In this document: positions 1 through 64,000 of the stretch, in pieces
How positions within the stretch are numbered: the stretch's first letter is position 1
Layout of the letters: each line of letters opens with the position of its first letter
Source of the DNA: Gonapodya sp. JEL0774
Taxonomy: Eukaryota
NCBI GenBank assembly: GCA_027604505.1
Contig: JADIIX010000001.1
Location: forward strand, 1-64,000
Direction of reading: 5' to 3'
DNA length: 64,000 nt
Notes under the pieces: model-generated
The model's database searches: none
What the model saw: the letters and a program-made list of their open reading frames with translations, nothing else
Told to the model about the DNA's origin: nothing
Program-made: the position numbers and the translations under genes

Positions 1-3000
1 CTCTGCTGAGGGCTTTCGGGTCCTCCTGGGTCTGTGGCAGTGAATTGTTGTTGAGCTTCCAGTCAATTGGGCTTCGTGCGCATGGTTTACTCACCTCCTG
101 ACCGATCCCCATATCAGCGTCTTCCTTTTCCAAAAGGAGTGCGAGCTTTTCCTTCGTGATGTTGAAGTCGAAGTCATCAGGCTTGATCAGGGAGACAATC
201 ACGGAGAAGAGTCCGGAAGCGCCCAAAGACACAAGGTTTCCGGCCAGCTATTAAACATGGAAGGCCATCCACCGATATTTAAACATAAAGCAAAGCATAA
301 ATGCGTGACTATACAATGACATACCATGGGGTAGTTGGCTCCAGTCGAGTTCAGGGTGAGCTCTCCGTAGAGTCCCTGCGCCGTTCCCAACCACGATGAA
401 ATTCCGCATACGAAGCCAAAGAAACATGCGCCAACCGCAGCGTAGACATTCTGTTTCCTCCAAGTGAGACTGTCATAATGCGCAACCGGAACGGATGTCA
501 GTAACGAGAACCATCAGTTGGTCAAGAGGACCACGCACGTGAATGCAATCGGAAACACGGCAGGAGACACTATGACGCCCATGAGCAGGTACAAGTATCC
601 GAGAGAGATGCCACTAGAATGACCACGGTAAGATGAGTTATCCCAATCGCAGTTTTAGAGCAAGCTTCCACACTTACATGGTGTGCAGGATGATCCCGAG
701 AACCCCCATGACGACGCCAAAGCCACCAATAATATAGTGGGAGAAACTCACAAGCTGTTTGCCGGTTGCTTCGGGGTTAATGTAGGTGCGATAAACATCG
801 TCTGTAGTGTTCCGAAGAGAGCAATGTTTGGTGTAAGTCTACAACATTCATCAACCAAGAACCCCTTTTATAGACACCCATGAGAACTCACAGGTTATAA
901 TCGACGCGACCGCAATGAGCTCTGCTGACGCTGCACTAGTGACAGCCATAAATACCAATATCAGGATGGCGATCCCACCCCCAGATCCCAAAAGTGCAAC
1001 GGCGGAGTTTGGTGCGACGAGGCCGGCACTAACAGATCCTGGGTCCTGTGACAAAGCAACTTCAGAAACCTGATCCGAACTATCAGTACCTTTTTGCTTC
1101 CACATGGAAACTCACAAGGCGAGCAGGGAAGGTGGGAAAGGCGGCGTTGCTTTCGAGGGCGACACCGGCGAGACCGAGCGTGGTGGCAAGGAAGAAGGGA
1201 ATGGCGAACCAGCAAAGACCTACGGTAACACAGACATGAATATCTTGTTGTGAGTTCTGAGCTTGATTTTCTAAACGACTCACCGCCAACGAGGTAACCC
1301 AGAACGGTGGATGACGGGCGCGCAGCAACAGCGCGCTGCCAGTAAGCTTGGTCGACGAAAACGGTACCGAAGTTACCGACAAGGTTGATGATGCCTGATC
1401 GGGAAAACCATAACGGATGTGTTTCACAATTGAGATAGAATCGAGACATTGTACAATCGACAGCCCGCTCACCGAAGCTGTTGAATCGAGTCAGGATGAG
1501 AGTTGATCGCATATTATGGAGATTGAATAAAAGAAACTGAATATCTCACGCACTCACACTGGCAGGAAAACAGAGACAAGGTGTTAAAAACAGACCGCAA
1601 CCTATCTTGATCGGATGTACAAATGTAGAAACTCACTTAAACCATCCGTGGAAGACATCGTCAGGTAGTTTCCATCCTGATTGTTTGCAACGGGATGAGC
1701 AGCGGCAGCTTTTTGGAGGAGATCGTACTAACCAACGGAACATGAAGTTGTGAGACTCTCCTACGACATAGAAAAATATACACCCACCATCGCCGAGGGG
1801 GATCCGATGAGAGGTGATGACGCGTAAACAACAAATCCGAACATAAGGATAATGACGTAGATAAACACGGTGTGGGAGTAATCAGTGAGGAAGGTGGCTT
1901 TGAGACCTCCAGCGACCTGAACGAGAAAGTGACACGTAAACAACGCCGAGTTCGAAGGAATTTGCGTTTCCCTTTCTCAGAAACTCACCACGTAGACTGT
2001 GACTCCGAGCGGGATCAGCATACACGCGGCGTAAACGTTCATTCCCGTAAGCGACTCAACAACCGCAGCGCCGCCAAGGATGAGCTGGGGCATGATCATT
2101 TGTTGGAAACTATGGTAACGTAGCGAAAAAGGCTTATAAGGTCTAGACATACCATAGCTGTTACGATGGCATTCGTAGCGAGGCTACCAGATGAGATAGG
2201 AGAATGATGTAAATAGCACCCATTGACGAACAGGTCAGGAATGCTCACCCAAAGGCCAAGAAGACAAGGTGGGCTGTCTTCCCGTACCGAACGAGAATAA
2301 TTTCTAGGAATGTGTGAGCGTTGGGAGCTTTGCGTTTCAGCTCGATGGCGAGGACTAATTTGACGGAAAGTGGGCGAACTATCCCTGGAGATCGATCAAG
2401 CAGAGAACGCAAACGTACTCGCAAAGAGAAGCACTTGAACCGTGGCCCCAGAAGCGTACCAGAAGGGACCTGCAAAATAAATGTGGGCTGACACATTCCG
2501 ATCGCGGCTGGAAGAACGCTCCACTTCTTACCGGAAACACCATATTGGTAAGCGACTGTAGAGGATTGAAGGAGAGTTGCTGCCCAAGTCCACGCGCTTA
2601 CAACAGCAGATGCGGTCAGACCCTGCAATGTGGAGAGAACGAGTGAGATCCAACATAGAGAACGTATTCTGAAGCAAAACCATCACTCACGGTTTTGACT
2701 GTTTCCGAAGGGTGGACGAAGATTAATGAAAATGATGAGTTCCTCCCCCTCAATCAAACACAGGTCAATTTCAATCAATGGTCTGACGTACTTGTCCGGC
2801 CGGCCGTCATAAACTGTTCAGATGTTTGCACTTCCCCCAAATACCGCTCTTGAGCCTTAGTGATGAGAGTCATAACTAAATGTGGAGGGTATCATGGAGA
2901 TTGGGGGCGTAACTGAACGCACGGTATCAAACTCATTCCCTCACCGACAGCGAAAAAGGCACCGAATCCGATGACAATGAGCCATCCGACTGCTTGTGAT

Positions 3001-3011
3001 AGGATCGCCAT
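1..3011 (-). CDS. DUR3: Urea active transporter (sodium:solute symporter family), multi-exon, 3' end runs off the window
   Basis: Spliced translation gives [10 protein letters not shown]..., [88 protein letters not shown] and [29 protein letters not shown], all DUR3 signature blocks; canonical GT-AG introns. Confidence 0.95.
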
Positions 3012-3096
3012 TGTGAGAGCGTGTGGGTTGTTGGTGGGTCAAGCGTTAGGAGGGGCAGGTTTGAGAAGGTTCGTCTAAAACAACAAAGCCTCTGGC

Positions 3097-3516
3097 TGAT
3101 AGGGCAAATTATAAAGCGGGGGAGGGGTCGATAAGGAACCAATCAAGGGTCCACACCCCCAAATGCTTGGGTCCTTGGTTGATCCGATTTTTCCAAGGTT
3201 GGGGCACAGCGATAAGGAGAACAGATTAGTATTGCTCGGCAAAGTTGGTGATTAGTGCGTATATAGTCCCCACAACCATCATGACGCAGTTGGCTAAATA
3301 AATTTAGTTTCGGTCGTTTCTCATAACGCACAGATGTGTTCCACATGCCACAGTAACGGATTGCAGTAGGTGAAAAGGAGGCGTAACGGGAGGGCAAGAA
3401 GGAGTGTGGGTGGGAGTTTTCTTTTAGCGCCTCGCAAGTATTCGACTCTCCGATTACAGTGTTACGTGCGGCAGGTGGCCGGCAGCCAAACTTTTGTTGC
3501 GTTATTTTCATTATCT
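3097..3516. promoter_or_regulatory. GATA (GATAA/GATAG) elements upstream of DUR3, candidate nitrogen-regulation sites
   Basis: Identical CGATAAGGA at 3129 and 3210, TGATAG at 3097, TTATCT at 3511; DUR3 is a known GATA-factor (nitrogen catabolite repression) target in yeasts. Confidence 0.4.
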
Positions 3517-3881
3517 ACCGTTAGTTTACATAGGCATTAGTGCAAAGCACTAGCTGCTTGGTTGGGCGTTAGTGCCTGTCACGGCAACGCCTTCCCCGAA
3601 TAGCACATACAGACGGGATTTGAATCCGCGCTCGTTCTTCCAGACTGTTTCACCACTCAACCAAAAAAAAATATGGCACGATCGACAGTCAGATCAAGGC
3701 AAATAATTCGATTCTGCTATAGGATTGTGAATTTACATTTGTAATGATGAAACAGGAATAATTCCGCTCTATCGCACAGCTCGTCAACGTAGGGGTGGTG
3801 GGACGAGGTTCATTATTCGTCCAGTGCAGTCCGCAAAAAAATACCCAGAGAGTGCCTCACAGTAAAACGCTAGCACATATT

Positions 3882-6392
3882 TTACGCTGGGACGCCATCG
3901 ACGGTCATCCCCTCAAAGGACGCCCGATCCACTGATAATTCCTCTAAGATGGTCTCAGCAGTTCTGTCGTCATCATCCAATTTCTGACGCTTTGCAGACT
4001 CTGGCATGTCTTCATCATTGCCAACCTTGCGCGGTCTCCCTCTCGGTCGTGGCGCACGCGGGGAAGGCGAGATCGCCACCACTGCTGACGACCCCTTCGT
4101 TACTGCAAGTGCAGGAACGTACAAGAATTCCGACTCCTGTATTTTGCGCTTTGAAGGAGTTATGCGTGACTTGACAGAAGAGGCCATCCGCACAATGTGC
4201 TGTGTTATGGCTGACGCGTCAGCGGCAGCCCTCGCTGCCTGAGCGGTTGCACTCGCAGCGGCACTCCTCGCCGCATCTGCCTCCAGCTCCGCCAATCGGA
4301 TACGCCCGCCTTTTAATTCTTCCTCTAAAACTGCGTTCTCGGCTCTTGTACGCTCCATATCTGCCTCCAATTCCGCTAACCGCGCTTGCATTGACTCGAT
4401 CGCAGTGCGGGTTTCCTTGGCTTCGTTCTCCCACCATCGCCCTGCTTCCTCTGCAGACTCGACGCGTTCTCTCAAAGCTTGAGCAACACCGTCCACATTA
4501 CCAAGTGCTGCTGCCTCCACCGCCTCTCTCAATCTCGCCACTTCCGCCTCGGCTAACATCCTCGCCTCTTCCGCCTCCATTCGCGCTTCTTCCGCGGCGC
4601 CAGAGTCCAACCTGCCCTTTTCTCGCTCCAGATCAGCCTCCCTCGCGTTCAGCTCCGCATCCCGCTTGGCAACATCCAGATCCCTCATGGCCTGGTCCAG
4701 CTGCTTTTCCAACTCTCCGACATACCGCTCCAGGAATCGGACGTGATTCTTATGCCGCTTGCGGTAGAGCGCCGCAGCAACTCTATTTCGCTCCCTCTTC
4801 TTCGCTCGCTTCAAGGGATCCGCCTTTCCCGACAATGCACCGCCCCCCGCTGAATCACCCACACCTTCTAGCAAATCACCATTCGCAGCGTTCATCTCGT
4901 CCAAGTCACCATCTAAATCCCCTTCCTCGTTATCTCCAAGCTTGATTCCGATGTCGATCGCTTTGAACTCCGCTTCAGAGCGGGTGACAGACTCGGTGCC
5001 CGAAAAGCCCTCCGCAGCGGCTTCTTTGGCCGAGGCCTCTTCGAGTGCAGCCACATCTTCGTCGGTGAAACCGACGGCATTCTGAGCGATTGCTTTAGCA
5101 CGGGCTTTCGCGATGGCTGCAGAGCGGGCAGCGGATTGCACAATCTCGCCAAGGGGTCGAGATGGGAAGCTGGCACTCAAGGCAGACACTTTGCGCGGAT
5201 CGCGGGCACGTGTCGTCGGAGCAGGTTGAACGGATGTATTCGAGGACGCAGGCACGATGGTGTTGGAAGATGCTGAGGGAGTGGAGGAAGGAGAGCTCGA
5301 CTTCAACGGACCGACAGTCGCTGGATGAGCAAGGGCAGCTGGATGATTTGGGGCAAGATAAGTCGGTGGAGGTCTGGCACTGAATGGTCGTGGAGTAGCC
5401 TGCCCGGTTCTCGTCGATGCTCCTCGAAGAGCGATCGAGCCACCGTTTTGGGAGCTGAGGACAGGATTCGTGGAGGGAACGTTGTCGGGACTGGTAGATG
5501 GCAGCAAATTTACAGTGGTGTCAGGAGACGAAGCAGAGTGGAATATCAGGTGCGATTGGGACTCGCAGCTGGCATGGGTGGCTTTCAACGTTCAGTGGTG
5601 AGGTGGGGTCCACCACGCAAAATTCGATGTAACCATACCAGTCGATAATGATGAGGTCATAGTAGTCTGCAGTGGCGTCGGCTTCAGATCGGTACCTGTC
5701 GCGGGTGTCTTGATTCCGTCGGCCGTTACACTTTCTGTCTGGGGAGAGTGGAGTTGAAGCCTGCTGGTGCGCTCCGGCATCCTCCTTCGTCTCAACGATA
5801 CGCTCTCTGAGGGAGCAGAAGCATCAGGAAGTAAGATGGTCGCTTCAGATTCAGACGGAGATGTGACCTCCAGAAGTGGATTCGCGGACCCGTCCGAGGC
5901 ATCGCGTTGGGGATATTGGTGGGGGTTCTGTATGGGTTGCAAGGGCACGAAAGGATGAGATGCAGCGCCATTCACACTTCCATTTGCACTTGTGTGTTGA
6001 GATGAAGTTACGGGAGGAGAAGTTGGGAACTGAATTGGAGTCTTCGGTGTGTTCGGCGGGGACACACAGGGAGAATCCGAGGTGGAGCTGGCAGCTTTAA
6101 TGACGTTGGTGCTGAATTTGATTTTGAGCTTTGGAATAGTCGATGAAGGTATGGTTGACGGAAGTGGGGGTTGATTGGGGAGTGGCGGGGCTATCATGGT
6201 GGAAGTGGCGGTTGACCTTGAAGGTTGCGAAATGTGAGGACTGGTGTCAACGGGAAGCGGCAGCGGTGCCATTGGTTCTATTGGAGGGTTTGTGTCCACA
6301 GTCATGCTCGATGAAGAAGAGATGTCGTCAGCCCGATCCAGTCCATCGCCCATTGTGAGTGGGGGAATGAGACCAGCTGACGATGTAGCCAT
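3882..6392 (-). CDS. bZIP transcription factor with long coiled coil and C-terminal AT-hook (2 exons, intron ~5583-5638)
   Basis: Basic region and zipper KRAKKRERNRVAAALYRKRHKNHVRFLERYVGELEKQL; AT-hook PRPRGRPRK; ORFs 5592-6518 and 3882-5588 join in phase through gtatgg...tgaaag; start codon uncertain. Confidence 0.85.
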
Positions 6393-7072
6393 ATTCCCAG
6401 CCAAGGGTGCTTGACGTGTATCCCTCTGTGATAACAACCGGGTGGATGCCGTTAGCTGTGACAAACTAACCATCTTGAAAGAAAAGACAACATGAAAACA
6501 CCACCCAATCACAGCCACTCACTTTCTCTTTCTTAATCCAGGTTTGTTGGTGCTTGCTTTACTGTCCACGGAGTTCGACGCTGAATCCTCAACAATTGTC
6601 CAGGTGGTGTGTTACGAGAACCGGCAATTGGACGGCCGACTGCGAAAGAGGCCCGGCCTAGCTGACACAGCACAGGTTCTTCAAAGAGGATTAATCAAGA
6701 ACTTTGTTCACTGCAACGATCTGCCGCGTTTGCTGGCTTGATTGGTGGACGGGTTCACGGGTGACTTTACGTCACCACTGGGGAATGCGTCACCAGGGTG
6801 GTGTGGCGATTGCCCAAATAGTAATTTTCACCATATTTTTCTCTCAGAAGTATGCTCAAGGGAAATCACTCGCTGAGCACTACGATCACAAATCGAAACA
6901 TGCACTAAATTAATGGAGCACTCCCACATTTTGCTATTCTCATGAAAGACCAGCCACCAAAAACTAAGACCAATTCGACCACTTACGAAAGTAAACCTCC
7001 AAAATTATCTACAGTACACCAAAATCTGGATCACAACAAAGCAACCAACGAACCACCTCGAGCTGCAGGAGT

Positions 7073-8648
7073 TTAGGAAGCCCTTCCAGAACCTTCTGTA
7101 CCCCAAGCCCCGCTAAGTTGTGCAGGCCGCGTGGTTCGGGTTGGATACAGCTGTTCGTGAGGACTGACGGAAGAATTGCGTGTTGAAGCAAAAGAGGAGT
7201 TGCGAAGGCCTTCTACTGGTACAGAAGGGTCCACAAAAGGGTTGTCCAGGAACGGATTGCTTCGTCGGGAAACGAAAGAACGCCCGGTTGGACGACTCTT
7301 TCCACCTCCGAGCTCCACATTGAACTCACCTTAGTGGCATTGAGGGTGCAGGTTGCGGTCGTATCTGTCCCGAATCGGCCCATTCTGATTGCTGTTGAAC
7401 CGAAGATGTACCCCAGGCGGGTACAGGACCTGTATAGCTTGCGCTACCAACGCTTCGACCAAAATTTGGCTGAAGTTGAAATGTAGGCTTCGTGGGGGGA
7501 ATAGGATCTGAGAAAAGATCTTCCATGTTGTGTTGAGCGCGGGTGGTCGTGAAACTGGGGCAGCATAAACTTTGCCTACCCAAGAGATCCCCCACCGCTG
7601 GCCCGCTAGCTGCACCAGTTCCACCCGGGGAACTCTTCACTGGTGCGGGTTGACTCTTTGCTCTCCCACCGGTCTGAGCTGGGGGAGGGGAAAGAGCCCG
7701 TCTCTCTGGCCCCTGCTTCGCTCCTTCAGGAATCACGCTCCCAAACGGACCATATCCGAAAGTAGACGAAGTAGAATGGAATGCCGCAGGTGCGGCGGAC
7801 GAGGAAGTGGACGGTTGTGGGTGCGAACCACCATGGCGCATTCGGTCGTGGCGATGGGGCGTGGACGCGGCGAACGACGAGCCGCCCCCACTTTCCTTCT
7901 TCCTGATGAGGGCATCTAACGCTGCAGGAACAGAATTTTTGTGGGCACGAAGAGCGGCGATGCTTGCGGCACGATCATCGAAACCCATATCCTACAATAC
8001 GAACAACCAGTCAGTCCTCGCACGCACATCAGACACCACCCGAACGAACGAAGATCAAACCAAGCCTTAAATTTGCTTCAGCTCACCTCCAGTTGCTGGA
8101 TCTCTTTCCTCAAGTCATGAGGAATAGCCTTGCGTTTCAGGTAATCAGACCAATCGGAGGTGGTAAAAGTGCAACTCCATACGAACCACACTCAATTTCT
8201 TGTGTTTCGCTTGCTCAGCTTCTCTCCTCGCTTGCTCAAGCGTCTGGGGCTCCGGTCTTGGTGTTGGTATGTACTTCGCTTCCGGTGCAGGTGGGACATC
8301 TTCACCGGACAGAACTGCAACAGCTAGACTTTGACAAGGTCGTGTGTCCATGGTGGGTAAGAAAAAGGAACAATGTTGTGAGACGTGATGAGTGCAATGT
8401 CATTATTCCTGCCCAAATGAATCGTTTATCGCACCTCGTGAGACATCGCCATAGACCCGTCTTAAAGCCTTAACGTTTGCCGGGCTAATCAGTGATTGGG
8501 AGGAGGAATTGCAAGAGATTTGTTCGGCTCGATCTGAGTAACAGAAGGTTCGAACAGCTTACTCGTCGACAAACCCCATCGCGTGCAACGTAGAAATTTG
8601 GGGTGTAAAATCGTTAAGATCACGCAGATAGTTGGGATCCATGGACAT
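7073..8648 (-). CDS. Tandem UBA-domain protein with clathrin-box-like and NPF motifs
   Basis: Spliced UBA1 QISTLHAMGFVDDPANVKALRRVYGDVSRAVAVL; UBA2 IQQLEDMGFDDRAASIAALRAHKNSVPAALDALI; GDLLDLFSD formed by splicing; SNPFLDNPF near the C-terminus; possible further 5' exons up to ~8930. Confidence 0.8.
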
Positions 8649-10452
8649 CTTCGCTCGAGTTAAGCTTCTACCTGTCTCAAGTGATTTAAGTGGTTAGTGG
8701 TTACTCAATACAGGTATGTGCTGATTTAGCAGCAGTCGCCCACGCGGTGGTCAGCTTATGCATATCTGGACCAGGGGTCAACAAGGAAGGTGAGTTACAA
8801 AATCCAATTCAAAAATTCCCCAGCCCATATTTCCTGCAAAATCGACCCCGCTCGTCCTCAAAATCACCTTACCTCCGAACAGTAGTCTCGACATCGGGTC
8901 CCCGGCTCCCCTCGTCCAACGATTCTGCATTGGTTCAGAGGAGGTCGTACCCTCACCGTCAATGACCTATCATCAGCACCTGAGACCGTCTATAAGTCTC
9001 GTATAAGCTAATGAAGACTGTGAAATGAGCTCGGGATCTCACTGTGGTGATTTCGACGACCTGTGTGGTGTTGAGAAAGGCAGTTTTGCGAATCGCACAA
9101 TCATTTGGAGCGCTCGCGCGTACGGGTAATTGGAGCGCAATTCTAGTGAGTTCGTCTTTCGTTTTTCACTATATGGCTGCTTCAGTTTGGTGCTGAACTG
9201 TCCGGGTTCCGTTGCCCGGCAACACTTCAAGTCCCCATCGTCAAATGAACAAGTCGCAACACCTCGTCGCAGAATGAATTTCGCCGGGAGCTTTGAACAA
9301 GGAGCCGGAAAATGCATCTGTACCTCCCCTCTCCCATCAACAATCCCCAATGTCCAATCGCCTTTCTGAACATCACTTTCGTCTGTGACCTGTAATGGAA
9401 GTTATCATCCTCCCTTGTTACCCATTTGCCTGTGTGCACGTCATCTATGGGAACATGCCACGATGTTTTGTTCATGCGGTGAAGGGGAACTGGGAAGATG
9501 TGACGGAGTTCGGGCAAGGCTGGAATTCAAGGTCCCATCTGCTACTTGGAAACGCGTTGCCGTGATTGGCAGAGAAGGCACTAACACCGAACCCTCGCGA
9601 AACCAAGCAGCCAGTGCAAAAGCACTGATGCCTAAGCTAATGCTAGAATAATGAATACCCCAACAAAAGTTCAGCTGGCCACCTGCATTGAGAAAACAGA
9701 AGCTTGAATTTAACCAATTGCACACGCTAGTTGGCTCACAATAACAAGAATGGCACAACAGAAACTCACAAAAGAGCTCCACCATCCGTCTATCCTCCTC
9801 CCTCATCCTCCCTCGCCCTCTTCCACGACCAGTTTTTCCACGCTCTCCCAAATTGCGGGGAGCTCCATGAAGCGCAGTGAAGGAAAGGGGCATCGAAAAC
9901 GATTTGGCGGAATAATGAGAGCCGAGCTAGTCAGATCTCATGGTCGAGAAAAACAGCTGCGGAGGGAATCGGAATGGGCTAAGATGTAGTCGTGCTGTGT
10001 ATATATGCTGTAAAAATAGTGCTGATAGAGGCAGGCCCACCCCAACGTGGCTTCCCAGCCGACACATCCCTTCAATCCATACAAATCACCAGAATTATCA
10101 AAAGATAGTATATTTGATGCATGAGGCATAATTGCATATGATCCAAAAAAACACTACACAACAGAACTCAATCCACGCAACTCGATATTCCACATGCAGG
10201 TCAATCACTTCAATCACCCTGCAAAGGGTATAAAGGGTCAAAAACTGCACTCCGCAAATCTAATTAGTCATCCCATGCGGCATAGTGAAGGACTCAGGGC
10301 CAGAAGAAGGAAGAAAACGGTTTCCCGAAGGACAATCTGCACAAAGTTCAATATAGTGGTCATGATGATGGAATGGGTGTTAAGGGGTTTGAAGAGTGTC
10401 GAAGCACTGAACAAGGATGGAATTTCGTGAGATGATAAGAATTGGCTGGTAA

Positions 10453-23037: not shown

Positions 23038-24654
23038 CTAAAATTTTAAGTCCAATCCCAAGTCCAAGTTTTCGAAAGTCTGTTCCAGGCCTACACCAAT
23101 CTTAACGTCATCCAAATTGTCAACCAACCTCGCTGCACGTCCTCGAACTTCCTCGTCCTCCGCAAACGTGGCGGTAATTTCAGCAGTGCGTGGAGGATTC
23201 GGCCGAGAGGACCGGGACTTCCGCTCGTTGGGAGATTGATCGCGAGTTCGAGGGCGCTGGTCCTCAGAGACGAGGACAGGGGTAGTCACGGTATCATTGG
23301 GAGCATCTGATTGTGGTTGTTGTTCAACGGCGACATCTTTGGTATGCCTCTCTTTCTCTCCGGGGGAATGCGCTGTCCCCTGAGAGTACTCCTTTCTGTC
23401 AGGATCTTGCGGGTCTTCCTCGTCGTCTTCGTCGTCATCCTCCTCTTCACTCTCCCATTCGTCCACCCATTTTCCGTTCACGAGTTTCAGCGGCTTGGCC
23501 TCCGTGATTTCAGGTTTGAAAGCCGGTCGAAATCTGATGGGCGCCTCGGTGACCAGAGGGACCGCACGAGTGAGGTGCTCTGAAATCCAAGCCGACTCTA
23601 CGTACACGATCAATTCAGGCACGAGAAAGTTGGCGTCGACTGTGGCAGAGGCATCACCAGATGGCACAATGATGGCATCCACGGAAAAATTAGATTGCCA
23701 AACGTTGGACACGTGGCGCCAGTGGCCAACAGACGAACTCTCACTAAAAGCACGAATTTGATCGCAATACGTATTCATCACTTCAACATCAGGCGGCGGT
23801 GAGTCGAGCGCCGGAACTCACGACAGCACCACCAGGGGTCTGCATACAGATGCCCGCAAGATATCCTCTCTGGAAGGAAGCTCACTCTTCGCTCCATCCA
23901 GAGAGTCAGCGACAAAAACAACTCCGGCTAAAGGGGATCGTAAGCTGGGGAGTGCGAAAAGTGCTGTGCGGCACTGTGCGAGTTTACCGACTCTCAGGGT
24001 TTGAGCGGGAAGGGCAACGGCATCCTTATAATTGCTCACCGCTTCGGCTTCAGCTATGACGAGAACATCTGTCAGCGTGGTTTCTTCTTCAAGGTAGTCT
24101 ACCATGGTGAATCATCAGCAACGATGTATGAGTCTGAAGGTGACTGGTCAAAGCCGCACCGCGCAGTCCTTTAGAATCGTTCTCGTCCTTCACTGTAAGA
24201 ACAGCAATGTCTTTGACCATGTTAAGATGTTCTGCAACTATATCCTCCCGAAACTGCGTCAGCCATGGGGGATCTTCACGAGCTAAAATGAGCACGCGCA
24301 ATTTGGGAGCAGGAGGAGCAACGACCGGAGGTGAGGAAGGCACGTCGTCGCTTGAAAGCTCTACCGGAGATGATCCGAGCTGAGGTTCGTCTTCGTGTGA
24401 CATATGTAAGTCAATGGGTATGTCTGTCTCGGAGGGTGCTGGTAGGAGCTCCACAAAAAGATCCATGTTTGCTTCAAGTTTCATCTCGGACGGAATTCTC
24501 ACAAACATCTCCCATGGTATCATCCCTTTTTTTAAGAGTGACACTTCACATGTAATAATGCGATTTTTTTATGTACAAACTCACCAGCTCCAACACCAAA
24601 TTGACGGGGTGCAATAAGAGTCGAGAGTGCATGAAAAATGTGTCTCGATAACAT
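23038..24654 (-). CDS. Hypothetical protein, multi-exon, with acidic C-terminal region
   Basis: ORFs 24089-24544, 23818-24105 and 23038-23781 can be linked by phase-consistent GT-AG introns; no domain recognised; start codon uncertain. Confidence 0.6.
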
Positions 24655-24929
24655 CCCTCCTCTCTCGGCGAGCGCTTCTACGTCGTCCAGTCCCGTTGCA
24701 CACAGGCGGCAACACAGTGCTCACGGCCAAAATGCAGTCACTGTCCCGCCTTCCCCGTTCTGTCCCTCAATGTCCGTGGCACTAAACAGGCTGGAGTGAC
24801 CATGGGGGGTGAAGGTGGTGTTGGGGTGCGGGTGTGAGTGGAGCGTTGGGAGAAGTGGTTAGGCGATCACTGTGCTCACCAACAATCTCGCGGACAAGCT
24901 CACGTATGCATGAGCCGCTCGCACACGAG

Positions 24930-26010
24930 TGGCGATTGGTCAATCCCGTCGGACTTCCCTCGTCCAGTCCGGCCATCCGACACGCGTCCTCTCCAATCCT
25001 CGTCGACCCCTACATATTGACTTAGGCCCTGTCCGACAGACTTGGAGGCAGTTGGTCGACAAGTGGGTGCCACCGGCCTTGGAGGGAGCAATGGGTGCCG
25101 TTCGGGGAGAGAGCTCCAAGTGGTACATCACACTTCATTCGTCCCCTCCTCCAGCCCCTCACCGTATCCTTCCCCCCCTCCCCATCCCCTTTCTCGTCGT
25201 CCCACATCTGCCTGCTCCCCCCGACGACGGCCAACCTGCGGCCTGCCCATCGCGGCCGCCTTTGCCTCCCTCGACAACACCGTAGCCACCTTTCCCTTTC
25301 CACTTCCCTCTCCCTTTTCCGCCCCCTTGTACCCCCGCCCGCGCCTACCCCGGCACCCTGCTCGCCCGTCATTGTCAGGTCCTACATCAACCCTCGCCAC
25401 GAAATCGTGCTGGCGTTGGGATTGATTCCCGGGCCTGCTGTCCGTTCCGCGGCGAGTTTGGAAATTAAGATTGCGGTGATTTAGGTCGAGGGCGGTGGCG
25501 GGGAGGTGAGTGGTGAGGGACGAGGGTGGGAAGCCGCGGGAGTGGTTCAGGTGTAGGGGATTATGCGTGACGGATCGATGGATCGTGGTCGGTGGATCGG
25601 GTGTTGGGGTTCAAGGTAGGAATGGGTGGTGGTTTCAGTGGTTCGCCAGGATATCAGTTCCTCCACACCGATACAATGGGCCACTTCCCAAACCCCCCAG
25701 CGCCACCCCCCCACCCACCACCCACCTTCCCCCACCGCCAAAAGTGTACACCCGCCCCCTTCACCGCACTGACGCCCACCACCCTCCCTGAATTCCCTAC
25801 AAAACTTACTCGAGTACCAAAACACATGGAACTGGCCAAACTGGCCGAATACGATCTGTCGCTGGCCGGCGCGCGGCTGGAAGGACTCGTAGTCGTGGTA
25901 TCCAGGCGAGAACGTAGGTGGGGGAAGAGGACGTCGGTTTTGGAGAAGAGGAGGAAGAAGGGGTGGCGGTTTTGTAGAGGATGCTGGGGTGTGTGTCCCC
26001 GTTGGTGAGC
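24930..26010 (+). pseudogene. Probable decayed F-box/WD40 gene
   Basis: Frameshifted, stop-broken fragments resembling an F-box (LVNPVGLP..AIR / VLSN / LVDPYILT*ALS / QTWRQLVDKW), followed by WD40-like strands (FASLDNTVATF, LCVTDRWIVVGG); no continuous spliceable frame found. Confidence 0.35.
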
Positions 26011-27032
26011 GAGGTGGGCGGGGCATTGAAAGGAGCAGAGCGCAACAGAATGCACATGACATTTCGAAAAGCTGGGCTTCGCTCCCCAACCCCTGTTCGC
26101 ACCTCCTACCCGTGCCCAGTTCCCCTCGGGCCTCGTCCAAACACGCTTACCCACTCTTTACCCTTCTCCCCACTCTCTAAACCCCACCCCTAAAACCCCC
26201 CTAAACCAACCCCCCGCCCCTCTCCCCCTTCGAAGGGGGACGCACCCACAACCCCCCCTTCACCGCCAACCTCCCCCCACAAAACACTTCCTCTGCCCTT
26301 CCGGCTCTTCTCCCCCGACGCACCTCTAACCCCCCCTTAACTCAAAGCCCGCACTCGAGTCCGTAGGAGCTCCAAGCAGAAAGAGTGGATTGGTCCATAC
26401 AGCCCAGACGGAGCACAGATGTGTATTAGGGGGAAAAGGAACGAAAGGAACAACGGTGTTGAGGATTGAGGAGTAAACAGTTGAGGTGGAGGGGAAGGGT
26501 GGGGTTGAGTAAATGAAGTGGGCACGCAGGATTTGAAATGAAAGGGGGGGACAAAGGGAATGAAATGGGGAACCTGGGCACACGGGAGACCACAGCACAT
26601 CAGGGTTTGCGTGGGGTGCAAACCGAAACCTCTGCCAAACCAGCCGGCCCGCCAGCCGTGGACACCGTTCACCTTTCGATTCCAGACCTCTGTTTCTCAT
26701 CCAGCGCAAAAAGCTTTTTGCTTCGTCACGCGAATGTCTGATCTTGATGAGCTACACCCTTTTGAGGATTACTAGTGGTGTTTCAGTCTCAAGATGATGC
26801 TCGAGTATGCAGCAATCATATCGCTCTGGCACTCAGACGGGAGCTCAGCGCCGATTCCCCACTTACTAGGTTATCACTTAATATATCTATGATAATACCG
26901 GTACAACAACTTCCTTCCGCGCCAAGATTTCGGGCCCTGGAATTGATCACGCCACAGTGGAGGGGTGATTGATAACCACCCGTTGATTTCCAAAGGTGGA
27001 TCGCCAATTTTCAGATCCCGGACAACGACGAA

Positions 27033-29487
27033 ATGAAGCTCCTAACCGCCACCGCCGCTCTAGCCATTCTTTCCTTCGTAGCACCATCCCGAGCTCAGTA
27101 CGTGCAATAGCCGTAGACCCCCCACAGAATGCTCTCTCCGATAACTCATTAGAGTTTTCTCCACCACTTTTCCCCTAAAAGCTGGCTTGAGCGCCGATGT
27201 GGCGCACTGGAGGAATGGCCTCTCGGCAAGGCAACCGCGCTCTTCGTAGGTGCGTGTACCGACTTCGGATGGGTGTTGGAGTGCTCGACATTTGTGGGGC
27301 ACAGAGGCTCATTAACTATGTACATTACCTGTTCCACAACACATTACACCAGCTGACGCGGGTGCATTCTCTGGAACCGGTGAAGATACGTACTACGTCA
27401 AGAATTGTAACGACTGCCAGAAAGTGGGTCCCATTCCTCAATCGTCATGGAGCGCCTCTTCTCAATGTGCACTCGGTCCGAAAGCTCGATCCTGCCTTGA
27501 CGCTTTGTGAGGGCACTATCCACTACGGACATATAATGGGTCAGAAAGTTATCATTGCAGGAACAGGTGTGTCTTCTGCTTGATCACTCCACCTGCATGT
27601 GACGAATGCTTTCTAACTTGTAATCAGGCATCGGCCCACTTGCTGCCACCACTTGCGTTCTTGACTTCATGAACAACTGTGGGATCTACGTGAAACAGGT
27701 CATATGTGAGTTACATGCCGGGCCTTGTGAAGTTTCTGTTGCGCCGGTGTCCTCACTGCTACACGAAACTCCCCCTAAATAACTGTATATGCACTTTAAT
27801 GATATAGACTCGGGAACGTCCGGCTGGAGTGCTTCTGTGGGAGGTATCATTAGTAACGGGACGTGCGACAAAGGCTTGCCGAACCCCAACATCAAGGTGA
27901 GGTTCCGTTTTGGCGTATTTTCAAATGAGGCTTCGTTACGTTCGCGCACTCTCGTTTATTGTTCTGACATTTCCTCTTTAGCCCACCCGTATTGGAGATG
28001 TTTGCGTCGCAACAAATGCCATTAATTGGGACTGCCGCTTGGCCTCGTTTAACCAAACTGCCGGAGGTGAGCGATTTACCAACTGAGAAAACTGAAAGAA
28101 AGCAAAACTAGCTCCCTTTCTAAATCTTCTCACTTGTGGTGATATAGGTTACCCCGATCAGTGCGCAGTTCCCAAGGAGTCGTCTACGATCGACGAGTCG
28201 TTCCTGTTCGGCAAATGCTTCTGGAACAACTTCACGAAGGCGCACACTGATTTTGCAGACGACATTGTAAGCGGTGAGTCCCCGCATCGTTCAAAAGAAT
28301 AGACGTGGGTCGAACGAACAAAGGCATTTATTACGGTGGTTTGGCGATCTAGCGGCCAAGTCTGTTGGCACAAGCAGCTTCCCCAAGCGCTCCAATTTCA
28401 CTGTTGCCCATGAAACGGAGTGGTGGACTCTTCAAGTAAGCCAGTTAGCCAAGTGTGCTTTTTTTGTCGATCAATGTGCTCACCGCTCATCCGTTGACGT
28501 AGAACGAAGCCCTCAACACGACCCTGGTGACTGTGAAGGAAGACGACAAACCTACAGTGTGGGACTACAAGACCTGTGTAGAATCTGACTCTCAGGTGAT
28601 TTGTCAGTTGCGTTCGGGCACAGGGCGAGGTCATCCATTTCTCATTATTGGTCCACACTCTCACTTTCGGTGCACGTCCACAACACCATGTGACACACCG
28701 TACCAACAGTTCTGTAAGTACAAACCACCGACACGTTCCCGGAAATTGTCGAATCTCATGTGTACCACGTAAATTTTAAAGTCTGGTCCGGCGCACCATG
28801 GGACACGCTTACCCGCCAGTACACGGCGCAAATTCTGCAAGGGGCGGTCCCCTCCGTGAGTCCCAATGCCACCGAAGGAGATGCCATTGTCGTCAGCGCG
28901 TGAGTGTTCGGGTTATCGTCACCCGGAAACCATTAAAACTTACGCTTCTACGAAACTCCCCAGCATGGAGGCGATCGGACTTGCTGCCGCCATGACCTCT
29001 TACGCGAAGCTCGCTGACGGCAAGGCGCGTCCTCCCATTCCATTCGTGTACGTACGCGGAAACTCCGATTACGTGCACCAACCAGTAATATACAACGCCA
29101 CGGCCAAGATCTGGCAACAAAATGGAGAGGTAGAGGTACGTAAGCATGAGATCGATGCATTGGGTGCCGGTGGACGGTGGTGGGCGAAGGGCTAACCTGC
29201 TTTGCTCTAATATGCCTTTTCTAATCTTTTTTCTTTCTTTCCTTTTTCTTCCGCCGCACCTTGTTGCTCTCTCGCGCTTAGGACGATTTTGCTCATGGCT
29301 ACGCCTAGTGAGTATCGTGAATTCTTTCTTGCTGCTGCACGGGAATTGGATAACGTAGCATTCCCCTCTGTTCCTTACCGTCGAAAGTGCCATTGCCTCC
29401 TACTCGACGGTCGTTCTTTCTTACCTCAAATCGAACTGTTTGACTTCTTCTTACGGGAACTGTACTTTCACTGTCGCGTACCCTTAA
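27033..29487 (+). CDS. Secreted nucleoside phosphorylase/MTA-SAH nucleosidase-fold protein (purine nucleoside permease NUP-like), many exons
   Basis: Signal peptide MKLLTATAALAILSFVAPSRA; motifs KVIIAGTGIGPLAATTCV, VIYSGTSG, RIGDVCVATNAINWDC, DSQFFWSG, VSAMEAIGLAAA and PFVYVRGNSDY; ends YAIASYSTVVLSYL...AYP*. Confidence 0.75.
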
Positions 29488-30152
29488 AGCACTGAGGTAG
29501 TTATGCGTCGCAGTGGGACGGACGGATCTCCGCTGTCTTGAATACGATACGTAGATTCATGAGTGTTTGTGTTTTCTATGAATTTAGAATATGCTAGAAC
29601 GAATAAAGCTCTTTATGAGGACAGGGCATAAATGACGGAAGCACTGGAACTGTGAAACGTGGTGGTGGAGTGGAAGCACTGTGCACAGTATACAGCACAC
29701 ATGGACCACAGAACCCCTGAGGGACCAAACTGTAAATTTGGGAAATTATTCGAGAAGAAGAGCTCTTGATAAAGAACCGAACGGCCCGTGACAAGAAACG
29801 GCCAAAATAGCGATAAGGCGAGGAAAGGAGAGAGTGAGTCGTGCTTAGCTTTGGCAGCGAATCCGATCTCTCTCGAACAAAGGGTCACCAAATCGCTTGT
29901 ACAACTGTCCGTGATCGCTGAACCATAGATTCGAGTCGGCCCCACCATCTCAGTCTTTTTGTGTAGTTGCTCGGGCGTCAATCCTTCCTGTTGGCCATCG
30001 GCTCGATATTGTGTCATTTGGATCTTGTCTCCAAACAACTTTGGAACATCACAACATCCCGTCCATTGAACGGACCTTGCGTTTCTCTGACTGGAATCAT
30101 CTGTCGGTTATTGTTGGCTTTCCAGCAAACCCCGGAAGTGACAGCGTGAACG

Positions 30153-33070
30153 ATGTCCGGGACCGTCCAAAGAATCGCAAGGGTCATCCCACTCAAACCG
30201 TGGCTTCAAAAGTTCTACTTACCTGCGCACGCTGATGAAGAGCTCGATATTGACTGGGATGCCGTTTTTGCGTCTGCTCTTGTGGACCTTGTCGTGACTA
30301 TTCTTTTGTTGGGGTTCCTTGGAGCCTCGCTCAAACTCGCTTGGAATGCCGCGGGTAGAGGTAATCTCGCTCACGCAGCAGAGGCAAGGAGGAAGAGAAA
30401 GGAAGAAACAGACCTTTGGGAAGCGGAAGAGCGCGCGGCTGCGGAAGCAGCCAAGCTTGCTGCCAAGGAGGCCCGACGCAAAGAGCGTGCAGCAGCCCTG
30501 GGTGTTGCTCTCGAAGACTTGCCGGATTCGGAGGCTGAAATGGACGATGAAGAGGTTGAGTACGAAGATGACGACACCGGAGATGGGCCCCACGATTCTG
30601 CGGTTCACCTGCCCCTCAGGCGCCGCCTTCAACCTAATCTATCCACTCCGGGCAACGGCCCTGGAGCCCTCAGTACACCTATTTCAGCTGCATCGTCATC
30701 CCCCGACTACCATCACACGCCAACCCCTCTGCCTAAACGCGGCCGCAACAGACCACGGGACCTTTCTGACGCTGACTCGTATAGCCCCGTCGAAGGGGAT
30801 CAGGATGGGGATTACGAAGAAGAATATGAAGGAGAAGATCCTGGAGACTATGAGGTCGGACAGGGTGGGGCGCACATGCAGTACCAACAGGGTATCATGA
30901 CTCAGCATTCACCTGGTGGAATGCAGGGACAGGGGCAGTCTGGTCCATCGTACATTGATGTGCAGCTTACGAGGCACGTGTACCCTGGCCCTCCGCCGGG
31001 CCCTATGGTCGGGCCAGGAGGACGGATGTACTATCCTCCTCACGGGGGGTATCCACAACAAGGTGGCGGGTTTGGGGGTATATCAGTCACTGTCGGTGGT
31101 GGGGGTGGTAGGTGAGTCTTCCAGCGAGGAACTACCGGAGGGGACCGCGGGAGGGGGAGTGCGGTTCAAGTAGCGGAGTTAATGTAGAGGGAGAGAAGCC
31201 GATGCTGGTTGTGATTTCAGCATTGAGCGCGACAATGTGTCCGAGATTGATGAATGGACCACGCTCGCGCTCACCTCGTAGTTTTATACATCGGACTTAA
31301 CGAAAAATTCTTTACAGGCCACCCGCTGTTCTCCGCCTTGATGATCAGTTTCCGCTACCCCATCCATCTCCACCTGGCAACGCAGGTTATCTCCCTGCTC
31401 CGTATCCACCGCAGGGCTACGGCTATCCCGCCCAACCTGGCCACCCTCAAGGCATGTGGGTTGATGCGCACGGATTCCCAGTGGACGCCAACGGGTACCC
31501 ATTACACCCTCAGCAGCCCGGAGACGATGGATATGACTATGACTATGAATACGATTATAATGAAGAGGGAGTTGATGGACCCCAGGATATGGAAGAGCAG
31601 CAAATTGAGGGGACACAAAGCCAGCAAGGTAATGGCCAGACCAAGCAAATGGCATACTCACCGACGCGGTCTGGGTCTGCACCTGGATCGGTATCTGCAT
31701 CATTAAGCTCCGGAGTCGAGTCAGGGCCGATTGGGTATGCTGGTGGGCCAGGAGTGGCGGCGAGTGAGGGGATCGGCAGCGGTAGACTGAGGCCTGAGAG
31801 TGGTCAGAGTGTCCGGTTCGCGGAGGAGATAGCTGGCGGAGATGGAAAAGAAGGAAAAGAGGGGAACGAAAAGAAGGAGCAGTGAGTGGTGGCGTAGGTT
31901 GTGGAACGGATGGAGAAATGTACTGTTGTCACAGCTTCTAATCAATCAATTTTTATCGTTGCATTGCCTTTGGCGCCTGGCCCAGTCCTTCGAACCAAAT
32001 CAGAAGCACCGCATCATCTCGCCTTCGCGCTGAAACCATCGCCTCTCGTGCTCGACAGCAACAGCCTCAATCTGAACGCGACCGCGCCCGCTCTAGGTCC
32101 CGTAGTCGATCTCGGCCCCCCCAATCGGCTTCTAGGAACGGTACCGGCACAACTGCTAATGGCAGAACTACACCAGGTGGAAGGGCGAGCAGACAAAGCA
32201 GGACCGGAGAAACGGCGGATGGACGACGAGGATCCCGGGACGATGGCGAGGGGGATCTGAGCGATGCTGCAAGCTCAGCTGTGTCTAGTAGAGTTTCGAA
32301 GGTGTCGAGCAAGCGGATTACGAATAGCGGAGGGAGTGGTAAACTGGGGAGTGCCACCAAGGTCGGCAAGAAGGATGGGGAGGAATTGAGGTTAGTCCAT
32401 CGTCAAAGTTAGGCATAAAGGAGAACTGGAAGTTTCTTTCGTGCTCTGACATTTGTCTCCATTTTCAGCCCCACGGGAACACGCCCGTCCGACCACCGTC
32501 GCAACCAATCCACTGCCTCAATGTCGTCCATCGCTTCCGTGGCCAGCGCCCGCTCTGGCGCTCGGCGTGCAGTAATGGACGATTTCGACACCACACCGGC
32601 AGGCGCAGACGGATTGGGAAAGGAGTACGTCGCCTCGATCCTCAAAGGGCATCTTCCGACCAACAGCAATCGTATTAACGAGGCGCTGATACAGGACGGT
32701 GAAGGAGAGGACTGGTATGTTTCTCCGGATTGCTGTGACGTATGTCGGTCGCATTAAAGGAGTGTTGGTCAACGCTAGGCGTCCCTTTGAAACATCGCGA
32801 AACCCCACATCAGTTGACCATGTCCCTCAACTCCTCGGACATCTTCCCACCAACCCGAACCGTCTCAACGAAATGCTGCTTCAGGAATCCACTGCCTCCG
32901 CGATAGACTTACCGCGGTTCGACGTGAGCTCCGCAGTGAAGGACCAAGAACATCAACCCTCGGTTGTGAAGGGGCACTTACCGACGAGTTCAAAAAGGGT
33001 GACGGAGCAGTTTGCGGGCGGGCTGAGGGACTACACTCCTCCGAATTCCGGGGCCAAGGCAAGGAAATGA
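30153..33070 (+). CDS. Hypothetical N-terminally membrane-anchored, low-complexity protein with three C-terminal GHLPT repeats (5 exons)
   Basis: TM VFASALVDLVVTILLLGFLGASL; exons ~30153-31111, 31318-31882, 31987-32391, 32470-32714 and 32779-33070 join in phase; Pro/Gly/Tyr-rich and RS-rich middle. Confidence 0.75.
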
Positions 33071-33902
33071 GAGTGGGACAGTTACTTAGGGGCAGGTCCC
33101 TGACATTGGTGGGAGATCTTTAGTTCTGAGAACGGCGGAAGAACACTGTTTTTTTGTGCTCCTGGTTATTGCGAGTTGGCGTTTGGGTGGTTTGTCTATT
33201 CTATAGGCCAGCATACTTACACACTTGACATAATTTTTTAGTATATTACTCTACGTTTTCGTTACCGAAATCGATACCTCCACACATTAATAATAAGTGA
33301 TCGGTGGAAGTAATAGTAGAAATTAAATGTACATCGACGTGATTCCACGAGTTGAACAGCTGCACGTCTATCACAGGACCTTGTGTAGTTCCCCAGTGGT
33401 TGTTTCCCACCGGGGTGGCGCAAACAATGATCTGTGACTTGAGGCGTAATTCAGCACCGAGTTGACAGTGCAGGAAATGCAGAGCAGAAAGTAGAATCCA
33501 ATTCAGAGCAAAAAGAGTACTGAATCGCGAGCAGTTGGACAAGTGACTACCACCTTGACAAAAATACTGATCGGTTTTTGGGCCCATCGCTGGATTTCAC
33601 GCAATTCATATGGTTGGAAATGCCAGATTTGTTTTTCAAACAGACTCACACATACTACCACTTTTCATACTACCACCGGTATTTTTCTCGGGGGTGCAAA
33701 AAGTCAGGAGGCGATCATGAACTGAGCTCCCATCCCCGCACACCACAGATCCCGGAATCTCAATTGTCATAACTGGATTGAGATCCAACACAAACGTCGT
33801 TCCCATCACCCCTTCCCATTTCTCATTCCCTGATCTTTAGAGTCTTCCCTTTCGCCCTCAAGAACCTTTCATTAGCGCGAGGCATAGCCACTGAAACGAA
33901 TC

Positions 33903-35616
33903 ATGACTGAACCCACCTTGATGGACGAGGAACGGTATGGAATAACGTCTGTTGTGGAGGAGAATGGCGCCAAGACGTACAAATGTCTTGAATGTGGGAA
34001 AAAGCTTTTGAGGTACGGGATTTCGTACTTCCAAATCAATGAGATTATTGGCATTCAACTTCCTGTACTGCAGCAAGCGTGCATCGAACTGGAGGGATCA
34101 CATCAAAACTCACGACAAAGCTCGGGAGCGACTGAAGTGCCCGTTTTGCCCCTCCCAGTTTCTTAGGATGGGGTACTGTTTAAATGCCGTCTTCGTTGAT
34201 CACGCCGGACAACACATTGACTGACTCCAACATAGTGATTACCGTCGACATTACAATCTGCATATGGGGAAAAGTGAACTGGAGTGCAATGTTTGCAGAA
34301 AGCTTTTTTCGAGGCGAGTCATAGTGGACCCAATGATGTTTGCAACTTGTGGTTCGATGTTCACCGATAGAACCATCAAATCCACACCGACAGACCTGAC
34401 CACTTTACTCGACATACAAAACGCGGTTGTGCCAGTATGCGGACTGCACCGTTTGGTATCAATGGCAGTTCCCATATCAGTGGAGCCCACCCACAAATCG
34501 CTTTCCTAACACCGCCATTCAACGCTCAAGACACTCCCGTGGCCGTCGTTTCTCCTATTTTGGCTGCGCAACCTTCCATAGGTGTTCTGTCTCCCATGCT
34601 TGCTGCCCAACACGCAGTACTTTCTCCAATGCTGGTTGCTCAGCATTCGATTTCTACACCTTTTCTCGCAACTCAGCATCCTGGCATATCACCAGTTATC
34701 TTGGCGCAACATGCAATGCTTTCGCCAATGCTGGCGGCGCAAAATGCTATGACGTCGCCCATGCTCCTTCCTCAACAACTCATAACGGGGGTTTCGCCAA
34801 TGATGACCGCGCACGGCGCTTTGATGTCACCCATGCTCCTTCCTCAACAGCCCATGACGGGGGTTTCACCAATGATGTTAGCGCAGGTTTCACCCCAAAA
34901 CGTTTCCCCGATGCTAGGTGCTCATACAGTCGTGAATTCTTCCATTAATCTTGCTGTGGCACAGTAAGTTGTCCCGTTATGCTCATGCGATTTTGAGTCA
35001 ATATGTATGCTTCCTCTGTCACAGGGACAGTAGCAATTCGGGCTTACTCATGGTGCAACAAGATAACCTCATTCCGTCCTCCCTTGATAGTGGTGCTGCG
35101 TTGCCACCTGACACGCACACGGTGACCCCGCCTCAAGCGACACCCATCACAACTCCGATATTCACATCTGAATTCATGTCAACATATGCATCTGTGCCAC
35201 GTCGCATGCCTTTCAACACTTATGGACTTGTCTCGGAAGGCAACTGCATGCAAACACCTCCAATGACGCCAGTCTCTGTGGCCGGAGGAACAGGAGTTGT
35301 ACTCGCACCTATACGGCAGTTCCATGCGCCCTTATCCACGGGAATATTTGCGCCGTCCACGTACTTTGTTCCCGACATGGAGGTCCTCCCTTCGCCTGCT
35401 CTCGACGCCACCAGTCCCACCTTGGTTGCGACACTCCCCCATCAGTTTCTGCCACAACACTTCGTGGGACCGCAGCTCGCGAAACCTGCGACGTCGGGTG
35501 AATCACCCTCTTTTCCATTAGCGATGGGATCGCGGCAGTTTGAAGACATTTGCTTGACTGACCCTGTGGATGTAAATTGGGCGGCTGACACGGAATTGCT
35601 TGAAGGTGATGAATAG
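33903..35616 (+). CDS. C2H2 zinc-finger transcription factor (two C2H2 plus one C2HC finger) with Ser-Pro repeat region
   Basis: CLECGKKLLSKRASNWRDHIKTH, CPFCPSQFLRMGDYRRHYNLH and CNVCRKLFSRPDHFTRHTKRGC after splicing (third intron is GC-AG). Confidence 0.85.
34540..34920 (+). repeat. Coding tandem repeat of ~11-aa SP(M/I)L units
   Basis: VVSPILAAQ / VLSPMLAAQ / VLSPMLVAQ / MLSPMLAAQ / MTSPMLLPQQ / LMSPMLLPQQ; near-identical DNA copies of cccatgctccttcctcaaca...gggggtttcnccaatgatg. Confidence 0.8.
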
Positions 35617-35770
35617 TCCAACTACTGTGTTTATGTACATTTTAAGGTTGTAATCTGGATGCAAACAAACGTTTTCCTGATCAGTCATTCTCGGAAGCGG
35701 GCAAAACGGCTGACCTAATCCGACCGAATTCCTTCTCTAAACCCCACTCCGCGCTCCCCCTCATCACCCA

Positions 35771-38050
35771 ATGTCTTTTATCTATCAAAACTACAAGAAC
35801 ACTGCTGCCACAATCGCGAGCGGCAAGGATGCTCCAGTGGACGGCGCGTTCATTATCGCCCGTGCGCTAGCGATGCAGGGAATTGACACAGTTTTCGGGA
35901 TTGTTGGTTTCCCCGTTATGGAGATTGCGGAGGCAATGATTGCAAACGGCATTCGCTACGTTGGAATGCGCAATGGTGGGCAACAGTTTCGGAAGATGCG
36001 AGTTCGGAAGCTATCTGGTACTGACGGCCATTACCATAGAGCAAGCTGCGTCGTACGCCGCTCAAGCCTACGGATACCTGAAAGGAGTTCCTGGTGTTTG
36101 CTTGGTGGTTTCTGGGCCAGGTGTCATTCATGGTGTGTTCTCTGAAACATTGATGCTTCGGGAGTCGCAGCACTCATCTGTTCTTGCCCACCAAGCACTC
36201 GCGGGCCTCTCCAATGCCAAGGAGAACGCATGGCCTCTTATTGTCATTGGGGGTGCTCAAGAAGCACGACAAGAACAAATGGGAGGGTTTCAGGAGTACC
36301 CACAAGTTGAGGCTGCCCGGCAGTATTGCAAGTTCTCAGCTCGACCCCCGAGCTTGGAGCGAATTCCCTTCTTTGTGGAGAAAGCCGTGAGAGCTACTAT
36401 TTACGGCCGACCTGGGGCTGCCTACATTGACATGGTGAGAGCGAACGGGTCGGACGACACTTGCTGGAGCATTAACATTATGATATACACGACGTGCTAG
36501 CCTTCAGACACCATCTTGGATCAGACAGTGAACTCGAAGGTTCAATGGCGTCCCCATCACCCGCCGACGCCTGTATCCCTTGCGGACCCTTCTGCCGTCG
36601 CTGTCGCTGTTCAACTTCTGAAGTCAGCTGCTCGTCCGCTCATTATTGTCGGCAAGGGTGCTGGCTGGGCGCGTGCCGAAAAGGAAACAAAGGATCTCGT
36701 GGAGAGTACCGGCATACCCTTTCTTCCTTCACCCATGGGTAAAGGAGTGGTCGACGACACCCACCCGCAGAATGTTATTCCAGCACGGAGTGATGCGTTG
36801 AAGGGTGCCGATGTGGTAGTGCTTGTGGGAGCGAGGTTCAACTGGATCATGCACTTTGGTCAGTTGCTCGTCACCACTTCGCTTCGTTCTGTGATGATCC
36901 CCAAGTTTCAATCCAAACAGGAACACCTCCGAGATACGCCAAAGACATCAAGGTCATTCAGATTGATATCGAAGCAGAGGAAATGAGTGTGTAATTCTGT
37001 TAACACTTGCGAACTTGATCACCGTCCAACATTCCCACATCACGTCAAAACCTGAAAGGCAACAACGTCCCTGCCGCTGCAGCACTGCTAGGTCACCTCC
37101 CCTTGGTTCTCGAACAACTCACTGCTGCTGCCAAGCAGGCCGGTGTTCGCCACAAATCGGACTCCCCGTGGTGGCAGCAGCTTCGGGCGAAATCTGCCAA
37201 GAATATTCAAGTTAGTGAACAACTCATGGCGGACGAGACACTGCCGATGAGCTATTACAGAGTATTCAAGGAGATCAAGAAGAACATGCCTGCGAACGCA
37301 TTCTTCGTGAGCGAGGGGAGCAACACAATGGTTTGTGATCTGTTCTCCCTTGAATCAGAGGCGATCATGGTTTAAAACCACATATTTTTTTCTTCAGGAT
37401 ATCGCCCGAACGATTTTCGATCAAACTGCCCCTCGAACCCGTCTCGATGCTGGAACTTTTGGAACCATGGGTGTGGGGAGCGGTTACGCAATCGCAGCCG
37501 CATTGGCGCGTCCCGACTTACGCACTGTGATTGTACAGGGTGACAGTGCGTTTGGATTCAGTGGAATGGAGATCGAGACGATTGCACGATTGAGGTTGCC
37601 GATTGTTTGGGTGATCATGTGAGTAACGGTCTGTTCGCGAACAACGTGCCATGTGCTTTCATTAATGATGGGTTGGTTTTTCTTGCAGCAACAATAACGG
37701 TATTGGATTTGGAGTAGACAGTAAGAATTTTGACCAGCTATCCGACAAAAAGATCCTGCCTTCGCACGCTTTGGCACCGGAGGTGAATTATGAGAAGGTA
37801 GGATTCGAAGTGACAAAATCACTGCCTTTAGCCGATTCAATGATTCTTCCGCACTCTCTAGTTTGCCGAAGCGGTGGGAGGCACTGGATACTTATGCCGC
37901 ACTCCCGCTGAGGTCACGAAAGCGATGCAAGCCGCTCTTAAATCAGACAAAGTGTCCATTATCAATGTGCTCATCAACACAACCGGCCAGAGGAAAGCGC
38001 AGAGTTTCAATTGGCTTGAACGAAAGGCGCCAGACACGCCAAAATTGTGA
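35771..38050 (+). CDS. HACL1: 2-hydroxyacyl-CoA lyase / oxalyl-CoA decarboxylase-like ThDP enzyme, probably peroxisomal
   Basis: [73 protein letters not shown] and ThDP motif [11 protein letters not shown]...INNNG; C-terminal -PKL*. Confidence 0.93.
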
Positions 38051-39174
38051 GGAAGTGTACCGTAGTGACCACACAAAATATCAGTGGGTCAAAGAAATAT
38101 GTCGTGGCAAATTTCCATTTGTCTGTTCGTCGGGTGTCTGCTCGCTTGTGATCGCCCGCTTTTGAGAAGGGCATGTGGTCACAGTTGCACAAGTCCGCTG
38201 TGAGAATTCGTGCTCACAAAACTGGACATAATACGTTCCACGACGCTCAGCTTAAGCTCTTCTTTTGGACATCAGTTCTGCTCCATCTCCGCACCAATAT
38301 TCCTTTGGCGAATATCATTCATCTTCATTCCAAGCGTATTGCTCTTCTTACTTCTCCGCTCTTGCTACCTTTACCTTGCCTCAAACTTGTCGTGGAGGCT
38401 GAAAGTAATAGAGGCAAAGTTTCAATGAAGTAATATCTGTGACGCAAGTTCAATGGACACATCAAAGAGTAGGATCGCAATCACTTCTCATTTGGTGATT
38501 AACTCTGAATGTGACGTTTTCAAGAAACAACATTGGGTAGAGCAAAGAAGAACCCGCCTGTTCGGGAAAAATCCCCCAACTGAGGCCATCGCAGCCACCA
38601 AAGACCTTCCATATACGGTGTGTTTGGCGTTTTGGCGTTTTACAGGGGCTCCCTGCTGTCAGTCGCCGATGTCTTCCGTCATTGCTAGGCGATTGCATTA
38701 ATTCAAAGTTAAGGGTACTTGCTGTATGTCACAAATACACAAGCACTTGTAGATTAATGCCAGACTTTCAGTGAGATCTTTACAAAGCTCTTTAGCGACT
38801 GCTTCTGGATCCTCTCCCTTCGTGTAATTAGTGCAGACACACTAAAATAAGATCTCAAGTACACGAGAAGAAGCTAAGAAGACACTATGGTACTATAAGA
38901 TCACGCTTTGCTGAAGACGTCCACAGATGATGAATGGCGCTCAGTGATTTGAAGACTTTGTCGGGGAACACGTGGACCTGACGTGACTAGGAAGGACGGT
39001 GATAAAAAGAGGATCTGCGAGCGGAATGAGACTTCGCAGATGCTCACGAACGATATCCTCTTATTTACATGAGTTTGTCGCGCTGCGCGGGCCACCTAAT
39101 TATTTATTTGCAGCGTTCACTAGGTCACAATTCTCTCCGCACACGTTATGTGGTTTGTGTGAACGAAGAAGCGA

Positions 39175-42100
39175 ATGCCACCACGCGGACGGAAACCCAA
39201 TCATGGAAGGCGAAGGAATGCAGCATCAAAGGGCCGTCCCTGGACTGAAGTTAATGGTGGAGAAAGCGCAAGTCACGATGCCAACGGAGATAATGGTTCT
39301 CAAAAAGACACGTCCCCACATGAATCCATAACTGTGTCTGGTTCCGAATCTGGCATCGAATGCAGTAGTACTATACCGAGTAGCTATCGCTCCCACCAAT
39401 CAGGTCTGGAGCATTCCGAAGACAGACCAGAGCACATACCTTCAAAAGTCCAACTTGACCAGAACTTCGATTCATACCACCGTGACCGCATCGTTGACGA
39501 AGAAGAAACCGACGAAAGTGCTGTGGGTGGAGATGCCTTCGCAGAGCCGCCGGTATCTTCTCTCAGAGAAGAATCCATGAACTCACCACATTTGATCTCC
39601 AATGGACCCCGGGGTTTCATGGATGAAGATGACAACCGCATTGATGAAGATGAAAATCTCACCGATGATGACGTCCCGCCTGCTGGAGATGGAAGTCAAG
39701 GATTATCACCAGTGATCAGAGACACGGTTGGATTCTTTGTCCACCAAGCTGAATCCCCGCGCGTGAGTAGAATGAAAAGACTGAGCAAACCGGAATCTGC
39801 CGGACATGTTTTGACATGTCTGTTGGATATAGACCGGAAATCACCTCCTTCCCTCTACCACGACTGATGGCCATCCAGTTGCACCGGCATTCACAAATCG
39901 CCCCACTGACCCAGCCATGGCGATTTTGGGCCGCATACTTGCCCAAACGTCACGTAAAAGAAACTTGCCGAAGTCGCCGGATGCAACCTCCTCCTCCATC
40001 ACGTTTGGACGATGGGATGTGCGCAGGCATTCACGTGGGCTGGAGAGGCTGTTGAGCAATGGCGGAAACGACGATATCTCATTATCGAAGTCTGACTTGA
40101 CATCAACGGAGGATCGTCTGGATATCGAAGGAGTCGATAATGGCGAAACGATACCCGTCTCCGACAAAACCAAAATGGTGGTCTCCACATCATCCGGGTC
40201 TCCAAACACTTCGTCACTGCAACCTGCTTTAGATCCGACGCTCAGTCCATGTCGAGGAGAAAGCCCTGCTAATCAGGAACTTTTTGCTCCTAACAATTCG
40301 CAAGACGGTTTGCGATCGTTCAATTCCCTGTCCACTGCCGAGAGTGATGGGGATCAACACTCATCGGCCCCATCGTTGATATCCTCTCCTCTATGGTCGC
40401 ATCGATCAATCGCGCCCACTGCCGGCCCAGCCCTCCCACACCGGCCGGCAGACTTGATCACATATTTACTTACGTGCTCCACTGGTGACCTTCAGGTCGT
40501 ATTGAAGACATGTGGTCCAGCCATCTTCTATCACCCCCCGATTCCCTCAGACCCACTGGACCGCGCCAGTCCCCAGACAATGCCTTGGACAGCGCTTCTC
40601 GTTCTCGCTGCGGGTGGGAGAGCGGTTCACGCAGCCCGCTTTGCTCGAAGACCCGACGTTAACACAATGGTTGCCGCTGCGCTGGCGAACCCTCGTGTGT
40701 GTGCGGATGCCGCTGCAAGGGCGGGTGTAAGCGCGGTGCTGGCAAGTTGGGCTAGAAAAATGGAAAAGGATACCCGGAGGCAGGTAGCGCGGTGGAAGCG
40801 GGATGCCGAGAGATCGAGAGACGAAGCTAAAAGGGCAAGGGGCGAAAAAGCGAAGGTGTTGGAGGACCGGGAGAAGATGGGAGAAGTTTGGAAGCATGTC
40901 GAGGAGGGTATCGCTGCGTTGAAGGATACGCAGGTGAATATCCAGAGAGAGGTGGAGGCCCGTATGTCAGCGCGGGAGAGGGACGCTCAAATACACCTGC
41001 AAGAGACGCAGACGAAACTTCGAGATGCTGTGACAAGGATTGAGGATGTAATGGGGGAAGGGGCAAGGCGTGTGATCGAGCTGGAGCGATTGTTAGAAGA
41101 AGCACGCGACGATAAGGCGCGCTTGCAAATGGAAGTGGAAACGGCAAGGGCGGATTCCATACAAGCAAATAGCAAAGTTGCCGCTGCTATAGTGAAGACA
41201 GAGTTGCTCAGACAGGATCTGATGGACGCAAGGGCTGAGGCTGGCAGAGCGAGGAAGGCCGGAGAGCAGGATGCAAAAGAAGTGAAACTTAAGATGGAGA
41301 ATTTGCTTAAGCTGGGGGATGCACAAATTTCGATGCTTAGAAAGCAGCGGGATGCAGAAATGGAGAGCGCCGGAGCTGAAGTGAAGAAGCTGGAGCAGTT
41401 GATAAAAGAAATGACAGTTGAGAGCGAGTGCGCTAAAAGAAAACTTGAAGAAAAAGTGAATGAAGTCATCGCCGGAAAGAAGGAGCAAGACCTTCTGCGA
41501 GGTGATCTCGCAAAGATGGAAGAAGACCGAGATCGTTGGGCCGAGCAGGCTCAAACGGTATGGTCCCGATGTGCTCGATGGGAAAACATTGCAGCGGACC
41601 TCTGGAAGAGCAGAACAACCTTTGAGGACAAGTCGATTCAAACACACATAACGGCTGGGGAGTCCGTAAATTCTCAGCACGCTTTGTGGTCATCTTCTTC
41701 AACACTCGATCTCGATGGCACTTCATGCATGTTGTCACAGCTAGAAGAAGCGAGTGAGACTCTTCAACGTCTTTTCGAGGTTTCAGAATGTGACAGGGAA
41801 CTAGTGGATGAACCTACTGGAAACAGATATGGACCAAAAAATGCTGGGCAGGTGGATCCAGAAGACGACTACGCTATCAGAAGTGGTCTTCCTAGGAGCG
41901 CCAGTCAAAGAAATCGCTCAGCGGAGTTCGTTCCGGAGGGCAGCAAACAAATGTATGATGAGGAAGCAGCCGATTATTGTCTTCTCGATGAAATACCAGA
42001 ACCGAGGCTTGAACAGCGCAAGAATGAAAAGAACACTTGTACTACTCGTTACACATTGGCACTACTCGAGCAACAACTTACTGACGCCACATCCCGCTCA

Positions 42101-42868
42101 CAAGAAACGATGAATAAAGCTCACGTCATTCGTGACTTTCTTGACACTCTGATACGGCAACTCACTATCGCAACAGAACGAGCGGCCCTCCTCGATGTTG
42201 AGCTTGCTTGCTCAAACGCTCGTGAATCCAATCTTATTGCCACAATGAAAACCTTTGACAATAATTCTAACCAAGTGGACGGAAGCTCTCTACCGCATTG
42301 CCATAACCCGTTGGACAGTCAGCTTCGTGAGGTGAGCAAAAGCATTGAGCGACTAAATTCCAGCGAGAGCCATATTGAAGAGCTGAGAGGAACGAGGGCA
42401 AGAGATAATATTGCGAAGCTTGTTGATAGAAACACCGAGCAGGGGGGCGAGGGATCAGGGGAGGATCAGGTTTGTCCGAGTTCAGCCACTTCCGACACCG
42501 ACAGCCACAACTTGTTCCCTGAAGTTCAAAATGGAATTCGAAAAGTGGGAACCTTATTTACTTTCGGAATGAGCGCAAAAACTTTGGTGCAAGAACTTGC
42601 GCACAGTTGCTATCCAACCCTTGAACGGGTTGATTCACCGAAGGACGATTCCTTGGTTCTCTGTTCTCGCGAGCCAGAAGACTTCTCGCCGAGTATGGAT
42701 CCATCTGATATGCTTGGGGTGGATAGTAAAGAACGTTTTTGTGGGTCGACTGATAGAGACATTTGGACGGGCAGTTCAATCATCTATTTGGCGATAGGTT
42801 TAGTTTTACTGGTGGTGATGATTGCGTGTCATTCAGGTTGGCTCTCAAATCAACAATTTAAAATTTGA
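39175..42868 (+). CDS. Large coiled-coil, tail-anchored protein (intron 39763-39832)
   Basis: 230-aa and 983-aa ORFs join in phase 0; long E/K/R/A heptad region; C-terminal TM IIYLAIGLVLLVVMIA followed by a short tail. Confidence 0.8.
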
Positions 42869-43085
42869 GTTGGTCTTTGAAGGAATCACAGCCCATCGGT
42901 TGGTGGATAGAGTACACCACTAATCCAATTTGCCGGGCAAGCGTGCACCCAACCTCCACCCATCTCGTTTGTTCTCAGCTCCTCAACCTTACAGAACCTC
43001 CTAAACGGAACGTCTCGGACACAAAGAGGAAGGACGTGGAGTGCGACAAGCCGGCACCAATCGGAGGGCTCTGGGGCTCAAGCTG

Positions 43086-46000
43086 ATGTCAATATTTCTC
43101 TCAAGCTGGAATGTTTTGATCTGCTTGTCTATATTTTTATGTCTTGCGATTTTAGCGATGGCGGCCGTGGAAGGGGCAGTAGAAGGTGGGTTGTGGTGGG
43201 AAAAGTTCCAGGAGGCAGAAACTTCCGTCTTGAGTGCAATCCACCTCTCTGTCGACTCGAATGTTACAAAATACGTCACGATTCACTCACTTCGTGATTT
43301 TGGCACCCCATTTTGCTTCTTGAACTCATCCAGATCACGTCGAGAAACCTGGAATTTCTGCTGGGAAGCAATTGAGACTGCCCAAGCATTTTGACTGGGA
43401 GTCGTCCCCTCTGTATGAACGCAGAGTACAACCATGTATAGGGGAGCTCGCGCCGTGTGGAGAATGGTGCATGCCGAGGGGTGGTCAATGTTGCACCGCA
43501 TCTGGAAACTGGTGGTGAGACATCGCAATGAAACATTTCACTGTTCGGGCAAGTTTTGGTATTTGATCAATCGAATAGGTGTCCGCCTGATACGCAGTGC
43601 ACTTCCAATGGGTGCTCTGGGTGTACCTCAACTTGCGAAGGGAGATGTGAAACGTAAGGACGGATCGTGTACCTCACCAATGTGAACTGTAGCCTGATCT
43701 AAAGCTATGCTTCACATATGCAGACAATCGGGATTTCTGGTATCATATTTGGATTGTGGTAGAGTGAGCAATCAATCAATCCAATGAGCGACAATGTCAG
43801 AATTCTAATTTCTTTGATGCGTTACTTAGTGTGGTAATCAGTGGTGAGGGTCAGATGATGATAGAGCGTACTGGAAGTATCAAACTTTGTGCTTTCTTTT
43901 GCAGCTGGGATCCTCCGAACGGGGCTGGCTACTGCGCCTTGGGTGTCTGCAATTTTGGTGAGTTATGCAGAATATGCGTTCAGCGGAGCTACCGACCCTC
44001 AAACACTGAATGAATCTCTGGGCAGCTTGTGATGACGGTTTTTCTTACAACGGCACGGCTTGCGTGAGGGGTCTGTACTATTCGTCAACAATCACTTGTG
44101 AGTGAGTCCGATAGAACGTCTCAAGCGCGCCTGTGATTTGCATTCCTCCTTCTCATTCTTCAGCTGACTTGGTGACGAAGATTGGCTCTCCTGCCGCGAC
44201 AGCCACATTATCGGTCGGTGTAGGACTTGAATTTAACTCACCTACTGGAGCCGCGAATAACAATACACAGTGAGTTAACCTTGAAACAAGACACTTGAAC
44301 CCACAACGCTCAACGCTGTCTCATATGTACATATTCAGAGATACTTCTTGGTCCAACTCCTTCCCCGTTGCGGCAGTTTCGGGAGGCCTTGCTGGTGCTG
44401 TTGTAATACTTTGCGGAACTCTCCTTTGTGTCTGGTCAATACGTCGCCGCAAAGGAAAAGTAAAAACTCCAGAGTTGGCACTGCTTCCAATTGCTGTCAT
44501 TGATGCTGACCCGCGAAAGTCGGAGATTGATTCAAATGATCGGCATTCACTGGTAGATTTATCGGCTTTAGAAGACGCTGATGCTGAGGGAATAGCTGGC
44601 GAAGACTCCAAGTCCGAATCAACGTGAGTGAGCCCCTCGTGGAACTACTAGTATCCTGTCGTCTGGGTTCCTGCGTCGGTTCTGGTTGTGATGCCCGCAA
44701 ATGTCTAACCAGAGCCTTTGCCTAAAGCAACGCGCGAACCTTGTCTTCCTCTGCGACATTTGTATACACTGCAACCAAGCACAATCGAGATAACAGTGCA
44801 CCACAATCAGATCTGGTGAGCCGGACAGCAAGCCAGTCAAGTACCGGGACATCTCTTCCTTCATGGGGTAGAATGTTGGGAGAGGCTGGCCGGTCTTCCT
44901 CAATCGCTCTGAGCAGTGTCACTGTAGGGAGATTGTCGAGGGACACGACGCGCAGAGAGGGTGTCTTCAGAGCGTTGTCGTCGAAGACCACCAATACGAC
45001 GACCACAACTGTGACCACTGCGAGAGTTTCTATTGACAGCGGAGTGAGTACTTGCTAGTAGCGGTGATCCAAGTTACGCAGCATAGTGACTGAAATAGTT
45101 TCGCCCTGTCATACTTGTTGCCGAAAAGGTGCATGTAAGTATCAAAGAGCTCCAGGTCTCTCAATCCAATCTCACCGAGTCCGCTCTGATATGTTCCATT
45201 CGCCGCTTTTCGCATCAGTGGCTGTACAGCCGGATAGCTAACCCAAAAATGAAATCGGAAAAACAATTTGTTGAGTACTCGGGACCACCTCTCATTGCGA
45301 TCGCCAAGGTAGGGATTATATCCAGCACTGCGGTGTTTAAACTCACTTAAAGATTCCTGTTGGACTAGCATGACTCAAAATCTGCAGATGAAGTGTCAGT
45401 CTCTCCAGGAAATATCATCACAATGAGCACGGTGTATAAAGACGGGTGGGGGGTCGGGACAAGTGGGTGACGTCGGTGCGAAGGTTTTGTGTGGTTAGTG
45501 AATTTGAACCACCTTGGTGTTACGTCTTGGAATCTATGGGTATCCTCGCTGGTGGCACTCTAAGACGTGAGCGCTGATATGATTTTTCGGAATGGATTTG
45601 GGTAACAAACTCAATAATTCAATGATCTTCAGCTTGACACCGGCATGCACGGCTTTTTCCCCTTAGATTGCCTCCAATTAACTTCGTTTTTAAGTTCCAA
45701 CGCTGTCACTTCTCCACTCCAGCCTCCCACATCACTGCCAACCCCTACCAGGGTGGAATCCAGTTCCCCGCTCGCCGCCGCCAGACTTGCCGCTGACGCG
45801 CCTCTTCGGTCCCGCCCGACCTTTTCTGCGCACCAGAAAGGTCGCATTAGTCGGCAGAATGATACCAAGCCAGTTTTGAAACCTTACGATTTTCGTACGA
45901 GGGGTGGTTCGTCCTCAAATGCCTCACATTCGGTGCTCGAGCGGATTAGAGGTGAGGCCGATAATGCACATATTTCAATGGTGAGTAACAGGGCATTATT

Positions 46001-46255
46001 ACGTATCAATGAACCTGCTCATTTCCTTAACACCGGATTGCCGATTTCCATGGCCTGCAGCAGCATTCACATCTGCGTGTCCAGATTGTGGGTGTCCCCG
46101 AACAGGTTGTCACTTGGGGTGGAGTGGATGCGCAGACAATTGATGAAGAAACCGTTGGAGCTTCCCCTGCTCCTTCCTCCTCTTCTCAAGACCGACGCAG
46201 CAGTCATGCTGTTGTTAATCAGCGAAGGACGATCCAACGACAAGAGACATGGTAG
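43086..46255 (+). CDS. Receptor-like protein: signal peptide, Cys-rich (STIG1/PriA-like) ectodomain, single TM, cytosolic SH3
   Basis: MSIFLSSWNVLICLSIFLCLAILAMA; DCGRCGNQCWDPPNGAGYCALGVCNFACDDGFSYNGTAC; TM VAAVSGGLAGAVVILCGTLLCVWSI-RRRK; SH3 IAIAKHDSKSADEVSVSPGNIITMSTVYKDGWGVGTNLDTGMHGFFPLDCL, which needs the 2-nt exon at 45565-45566. Confidence 0.75.
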
Positions 46256-46397
46256 AATTAATTCCTTTTGCAGTATATCACACTTATGTATGAACGTGCG
46301 TGTCCCAGTTTTGCATTGTATTAATCATTTTACAGTGAGTTTGTTCGTGGTTGAACTCATGAACGAGTATTTGAATCCACCAAACTCTGCACTCTCA

Positions 46398-48318
46398 ATG
46401 GCGATGTCAAGACCTCACCAACATGGCTCTGTGCAAATAGGAGGTCGCCTTTTTGCCTGCGTTAAGTCGCTTCATGGTCAAGGTTGTTCAGATCCAAAGT
46501 GCTCCAGCTCCCATGATGCGGCTGCTCTCGCGGCGGTTCCACTTTGTCGCTTTACCTTACCTGCGAACGGAAGTGAGCTCCTTCGAGTTTTGACGCCTAT
46601 GAAGTATTCACTGACTTCGGTTGATTTGCAACCTCCACTTCGGCGTGCCTTCACTTGATCTTGAAGCCTGCAATTTTGGAAACTCTTGCTAGTGAGTAAG
46701 AAGAACCGTGAAAGACGCGGAGAGCAAGAGCTCTCTTTTGCCAGGAATGAACTTTTCCGCTCGGTTGCCCAAGCTACGCTCACGGTTCCCCATGCCCATC
46801 CTGCGGCTTGAGAATCCTCCATCCCTTCAAAAGGGATGAGTCCGAGCGTGGGTACAACCTCATCCATGTAAGATTTTGCATTCCTTTCGAAGCGATAAGG
46901 ATTTGTGGTCGTCTAGGTCATTTAAAAACATGCCCCGTCACAACAACATCGTTCGCAACTCGCTCCGATTCGAGCATCTTTGAACCGCATAGACTTCGCG
47001 TCGACGCAACTGAGTTTCTTCCCTCCATTCCTCCTGTCCACGACGATACTTTGTCGCACGGTTTCAAAGGAAAGCAACCCCCCGTGGAGACACAGGCACC
47101 CGCATGCGAACCCAATCCAGATCCGGAACTAATTGAGTGTTCCATTTGCTTTGAGAGTGTGATGCGGCAGGGAAGAATGTTTGGATTGCTCGCCTCGTGC
47201 TCCCATCCGTTCTGCCTTGACTGGTGAGTTTGTTGCTCGACCTGCAATTCGAATCGTACCGTGACACTACCTCAGCATAAGATCTTGGCGGAAAACAAGC
47301 GCGGAAAAGACTGCCATTGATCAGTTGGCTATCCGTTCATGCCCAATCTGTCGTCAAGTCAGCTACTTTCTGGTTCCATCAAAGACGTGGCCAACTACGG
47401 ATACTGCAAAAACCCAGATCTTTGATTCCTACAAAGCTTCTCGCATGCGAATTCCTTGCAAACATTTTGAACGGTCGGGGTTTCGGCGATGCCCATTCGG
47501 CGACGAGTGCTTTTACTCGCATATGGCTCCAGATGGAACAGTGCCAACTTTGGGAGCCGCCCAAGTACGCGTGGATGGCACTCACCGCCGACTTCAGGGC
47601 CGTGCCAACCGTGGCCTCTCAAGAAACGCACCAGATATACTCAGGGGTTTGAGAGAGTACTTGGGTGGCGATTATGAAGGCGACGAGGACTTTTGGTCGC
47701 GGATTCGGAACTCACTGAGAGAGATGAACGATGATGATTTTGATGAGGATGAAGAATATGACGAGGATTACGACGATGATGAAGCAGAGACAGATGAGGA
47801 GGATGAATGGTCCGGGGAGGAAGTTGAAGAAGATCTAGTGAGTCGGATGCACAGAAAACTTTTTGTCCTTGGCGATAGTGCAACGCAGTGTTTTACGTGG
47901 TTGACAGGATGATGAGGATGATGAATACTCAAGTCCAATGTTTCAACCATGGAGGACACATCCCCAAGTTGTACTCAGAAATGCGGTTGCAGGCGAGATA
48001 GAGTCTCTTGATTCTCTGATGCAAGCTCGTGAGTTCCTGACAGAGGCTGGCCTATCGGACGGAGATCCAGACATGCGTGATATTGTCGCGCGCATAAACG
48101 CACTTCGCCTGAACTCGACATCTCCGGCCGTTAACAATCCACGCGAGCCAGAAACTGCAACAGATCCACCCCCCCATGGATTTGTGTCTGCTCGACCGCA
48201 TTCTCAACCCATTTTCGCTACATCACACCGACTTACACTTCCCGCTCCCCTGAATCCTTCCTCTCTGAGAGAGCAAACAGATTCAACATCTGGTGCAAGA
48301 CAGGTTCGTCATTTTTAA
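46398..48318 (+). CDS. MKRN: Makorin-family RING/CCCH E3 ubiquitin ligase
   Basis: CCCH CRFTLPANGTCNFGNSCYYAH; Cys-His motif CPSCGLRILHP..HLKTC; RING CSICFESV..FGLLASCSHPFCLDCIRSWR..CPICR; C-terminal CCCH CKHFERSGFRRCPFGDECFYSH. Confidence 0.92.
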
Positions 48319-48755
48319 CGGGGATCTGGTGGGATATGAGCATAATTGAACATACAGAGGGAGTTTGAAATTCAATCCAGCATTTCGTTTCCCCATATTT
48401 CCTGCCATCGCGCCCGAACGTAAGATAAAGGAGGATTGTTGAGAATACACAAACAGTTTCGAAGCTAAACAGTATATATGGCAGTCCCCCCCGCAAGTTC
48501 AATACATATTGAATAGTGCAAGATAGGGAAAACGAAGAAAACACCATTTCAGGGAAGTCTGCAAGTATCCAATCAGTGGTATACATCTGTCTAAGGAGGA
48601 AGCAAAGAGCTTTTCGAGTTACGTACAGTCGCAAATTGTGGGCGCCCATTCATTCCGCGCATCCATACATCATCTCAGCCGGACACCCCAGTCACAAGCT
48701 GACGGATGCATCCGCTTCTATTAGCTTGATTTTGTCCACCCAGATTCTCACACCG

Positions 48756-51167
48756 ATGATGGGAACGCGGGCAGGAGTGGCTGCTGGCGCGGAGGGACCT
48801 CTTATATCGCCAACGCCAATTTTGGGGGAGCTACAAAGAACTTCGAGTGGCGATGTTAGTCCGAAAACTCCAATAATTGAAGTACCTACATCGGCACTAG
48901 TTCCACTCTCTCCTTTGCAGCCTCCGTGTGAAGGACAATTGGCTTCGCTTGGCAACCTGGACTCTCGAACATATCCAAGTGAAAACCCGACCTTACATTC
49001 TCTCGCCGACTCTTCGCCAAAGCAGTTGGATAGTCTACCGGAGAGAATTGCTGACGGAGATCACTGGCAGCGCTTGGAAAAGGACTACCAGCACACCATC
49101 CGCATCCTTCGAGCTCTGCTCGAGGACGCAACCAGCTCCTCTGCCTCCGCCGATGGCCCGCGAAGTACCCTCAACACCAATGCGCACTCTAGGCTAAGTT
49201 CAGGTTCCGTACGGACAGGCTCGTCGTCTGCTATGAGCTCGGGCACTGGTGACGAGGACGATCCGGCTCAATCATCTAGGAGCTGGTTTTCGATTTGGGG
49301 GTCTTCTACTGAGGACCCACAAGTCCGCGAGCTTACACGACAGCTGCGTAGGTCACGTGCGGAATGTGCAGAGCTTGCCCTCGAGTCGGTTCACCTTCAG
49401 TCGGTGGTCGAGAACAAGGAGCGAGAGTTGGCGACTGTGCGAGGGCTGCTCGACGAGGCTCGACGCGTAAAGGAAGAAGCGACCAGCCACATTGTGGCAT
49501 TCAAAGAAGCAGCAGATGAGGGCTGGAGGGAAGTAAACGAATTGCGCCATCGATGCCTAGAAGCCGAGCAAGCCAGAGCTCAAATCGCGGCAGCTTGGGA
49601 GGCTGAAGCGAAAATTCGTCGTACAGCCGAGGAAAAGCAGTCGAAATCTGCTCTTGAGCTGGGACGCATAGAGCGGGATCAGAGAAATCTGGCAGAGTTG
49701 AACGCTAAGCTGGCGCAACGCATGCGTGAACTCGAAACTGCATCCCAGGTTCCATTGGCTGTTCCCCCAGCACAAACACCCGTTAACTCCATGCTCTCTA
49801 TCCTATCCAACGTTGCCACCATCGTGCCTGGGTCCATACCCAAAGAACCCGCTCTGGCGCCACCATCTGCATCTGCATCTCCATCTTTGGACGTGGAAGC
49901 AATTACCGGGAACCTCCGCGCTACGATTGCGACGCTCCGATCGGAGCTGGACATATTCAAACGGCGGGCTGTTGCTGACGCGGGGGCGCGCATTTCGGTT
50001 TTCGAACGTGACGAAGGTCGAGCGAAGGAGCGGGCACTCAAGGAGGAACTTGCAGCAGCAATCGAGCGCGCGGATGAATGGGAGCGTCGGTGGCGGGACA
50101 CAGGTGGGCTGGGTGCTGAGGTCGCACTCGAACGAATACGTGACGCACTGGTAGAATGCTTTCCTCGAGATGTGGAGCAGTCATCCGCAGACTCAGTGAT
50201 TTCTGTTGAACCGCTCATCGCGCATATTCGGCGAGCCGGCGCGCGGTGGGCGAGGGCGACTGTGGAACTTACGGAGTCAGCTCGAACACATGATGCGCAA
50301 CATGCCAAGATTGAAGAGTTGATGGGGCGATCGCCAGTGCCACAGCCTCTGCGAGTGCCACCTCTCAGGTCCATTAACTCTCTTCCACCGAGCCTCGAGG
50401 CGAGTCAGTCGTCTGTTGGCGTGCCTCCATCATCTTCTGGAAGACGTTCGAGCGGTGCATCAATCATCTCCATGGGATGTAGTTGGGACCGTGGAAGCAG
50501 TGGCAGAATTGCAGAAGGCCCTCCTCCATCCGAAGAAGTTCCGCACGCACTCATAACTCGCCGAGAAGGCAGTAACTTCCTTGCTCGCACAGGATCTTCC
50601 ACATCCGTTTCGAGTGTCGGACCCTCCCCCTTTCCACCGTCTCCCTCCCTCTCGGCCGCTCCGTTCCCCTATGCGCCATCATCATATTCTCCGACACCCA
50701 CGGACCTCGAGTTTGATCCACCGAGACTGGCCACAGCAATGCGTGACCTTTCGAACCGCTACGCCCTTTTGCAACAGCACTCGCAAAGAGCGGACCAAAA
50801 ACTACAAGGACAGATTCGTGCAAATCGAGAGCTCAAACGACTCATCGTAGAGGGCACAGTTGGTCGACGTAAGGAAGAGGGGGATGCAATACTGAAACTC
50901 GCTGATACTGTGAGCGAACTAGAACGGGTGAAGGCGGACTTGGTGCAGGAGAGGATACGTGTGAGGGAGCTTGAGTTTGTAGTTGGTGAGATGGCTGATG
51001 CGCGAGCTGACGACGGAGAAGATGAGAATACCCCTACAGAAATCGGGGCAGATGCTGCACATGAACAAAGGTCAGAACGGGCGGCCAGTGTAGTGGGAAC
51101 ACCCAGCGCAGTTGTAGAGCTTGCGAGCATCGTAATGCGTCGAGATCAAAACAATACGTTACTCTAG
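48756..51167 (+). CDS. Hypothetical coiled-coil protein, intronless
   Basis: Single ORF of about 800 aa from the first ATG, with several heptad coiled-coil segments separated by Ser/Pro-rich linkers. Confidence 0.8.
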   Translation: MMGTRAGVAAGAEGPLISPTPILGELQRTSSGDVSPKTPIIEVPTSALVPLSPLQPPCEGQLASLGNLDSRTYPSENPTLHSLADSSPKQLDSLPERIADGDHWQRLEKDYQHTIRILRALLEDATSSSASADGPRSTLNTNAHSRLSSGSVRTGSSSAMSSGTGDEDDPAQSSRSWFSIWGSSTEDPQVRELTRQLRRSRAECAELALESVHLQSVVENKERELATVRGLLDEARRVKEEATSHIVAFKEAADEGWREVNELRHRCLEAEQARAQIAAAWEAEAKIRRTAEEKQSKSALELGRIERDQRNLAELNAKLAQRMRELETASQVPLAVPPAQTPVNSMLSILSNVATIVPGSIPKEPALAPPSASASPSLDVEAITGNLRATIATLRSELDIFKRRAVADAGARISVFERDEGRAKERALKEELAAAIERADEWERRWRDTGGLGAEVALERIRDALVECFPRDVEQSSADSVISVEPLIAHIRRAGARWARATVELTESARTHDAQHAKIEELMGRSPVPQPLRVPPLRSINSLPPSLEASQSSVGVPPSSSGRRSSGASIISMGCSWDRGSSGRIAEGPPPSEEVPHALITRREGSNFLARTGSSTSVSSVGPSPFPPSPSLSAAPFPYAPSSYSPTPTDLEFDPPRLATAMRDLSNRYALLQQHSQRADQKLQGQIRANRELKRLIVEGTVGRRKEEGDAILKLADTVSELERVKADLVQERIRVRELEFVVGEMADARADDGEDENTPTEIGADAAHEQRSERAASVVGTPSAVVELASIVMRRDQNNTLL

Positions 51168-51246
51168 ATTCATTCAGCATAAGTGTATCCATTAAAGTAA
51201 TTATATTGTGTTTCAGCGCGGAAACTACGAGAAAGTGAGCGCAGCT

Positions 51247-52326
51247 CTAAAACAAATCGAGTACCGCGAGTAGAGCCGCCCAGGTGTAACCCAAAAACGA
51301 GAAGACTGCGAATGCGAGTGTAGCTTGAAGTTTCGAACATTCAGAATTTCCGGTGATTCCTGAGCAGATTGATGTCACGGGACTGTAGGCGCCCATGAGG
51401 GCAATCCAAAAGATCCAGAATACAACGAGGACTGAACAGATACAACCGACAAAAGCCCAGCACACGGAGTCAACTCAATACAGGGTACGTGAGTCCCAAA
51501 TACAACTCACAGGCAGCAAGTGCTATGGACACGTAGCGCTCGCTCTTGAGAATATTGTTTGCAAAGCCTGCGATCTGTGCACGACTTTTCTGTGAGCAAC
51601 ACGAATACACATGAAACCCTCTGTTATATGCGTACCTTCTCTTGCAAAACTATGAAGATGAAACCAATGTGAGCAGTACACGATGCTAGGGGGAACGTTC
51701 GACAGGTGTGAGAACTCACGTTCAAAGCGGAGCCAATACTGGGCTGCGAAGACCATGCCCAGAATCCAACCCATCAAACCCACAAACACTGCAAAGCCAA
51801 CCTAAAGTCCATAGCAATGCTAGACAGATCAGAAGAACGGTTCAGGTCCCTGACTGCACATGAAAGGCTCACCTCCGATGGCTTGATTGACGTTGCAGCA
51901 GCACAAACAAACACAATGAAGGAACAAAAGGCGAGGATCGTCCAAGTTATTGCCCATGCTAGGCGTGACGTAGCTTTAGCGAGCCACGGATAATCCCAAG
52001 GCCTGGTGGTCATCCCATAGTCTGGAGGCGGAGTAGAATCTTTTGGGTCGGAGAGCAAAGCAAATAGAACCATGAATTTTGTTATGCCGTTCCGCAAAAC
52101 AGAAAATTCACGATTCCCCGGGAAAATGATGGAGGAAAGACCGAGATTCCTGCGAGGATGACCGTCTGGGAACCGCGCTATCTATCAACTGAATGGATCT
52201 TGACTTTGATATTACTGAGTTCCATTCAACTGCGACTGACGGTTGCCTGCTATGATCCCGACTCCAACAAGCACTCCTGAGACACCCACATCCACCTTCT
52301 CCAGCATATCTATAACTTTCTTGCAT
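51247..52326 (-). CDS. MARVEL-like four-transmembrane protein (start uncertain)
   Basis: Four hydrophobic helices after splicing: LAWAITWTILAFCSFIVFVCAA, VGFAVFVGLMGWILGMVFAA, IALAAFLVVFWIFWIALMGA and CSKLQATLAFAVFSFLGYTW; C...C-x3-QAxxAF pattern. Confidence 0.75.
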
Positions 52327-52457
52327 TCTGGTTCAGTGTTGTTCTCAGAGAATCGGTTATCTGGAATTCCAGATTCAAAAAAGTTGTCAATCTCTCAGGA
52401 CTCGGCCTTCCTCTGTAACTTTACTTGCTCGGCTCTGCACCGCCAGCGAGCAGGAAA

Positions 52458-52500
52458 GGACACATCAAGCCACGGACACATCAAGCCACGGACACATCAA
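52458..52500. repeat. 16-bp tandem repeat (ggacacatcaagccac, ~2.7 copies)
   Basis: Perfect direct copies at 52458 and 52474 and a partial copy at 52490. Confidence 0.9.
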
Positions 52501-52801
52501 ACTGGGATTACATAAAGTGAAATTCGATGACCACCTAAGCTAATGTCGTTGTCAGCAGCAGGCAGGCAAGAAATGTAACTTTCAGGGAATGTTGTGGATA
52601 AATACTACGATGTGAGCACCAACAAAGAAAAAACCACCTGCCGGAAGTCGCGCCCACATTTGTAAAGGGAGGTGGTATGGTCAAAGTTGCGTTGGTGGAT
52701 ATTAGAGTATTACGTACCTAGAGTTGTATCCAAGATGGAAAGCCTACAGGCGGGGGTGGGGGGTGAAAGTGCGGCCCAGTGTTCAACACAACAACCAAAA
52801 A

Positions 52802-54043
52802 ATGTCTTGTTCCGGGGCGTCATCAGCCGCGAGAAATTTCTCTTCCGCGCTATCTTTGGCATTTCTTCGACATTCTTTTTCCTCCTGTGCTACCAAATCC
52901 GTCACGACCTCCCGCTCAATCTTCACCTCACCAATCGATGCCGTCCGCGCTACGCAACGTGGACCATTGACCAGAATATCACCCTCAACATTGGTGGGAA
53001 TATTGACGCCATCTGCACCTTCTCGGCGGCATCTTTGGTTTGGAGCTCTCGCAGCCAAACGCAAATCCGCCAAGAAGCACAATAAAGTTGTGGGACTTAA
53101 AGAGGGTGAACGGAAGACAAGAAGGCTTGCCGGGAAAGTTGGAATCAAGGAGAAGGTTGTGCGGTTCGCAGAGGGGAAGATTCCAGGATTGGAAGAACTG
53201 AAGGGGAAGGTGAGTTTCTTCATACCGCGATGGATTGAGTTCCATATGCTAAAACAAAGCATACTGTTTACCTCTCCTCTCTGGCTTTTCTTCCTCGCTT
53301 CGATGGACTCCTTCGTTGGGAATTTGGTGTGCCCAGTATGTCACTTTCCAGAAGACATTCCTCCATCTGTCCCCAAAGCGATTTGTCGGATTCAGGAAAC
53401 GGCTGGTTGGTCTAACCCTGGACCAGGCTGTCTTGCAAGCGCGGTGGAGCCAGCGTCGGACGGGGAAGATGGTGGAAAGATTTCTTTGGTCAGCAGCGGA
53501 GAAGGCTGGACGAGAGGGATTGGATGTCAAAAATATTGTGGTCGGTGAGTGCCAGACAAAGATTTTGATGAGGCTACGTTATTATAAGTGTGAAGTCCCT
53601 TTCTGTGGGATCTACTCTGCGTGAGAGGGTACTCGTACCCTTCTGGTACGGCTGAGGTCGTCTATGCATTGATGCAGCAAAGCTTATGCTATTTTCGCGG
53701 CCTATCGTGATGGTAGCAGTCTCCGTTGCTCGTGTCTATCTCCCTGACCCTTGTCTGCAATCCACCAGCTCGTACAGGTCTTGTTGTACCCGCACCCCTC
53801 CCCAAGGGTTATCCAATCCAAGGCCGCGGCACATACGGTGCCATTCCACATGCCAAAACCTGCCTCTTCCAGATCGTTATGGTCCAGTCAGATGCATTGG
53901 ACGTTCGCCCCCGCCCGTCGCCCCGCGCTACGAGTGAAGAACAAGCACAGAGGATTGCGGAAATGAAGGAGAGAATGAGGGAATGGGTGGCCCCGAGACT
54001 AAAGCCTGTAGCTCCGAGGAAGTTTAAGGAGATTTATGTGTAA
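52802..54043 (+). CDS. MRPL22: Mitochondrial ribosomal protein uL22m
   Basis: R/S/A-rich presequence; L22-like core FLHLSPKRFVGFRKRLVGLTLDQAVLQARWSQRRTGKMVERFLWSA...LDVKNIVV...QGRG. Confidence 0.75.
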
Positions 54044-54194
54044 AATTGGTGAAATTGATCTTGATTGAAAATGTGGACGACGGCCCTTTCGCTGCTGACC
54101 TCTATCCCTGCAATCAATGTCGTGGGGGAACGAGCGTGGAGACACACAACCTACAATTCACAATCAGTTCTCTCCATCTGAATCCTAACCAAAC

Positions 54195-56187
54195 ATGGTG
54201 AGGTGGACGAAAATACATCCATGCAACGATACGATCCTGTTGATCCCATCCCACCCATCCTCGTGACCGGTGCTGTCGTCGGCAAATCCCGCCACAATCC
54301 AAATGCCAACCGCCCCAACCTGCTCTAATCCTCTGTCCCCGCGTCATTCACATTCCCCGCACCGGAATTTCGTTTGACGGTGCCAGGATGAGGAATATGA
54401 TGTGGTTGTCCTGGGCACAGGTCTGACTGAGTGTATATTGTCCGGCTTACTCTCCGTCGAGGGCAAGAAAGTGCTCCACATGGACAGAAATGACTACTAC
54501 GGGGGGGAATGCGCGAGCTTGAACTTATCCCAGGTCCGTGGCATGGCTTAAGGCGCTGTTGAATGGTTGGGAATGTCCTTTTTACTCTTTGCTCAAATGA
54601 ATTCTCGACGGTTGCGCGGATTCTTCCTCTTCTTGCTAGATCTTCCGGAAGTTCCGCAAGGATGCAACCGCCCCGGAATCGCTGGGCAAGGATCGGGACT
54701 GGAACATCGACCTTATTCCAAAGTTCGCCATGGCGAATGGCGAGTTCGTCAAAATTCTGGTGTACACCGACGTTACCCGCTACTTAGAGTTCAAACAGGT
54801 AGCGGGGTCGTTTGTGTACAGGGACGGCCGTGTCGCCAAAGTGCCAAGCAATGAGGTTGAGGCTGTCAGCAGTCCTCTCATGGGCATCTTCGAAAAGAGG
54901 AGGGCGCAAAGGTTCTTCCAGTTCATTCAAAAGTACGACCTTGAGAACCCGGCCACCCACGAGGGTTCGTGAGATCCTGTGTGGATGCCAGTATTCACTG
55001 TTCCTGCGATTCACGACCCCTTGCTTTGAACTTCAGGCGTGGACATCAAGAAGGCCCTTATGTCGGAAATTTATCAAAAGTTTGGGCTTGAAGTAGGCAC
55101 GCAGGACTTCATCGGTCACGCGCTGGCCCTCCACCTTGACGATTCGTACAAAACGCGACCGGCACTCGAGACGTACGAAAACATTAGACTGTACATGGGT
55201 TCCATGGCCAGATATGGGAAAAGCCCATACATTTACCCAATGTATGGGCTTGGGGATCTTCCTCAGTCTTTCGCCCGGTAATTAGCGTGTTTTTGCCGAT
55301 CTGACTACCACCTCCGAATCATTGTTGATTCACGCTGGGGTATCTCCGTTAACAGTTTGTCTGCGATTTACGGTGGAACGTACATGCTTAGCAAGAATGT
55401 GGATGAGATTGTCTATGGTTCTGACGGAAAGGTCATTGGCGTACGTTCGGGTGAGGAGGTACGCAGCTCAGTCATCGCGTTTCATGTCATCTACTTGTCC
55501 ACTTCACATATCATCTGGCGCAGACTGTGAAATGCAAAGCTGTTATTGCAGATCCCAGCTACGTTCCGAGCAAGGTCAAGAAAGTGGGGCAAGTTATTCG
55601 GTCCATCTGTCTCCTCAATCATCCCATCCCCAACACCGGAGATTCGGACTCGCTTCAGCTAATTATTCCCCAGAATCAGCTGAACAGGAAATCTGGTGAG
55701 TTACCGCTATACATCACATTATTGCAGCTCAGGAATGGACAGTGGATAAAGGTTGCTCATGAAAGTGCTGACCCTCCTCTCGTTTTAGACATATATATTG
55801 CCGCGGTCTCCTTCGAGCACCGAGTATCTGCAAAAGGCTACTGGATTGCAATGGTTTCCACCATAGTTGAAACAGGTGTCCCTGAAAATGAGATTCACCC
55901 CGCAGTACAGCTCTTGGGGCCGGTCTTGGAGAAGTGAGTGGGTCTCGTACAGTCTTCTCAATGAAACACGTGTAACCCTTCAGTTTCCTAGGTTTAATTC
56001 AGTCGTGGACATCTACGAACCAATATCGGATGGCAAAGACGACAACGTCTTCATCTCCAAGTCATACGACTCCACTTCGCACTTTGAGACCGTGACAGAT
56101 GATGTCAAGGATCTGTACTCCCGTTACTGGGGAAAGCCGATCGATTTCAAAGGAAAGATCAAGAGAGGCGATGAGGAAGCAGAGTAG
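54195..56187 (+). CDS. GDI1: Rab GDP-dissociation inhibitor (first coding exon is ATG only)
   Basis: [88 protein letters not shown] and [10 protein letters not shown]. Confidence 0.97.
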
Positions 56188-56443
56188 CTTCAACAACGAT
56201 GATGCTACAGAGATACTTGGGAGTGCCCCTACATTGTATTTCCCTCGTGAATCTCCGTCGAATGAGATTAAATACAACAATCACATGCAAATGTAACTGA
56301 GTTTTTACAAACATGCAGCCGGGCAGTCGTCGCACACTTGCGAATCATTCTTTCTGCCTAGAACTTTCCAGTGCCCTCTTCCCTCCCATCTGATAATTTG
56401 GGTGTCCTTTTCGAATCTCTCTCATCGCAGCGTTCCGGAGCAA

Positions 56444-57794
56444 ATGAACCGCCAGCCACCACCTCAATCCAATGCGTTCACCGAGCTTCGGGAGTGGTTT
56501 CTCTCATTACCGACTGTCACACGAACCCTTTTTGCGCTCTACGCTGGTTTGTATGCCGAAATTTCATCCCCAAATTGGATTGGATGCTCTCGATGCAGAG
56601 TGGCACGATAACGATCTTTCAAGTCGAGGATGTCTGCTGATTCAAGTCCCTCCAAACCCGACCAACACAGGCGTGACTGTGGTGGGCAACCTAGGAATTG
56701 TGGCTCCTTTTAATTTGATCCTTGAACGGGATGCCGTGCTCCGACGCCTGCAACTGTGGCGACTTGTTACCCCTTTCTTCTTCGACAAACTCGGTTTCAA
56801 CTTTCTTGTGAACCTGTACTTTCTCTACAAGACCTCGTTTGAGCTTGAAACAGAGTTGTTTGATGGAAGGACGGCGGATTATGCATGGTTCATTATGCTA
56901 TCGATGGGAGGGCTTTTGGTAAGTGGTCTGTTCATGGGAGTATTGAGTAGGTTCACACGGTTGAGAGACTTGAAATACCACATTTGCAATATAATATGGA
57001 ATCATATTGGATGATGGAATGAGATTGCTGGCGAGTGAATGCACTAACACGGAGAAACGGAACTCAACTCGAAGCGGAACTCTTGTCAACCGGTATCAAC
57101 AATCATCTCCGTTTGCTATGCTCACACGCGTTTGTTCTTGTAGATCCTGGGACTGTTAGTACCGTTCTATCTCCTCTCCGAAGCCTTGAACATGGCCATT
57201 GTAGTGCGTACCGTCCCATTCTTCTTTAAGCGTCAGCATCATTAATGATGGCGACTCTCCCGCAATTATTTTCTTTGAAGTACATTTGGTCTATATTTAA
57301 TCAAGATAAGCGTGTCAGCTTCATGTTTGGTGTCCAGTTCAAAGTAAGTCCCGGGATCCCCATTTCTCACTTCCGAATGTCAAGATCTGAAGCAACGGAA
57401 TATCTTTCTCTCGCAGGCTTTGTATTTTCCTTGGGCTCTCCTCGCGATGGACTTTTTCACACAGGGTTACTTCCCCTGGGTCAAACTTGCGGGTTTGGTC
57501 GCCGGACACGCGTACTACTTTTTGGACAGAGTATATCCGGAGATGCCAGGTGGTCGCCGGCTGATCACAACGCCTGCTTTTGTGTCTGCGTGGTTCCCAT
57601 CGGTTGGCGCTCGAATGGGAGGAGTCAGTGGTAGTACGGTGGGGGCCAGTGGAGCAGGCGGAAGAGGAAGCATGACCAGTGGAATGGGATTCTCAGGAGC
57701 CGTAGGGAGGCGTCCAAATACAGGGATAGATGCGGCTGGAAGTGGCAGTAGATCATATTTTACAGGTTCGGGGAACAGATTGGGGACAGAATGA
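56444..57794 (+). CDS. Derlin (ERAD rhomboid pseudoprotease) with SHP box
   Basis: WFLSLPTVTR, QLWRLVTPFFF, FELE..FDGRTADY, YFPWALL and GLVAGHAYYFL; C-terminal FTGSGNRLG p97/Cdc48-binding SHP box. Confidence 0.93.
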
Positions 57795-57878
57795 GATGAC
57801 TCTGAATAATATTGTGAATGGCATTAGAAAGTAATAGTGCCGATCAGTGAGGTGATGCAAGATAATCTGTCTTCGGAA

Positions 57879-59021
57879 CTACTTTTCTAGGTTGATAGAC
57901 TGTGTTGAAGGTAAGGTAGAGAAAGGAGAGTCAGCGCAAAAGAAAGCCCCGTCCTAGTGATATCGCCAGCTTTGATTCGGAGAGTCACGTTGGGTTTCCA
58001 TACCCATTTGTCGATCCTCAAACCGATCTCATGCTTCTTTCAACAAACCTTCCCAAATCTCCCATAGAGTGTTGCCTTCAATCCCGTCATTTCTCCTCTC
58101 CATTTGTCCGCGTCAGCCTCCAGATCCGAAATTTCTTGATCCAGCTCCTCTGACATTTTTGCGACCCGTCGGAGGGCTTGCGGTAGAGGGAGCGTGAGGA
58201 ACGCGTCAGCGAGACGAAACCTAGTCGCAGTGTTGTCGACAGGGACGAAACGTTCAATCCCGAAGATGTGAGTGAAAGGAGGAATGAGAGAGGCTTCAAA
58301 CAAAGACGTACTTGACAGGCTCGTCCTCGTTGGCCAATTCGAGTTCAGTCGAGAGGTCATCGAGGTATTCCTTTTCTTTCTGGGAGTCCAGGTCGAGAGT
58401 GCGATTTTGAGAATCACAGCGGATAAAGTAAAAGTCGTGAGTGCCGGCGATCTGGTCCAAGAACATGGAGAGCGATTGGTTCCGTCTGACTGCTCGTCAC
58501 GACAGCCCCGCTCATCCACAACCAGGCAGTAACGAGACTTTGGGCGAGTATACCCCCTCTTGCTGTTGTCGGTTTGAGAGATGACAAATGGAAATTCTAG
58601 TCATATTCTGATCCTGTCCTTTGGGAGGACATTTCGTCAGTCCTGACCTGGATCCAGCTTTTTAAGTCATAATTTGTTTCAAGTGAAAGTTTAGAAGGAT
58701 GGGCTTTTCATTTTCTCTGCAAGTCGTACCCAATCCGAGTTCCTTGCAATGACTTCAACGTTCGTACGCCAGATAAAACACACCTTCCTCTCCTGTAGCT
58801 GCTCCTCGATGTAATCGACACGTCCATTGAGCTTCGAAAATGCGTTGATATTATTTTGATCTTCGCGAGTCACTTCAATATCGGCTTCTTCGCCCTTGTC
58901 CAGCTGCCATGTGTGGAATTTGACAGAAACGGCGAACATGAGCGAGCACAACAAGAATGTGATAGCCCTTGGTGTATGGCAGACCCAAGCATCACTGATT
59001 TCTCACCATCTGAACAGACAT
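57879..59021 (-). CDS. GIM3: Prefoldin subunit 4
   Basis: EVTREDQNNINAFSKLN, KEKEYLDDLSTELELA and LKATLYGRFGKSINLEK*. Confidence 0.93.
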
Positions 59022-59180
59022 AGTTCGAGGGGTAACAGTAACTCGGAATGGCCCTGCACAATCACTCGATATCCTCGTGGACGATCTCGCGTGCCAAATC
59101 TAACCTTTATAATCAAGCCAGCCGTCCAGAATATTGTTTATTCACTTCTATCTTAGTGGAACAGTTGTCACATACGAACT

Positions 59181-60767
59181 TCACGCAGTCGAGCCCCATG
59201 CCTTCCACAGCTGCAACACTGCAGCACCTGTTCCGAACGCTCCAACTTGTGCATCCGTGAGCAGGTTCCACTCAGGACGCGACCAGTGGAGGACCATGGG
59301 AAGGAAGCATGCATTAATGGCAAAGTTAAGCTGCCAAGCCTAGAGAAAAGAGCGAAACCGTGAGGAGTCATTCGAACAGTGGAGCAGTCGGAGTTTGATC
59401 GATATTAATCGAGGAGCCAGATACTCCAGTGAGCGTCCTTCTCAACTCTGATACGTCCAAGGATTGGTAGACTATCCAAATCCAAATTTTTGCCATCGCC
59501 ACCCGACGAAAACTCACCCCAATATCACCTCTCAATCTTGCCCGAACCCTCTCCACTTCTTCGGGCCCACCCTCTGATTTCCTTCCGGCGAGTTGCCTCT
59601 GGCGTGCGCGGAGCACTCGATACTCCTCCGCTAGGTGGAAGAAATAGAGGAGTACGTACAAGGCCCAGAAACGAGTTGACAGGAGAGACAGGTGCGAGGA
59701 AGTGGTCTTTCGACCCCAAGCAATACGGTCGGAAAGAGGAGATACGATACTTAGCAACATTGACGACCCCGTAGAAGAATGAAATAAGTCGAATTCTGGT
59801 GGTGAGAGTGCCTGCACGAACAAGTCGACACACTGCTCGGCCTTCGATGCAAACTTCCAAATGTAGACACATGTTCACATTCCCGACTTGTGTCACAACC
59901 CTGCACTCCCATCCCAATTTTGGTCATTCCCTACGCAAGTTTCCGGAAACATACCTCGTCCATCTTTATAACACCCTTCTGTCCCAGCCAGGCGGCATGT
60001 TCGAGGGGGAAGTACAAGAACATGCAAATATTTTGGAGGCGGCCGAGATGGAGAAGGCGGCGATTACTTGGTGGATTCTAAGGTGTAATTTGGAGAGACG
60101 AGAACTTGTGGTAGGTGATATTGAAGGGTACTGCGTTTGCGCCTTTAAAGGGGATCTGATTCCGATTGGTAGCGGGCAATCTATCCCTGGCTACAAGTTT
60201 CATCCGCCCCACCCTTACGCTAGATATGTCCACAAAACACAGTCTTGGAGCAACATCTCAATTCCCAGCACTGGGTCCCTCTTTCTTTGCTATTTTTTCC
60301 AGGCACTGATCCATGAAATCACTCACGTTCTCGAGATACACCGAATACTGTATCATGGGTAGGAGTCCATAGTACCTGAGCACGTACCGAACATCTGAGA
60401 GCGGCGCGGAGAGGTTCTCGAGGGACCGAAGGACGTCCAGCGCACGCGCGTTCCGGGCAAGGGAAGGATTACGGTGAACAAAAAAGGCTACAAGTTTCGA
60501 TGCGTATATCACGGTCTGTGTAGGTATCGTAGGTATCGTAAATGGGTTACTGCCTGATGCTGCGAAGTTGAAAGCGTTCACTTACCATCAAGACCTTGTC
60601 AGTGCCAGATACGGTGCTGAGCAGGCGGACTATGTAAATGATGCATTATTGCAAGCGTAGGAAGAGCGCCAGCAGGTAATTTGATTAGAGCGAACAAACG
60701 AACCTGTATGGTCGAGTGTGGGCGACGGGCGCAGGAAGCGCGCAAACACGGTCGGACTAGTCGGCAT
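59181..60767 (-). CDS. PEX11: PEX11-family peroxisomal membrane protein
   Basis: LSTVSGTDKVLMTVIYASKL, LSDVRYVLRYYGLLPM, LYFPLEHAAWLG, STRFWALYV and NACFLPMVLHWS. Confidence 0.88.
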
Positions 60768-61175
60768 TAAAATATTGGATTGTCGTCCCTTAGTTGGTTT
60801 GCTCTGCTATTCATTGAGGCTTCAATGAGATTCAAGTTCGTGGGGAAGGAATCACCACTCCATTCTCTCGGTTCCGATGGATTCACCAGCACAGGTAAGT
60901 TATGTCCAGATAATCCAATTGCAGCCTCCGTCGATTCTACTTTGTGGTTCCGCAATTGTTCTTGTAGACGGAGGTAAATTGTGGTCGGTGTTCTACCAGA
61001 TGTTCAGCGTAAGTGTTGATGGACCAACATAATCCTCATCTATGGGAAAATTATTGACACATAGAAACAAATGAATTCACAAGTAGTATTATTACTATTG
61101 AGATTTACCAAGCATTACGATTAGTGTAAAATAACGTCATCCGCACATGTATCGGCCGAAGTGTCCATTCAAGCT

Positions 61176-63250
61176 TCAATTCACCTTCCCTCTTTTCTCC
61201 AGCGGCTTGAATTCACTGGATTCTCCCCCAGAGTCGGTCTGAATTTCATCTCTCGCCCTCTTGATTCCTTTCCTGTTCAAAAGCCTGTCTTTCCCGTCCT
61301 GTTCTTCGCATTTGAGTTTGCCCGCTACCACCATTAGAGCCGTGGGAGCCATCGTAAGATCGAAATCTTGGACGCTCCCTACAGTTTTCATGTAGCGAAG
61401 TAAAGCCAGCTTGATAACGTTCATGGTCACGTTCGAAGAGAACACCATCCGCTCTGTACGGTCGCTTTCGGCACGAACTGCAAGATCGCCAGCGAACGAT
61501 GTGTTGAGAGAAAGTGATTTGAATAGTTCGGTCACGCTGTCCATCTGGGAACGTAGATCAGTACTCTGTTGAGCTTGCTGTGGAGCCTGGAGCAGGAATG
61601 CCGAGGTCTGCATACCACGAGACAAATGGATCCGCAAGAAGTGGTCACAAACTCACTGCGGTGACACCGTTATCTGTACCGTTGCAAGGTGAGCCAGCTG
61701 ACATGAAAGCATTGCCCTCAGTGCATGGCTGGAGTGCTGGCAAACCGTCGGTCTGACAGGTGGCAACTCCGCGACTGGTCTCAACGAGGAAGTAACCCGA
61801 CGAGTCCACGGTAATTTTTGCGCTCTTTGAATGGTCCCTGTTCTCTCTGTCCTTGTCGGTAAGGAACGCTCGATAGGCTTGCCCAACGTGTTCGGACCTG
61901 ATGCATGAATAAATGAGGAAGACTATGCGTTTGCTTATCATTGCATGCTGGAGCGTTTTCTCACCATTGACTGAGTGACCTTCCTTGCAGCAAGGGAACG
62001 AGAATTATGGTCATGTTGTCAGTACCTTTGCCCCCTCCGAAATCTCCGGGGAACAGTTGAGCGCAGTGTACAAGCTGTGAAGAGGCAATACGTTGATGAA
62101 ACACCAAGAATTTACCACGAATCAAGCCTCTTACGATTTCTTCGCATGTCTCCTTCAGATCTCTGCCCTCTGCGATGCACCTACCAACGAAATCAACAAT
62201 ATCTTGCGATTCAAGCCGATCGGTTACTCCGTCTGACATTAGCATAACGAAATCATTTCGTGCATAAGGAAGATGAATATACAGCTCAGGATTCGCAGTG
62301 ACTTTTTGCTGTTCCAAAGATACGTTTGAGTTTGTTTTGTAGTCGAAATCACCGAATGCCCTGGAAACTGCCAGCATCCCTTTGAATTGAGAAAAGATGG
62401 TTATAATGGGGCTGACAGACTGGAGGGTGAGGTCTTTGTCTCACCGTCGACGCGATCAGCGTCAACATAACCCGCGGCTTCGATGATTCGTGACAGCTCC
62501 CCTGGTCGTGAAGAACGGGTTAACGCGGTAGAGAGGGAGGGGGTAAAAAATGTGGGTAATAGTATCGATACACCCTACGGACCATCCCCGAACCTTGTGT
62601 TTTCAATGACTCACTGGGCATGTTGGGCTTGTGGTCGATTGAGATTGGGACTTGTCTGCCGCCGACACTGACGATCGCCCGAGAATCCCCCGCATTGGCA
62701 CAGTAAATAGTACCAGACTGGTCGATAAGTACAACCACAGAGGTTGAACCGCCGCCCGAGTCCACAATTTCTTTATCTTGAAACACGTAGGGTCAGGATG
62801 TATAGAGTCGAAAACCAGCCGATCACTCTGTTCAACCATTTCACCTTTCCGCATGCGAGAGTCAAAGTCTAAGAAGGTGCGACGAAGGGCTTCCGTGTAA
62901 TCTTTTGATTCGAACTGGGGCGATTCGCTGAGCATAATGTGAAGCTCCCTCGCGGCCCGTATGGCAACGTTATCACCTCCGTGACCGTCGTACACCGCGA
63001 AGAATGCAGGATACTTTTCCGTGGAGTCCTCAAGCTGGGATAACCTCTTTGAGTGACACAAAAAGCAAAATCTCTTTCCGCGTCAACCCACACGACCAAA
63101 AGGTTTCAAAGACACAATTGCCGTGTATGCGTCTTCCATATAGGGACGATAGGCTTGCATGGTTGCCACGGTGAATGGTGTCGCATTGCTTCCACCTTGA
63201 ACGCCAGTGTGAGTCCTTGCCGACTTGCTGCCAGTGTACAGCACAGGCAT
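61176..63250 (-). CDS. Protein phosphatase 2C (PPM family, PTC2/3-like)
   Basis: MQAYRPYMEDA, FFAVYDGHGG, GGSTSVV, YCANAGDSR, DHKP, LAVSRAFGDFDYK, LMSDGV and DNMTIILV. Confidence 0.93.
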
Positions 63251-63677
63251 CCGGCACTGGTCAGCAATCATTGCCGTGAAGTATTTTGGTAAAGCGAAAT
63301 TTCTTTTTTGGGAAAAGCTGGGGAAAACGTGCTTTGTTTGGGAAGCTGGCTTCTTCCTTAATAAAAGGATACAGCACCGCACATCATAATAATATCAGAA
63401 GAAAAACTATTCAAGCTTCCATCATTCGAAAGTACCATAAATTAGGTTGCGTACACCAGACAAACCGAGGAACATCAAAATCACACATCATCACGATAAT
63501 CATGTGGCTGCAAGTGTACGTGTTTGGTGCAAAGGAGCTCCTCTCCTTCCAACCCAGGTCGTTCTTCAACTCTAATGCGAACTTAGGTGCGAGACTTTCC
63601 TTAGACCCATTAACATTTGATTTCCAACAAGTTGGAAAACGCGCGTCTGTAAGATGTGCGTATGCAGTCCTCGAAAT

Positions 63678-64000
63678 TTAAACGAAGACCATAGTGTTAC
63701 CACCAGAAAGGAACATGAACTGCAGTATCGGATGCCCAACACCCACAATCGCAGAGAGCAGAACAACAAAAGCCGTGTCAGATATCATGAGCTACTCCCC
63801 ACTTCAACTCCCCTTATCAATGCCACCCACCAGCATCATCATCACAATCATAAACATGACTTGCCGCACAGCTTGCTGTTGTGCCTGCTCACGAAGCTCT
63901 TCGGCCTGACGGCGCTCTTCTGGAGTGGCATTGGGGCCAGGATTGGAGGGATGCAGGGTAGCGGTAGGGCCGTTGCCGGGGTAAAGAGCGTCCACACCGG
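63678..64000 (-). CDS. 3' end of a gene with a C-terminal transmembrane helix (possibly an RNF5/RNF185-like ER E3 ligase)
   Basis: ...EQAQQQAVRQVMFMIVMMML|FMFLSGGNTMVFV* through a gtgggt...ctgcag intron; the family guess rests only on tail architecture. Confidence 0.5.

Follow-up and report, generated by a model that had tools for sequence, protein, structure and literature searches.

A very likely one-nucleotide exon beside a five-nucleotide exon in the DUR3 urea transporter gene of a monoblepharid fungus

The window (the whole 64,000-nucleotide stretch of DNA that was analyzed) comes from Gonapodya sp. JEL0774, a monoblepharid fungus, and opens with a gene predicted to encode a DUR3 urea-proton symporter (positions 1 to 3011, minus strand), which is cut off at the window start and has 20 exons and 19 introns inside the window. 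Our hand-built 20-exon model runs for 552 codons without a stop as far as the window edge, its 1,657 coding bases being interrupted by the 19 introns. The congener G. prolifera had the highest intron density (4.5 per kb) among 263 fungi surveyed (PMC8476143). A protein search with exon 13 as the query recovered the hypothetical protein HDU93_000001, partial, of Gonapodya sp. JEL0774 (accession no. KAJ3344211.1), with an identical match across 88% of the query. Since it differs from the hand-built model at two places and otherwise matches it, this deposited protein very likely represents the published annotation of the same gene. The gene had been named DUR3 in an earlier sequence-only reading of this DNA, and the searches bore this out. 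The product contains an SSS domain (PF00474), and the partial deposited protein matches both TIGR00813 (E = 1e-51, just below the family cut-off) and the solved structure of Arabidopsis DUR3 (PDB code 9J7C; E = 9e-132 over residues 3 to 452). We took the urea-binding and proton-coupling residues from the paper describing the Arabidopsis DUR3 structure (PMC11840088) and mapped onto our model residues that are mutated or named there. All 12 that were mapped (W93, W95, T98, Y117, Q124, N305, Y315, W338, Y461, D312, E402, and H222 in Arabidopsis numbering) are kept in the corrected Gonapodya model, so that the gene looks intact. By its domain, its full-length similarity, and the binding and coupling residues that it shares with Arabidopsis DUR3, the product is predicted to be a transporter of the DUR3 group in the SSS family.

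The feature of interest lies between exon 10 (91 nt; 1637..1727, minus strand), whose last base, A, is the first of the Ile252 codon and whose residues are the same in the deposited protein, and exon 13 (111 nt; 1284..1394, minus strand), which encodes the rest of transmembrane helix 6 (TM6) with N261, D268, and Y271 (N305, D312, and Y315 of Arabidopsis). The sequence-only reading had placed three introns and two tiny exons here, and all of its coordinates match on the minus strand. Intron 1 (78 nt; 1559..1636) has the ends GTGAGT...CAG and a branch-like TTTAAC at -30, with scores of 10.0 for the donor and 5.6 for the acceptor. It is followed by the inferred one-nucleotide exon, a T (1558..1558) that supplies the middle base of Ile252 (ATC) and is immediately bounded by an AG acceptor and a GT donor (CAG-T-GTGAGT). 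Intron 2 (80 nt; 1478..1557) again has the ends GTGAGT...CAG and carries a branch-like CCTGAC at -18 (donor, 10.0; acceptor, 7.5). Next comes the inferred five-nucleotide exon CTTCG (1473..1477), giving the last base of Ile252, Phe253, and the first base of Gly254, and then intron 3 (78 nt; 1395..1472; GTGAGC...CAG), in which the pattern that we used found no branch motif. When the T and CTTCG are both included, the joined exons read Ile-Phe-Gly at residues 252 to 254, as had been claimed. The predicted consequences of omission also held: leaving out the T shifts the frame, with the first stop after residue 352, and leaving out both tiny exons keeps the frame and replaces Ile-Phe-Gly with Ser. 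Leaving out the 5-nt exon by itself brings a stop after residue 258. The T at 1558 is needed for both the reading frame and the conserved motif; of the four bases tried at this position, only T results in Ile.

We scored the splice sites with matrices built from 16 introns of the same gene. Within the region, the donors of the three introns take first, second, and joint fourth place; their acceptors fall within the range of the other 16, that of intron 3 at its low end. The earlier description of these introns as having full signals is right for their ends, since all three are bounded by GT...CAG, but goes too far for the branch site: introns 1 and 2 each carry a branch-like motif, and none turned up in intron 3; by the same pattern, just 5 of the other 16 introns have such a motif. 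Likewise, their lengths, said to be typical, do lie inside the 60- to 93-nt range of the other 16 (median, 68 nt) but are slightly longer (Mann-Whitney p = 0.05). The two introns that flank the T are complete, are typical for this gene in their sites and lengths, and each carry a branch-like motif. A third microexon, of 8 nt (2691..2698, minus strand), lies elsewhere in the gene between introns of 93 and 68 nt, and its residues are present in the deposited model. We also observed that the length of intron 3 (1472 to 1395, minus strand) is a multiple of three and that it has no in-frame stop; hence, its retention would add 26 residues to helix 6 and would not lead to decay.

The deposited protein KAJ3344211.1 omits both tiny exons, and its annotation embodies an alternative in which they are skipped as part of a single 242-nt intron and Ser takes the place of Ile-Phe-Gly. 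This path is in frame and joins a top-scoring donor to the same acceptor that is used by the path with the tiny exons. The other place at which the deposited model departs from ours is exon 5 (2469 to 2419, minus strand), which it mis-splices, so that the counterparts of two urea-binding residues, Y117 and Q124, are missing from it; the conserved exon 5 sequence is regained with ordinary GT-AG introns at 2531 to 2470 and 2418 to 2355. Because the public model errs there as well, it is weak counter-evidence against the tiny exons. In the AlphaFold prediction for the deposited protein, the pLDDT falls under 50 at residues 84 to 108 and 268 to 274, exactly its two deviating places, and the prediction for a close orthologue (P0004, 79% identical to our model) has a single helix at residues 248 to 267 and no low-confidence segment. 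The predicted folds are thus in favor of the tiny exons, if only suggestively so, as an alignment gap lowers pLDDT by itself.

Conservation of the block around residues 252 to 254 speaks against skipping. Of 163 aligned homologues, which are related and hence not independent of each other, 160 span the block and 3 are fragments that do not. Phe253 is present in every one of the 160; position 252 is occupied by Ile (116), Met (42), or Val (2) and position 254 by Gly (125), Phe (34), or Ala (1). The block is 25 residues long in 157 of them and longer in the other 3 but never shorter, and the deposited Gonapodya protein, with 23 residues, is the sole sequence of 161 with a shortened block and no Phe. 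The proposed check that orthologues should have the Ile-Phe-Gly residues therefore came out in favor of the tiny exons. In a second set, of 118 short proteins, the full block is present in 93, all with identical spacing (the other 25 are without the full block), and Phe is found in 92 of these 93, a distant protein (P0229) having Leu instead. Metagenome contigs provided intronless loci as a further comparison, distant from the Gonapodya gene at 53 to 59% identity. The block is contiguous, with [IMV]FG and the same spacing, in 78 of the 80 loci kept from 328, and the remaining 2 have ambiguous bases right after MFG. Judged by these comparisons, the DUR3 family needs the residues corresponding to Ile252-Phe253-Gly254. 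Phe253 is the equivalent of F297 in Arabidopsis DUR3, a residue that is absent from the main text of the structure paper (PMC11840088), and its conservation and position suggest a role for it. Closer relatives were sparse in these searches: none of the 80 metagenome loci bears an intron, the pattern of intron 3 plus the 5-nt exon has one match in the window and none in the metagenome contigs, the shorter-protein search gave no match above 76% identity among the best 120 of 257, and no DUR3 protein of G. prolifera or another monoblepharid was present among the matches listed in the protein searches.

We then enumerated all splice paths across the junction with up to four introns of 35 to 300 nt, GT or GC donors, and any AG, and scored the 752 that are in frame with a profile built without the Gonapodya protein. 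The best score, 131.8 bits, is a four-way tie, and all four tied paths spell LIFG through a one-base T exon. An additional zero-length exon, whose donor is very weak, is required by two of them, and in two the T is the one at 1552, flanked by a GAG acceptor and a GC donor; the path proposed from the sequence, via 1558, is alone among the four in having strong GT donors and YAG acceptors throughout. By protein profile and splice site quality together, the combination of a 1-nt and a 5-nt exon that had been proposed from the sequence is hence the best path enumerated, and the path that skips both reaches 114.3 bits, 17.5 bits worse. The placement of the single base at T 1552, by way of an 84-nt intron ending in GAG and then a 74-nt intron starting with GC, yields the same mRNA, the same protein, and an identical profile score; we nevertheless consider it extremely unlikely, as neither a GAG acceptor nor a GC donor occurs in any of the other 16 introns and the two sites score -0.6 and -1.6 versus 5.6 and 10.0 for those around 1558. 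As a separate observation, a near-tandem 6-nt repeat is present at 1560 to 1549 (minus strand), with the second one-base T exon at 1552, its weak sites, and its unchanged mRNA.

It had further been argued that this arrangement was unlikely to be due to chance, and here the answer depends on what is counted. The bare motif of YAG, any base, and a strong donor is not rare, with 7 occurrences across the window against 9.0 expected, and shows no enrichment; yet its position and identity inside a junction at which the frame is otherwise broken do exceed chance. The T at 1558 is the only one-base candidate in the window with plausible introns on either side. When the inside of the 159-nt span was shuffled, YAG, one base, and a strong donor appeared in 59 of 20,000 shuffles and with a T in 31 of 20,000. 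For the 242-nt span, a six-base exonic path arose in 34 of 5,000 shuffles and one spelling [IMV]F[GFA] in a single one of them, which is the coincidence of internal sites that skipping both exons demands. As the other 16 introns are 60 to 93 nt long, an intron of 159 or 242 nt would be an outlier, the latter being 2.6 times as long as the longest other intron of the gene. Two further searches were negative: the three introns show no marked resemblance to one another (ranks 8, 31, and 47 of 171 pairs), nor does the window contain another copy of them that would point to an origin by duplication or as mobile introns, and an RNA fold bridging the exons is no better than in shuffled sequences (z = +1.11; 169 of 200 shuffles fold equally well).

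Taken with the fact that the conserved protein stretch is spelled only when both are included, this leads us to regard the T (1558) and CTTCG (1477 to 1473) as, with high probability, real exons that are kept in the main mRNA, with three short canonical introns between the flanking exons. They would very likely thereby provide the residues Ile252-Phe253-Gly254, close to where transmembrane helix 6 of DUR3 is predicted to begin. The skipping of both as the main outcome is by the same token very unlikely, and the resulting form may be present as a minor product. A different explanation is that the assembly has lost one T beside a splice site, so that the true gene would contain just one intron here, of 159 nt, and an exon that is either normal or 6 nt long, with CAG-T-GTGAGT being coincidental. 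One lost base would suffice for this, but chance would then have brought together at the midpoint a perfect acceptor, the base that is required, and the most common donor (the 31 of 20,000 above), and 159 nt is beyond the range of the other introns; we see only the slimmest likelihood of such an error. There is a negligible chance that the gene is a degenerating copy and the junction no more than a break in its frame, as might be imagined from the partial deposited protein and a 3' end that lies beyond the window, given its 552 stop-free codons, its retained functional residues, and its alignment to the nearest orthologue (79% identity), in which no indels are supported before residue 537.

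We also considered whether the locus is a stwintron, in which an inner intron interrupts the donor, branch, or acceptor of an outer one, the [D1,2] type requiring a G before and a T after the inner intron. The two arrangements are alike in having adjacent short fungal introns that require consecutive splicing. They differ in that the three Gonapodya introns have complete ends and the intervening base is coding. The stwintron reading was rejected: intron 1 is preceded by an A (1637), and its removal therefore leaves A+T rather than GT, all six intron ends are complete in the pre-mRNA, and the variant with a G-T junction, starting from 1642, scores -7 at the donor. As no splice signal is interrupted, this is not a stwintron.

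As to how such exons might be spliced, the three introns are short and have their own signals, and we infer that each of the 78- to 80-nt units is probably defined, and recognized, across itself. Only one base separates the intron 1 acceptor from the intron 2 donor, and the two sites probably cannot be engaged simultaneously. The introns would then be removed successively, in an order that could run in either direction, with each tiny exon first being joined to a long neighbor and never being recognized alone. Once either neighboring intron was gone, the T would be the end of a long exon, and special machinery would be unneeded. If intron 1 is removed first, the exon side of the donor of intron 2 changes from AGT to AAT, and AAT is slightly closer than AGT to the usual donor consensus, which gives a weak hint of a 5'-to-3' order. 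An mRNA in which the T alone was skipped would be frameshifted and probably degraded. It is also conceivable, if unlikely, that the three introns form a fixed-order switch in which regulated skipping of both exons (e.g., in response to nitrogen supply) yields a transporter with a shortened helix 6, this form being in frame and hence able to escape decay. If true, an early-branching fungus would here possess a one-base exon cassette that is subject to regulation.

One-base exons are less of a rarity than the sequence-only reading, which cited Arabidopsis APC11, had made them, since others have been published in plant VPS55, Fusarium CYP621A, and 13 genes of Coprinopsis cinerea. The constitutive single-nucleotide exon of APC11 was established by cDNA and mutagenesis, and its authors propose intron definition with sequential removal from the same reasoning on adjoining sites (PMC4674806). 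Both it and the exon of VPS55 (PMC8831610) resemble the Gonapodya exon in being a single base between AG and GT that is essential for the frame and was unannotated. They differ in that no adjoining microexon was noted for either and in that the intron upstream of the APC11 exon, which sits 333 nt into a 422-nt span (PMC4674806), is far longer than the 78 nt of Gonapodya. Adjacent microexons, of 5 and 12 nt, have been validated in rice (PMC8831610). The closest parallel is a one-nucleotide exon, G, of the Fusarium CYP621A P450 genes, which at least 20 orthologues share and 18 reads confirm (PMC12940212). There too, in a fungal nuclear gene, a conserved motif includes a codon whose middle position is filled by the single base, gene models miss the exon, intronless homologues serve as length markers, and the exon divides an apparent double-length intron. 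The Gonapodya case differs in its base (T rather than G), its adjoining 5-nt exon, its monoblepharid host, and its evidence, which comes from genomic sequence and protein comparison rather than from reads and orthologous gene structures. In C. cinerea, likewise an intron-rich fungus, long reads revealed 13 exons of a single nucleotide, spread over 13 genes, as well as 1,165 gene models that include an exon of ≤15 nt (PMC12230235); this fungus is a basidiomycete, and its exons are supported by transcripts, whereas those described here are known from genomic sequence. Our literature search, which covered the cited papers apart from their supplements, returned no report of a microexon in DUR3 and, among the matches listed, none for chytrids or monoblepharids; by title, none of the matches listed was a paper on one-base exons in the monoblepharid lineage. 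One-base exons are thus already known in plants and other fungi, and what is unusual here is the lineage and the 1+5 tandem. The known minimum exon size is unchanged by the Gonapodya case, which would extend one-base exons to Monoblepharomycota and correct the public annotation (KAJ3344211.1) within a conserved helix. The 260-nt stretch, in which six coding bases are set among three short introns, would also provide a compact substrate for questions about the order of intron removal.

A scan of the window for microexons in full splicing context gave 25 candidates, of which we inspected four; three of these lie in long reading frames or look spurious. We further note a candidate 5-nt exon with strong flanking sites at 51788 to 51784 (minus strand), in an apparent small multi-exon gene at about 51200 to 52140.

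What the first reader, a model, noticed from the sequence alone, without database searches (positions are those of the whole stretch)
1473..51649. Window-wide extreme microexon architecture, suggesting a lineage-level splicing mode
Five unrelated genes in 64 kb need internal exons of 1, 2, 4, 5, 8, 9, 14, 14 and 18 nt; a 6-nt candidate and an ATG-only coding exon also occur. Each is bounded by AG and GT and flanked by short introns of roughly 45-115 nt. Most are not multiples of 3, so they look constitutive, unlike the frame-preserving regulated microexons of animals. This suggests exon length is almost unconstrained here (pure intron definition) and that automated annotation of this genome may be systematically wrong.
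Basis: inference. Interest (0 to 1): 0.8.

Follow-up and report, generated by a model that had tools for sequence, protein, structure and literature searches.

The report
Tiny exons in an intron-rich fungus
Five genes of this intron-rich aquatic fungus can only spell their conserved proteins through predicted exons as short as one to eighteen bases, which the public gene models partly missed; such tiny exons are already known in mushrooms and plants and are likely the by-product of many short introns rather than a new way of splicing.

Summary
The exons exist at the stated sizes, each with AG/GT ends and 46-114-nt flanking introns. Homologous proteins require seven of the nine: urea transporter DUR3 1, 5 and 8 nt; a nucleoside-permease-like gene 4 nt; an LRR-TM-SH3 gene 18 and 9 nt; and, less firmly, a 2-nt SH3 exon. 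Both 14-nt exons, the 6-nt and the ATG-only exon have in-frame rivals. No RNA could be laid on them. Public models labelled Gonapodya sp. missed 3 of 4 testable microexons. Introns are short (108 of 110 at most 200 nt), as in fungi generally. Exons of 15 nt or less (9 of 95) match random intron placement (9.6 expected), but 19-50-nt exons are depleted (6 vs 16.7), so length is not unconstrained. Coprinopsis, of similar intron density, has RNA-proven 1- and 2-nt exons. This window's rate is higher (5 of 16 modelled genes vs 9%), but it was picked for that trait and no genome was available. The scan has noted similar patterns in other fungal genomes. Verdict: real; new member of a known kind.

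The parts
95..3011 (-). DUR3-family urea/proton symporter gene, 19 exons modelled, 3' end runs off the window; hosts the 8-, 1- and 5-nt exons
   Evidence: PF00474; PDB DUR3 E=9e-132; model aligns without internal gap to P0002
2691..2698 (-). 8-nt internal exon (introns 93 and 68 nt); supplies the conserved I-K-T before G-L-T-A-S-A
   Evidence: best of 4 in-frame paths, 117.4 vs 86.8 bits; skipping truncates at 152 aa; present in public model P0001
1558..1558 (-). 1-nt internal exon (T), middle base of the Ile codon in the G-L-I-F-G-I-I-N stretch (introns 78 and 80 nt)
   Evidence: best of 8 in-frame paths, 126.1 vs 109.1 bits for skipping 1+5; 77 of 77 intronless homologs with the motif keep the length; missed by P0001
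1473..1477 (-). 5-nt internal exon adjacent to the 1-nt exon (introns 80 and 78 nt); completes I, F and begins G
   Evidence: missed by P0001
6471..6473 (-). candidate 3-nt exon consisting of ATG, between a putative 49-nt 5'-UTR intron and a 45-nt intron of a bZIP-like gene; unproven, an in-frame ATG lies 12 codons downstream
   Evidence: site scores 10.1/7.3/6.4/6.3; translation; no homolog test
19358..21891 (-). LRR-TM-SH3 gene, 11 exons modelled
   Evidence: ortholog P0013
19856..19873 (-). 18-nt internal exon (phase 0), SH3 n-Src loop ending in D-G
   Evidence: gap-free match to ortholog P0013; 73.8 vs 50.2 bits without it
19764..19772 (-). 9-nt internal exon (phase 0) carrying the conserved SH3 tryptophan
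   Evidence: gap-free match to P0013; 73.8 vs 57.3 bits without it
27033..29487 (+). secreted nucleoside-permease/phosphorylase-like gene, 15 exons modelled
   Evidence: model aligns to P0011 with no gap beyond the signal peptide
28710..28713 (+). 4-nt internal exon (introns 114 and 68 nt)
   Evidence: orthologs P0011 and P0012 read F-F-W here; retention of the upstream intron inserts 38 aa, skipping truncates, public model P0010 inserts 22 intronic residues
43086..46255 (+). Cys-rich-TM-SH3 gene, 16 exons modelled; no ortholog found
   Evidence: SH3_9 E=0.0023 for one exon; search blank
43830..43843 (+). 14-nt internal exon in the Cys-rich region; a 2-nt version (43842-43843) and a single-intron path are also stop-free
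   Evidence: shuffle P=0.07 on site strength; no homolog
45129..45134 (+). 6-nt candidate exon; skipping or a 36-nt version (acceptor 45099) also keep the frame; unresolved
45565..45566 (+). 2-nt internal exon (weak AAG acceptor, introns 102 and 66 nt) completing an Asn codon in the SH3 domain
   Evidence: 36.3 bits vs 22.8, 21.7, 16.7 for three rivals against 9 related SH3 domains; best of 27 paths
51247..52013 (-). four-TM MARVEL-like gene, 5 exons modelled (family assignment is a lead only)
   Evidence: Atlas score 0.86, PF01284 on 13% of members
51636..51649 (-). 14-nt internal exon (introns 70 and 46 nt); a single 152-nt intron to acceptor 51567 also keeps the frame
   Evidence: (P=0.023); no homolog

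Best explanation
These are predicted constitutive microexons that likely arise because the spliceosome recognises each short intron (median 70 nt) as a unit, so two introns can lie 1-18 bases apart in an intron-dense fungal genome. Shown here: the AG/GT-bounded segments exist, their splice sites score like those of ordinary exons, and seven of them supply residues that homologs keep. Inferred: they are always included; each flanking intron is defined across itself and the two are removed one after the other, so that after the first removal the microexon is part of a longer exon; their number follows from intron density, with no dedicated microexon regulator; gene predictors miss them, giving faulty public models.
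For: Homology: DUR3; 4 nt; SH3. Splice sites of microexons no different from 92 other introns (donor P=0.54, acceptor P=0.43) and flanking intron length no different (78 vs 70 nt, P=0.38). 108 of 110 introns at most 200 nt. Counts match random intron placement: 2 nt or less 2 vs 1.35, 9 nt or less 7 vs 5.9, 15 nt or less 9 vs 9.6; same in 9 family-anchored genes (4 vs 4.25 at 9 nt or less). Density 3.57 introns/kb CDS vs 3.34 computed for Coprinopsis, which has 13 1-nt and 57 2-nt exons (PMC12230235). G. prolifera is the most intron-dense of 263 fungi, 4.5/kb (PMC8476143). Intron definition proposed for fungi (PMC2397502); consecutive removal shown in plants (PMC8831610).
Against: Random placement fails at 19-50 nt (6 vs 16.7, P=0.0005), so the undepleted 1-9-nt class stands out against its neighbours (7 of 16 exons of 50 nt or less, P=0.035, post hoc). 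Rates exceed Coprinopsis: 5 of 16 modelled genes (5 of about 21 in all) vs 8.6%, P=0.009-0.03, and 2 exons of 2 nt or less vs 0.12-0.13 expected, P=0.007, though the window was selected for this trait. All gene models are by hand; five gene regions were not modelled. No transcript was seen.
Confidence: 0.72

Rival explanations
1. Gonapodya has a genuinely higher microexon load than other fungi: a separate class of 1-18-nt exons, set off by a trough at 19-50 nt, kept by a lineage-level feature of its spliceosome or made by intron gain next to existing introns.
For: Trough at 19-50 nt with no deficit at 1-9 nt; per-gene rate about 3-fold and rate at 2 nt or less about 15-fold above Coprinopsis; relaxed 3' signals (17 of 110 AAG acceptors, CTRAY in 21 of 110).
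Against: One window chosen because it shows the trait; 10 exons in all; microexon splice sites and flanking introns are unremarkable; Coprinopsis counts may be under-detected; similar dense windows were noted by this scan in other fungal genomes (unchecked).
Confidence: 0.2
2. The segments are chance AG..GT motifs; the real transcripts skip them or retain an intron, as the public models assume.
For: The motif alone is common (42 hits; over 100 looser hits on both strands); public models P0001 and P0010 read otherwise; in-frame alternatives exist for the 14-, 14-, 6- and 2-nt cases.
Against: The public readings delete 2 residues that 77 of 77 intronless homologs keep or insert 22 residues absent from two orthologs; shuffles reproduce the needed peptide in 0.1-1.1%. 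Remains open only for the four exons without homolog.
Confidence: 0.04
3. They are regulated, alternatively skipped microexons as in animal neurons.
For: The 18-, 9- and 6-nt exons are frame-neutral, and skipping 1+5 nt together keeps the frame.
Against: Skipping removes the SH3 tryptophan or cuts a conserved DUR3 segment; 7 of 10 shift the frame; flanking introns are short; exon skipping is 0.5% of alternative events in Coprinopsis.
Confidence: 0.04

Closest known systems
Internal microexons of Coprinopsis cinerea (long-read annotation, PMC12230235; passages read)
   Same: Fungus with short introns at similar density (3.34 vs 3.57 per kb CDS); 1,165 genes (~9%) with an internal exon of 15 nt or less, 13 of 1 nt and 57 of 2 nt; omission often gives a premature stop; overlooked by automatic annotators.
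   Different: RNA-proven and genome-wide there; here a zoosporic lineage, homology only, and a nominally higher rate in one selected window.
1-nt exon of Fusarium CYP621A (PMC12940212; first third of the text read)
   Same: Single base forming the middle of a codon in a conserved motif, inferred from an intronless homolog, flanked by short introns.
   Different: Confirmed there by SRA reads and 20 orthologs; here the 1-nt exon is directly followed by a 5-nt exon, so three introns fall within two codons.
Plant microexons incl. APC11 and VPS55 1-nt exons (PMC8831610, passages; PMC4674806 listing only)
   Same: About half not multiples of three, widely misannotated, adjacent pairs occur (5 and 12 nt in rice), flanking introns removed consecutively.
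   Different: Found in 0.6-2.6% of expressed plant genes, with stronger intronic signals; no stronger sites or longer introns seen here.
P450 microexons of Phanerochaete chrysosporium (PMC1184071, passages)
   Same: 2-10-aa exons among 45-55-nt introns in a fungus.
   Different: One gene family; here five unrelated genes.
SRRM4/nSR100-regulated neural microexons of animals (named; properties recalled)
   Same: Size range 3-27 nt.
   Different: Those are mostly frame-preserving, regulated cassette exons in long introns; these shift the frame at the random rate and sit between 46-114-nt introns.

Membership tests
Constitutive fungal/plant microexons | Internal exon of 15 nt or less bounded by AG and GT | tested here: met
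   9 exons of 1-14 nt plus one of 18 nt in the models
Constitutive fungal/plant microexons | Encodes residues conserved in homologs; omission breaks the frame or a motif | tested here: met
   7 of the 9 listed exons; not shown for both 14-nt exons and the 6-nt candidate
Constitutive fungal/plant microexons | Inclusion in mature mRNA shown by junction reads | not testable with these tools
   no RNA holder listed
Constitutive fungal/plant microexons | Often missing from automatic annotation | tested here: met
   3 of 4 testable exons missed in P0001 and P0010; only 2 public models of this organism were retrieved
Intron-definition splicing | Introns shorter than about 200 nt | tested here: met
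   108 of 110, median 70 nt; threshold from PMC2397502
Intron-definition splicing | Errors give intron retention rather than exon skipping | not testable with these tools
   needs RNA or splice-site mutants
Animal regulated (SRRM4-type) microexons | Enriched for multiples of three | tested here: not met
   3 of 10 are multiples of 3, the random share
Animal regulated (SRRM4-type) microexons | Dedicated regulator and tissue-specific skipping | not testable with these tools
   no genome and no RNA
Distinct lineage-level splicing mode | Genome-wide microexon rate above other intron-rich fungi | tested here: inconclusive
   5 of 16 modelled genes vs 8.6% (P=0.009), but a selected window
Distinct lineage-level splicing mode | Exon length unconstrained (random intron spacing at all sizes) | tested here: not met
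   19-50 nt: 6 vs 16.7, P=0.0005; 51-110 nt: 38 vs 22

The most novel reading that the evidence does not exclude
Gonapodya, the most intron-dense fungal lineage reported, carries the heaviest microexon load in fungi (a quarter to a third of genes, hundreds of 1-2-nt exons genome-wide) as a separate size class divided from ordinary exons by a 19-50-nt gap, which would map the footprint at which two neighbouring spliceosomes clash and would make its public proteomes wrong at thousands of sites.
Probability: 0.2. Interest if true: 0.6.

Novelty: new member of a known kind. Interest (0 to 1): 0.33.

Why it matters
Practically, it shows that deposited protein models of this zoosporic fungus are wrong at microexons (3 of 4 tested), which affects phylogenomics and domain counts. 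The DUR3 run of three introns within two codons is a compact test substrate for how a spliceosome handles 1-nt exons. If the high rate and the 19-50-nt trough held genome-wide, the lineage would be a natural system for measuring exon-size limits under intron definition. As it stands, it extends a trait known from mushrooms, Fusarium and plants to an early-diverging fungus.

Tried and rejected
No whole genome is held, so no genome-wide rate. RNA run search for 1-3100: no RNA holder listed; no evidence either way. Homolog search with a Cys-rich-TM-SH3 exon: none of 1265 candidates scored. Metagenome scan for intron-bearing DUR3 relatives: all 80 kept loci were uninterrupted between the two motifs, useful as length markers but silent on intron age. 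Pfam and PDB searches of single SH3 half-exons gave only weak hits (E 0.002-1.9); one query was in the wrong frame. Rejected candidates: 14 nt at 24040-24053 lies in a continuous frame (read); prefoldin ATG at 59007-59009 is the end of a 15-nt coding exon. In one search the per-gene binomial used 4 genes instead of 5 and one CDS length was wrong; both were corrected. PMC3990503 and PMC4739763 passages held nothing relevant. Literature searches listed no paper on microexons in chytrids or Gonapodya; the library lacks most subscription papers, and supplements were not read.

Full report
Setting. The window is eukaryotic, 51% GC, with about 21 gene regions. An exon of the first gene is 100% identical to public protein P0001 and one of the gene at 27-29 kb to P0010; their source labels both Gonapodya sp., a zoosporic fungus. 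No whole genome and no RNA run were available, so everything rests on the window, homologous proteins and shuffles.

Gene models. I modelled 16 genes by hand from splice-site lists and checked each for an open frame: 110 introns, 95 internal exons, 3.57 introns per kb of CDS. Five regions (about 7.0-9.8, 22.9-24.8, 29.9-33.1, 52.8-54.0 and 59.3-60.9 kb) were not modelled. Introns have a median of 70 nt, 108 of 110 are at most 200 nt, GTGAGT is the commonest donor (33), and acceptors are CAG 59, TAG 34, AAG 17.

DUR3 (1, 5, 8 nt). The model aligns to chytrid P0002 without an internal gap. All 77 of 80 intronless metagenomic homologs that carry the motif keep eight residues from G to N where the 1- and 5-nt exons fall; 72 of the 77 have F-G, as do P0002-P0008. 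Of 8 stop-free splice paths the 1+5 path scores best on homology (126.1 bits vs 109.1 for skipping both) and on splice signals; the 8-nt path scores 117.4 vs 86.8 among 4. Shuffled introns yield the needed peptide in 0.1% of 2000 trials each. The public model P0001 has the 8-nt exon but skips 1+5, leaving a two-residue gap also seen against the solved DUR3 structure; it has a further error unrelated to microexons and is partial.

4-nt exon. The upstream 114-nt intron is stop-free in frame, so frame alone does not decide. Two G. prolifera proteins (P0011, P0012) read exactly as the microexon model; retention inserts 38 residues, skipping truncates at 305 aa, and the public model P0010 inserts 22 intronic residues while agreeing everywhere else.

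SH3 genes. The ortholog P0013 matches the 18+9 model without a gap; against a profile of 9 related SH3 domains (which includes P0013's) it scores 73.8 bits vs 46-57 for the skipped forms. The 9-nt exon carries the SH3 tryptophan, so these two are frame-neutral yet needed. For the second SH3 gene no ortholog was found; the 2-nt exon gives 36.3 bits vs 16.7-22.8 for three rivals, though its acceptor is among the weakest. The 14-nt exon of this gene could be 2 nt, the 6-nt one could be skipped or be 36 nt, and the MARVEL-like 14-nt exon has an in-frame single-intron rival. The ATG-only exon at 6471-6473 has four good sites but an in-frame ATG follows 12 codons later.

Is it a special mode? Microexon donors, acceptors and flanking intron lengths do not differ from the other 92 introns (P=0.54, 0.43, 0.38). 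Seven of 10 are not multiples of three, the share of all internal exons (61 of 95). Placing each gene's introns at random gives 1.35 exons of 2 nt or less (2 seen), 5.9 of 9 nt or less (7 seen) and 9.6 of 15 nt or less (9 seen); nine family-anchored genes alone give the same picture. So there is no lower floor. But spacing is not random overall: 6 exons of 19-50 nt vs 16.7 expected (P=0.0005) and 38 of 51-110 nt vs 22. Against my reading, the 1-9-nt class is thus relatively rich (P=0.035, post hoc), and rates exceed Coprinopsis: 5 of 16 modelled genes, or 5 of about 21, vs 8.6% (P=0.009-0.03), and 2 exons of 2 nt or less vs 0.12-0.13 expected from my estimate of its internal exon count (P=0.007). 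The window was handed over because it shows this trait, so these P values are inflated and cannot establish a lineage rate.

Mechanism. Most likely each short intron is recognised across itself; two spliceosomes cannot sit on both sides of a 1-5-nt exon, so the introns are removed in turn, and after the first removal the microexon is part of a long exon. This is inference from intron sizes and from PMC2397502 (passages) and PMC8831610 (passages); it was not tested here.

Comparison. PMC12230235 (passages; preprint passages) reports 1,165 Coprinopsis genes with an internal exon of 15 nt or less, 13 of 1 nt and 57 of 2 nt. PMC12940212 (first of three parts) reports a read-confirmed 1-nt exon in Fusarium. 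PMC1184071 (passages) reports P450 microexons in Phanerochaete. PMC8476143 (passages) names G. prolifera the most intron-dense of 263 fungi. Searches listed no paper on microexons in chytrids or Gonapodya, so the lineage record may be new; supplements were not read. Earlier notes of this scan describe like patterns in other fungal genomes (unchecked); none exists for this genome. Domain names such as bZIP, GATA, makorin, GDI, Derlin, prefoldin, PP2C and HACL1 are recalled from the translations, not from a call.

Verdict. Observation confirmed; interpretation partly supported. Real constitutive-type microexons and real annotation errors, best read as the short tail of an intron-dense, short-intron fungal genome; a new member of a known kind. 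Interest 0.33; a genome-wide excess with a size gap (probability about 0.2) would raise it to about 0.6.

Noticed in passing
window-wide, e.g. acceptors before 27182, 27485, 28782, 29388: AAG is used at 17 of 110 modelled acceptors (15%), four of them in the gene whose model aligns gap-free to ortholog P0011; CTRAY is found near the 3' end of only 21 of 110 introns (13.9 by chance). 3' splice signals look relaxed.
   Followed up: partly
window-wide: Internal exons of 19-50 nt are depleted (6 vs 16.7; 3 vs 11.8 in nine family-anchored genes) while 1-9-nt exons are not.
   Followed up: partly
34314-34393 (+): A GC-AG intron of 80 nt is needed to complete the third C2H2-type zinc finger.
   Followed up: partly
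1549-1557 (-): Two competing GT donors lie 4 and 8 nt downstream of the donor of the 1-nt exon (scores 8.1 and 7.9 vs 10.1); their use would give 5- or 9-nt exons, a likely source of mis-splicing.
   Followed up: no
2355-2531 (-) and 95-560 (-): Public model P0001 also misreads ordinary exons 4-6 of DUR3 and stops about 105 residues short of what the window encodes.
   Followed up: yes
19358-21891 and 27033-29487: Orthologs P0013 and P0011 have accession numbers two apart on contigs of the same length, suggesting conserved gene order with G. prolifera.
   Followed up: no
19358-21891 (-) and 43086-46255 (+): Two unrelated-ectodomain receptors (LRR; Cys-rich) share a TM plus cytoplasmic SH3 layout, and both SH3 domains are cut by microexons next to the D-G-W motif, at different positions.
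   Followed up: partly
54195-54197 (+): The GDI-like gene begins with an ATG-only coding segment followed by a 189-nt intron; it is probably the end of a longer 5'-UTR exon.
   Followed up: no
58380-58783 (-): The longest modelled intron (404 nt, prefoldin-4-like gene) stands far outside the size mode; no good internal split was found.
   Followed up: partly

Follow-up and report, generated by a model that had tools for sequence, protein, structure and literature searches.

Two-base exons are rare and already described, and exons of one to three nucleotides have been published for fungi and plants. In the basidiomycete Coprinopsis cinerea, a long-read annotation reports 57 two-base exons in 50 genes, and omission of the small exon creates a stop in 63 of the 89 genes with an exon of 3 nt or less (PMC12230235). 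The one-nucleotide exon of Fusarium CYP621A is backed by 20 orthologues and by SRA reads (PMC12940212), and for the one-nucleotide exon of Arabidopsis APC11, studied with mutant constructs, a putative branch point has been placed 44 nt upstream (PMC4674806). Reports on microexons add information on the order and geometry of splicing: in plants the upstream intron is more often retained and the downstream one is mostly out first (PMC8831610), the downstream intron of most SRRM4 microexons is spliced first (PMC10250204), and neural microexons have a longer distance from branch point to acceptor (PMC12871342).

The exon considered here, a dinucleotide AC that would complete an asparagine codon within an SH3 domain, resembles several of these systems. 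As in C. cinerea, it would be an internal 2-nt exon in a fungus, where omission often leads to a stop (PMC12230235); as in CYP621A, a phase mismatch falls in a conserved motif, the exon forms part of one conserved codon, and the combined introns come to about twice the median length (PMC12940212); and, like the APC11 exon, it appears constitutive and frame-essential, with a candidate branch point far upstream (PMC4674806). The systems differ in their evidence, as the C. cinerea exons come from long reads of a basidiomycete (PMC12230235), the CYP621A exon is a single base with orthologues and reads behind it (PMC12940212) and the APC11 exon is a construct-tested plant example (PMC4674806), whereas the present two-base fungal exon is predicted from DNA.

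The locus lies in a window of 64,000 nt, the whole stretch of Gonapodya sp. JEL0774 DNA that was analysed, which is eukaryotic in character, with about 50% G+C and short GT-AG introns. Gonapodya is a monoblepharid fungus, and the Rab GDI exon in the window shares 87% identity with Gonapodya prolifera, against at most 72% with every other fungus listed. The features of the two SH3 genes found are collected in Table 1; on re-reading of the sequence, the coordinates that the original prediction had given for AC and for both of its introns proved exact.

Table 1. Features of the two SH3 genes, with positions counted from the first nucleotide of the window.
Feature	Position	Strand	Remarks
Membrane-protein gene, single-pass, cytoplasmic SH3	43906..46255	+	Hand-built model, inferred from DNA; 5' end and start codon unplaced
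Exon, predicted transmembrane helix followed by basic cluster	44339..44623	+	Translation, hydropathy scan
Exon, first SH3 strand	45219..45308	+	In frame in model; alignable to relatives
Exon, SH3 RT loop to conserved Trp	45369..45462	+	Pfam SH3_9, PDB matches
End of upstream exon, GGG ACA A	last base 45462	+	First base of Asn codon
Upstream intron	45463-45564	+	102 nt, GTGGGT...CTCTAAG
Candidate distant branch point	45496..45502	+	A at 45501; score 5.6, about the reference median; chosen after the fact
Putative two-nucleotide exon AC	45565-45566	+	Completes AAC (Asn)
Downstream intron	45567-45632	+	66 nt, GTGAGC...TTCAG; in-frame TAA; length near the median of 68
Exon, last SH3 strands (Gly-x-Phe-Pro) and low-complexity tail	45633..45980	+	Contains rival acceptor 45666
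Next intron further 3'	45981-46084	+	
Second SH3 gene, receptor-like: leucine-rich repeats, transmembrane stretch, SH3	about 21900-19250	-	Pfam repeats sub-threshold; two junctions unplaced
18-nt SH3 exon of second SH3 gene	19873-19856	-	
9-nt SH3 exon of second SH3 gene	19772-19764	-	

The gene that holds AC was modelled by hand with 523 codons and 10 introns, all GT-AG, and is stop-free. From an N-terminal portion that contains Cys, its protein runs through a single hydrophobic stretch, the basic residues next to it, a linker rich in Ser and Thr and the SH3 domain to a low-complexity tail. The exon reaching to the conserved Trp matches positions 5-34 of the 49 in Pfam SH3_9 (E 0.0023; 18.2 bits, under the cut-off of 30), all 19 of its PDB matches are chains of SH3-bearing proteins, and its Atlas look-alikes are SH3 clusters with scores at lead level. 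For the first 21 residues from 45633, the sole PDB match is an SH3RF1 chain (E 1.7). Pfam gave no match to the separate upstream or downstream SH3 pieces, none of 1265 candidate homologues matched the C-terminal exon at E<=1, and no metagenome contig carried an exact 24-nt stretch of the exon after AC. The spliced protein has the acidic RT-loop pair, the Trp and the Gly-x-hydrophobic-Pro of the SH3 family at the family spacing. The aromatic RT-loop pair is absent, with Ala and His in place of two tyrosines of the relatives P0237 and P0233; RT-loop aromatic residues form part of the pocket with which SH3 domains bind proline motifs, so the ligand pocket of this domain may be atypical.

A profile search yielded 176 proteins; hypothetical proteins from Mortierellales, Neocallimastigales and Chytridiales make up most of the 120 listed, none of which is named as Gonapodya. 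A hydrophobic stretch precedes the SH3 in 80 of the 98 single-SH3 matches listed. The spliced SH3 aligns with P0237 without gaps, at 48% identity over 50 residues, and five identical residues run across the junction. Together with P0233 and P0138, P0237 shares with the present protein one internal hydrophobic stretch, the same SH3 spacing, the Asn and a Pro-x-x-Cys ending; the similarity to these transmembrane-plus-SH3 relatives is limited to the SH3 (37-48%), and the RT-loop tyrosines are theirs, replaced here. The present protein probably acts as a sensor or adaptor at the cell surface, one of the transmembrane-plus-SH3 kind common in early-diverging fungi. A separate group of Chytridiales matches (P0121-P0136), with 670-1540 residues and 280-690 bits on a 54-column SH3 profile, consists of long tandem SH3 arrays.

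One argument for the small exon is the reading frame. At its best donor the upstream exon ends in phase 1, and the exon behind the downstream intron, which opens with CTT GAC at 45633, is in phase 0, so two bases are missing between the SH3 halves. AC is flanked by AG and GT, which leaves two introns of spliceable length (102 and 66 nt). The claims that skipping AC shifts the frame and that retention of the second intron runs into a TAA both stand: direct joining gives Thr-Thr-stop at once, and the TAA, at 45603-45605, is met after 13 codons. Retention of the first intron leads to a TGA at 45468-45470. Since the SH3 is complete only if AC is spliced in, a two-base exon is very likely, and with good confidence AC can be read as a constitutive exon that the ordinary spliceosome would join, completing both the Asn codon and the frame. 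The four splice sites, the stop-free model, the stop upon skipping, and the fit of spacing and residue to the SH3 family are read directly in the sequence; that both introns are removed, successively, we infer.

The yardstick for splice-site quality was a set of 34 other introns in five of the window's genes, assigned manually on the basis of reading frames rather than transcripts. They span 49-225 nt with a median of 68, introns of 189 and 225 nt included; ranks are leave-one-out scores of these reference introns. All four sites around AC fall within the range of the window introns. Donor 45463 equals or beats 16 of the 34 reference donors and donor 45567 eight of them, and the acceptors at 45632 and 45564 equal or beat 11 and four of the 34, respectively, the latter being weak. 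AAG acceptors occur in six reference introns, GTGAGT is the leading donor (11/34), and GC donors are found in none. The Rab GDI gene, with seven introns in total, has its start codon cut off from the rest of the coding sequence by an intron of 189 nt (54195-54386); the 225-nt intron at 56919-57143, in a Der1-like gene, holds a second branch-like CTAAC near 57044, and no extra exon seems needed there. By eye, each C2H2-like finger of a long gene on the minus strand (16580-10460), which we take to encode one GATA-like and three C2H2-like zinc fingers, apparently has an intron within it, in nearly the same position each time, and an ORF at 34371-34935 appears to carry about ten degenerate Ser-Pro-Met-(Leu/Met) repeats after a zinc-finger-like start.

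A further argument is the geometry of the SH3 domain, which was compared with a sample obtained by a motif scan modelled on the protein, with the distance from Trp to Gly left free between 6 and 16 residues. The scan found at least 118 loci; 116 of the 118 listed were parsed into 107 unique cores, and L029 and L103 were left out as not in frame. Among these 107 listed cores the spacing is 11 residues in 70, 9 in 21, 10 in 8, 12 in 4 and 16 in 4. The two-base exon yields the commonest spacing, 11 residues, and places Asn at Trp+5. Of the 19 listed cores with a Pro-x-x-Cys ending, as found here, 16 show the 11-residue spacing, and all but one of these carry the Asn (15/16); after thinning to below 70% identity, Asn stands at Trp+5 in nine of ten such 11-residue cores. 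The profile search matches listed also show the 11-residue spacing in 154 of 158 cores, a circular figure that gets little weight because the profile was seeded with 11-residue cores.

Spacing bears most directly on a single 180-nt intron (45453-45632) from the GTCGGG donor, which would remain in frame, keep both Trp and Gly-x-Phe-Pro, and give the best single-intron path (36.5 bits) with a hairpin four residues shorter. Its 7-residue spacing occurs in none of the 107 listed cores, and no listed core falls below 9, although the search admitted 6-16. It would also make Val-Gly-Thr intronic, the Gly of which is kept in 64 of the 70 listed 11-residue cores and all three residues of which are identical in P0237. 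The donor had been called weak, and indeed it scores below all 34 reference donors. This intron is extremely unlikely.

A profile built from 61 thinned listed cores was used to score all 8219 in-frame, stop-free splice paths with up to three introns of 30-330 nt and GT or GC donors. The comparison of SH3 scores with and without the exon proposed in the original prediction came out in favour of AC, whose path ranked first of the 8219 at 50.3 bits, against 36.5 and 31.8 without it. In a restricted set of 73 paths (GT-AG only, introns of at least 45 nt, sites in range) the runner-up to the AC path reached 31.8 bits. The AC path still ranked first with a profile excluding Asn-bearing members (39.3 vs 36.6 for the next) and with a profile of short-spaced SH3s only (33.4 vs 29.5). 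Among the 16 possible dinucleotides Asn is best, with a gain of only about 2 bits over other residues. When the two flanking exons were entered separately in a MAFFT alignment, the single empty column between them was the Asn column. The claimed match to the SH3 pattern is borne out, the two-base exon model winning every sequence test run. For the predicted placement of the Asn in a beta-strand, a related SH3 (L104; pLDDT 97.7) was used for structure prediction in place of the spliced protein. In this model strand 33-38, which comes after the conserved Trp, ends with that Asn, so the proposed placement is fair.

The alternative with the best splice sites, which the original prediction did not consider, is a single 204-nt intron (45463-45666) as the main splice, with AC intronic. 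Its donor and its acceptor both reach a strong 7.4, which for the acceptor exceeds 30 of the 34 reference scores, a branch-like motif lies 30-41 nt upstream of acceptor 45666, and introns of 189 and 225 nt show that such lengths exist in the window. Its product would keep the frame and even make the Asn (A+AT), at the cost of eleven residues with Gly-x-Phe-Pro and a truncated SH3. It scores 31.8 against 50.3 bits on the SH3 profile and would drop the C-terminal motif match, which intronic DNA would not keep; as the main splice it is very unlikely, and it is more plausible as a minor isoform.

Other arrangements have been considered within the same set of paths. The best path lacking the pair of acceptor 45564 and donor 45567 reaches 45.4 bits and requires a GC donor. 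With a GC donor at 45573, an exon of 8 nt (45565-45572) stays in frame and scores 45.3 bits, yet GC donors are found in none of the 34 hand-placed introns and its spacing of 13 in none of the 107 listed cores. GTATCCTC at 45540-45547, inside the upstream intron, resembles a minor-spliceosome donor, which would count for a minor-spliceosome arrangement; a path through 45540 needs a 36-nt intron, against a shortest of 49 seen, and scores 39.2 bits, and the resemblance is probably due to chance. Spliceosomal twin introns are nested: the external intron has one of its splice elements broken up by an internal intron, and the bases between are themselves intronic. The only nested, stwintron-like layout that rebuilds a donor here has an internal donor scoring -2.5, and its product (45432-45632) loses the Trp and falls to 18.3 bits; the locus was therefore not assigned to the twin-intron class. 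Taken as one group, the 8-nt exon and the nested and minor-spliceosome arrangements are the least probable of the alternatives.

To gauge how readily such a pattern arises, the 170-nt interval was shuffled 20000 times with dinucleotides preserved and ends fixed. AG-NN-GT with both introns of at least 45 nt appeared in 4072 shuffles (20%), any frame-restoring exon with in-range sites in 6193, an exon of 2 nt whose splice sites fall within the window-intron range in 812, and one that also codes for Asn in 121 (0.6%). A stricter tally, for sites matching the observed ones in strength (17 of 20000), was set aside since its rounded thresholds shut out the real sites themselves. AG-NN-GT alone is weak evidence, since it is frequent in shuffles; the case consists of motif, frame, spacing and residue together. 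The same figures bear on a single 170-nt intron (45463-45632), in which two coding bases would have been lost by mutation or assembly error and AG-AC-GT would stand by chance, an explanation to which the ease of AG-NN-GT and the upstream half without a nearby branch point lend some weight. It requires a 2-nt loss exactly at the exon edge together with the 0.6% coincidence, in a gene whose other nine junctions and 523 codons are intact, and it too is extremely improbable. A search for repeats or shared intron sequence hinting at an origin of the introns returned none, the best off-site matches being 11-12 nt (E>=0.29).

The branch points count against the exon. A simple branch motif is present in 26 of the 34 reference introns and in neither intron flanking AC. 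On a motif derived from window sequence, the upstream intron reaches no more than -1.5 for a nearby site, lower than any of the 34 leave-one-out values (minimum -0.2), a weakness that the original prediction overlooked. The downstream intron has weak candidates only; the branch motifs of the window, taken from the 34 reference introns, are very loose. Further upstream, the candidate A45501, the one reasonable site in this upstream intron, lies 38 nt past the donor and 63 nt ahead of the acceptor, with no other AG on the way. Its score is also reached by a quarter of exon 45-mers, and the AG-free stretch of 64 nt is unexceptional, stretches of at least 63 nt occurring in seven of the 34 reference introns. 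A45501 is a lead, not a result, because exon stretches score alike and long AG-free stretches occur.

Under the two-base exon reading, the major spliceosome would most likely take out the introns in succession, because the upstream AG lends its G to the downstream donor as position -3 and both sites cannot be occupied together. The score of donor 45567 is 4.5 before and 6.1 after removal of the upstream intron. We lean slightly towards the shorter downstream intron leaving first, with the upstream intron following later by way of the distant branch point A45501 and the next AG, because plant, SRRM4 and neural microexons and APC11 behave alike in order or branch distance. In plants, where the order has been measured, the flanking introns are likewise removed in sequence, the upstream one often late (PMC8831610).

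In transcripts that skip AC, a premature stop would precede intron 45981-46084; such messages would probably be degraded, and the exon is therefore probably constitutive. Splicing to acceptor 45666 would leave the frame intact and remove the last SH3 strands, a form that may exist as a minor isoform. The exon was also set against SRRM4-type regulated animal microexons and is not placed among them, as its length of two is not divisible by three and loss of the exon leads straight to a stop. A bolder interpretation, which we regard as unlikely, would see a splicing switch on a receptor SH3: inclusion would give the full domain, skipping would destroy the message, acceptor 45666 would yield an in-frame receptor with a dead SH3, the distant branch point would be in control as in plant and vertebrate microexons, and SH3 segments of the family would have gained microexons repeatedly.

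The window holds a second, receptor-like SH3 gene, a paralogue. Three phase-0 introns (68, 83 and 79 nt) divide its SH3, which scores 40.8 bits with both small exons and 21.4 without the 9-nt exon. It also has the 11-residue spacing with Asn. The small exons of the two genes are independent, because none of the SH3 intron positions is shared. The statement that AC adds to another ultra-short exon in the window holds insofar as this 9-nt exon was found. Both SH3 genes found would have microexons (2/2), at different positions, in the window as read by eye (all of it save 1-4900, 39900-43000, 48500-53800 and two short gaps).

As a class, exons of this kind are little changed by the present example, exons of 1-3 nt having already been published. 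Searches of open-access papers brought up no title or abstract on such exons in fungi of chytrid grade or in an SH3 domain of fungi, and the phenomenon would thereby extend to another fungal branch. Gene finders will mis-join this SH3, because the strongest-looking single intron truncates the domain. With introns of only 102 and 66 nt, the locus would offer a compact substrate for the problem of two spliceosomes on overlapping sites, to which a distant branch point may be a general solution.
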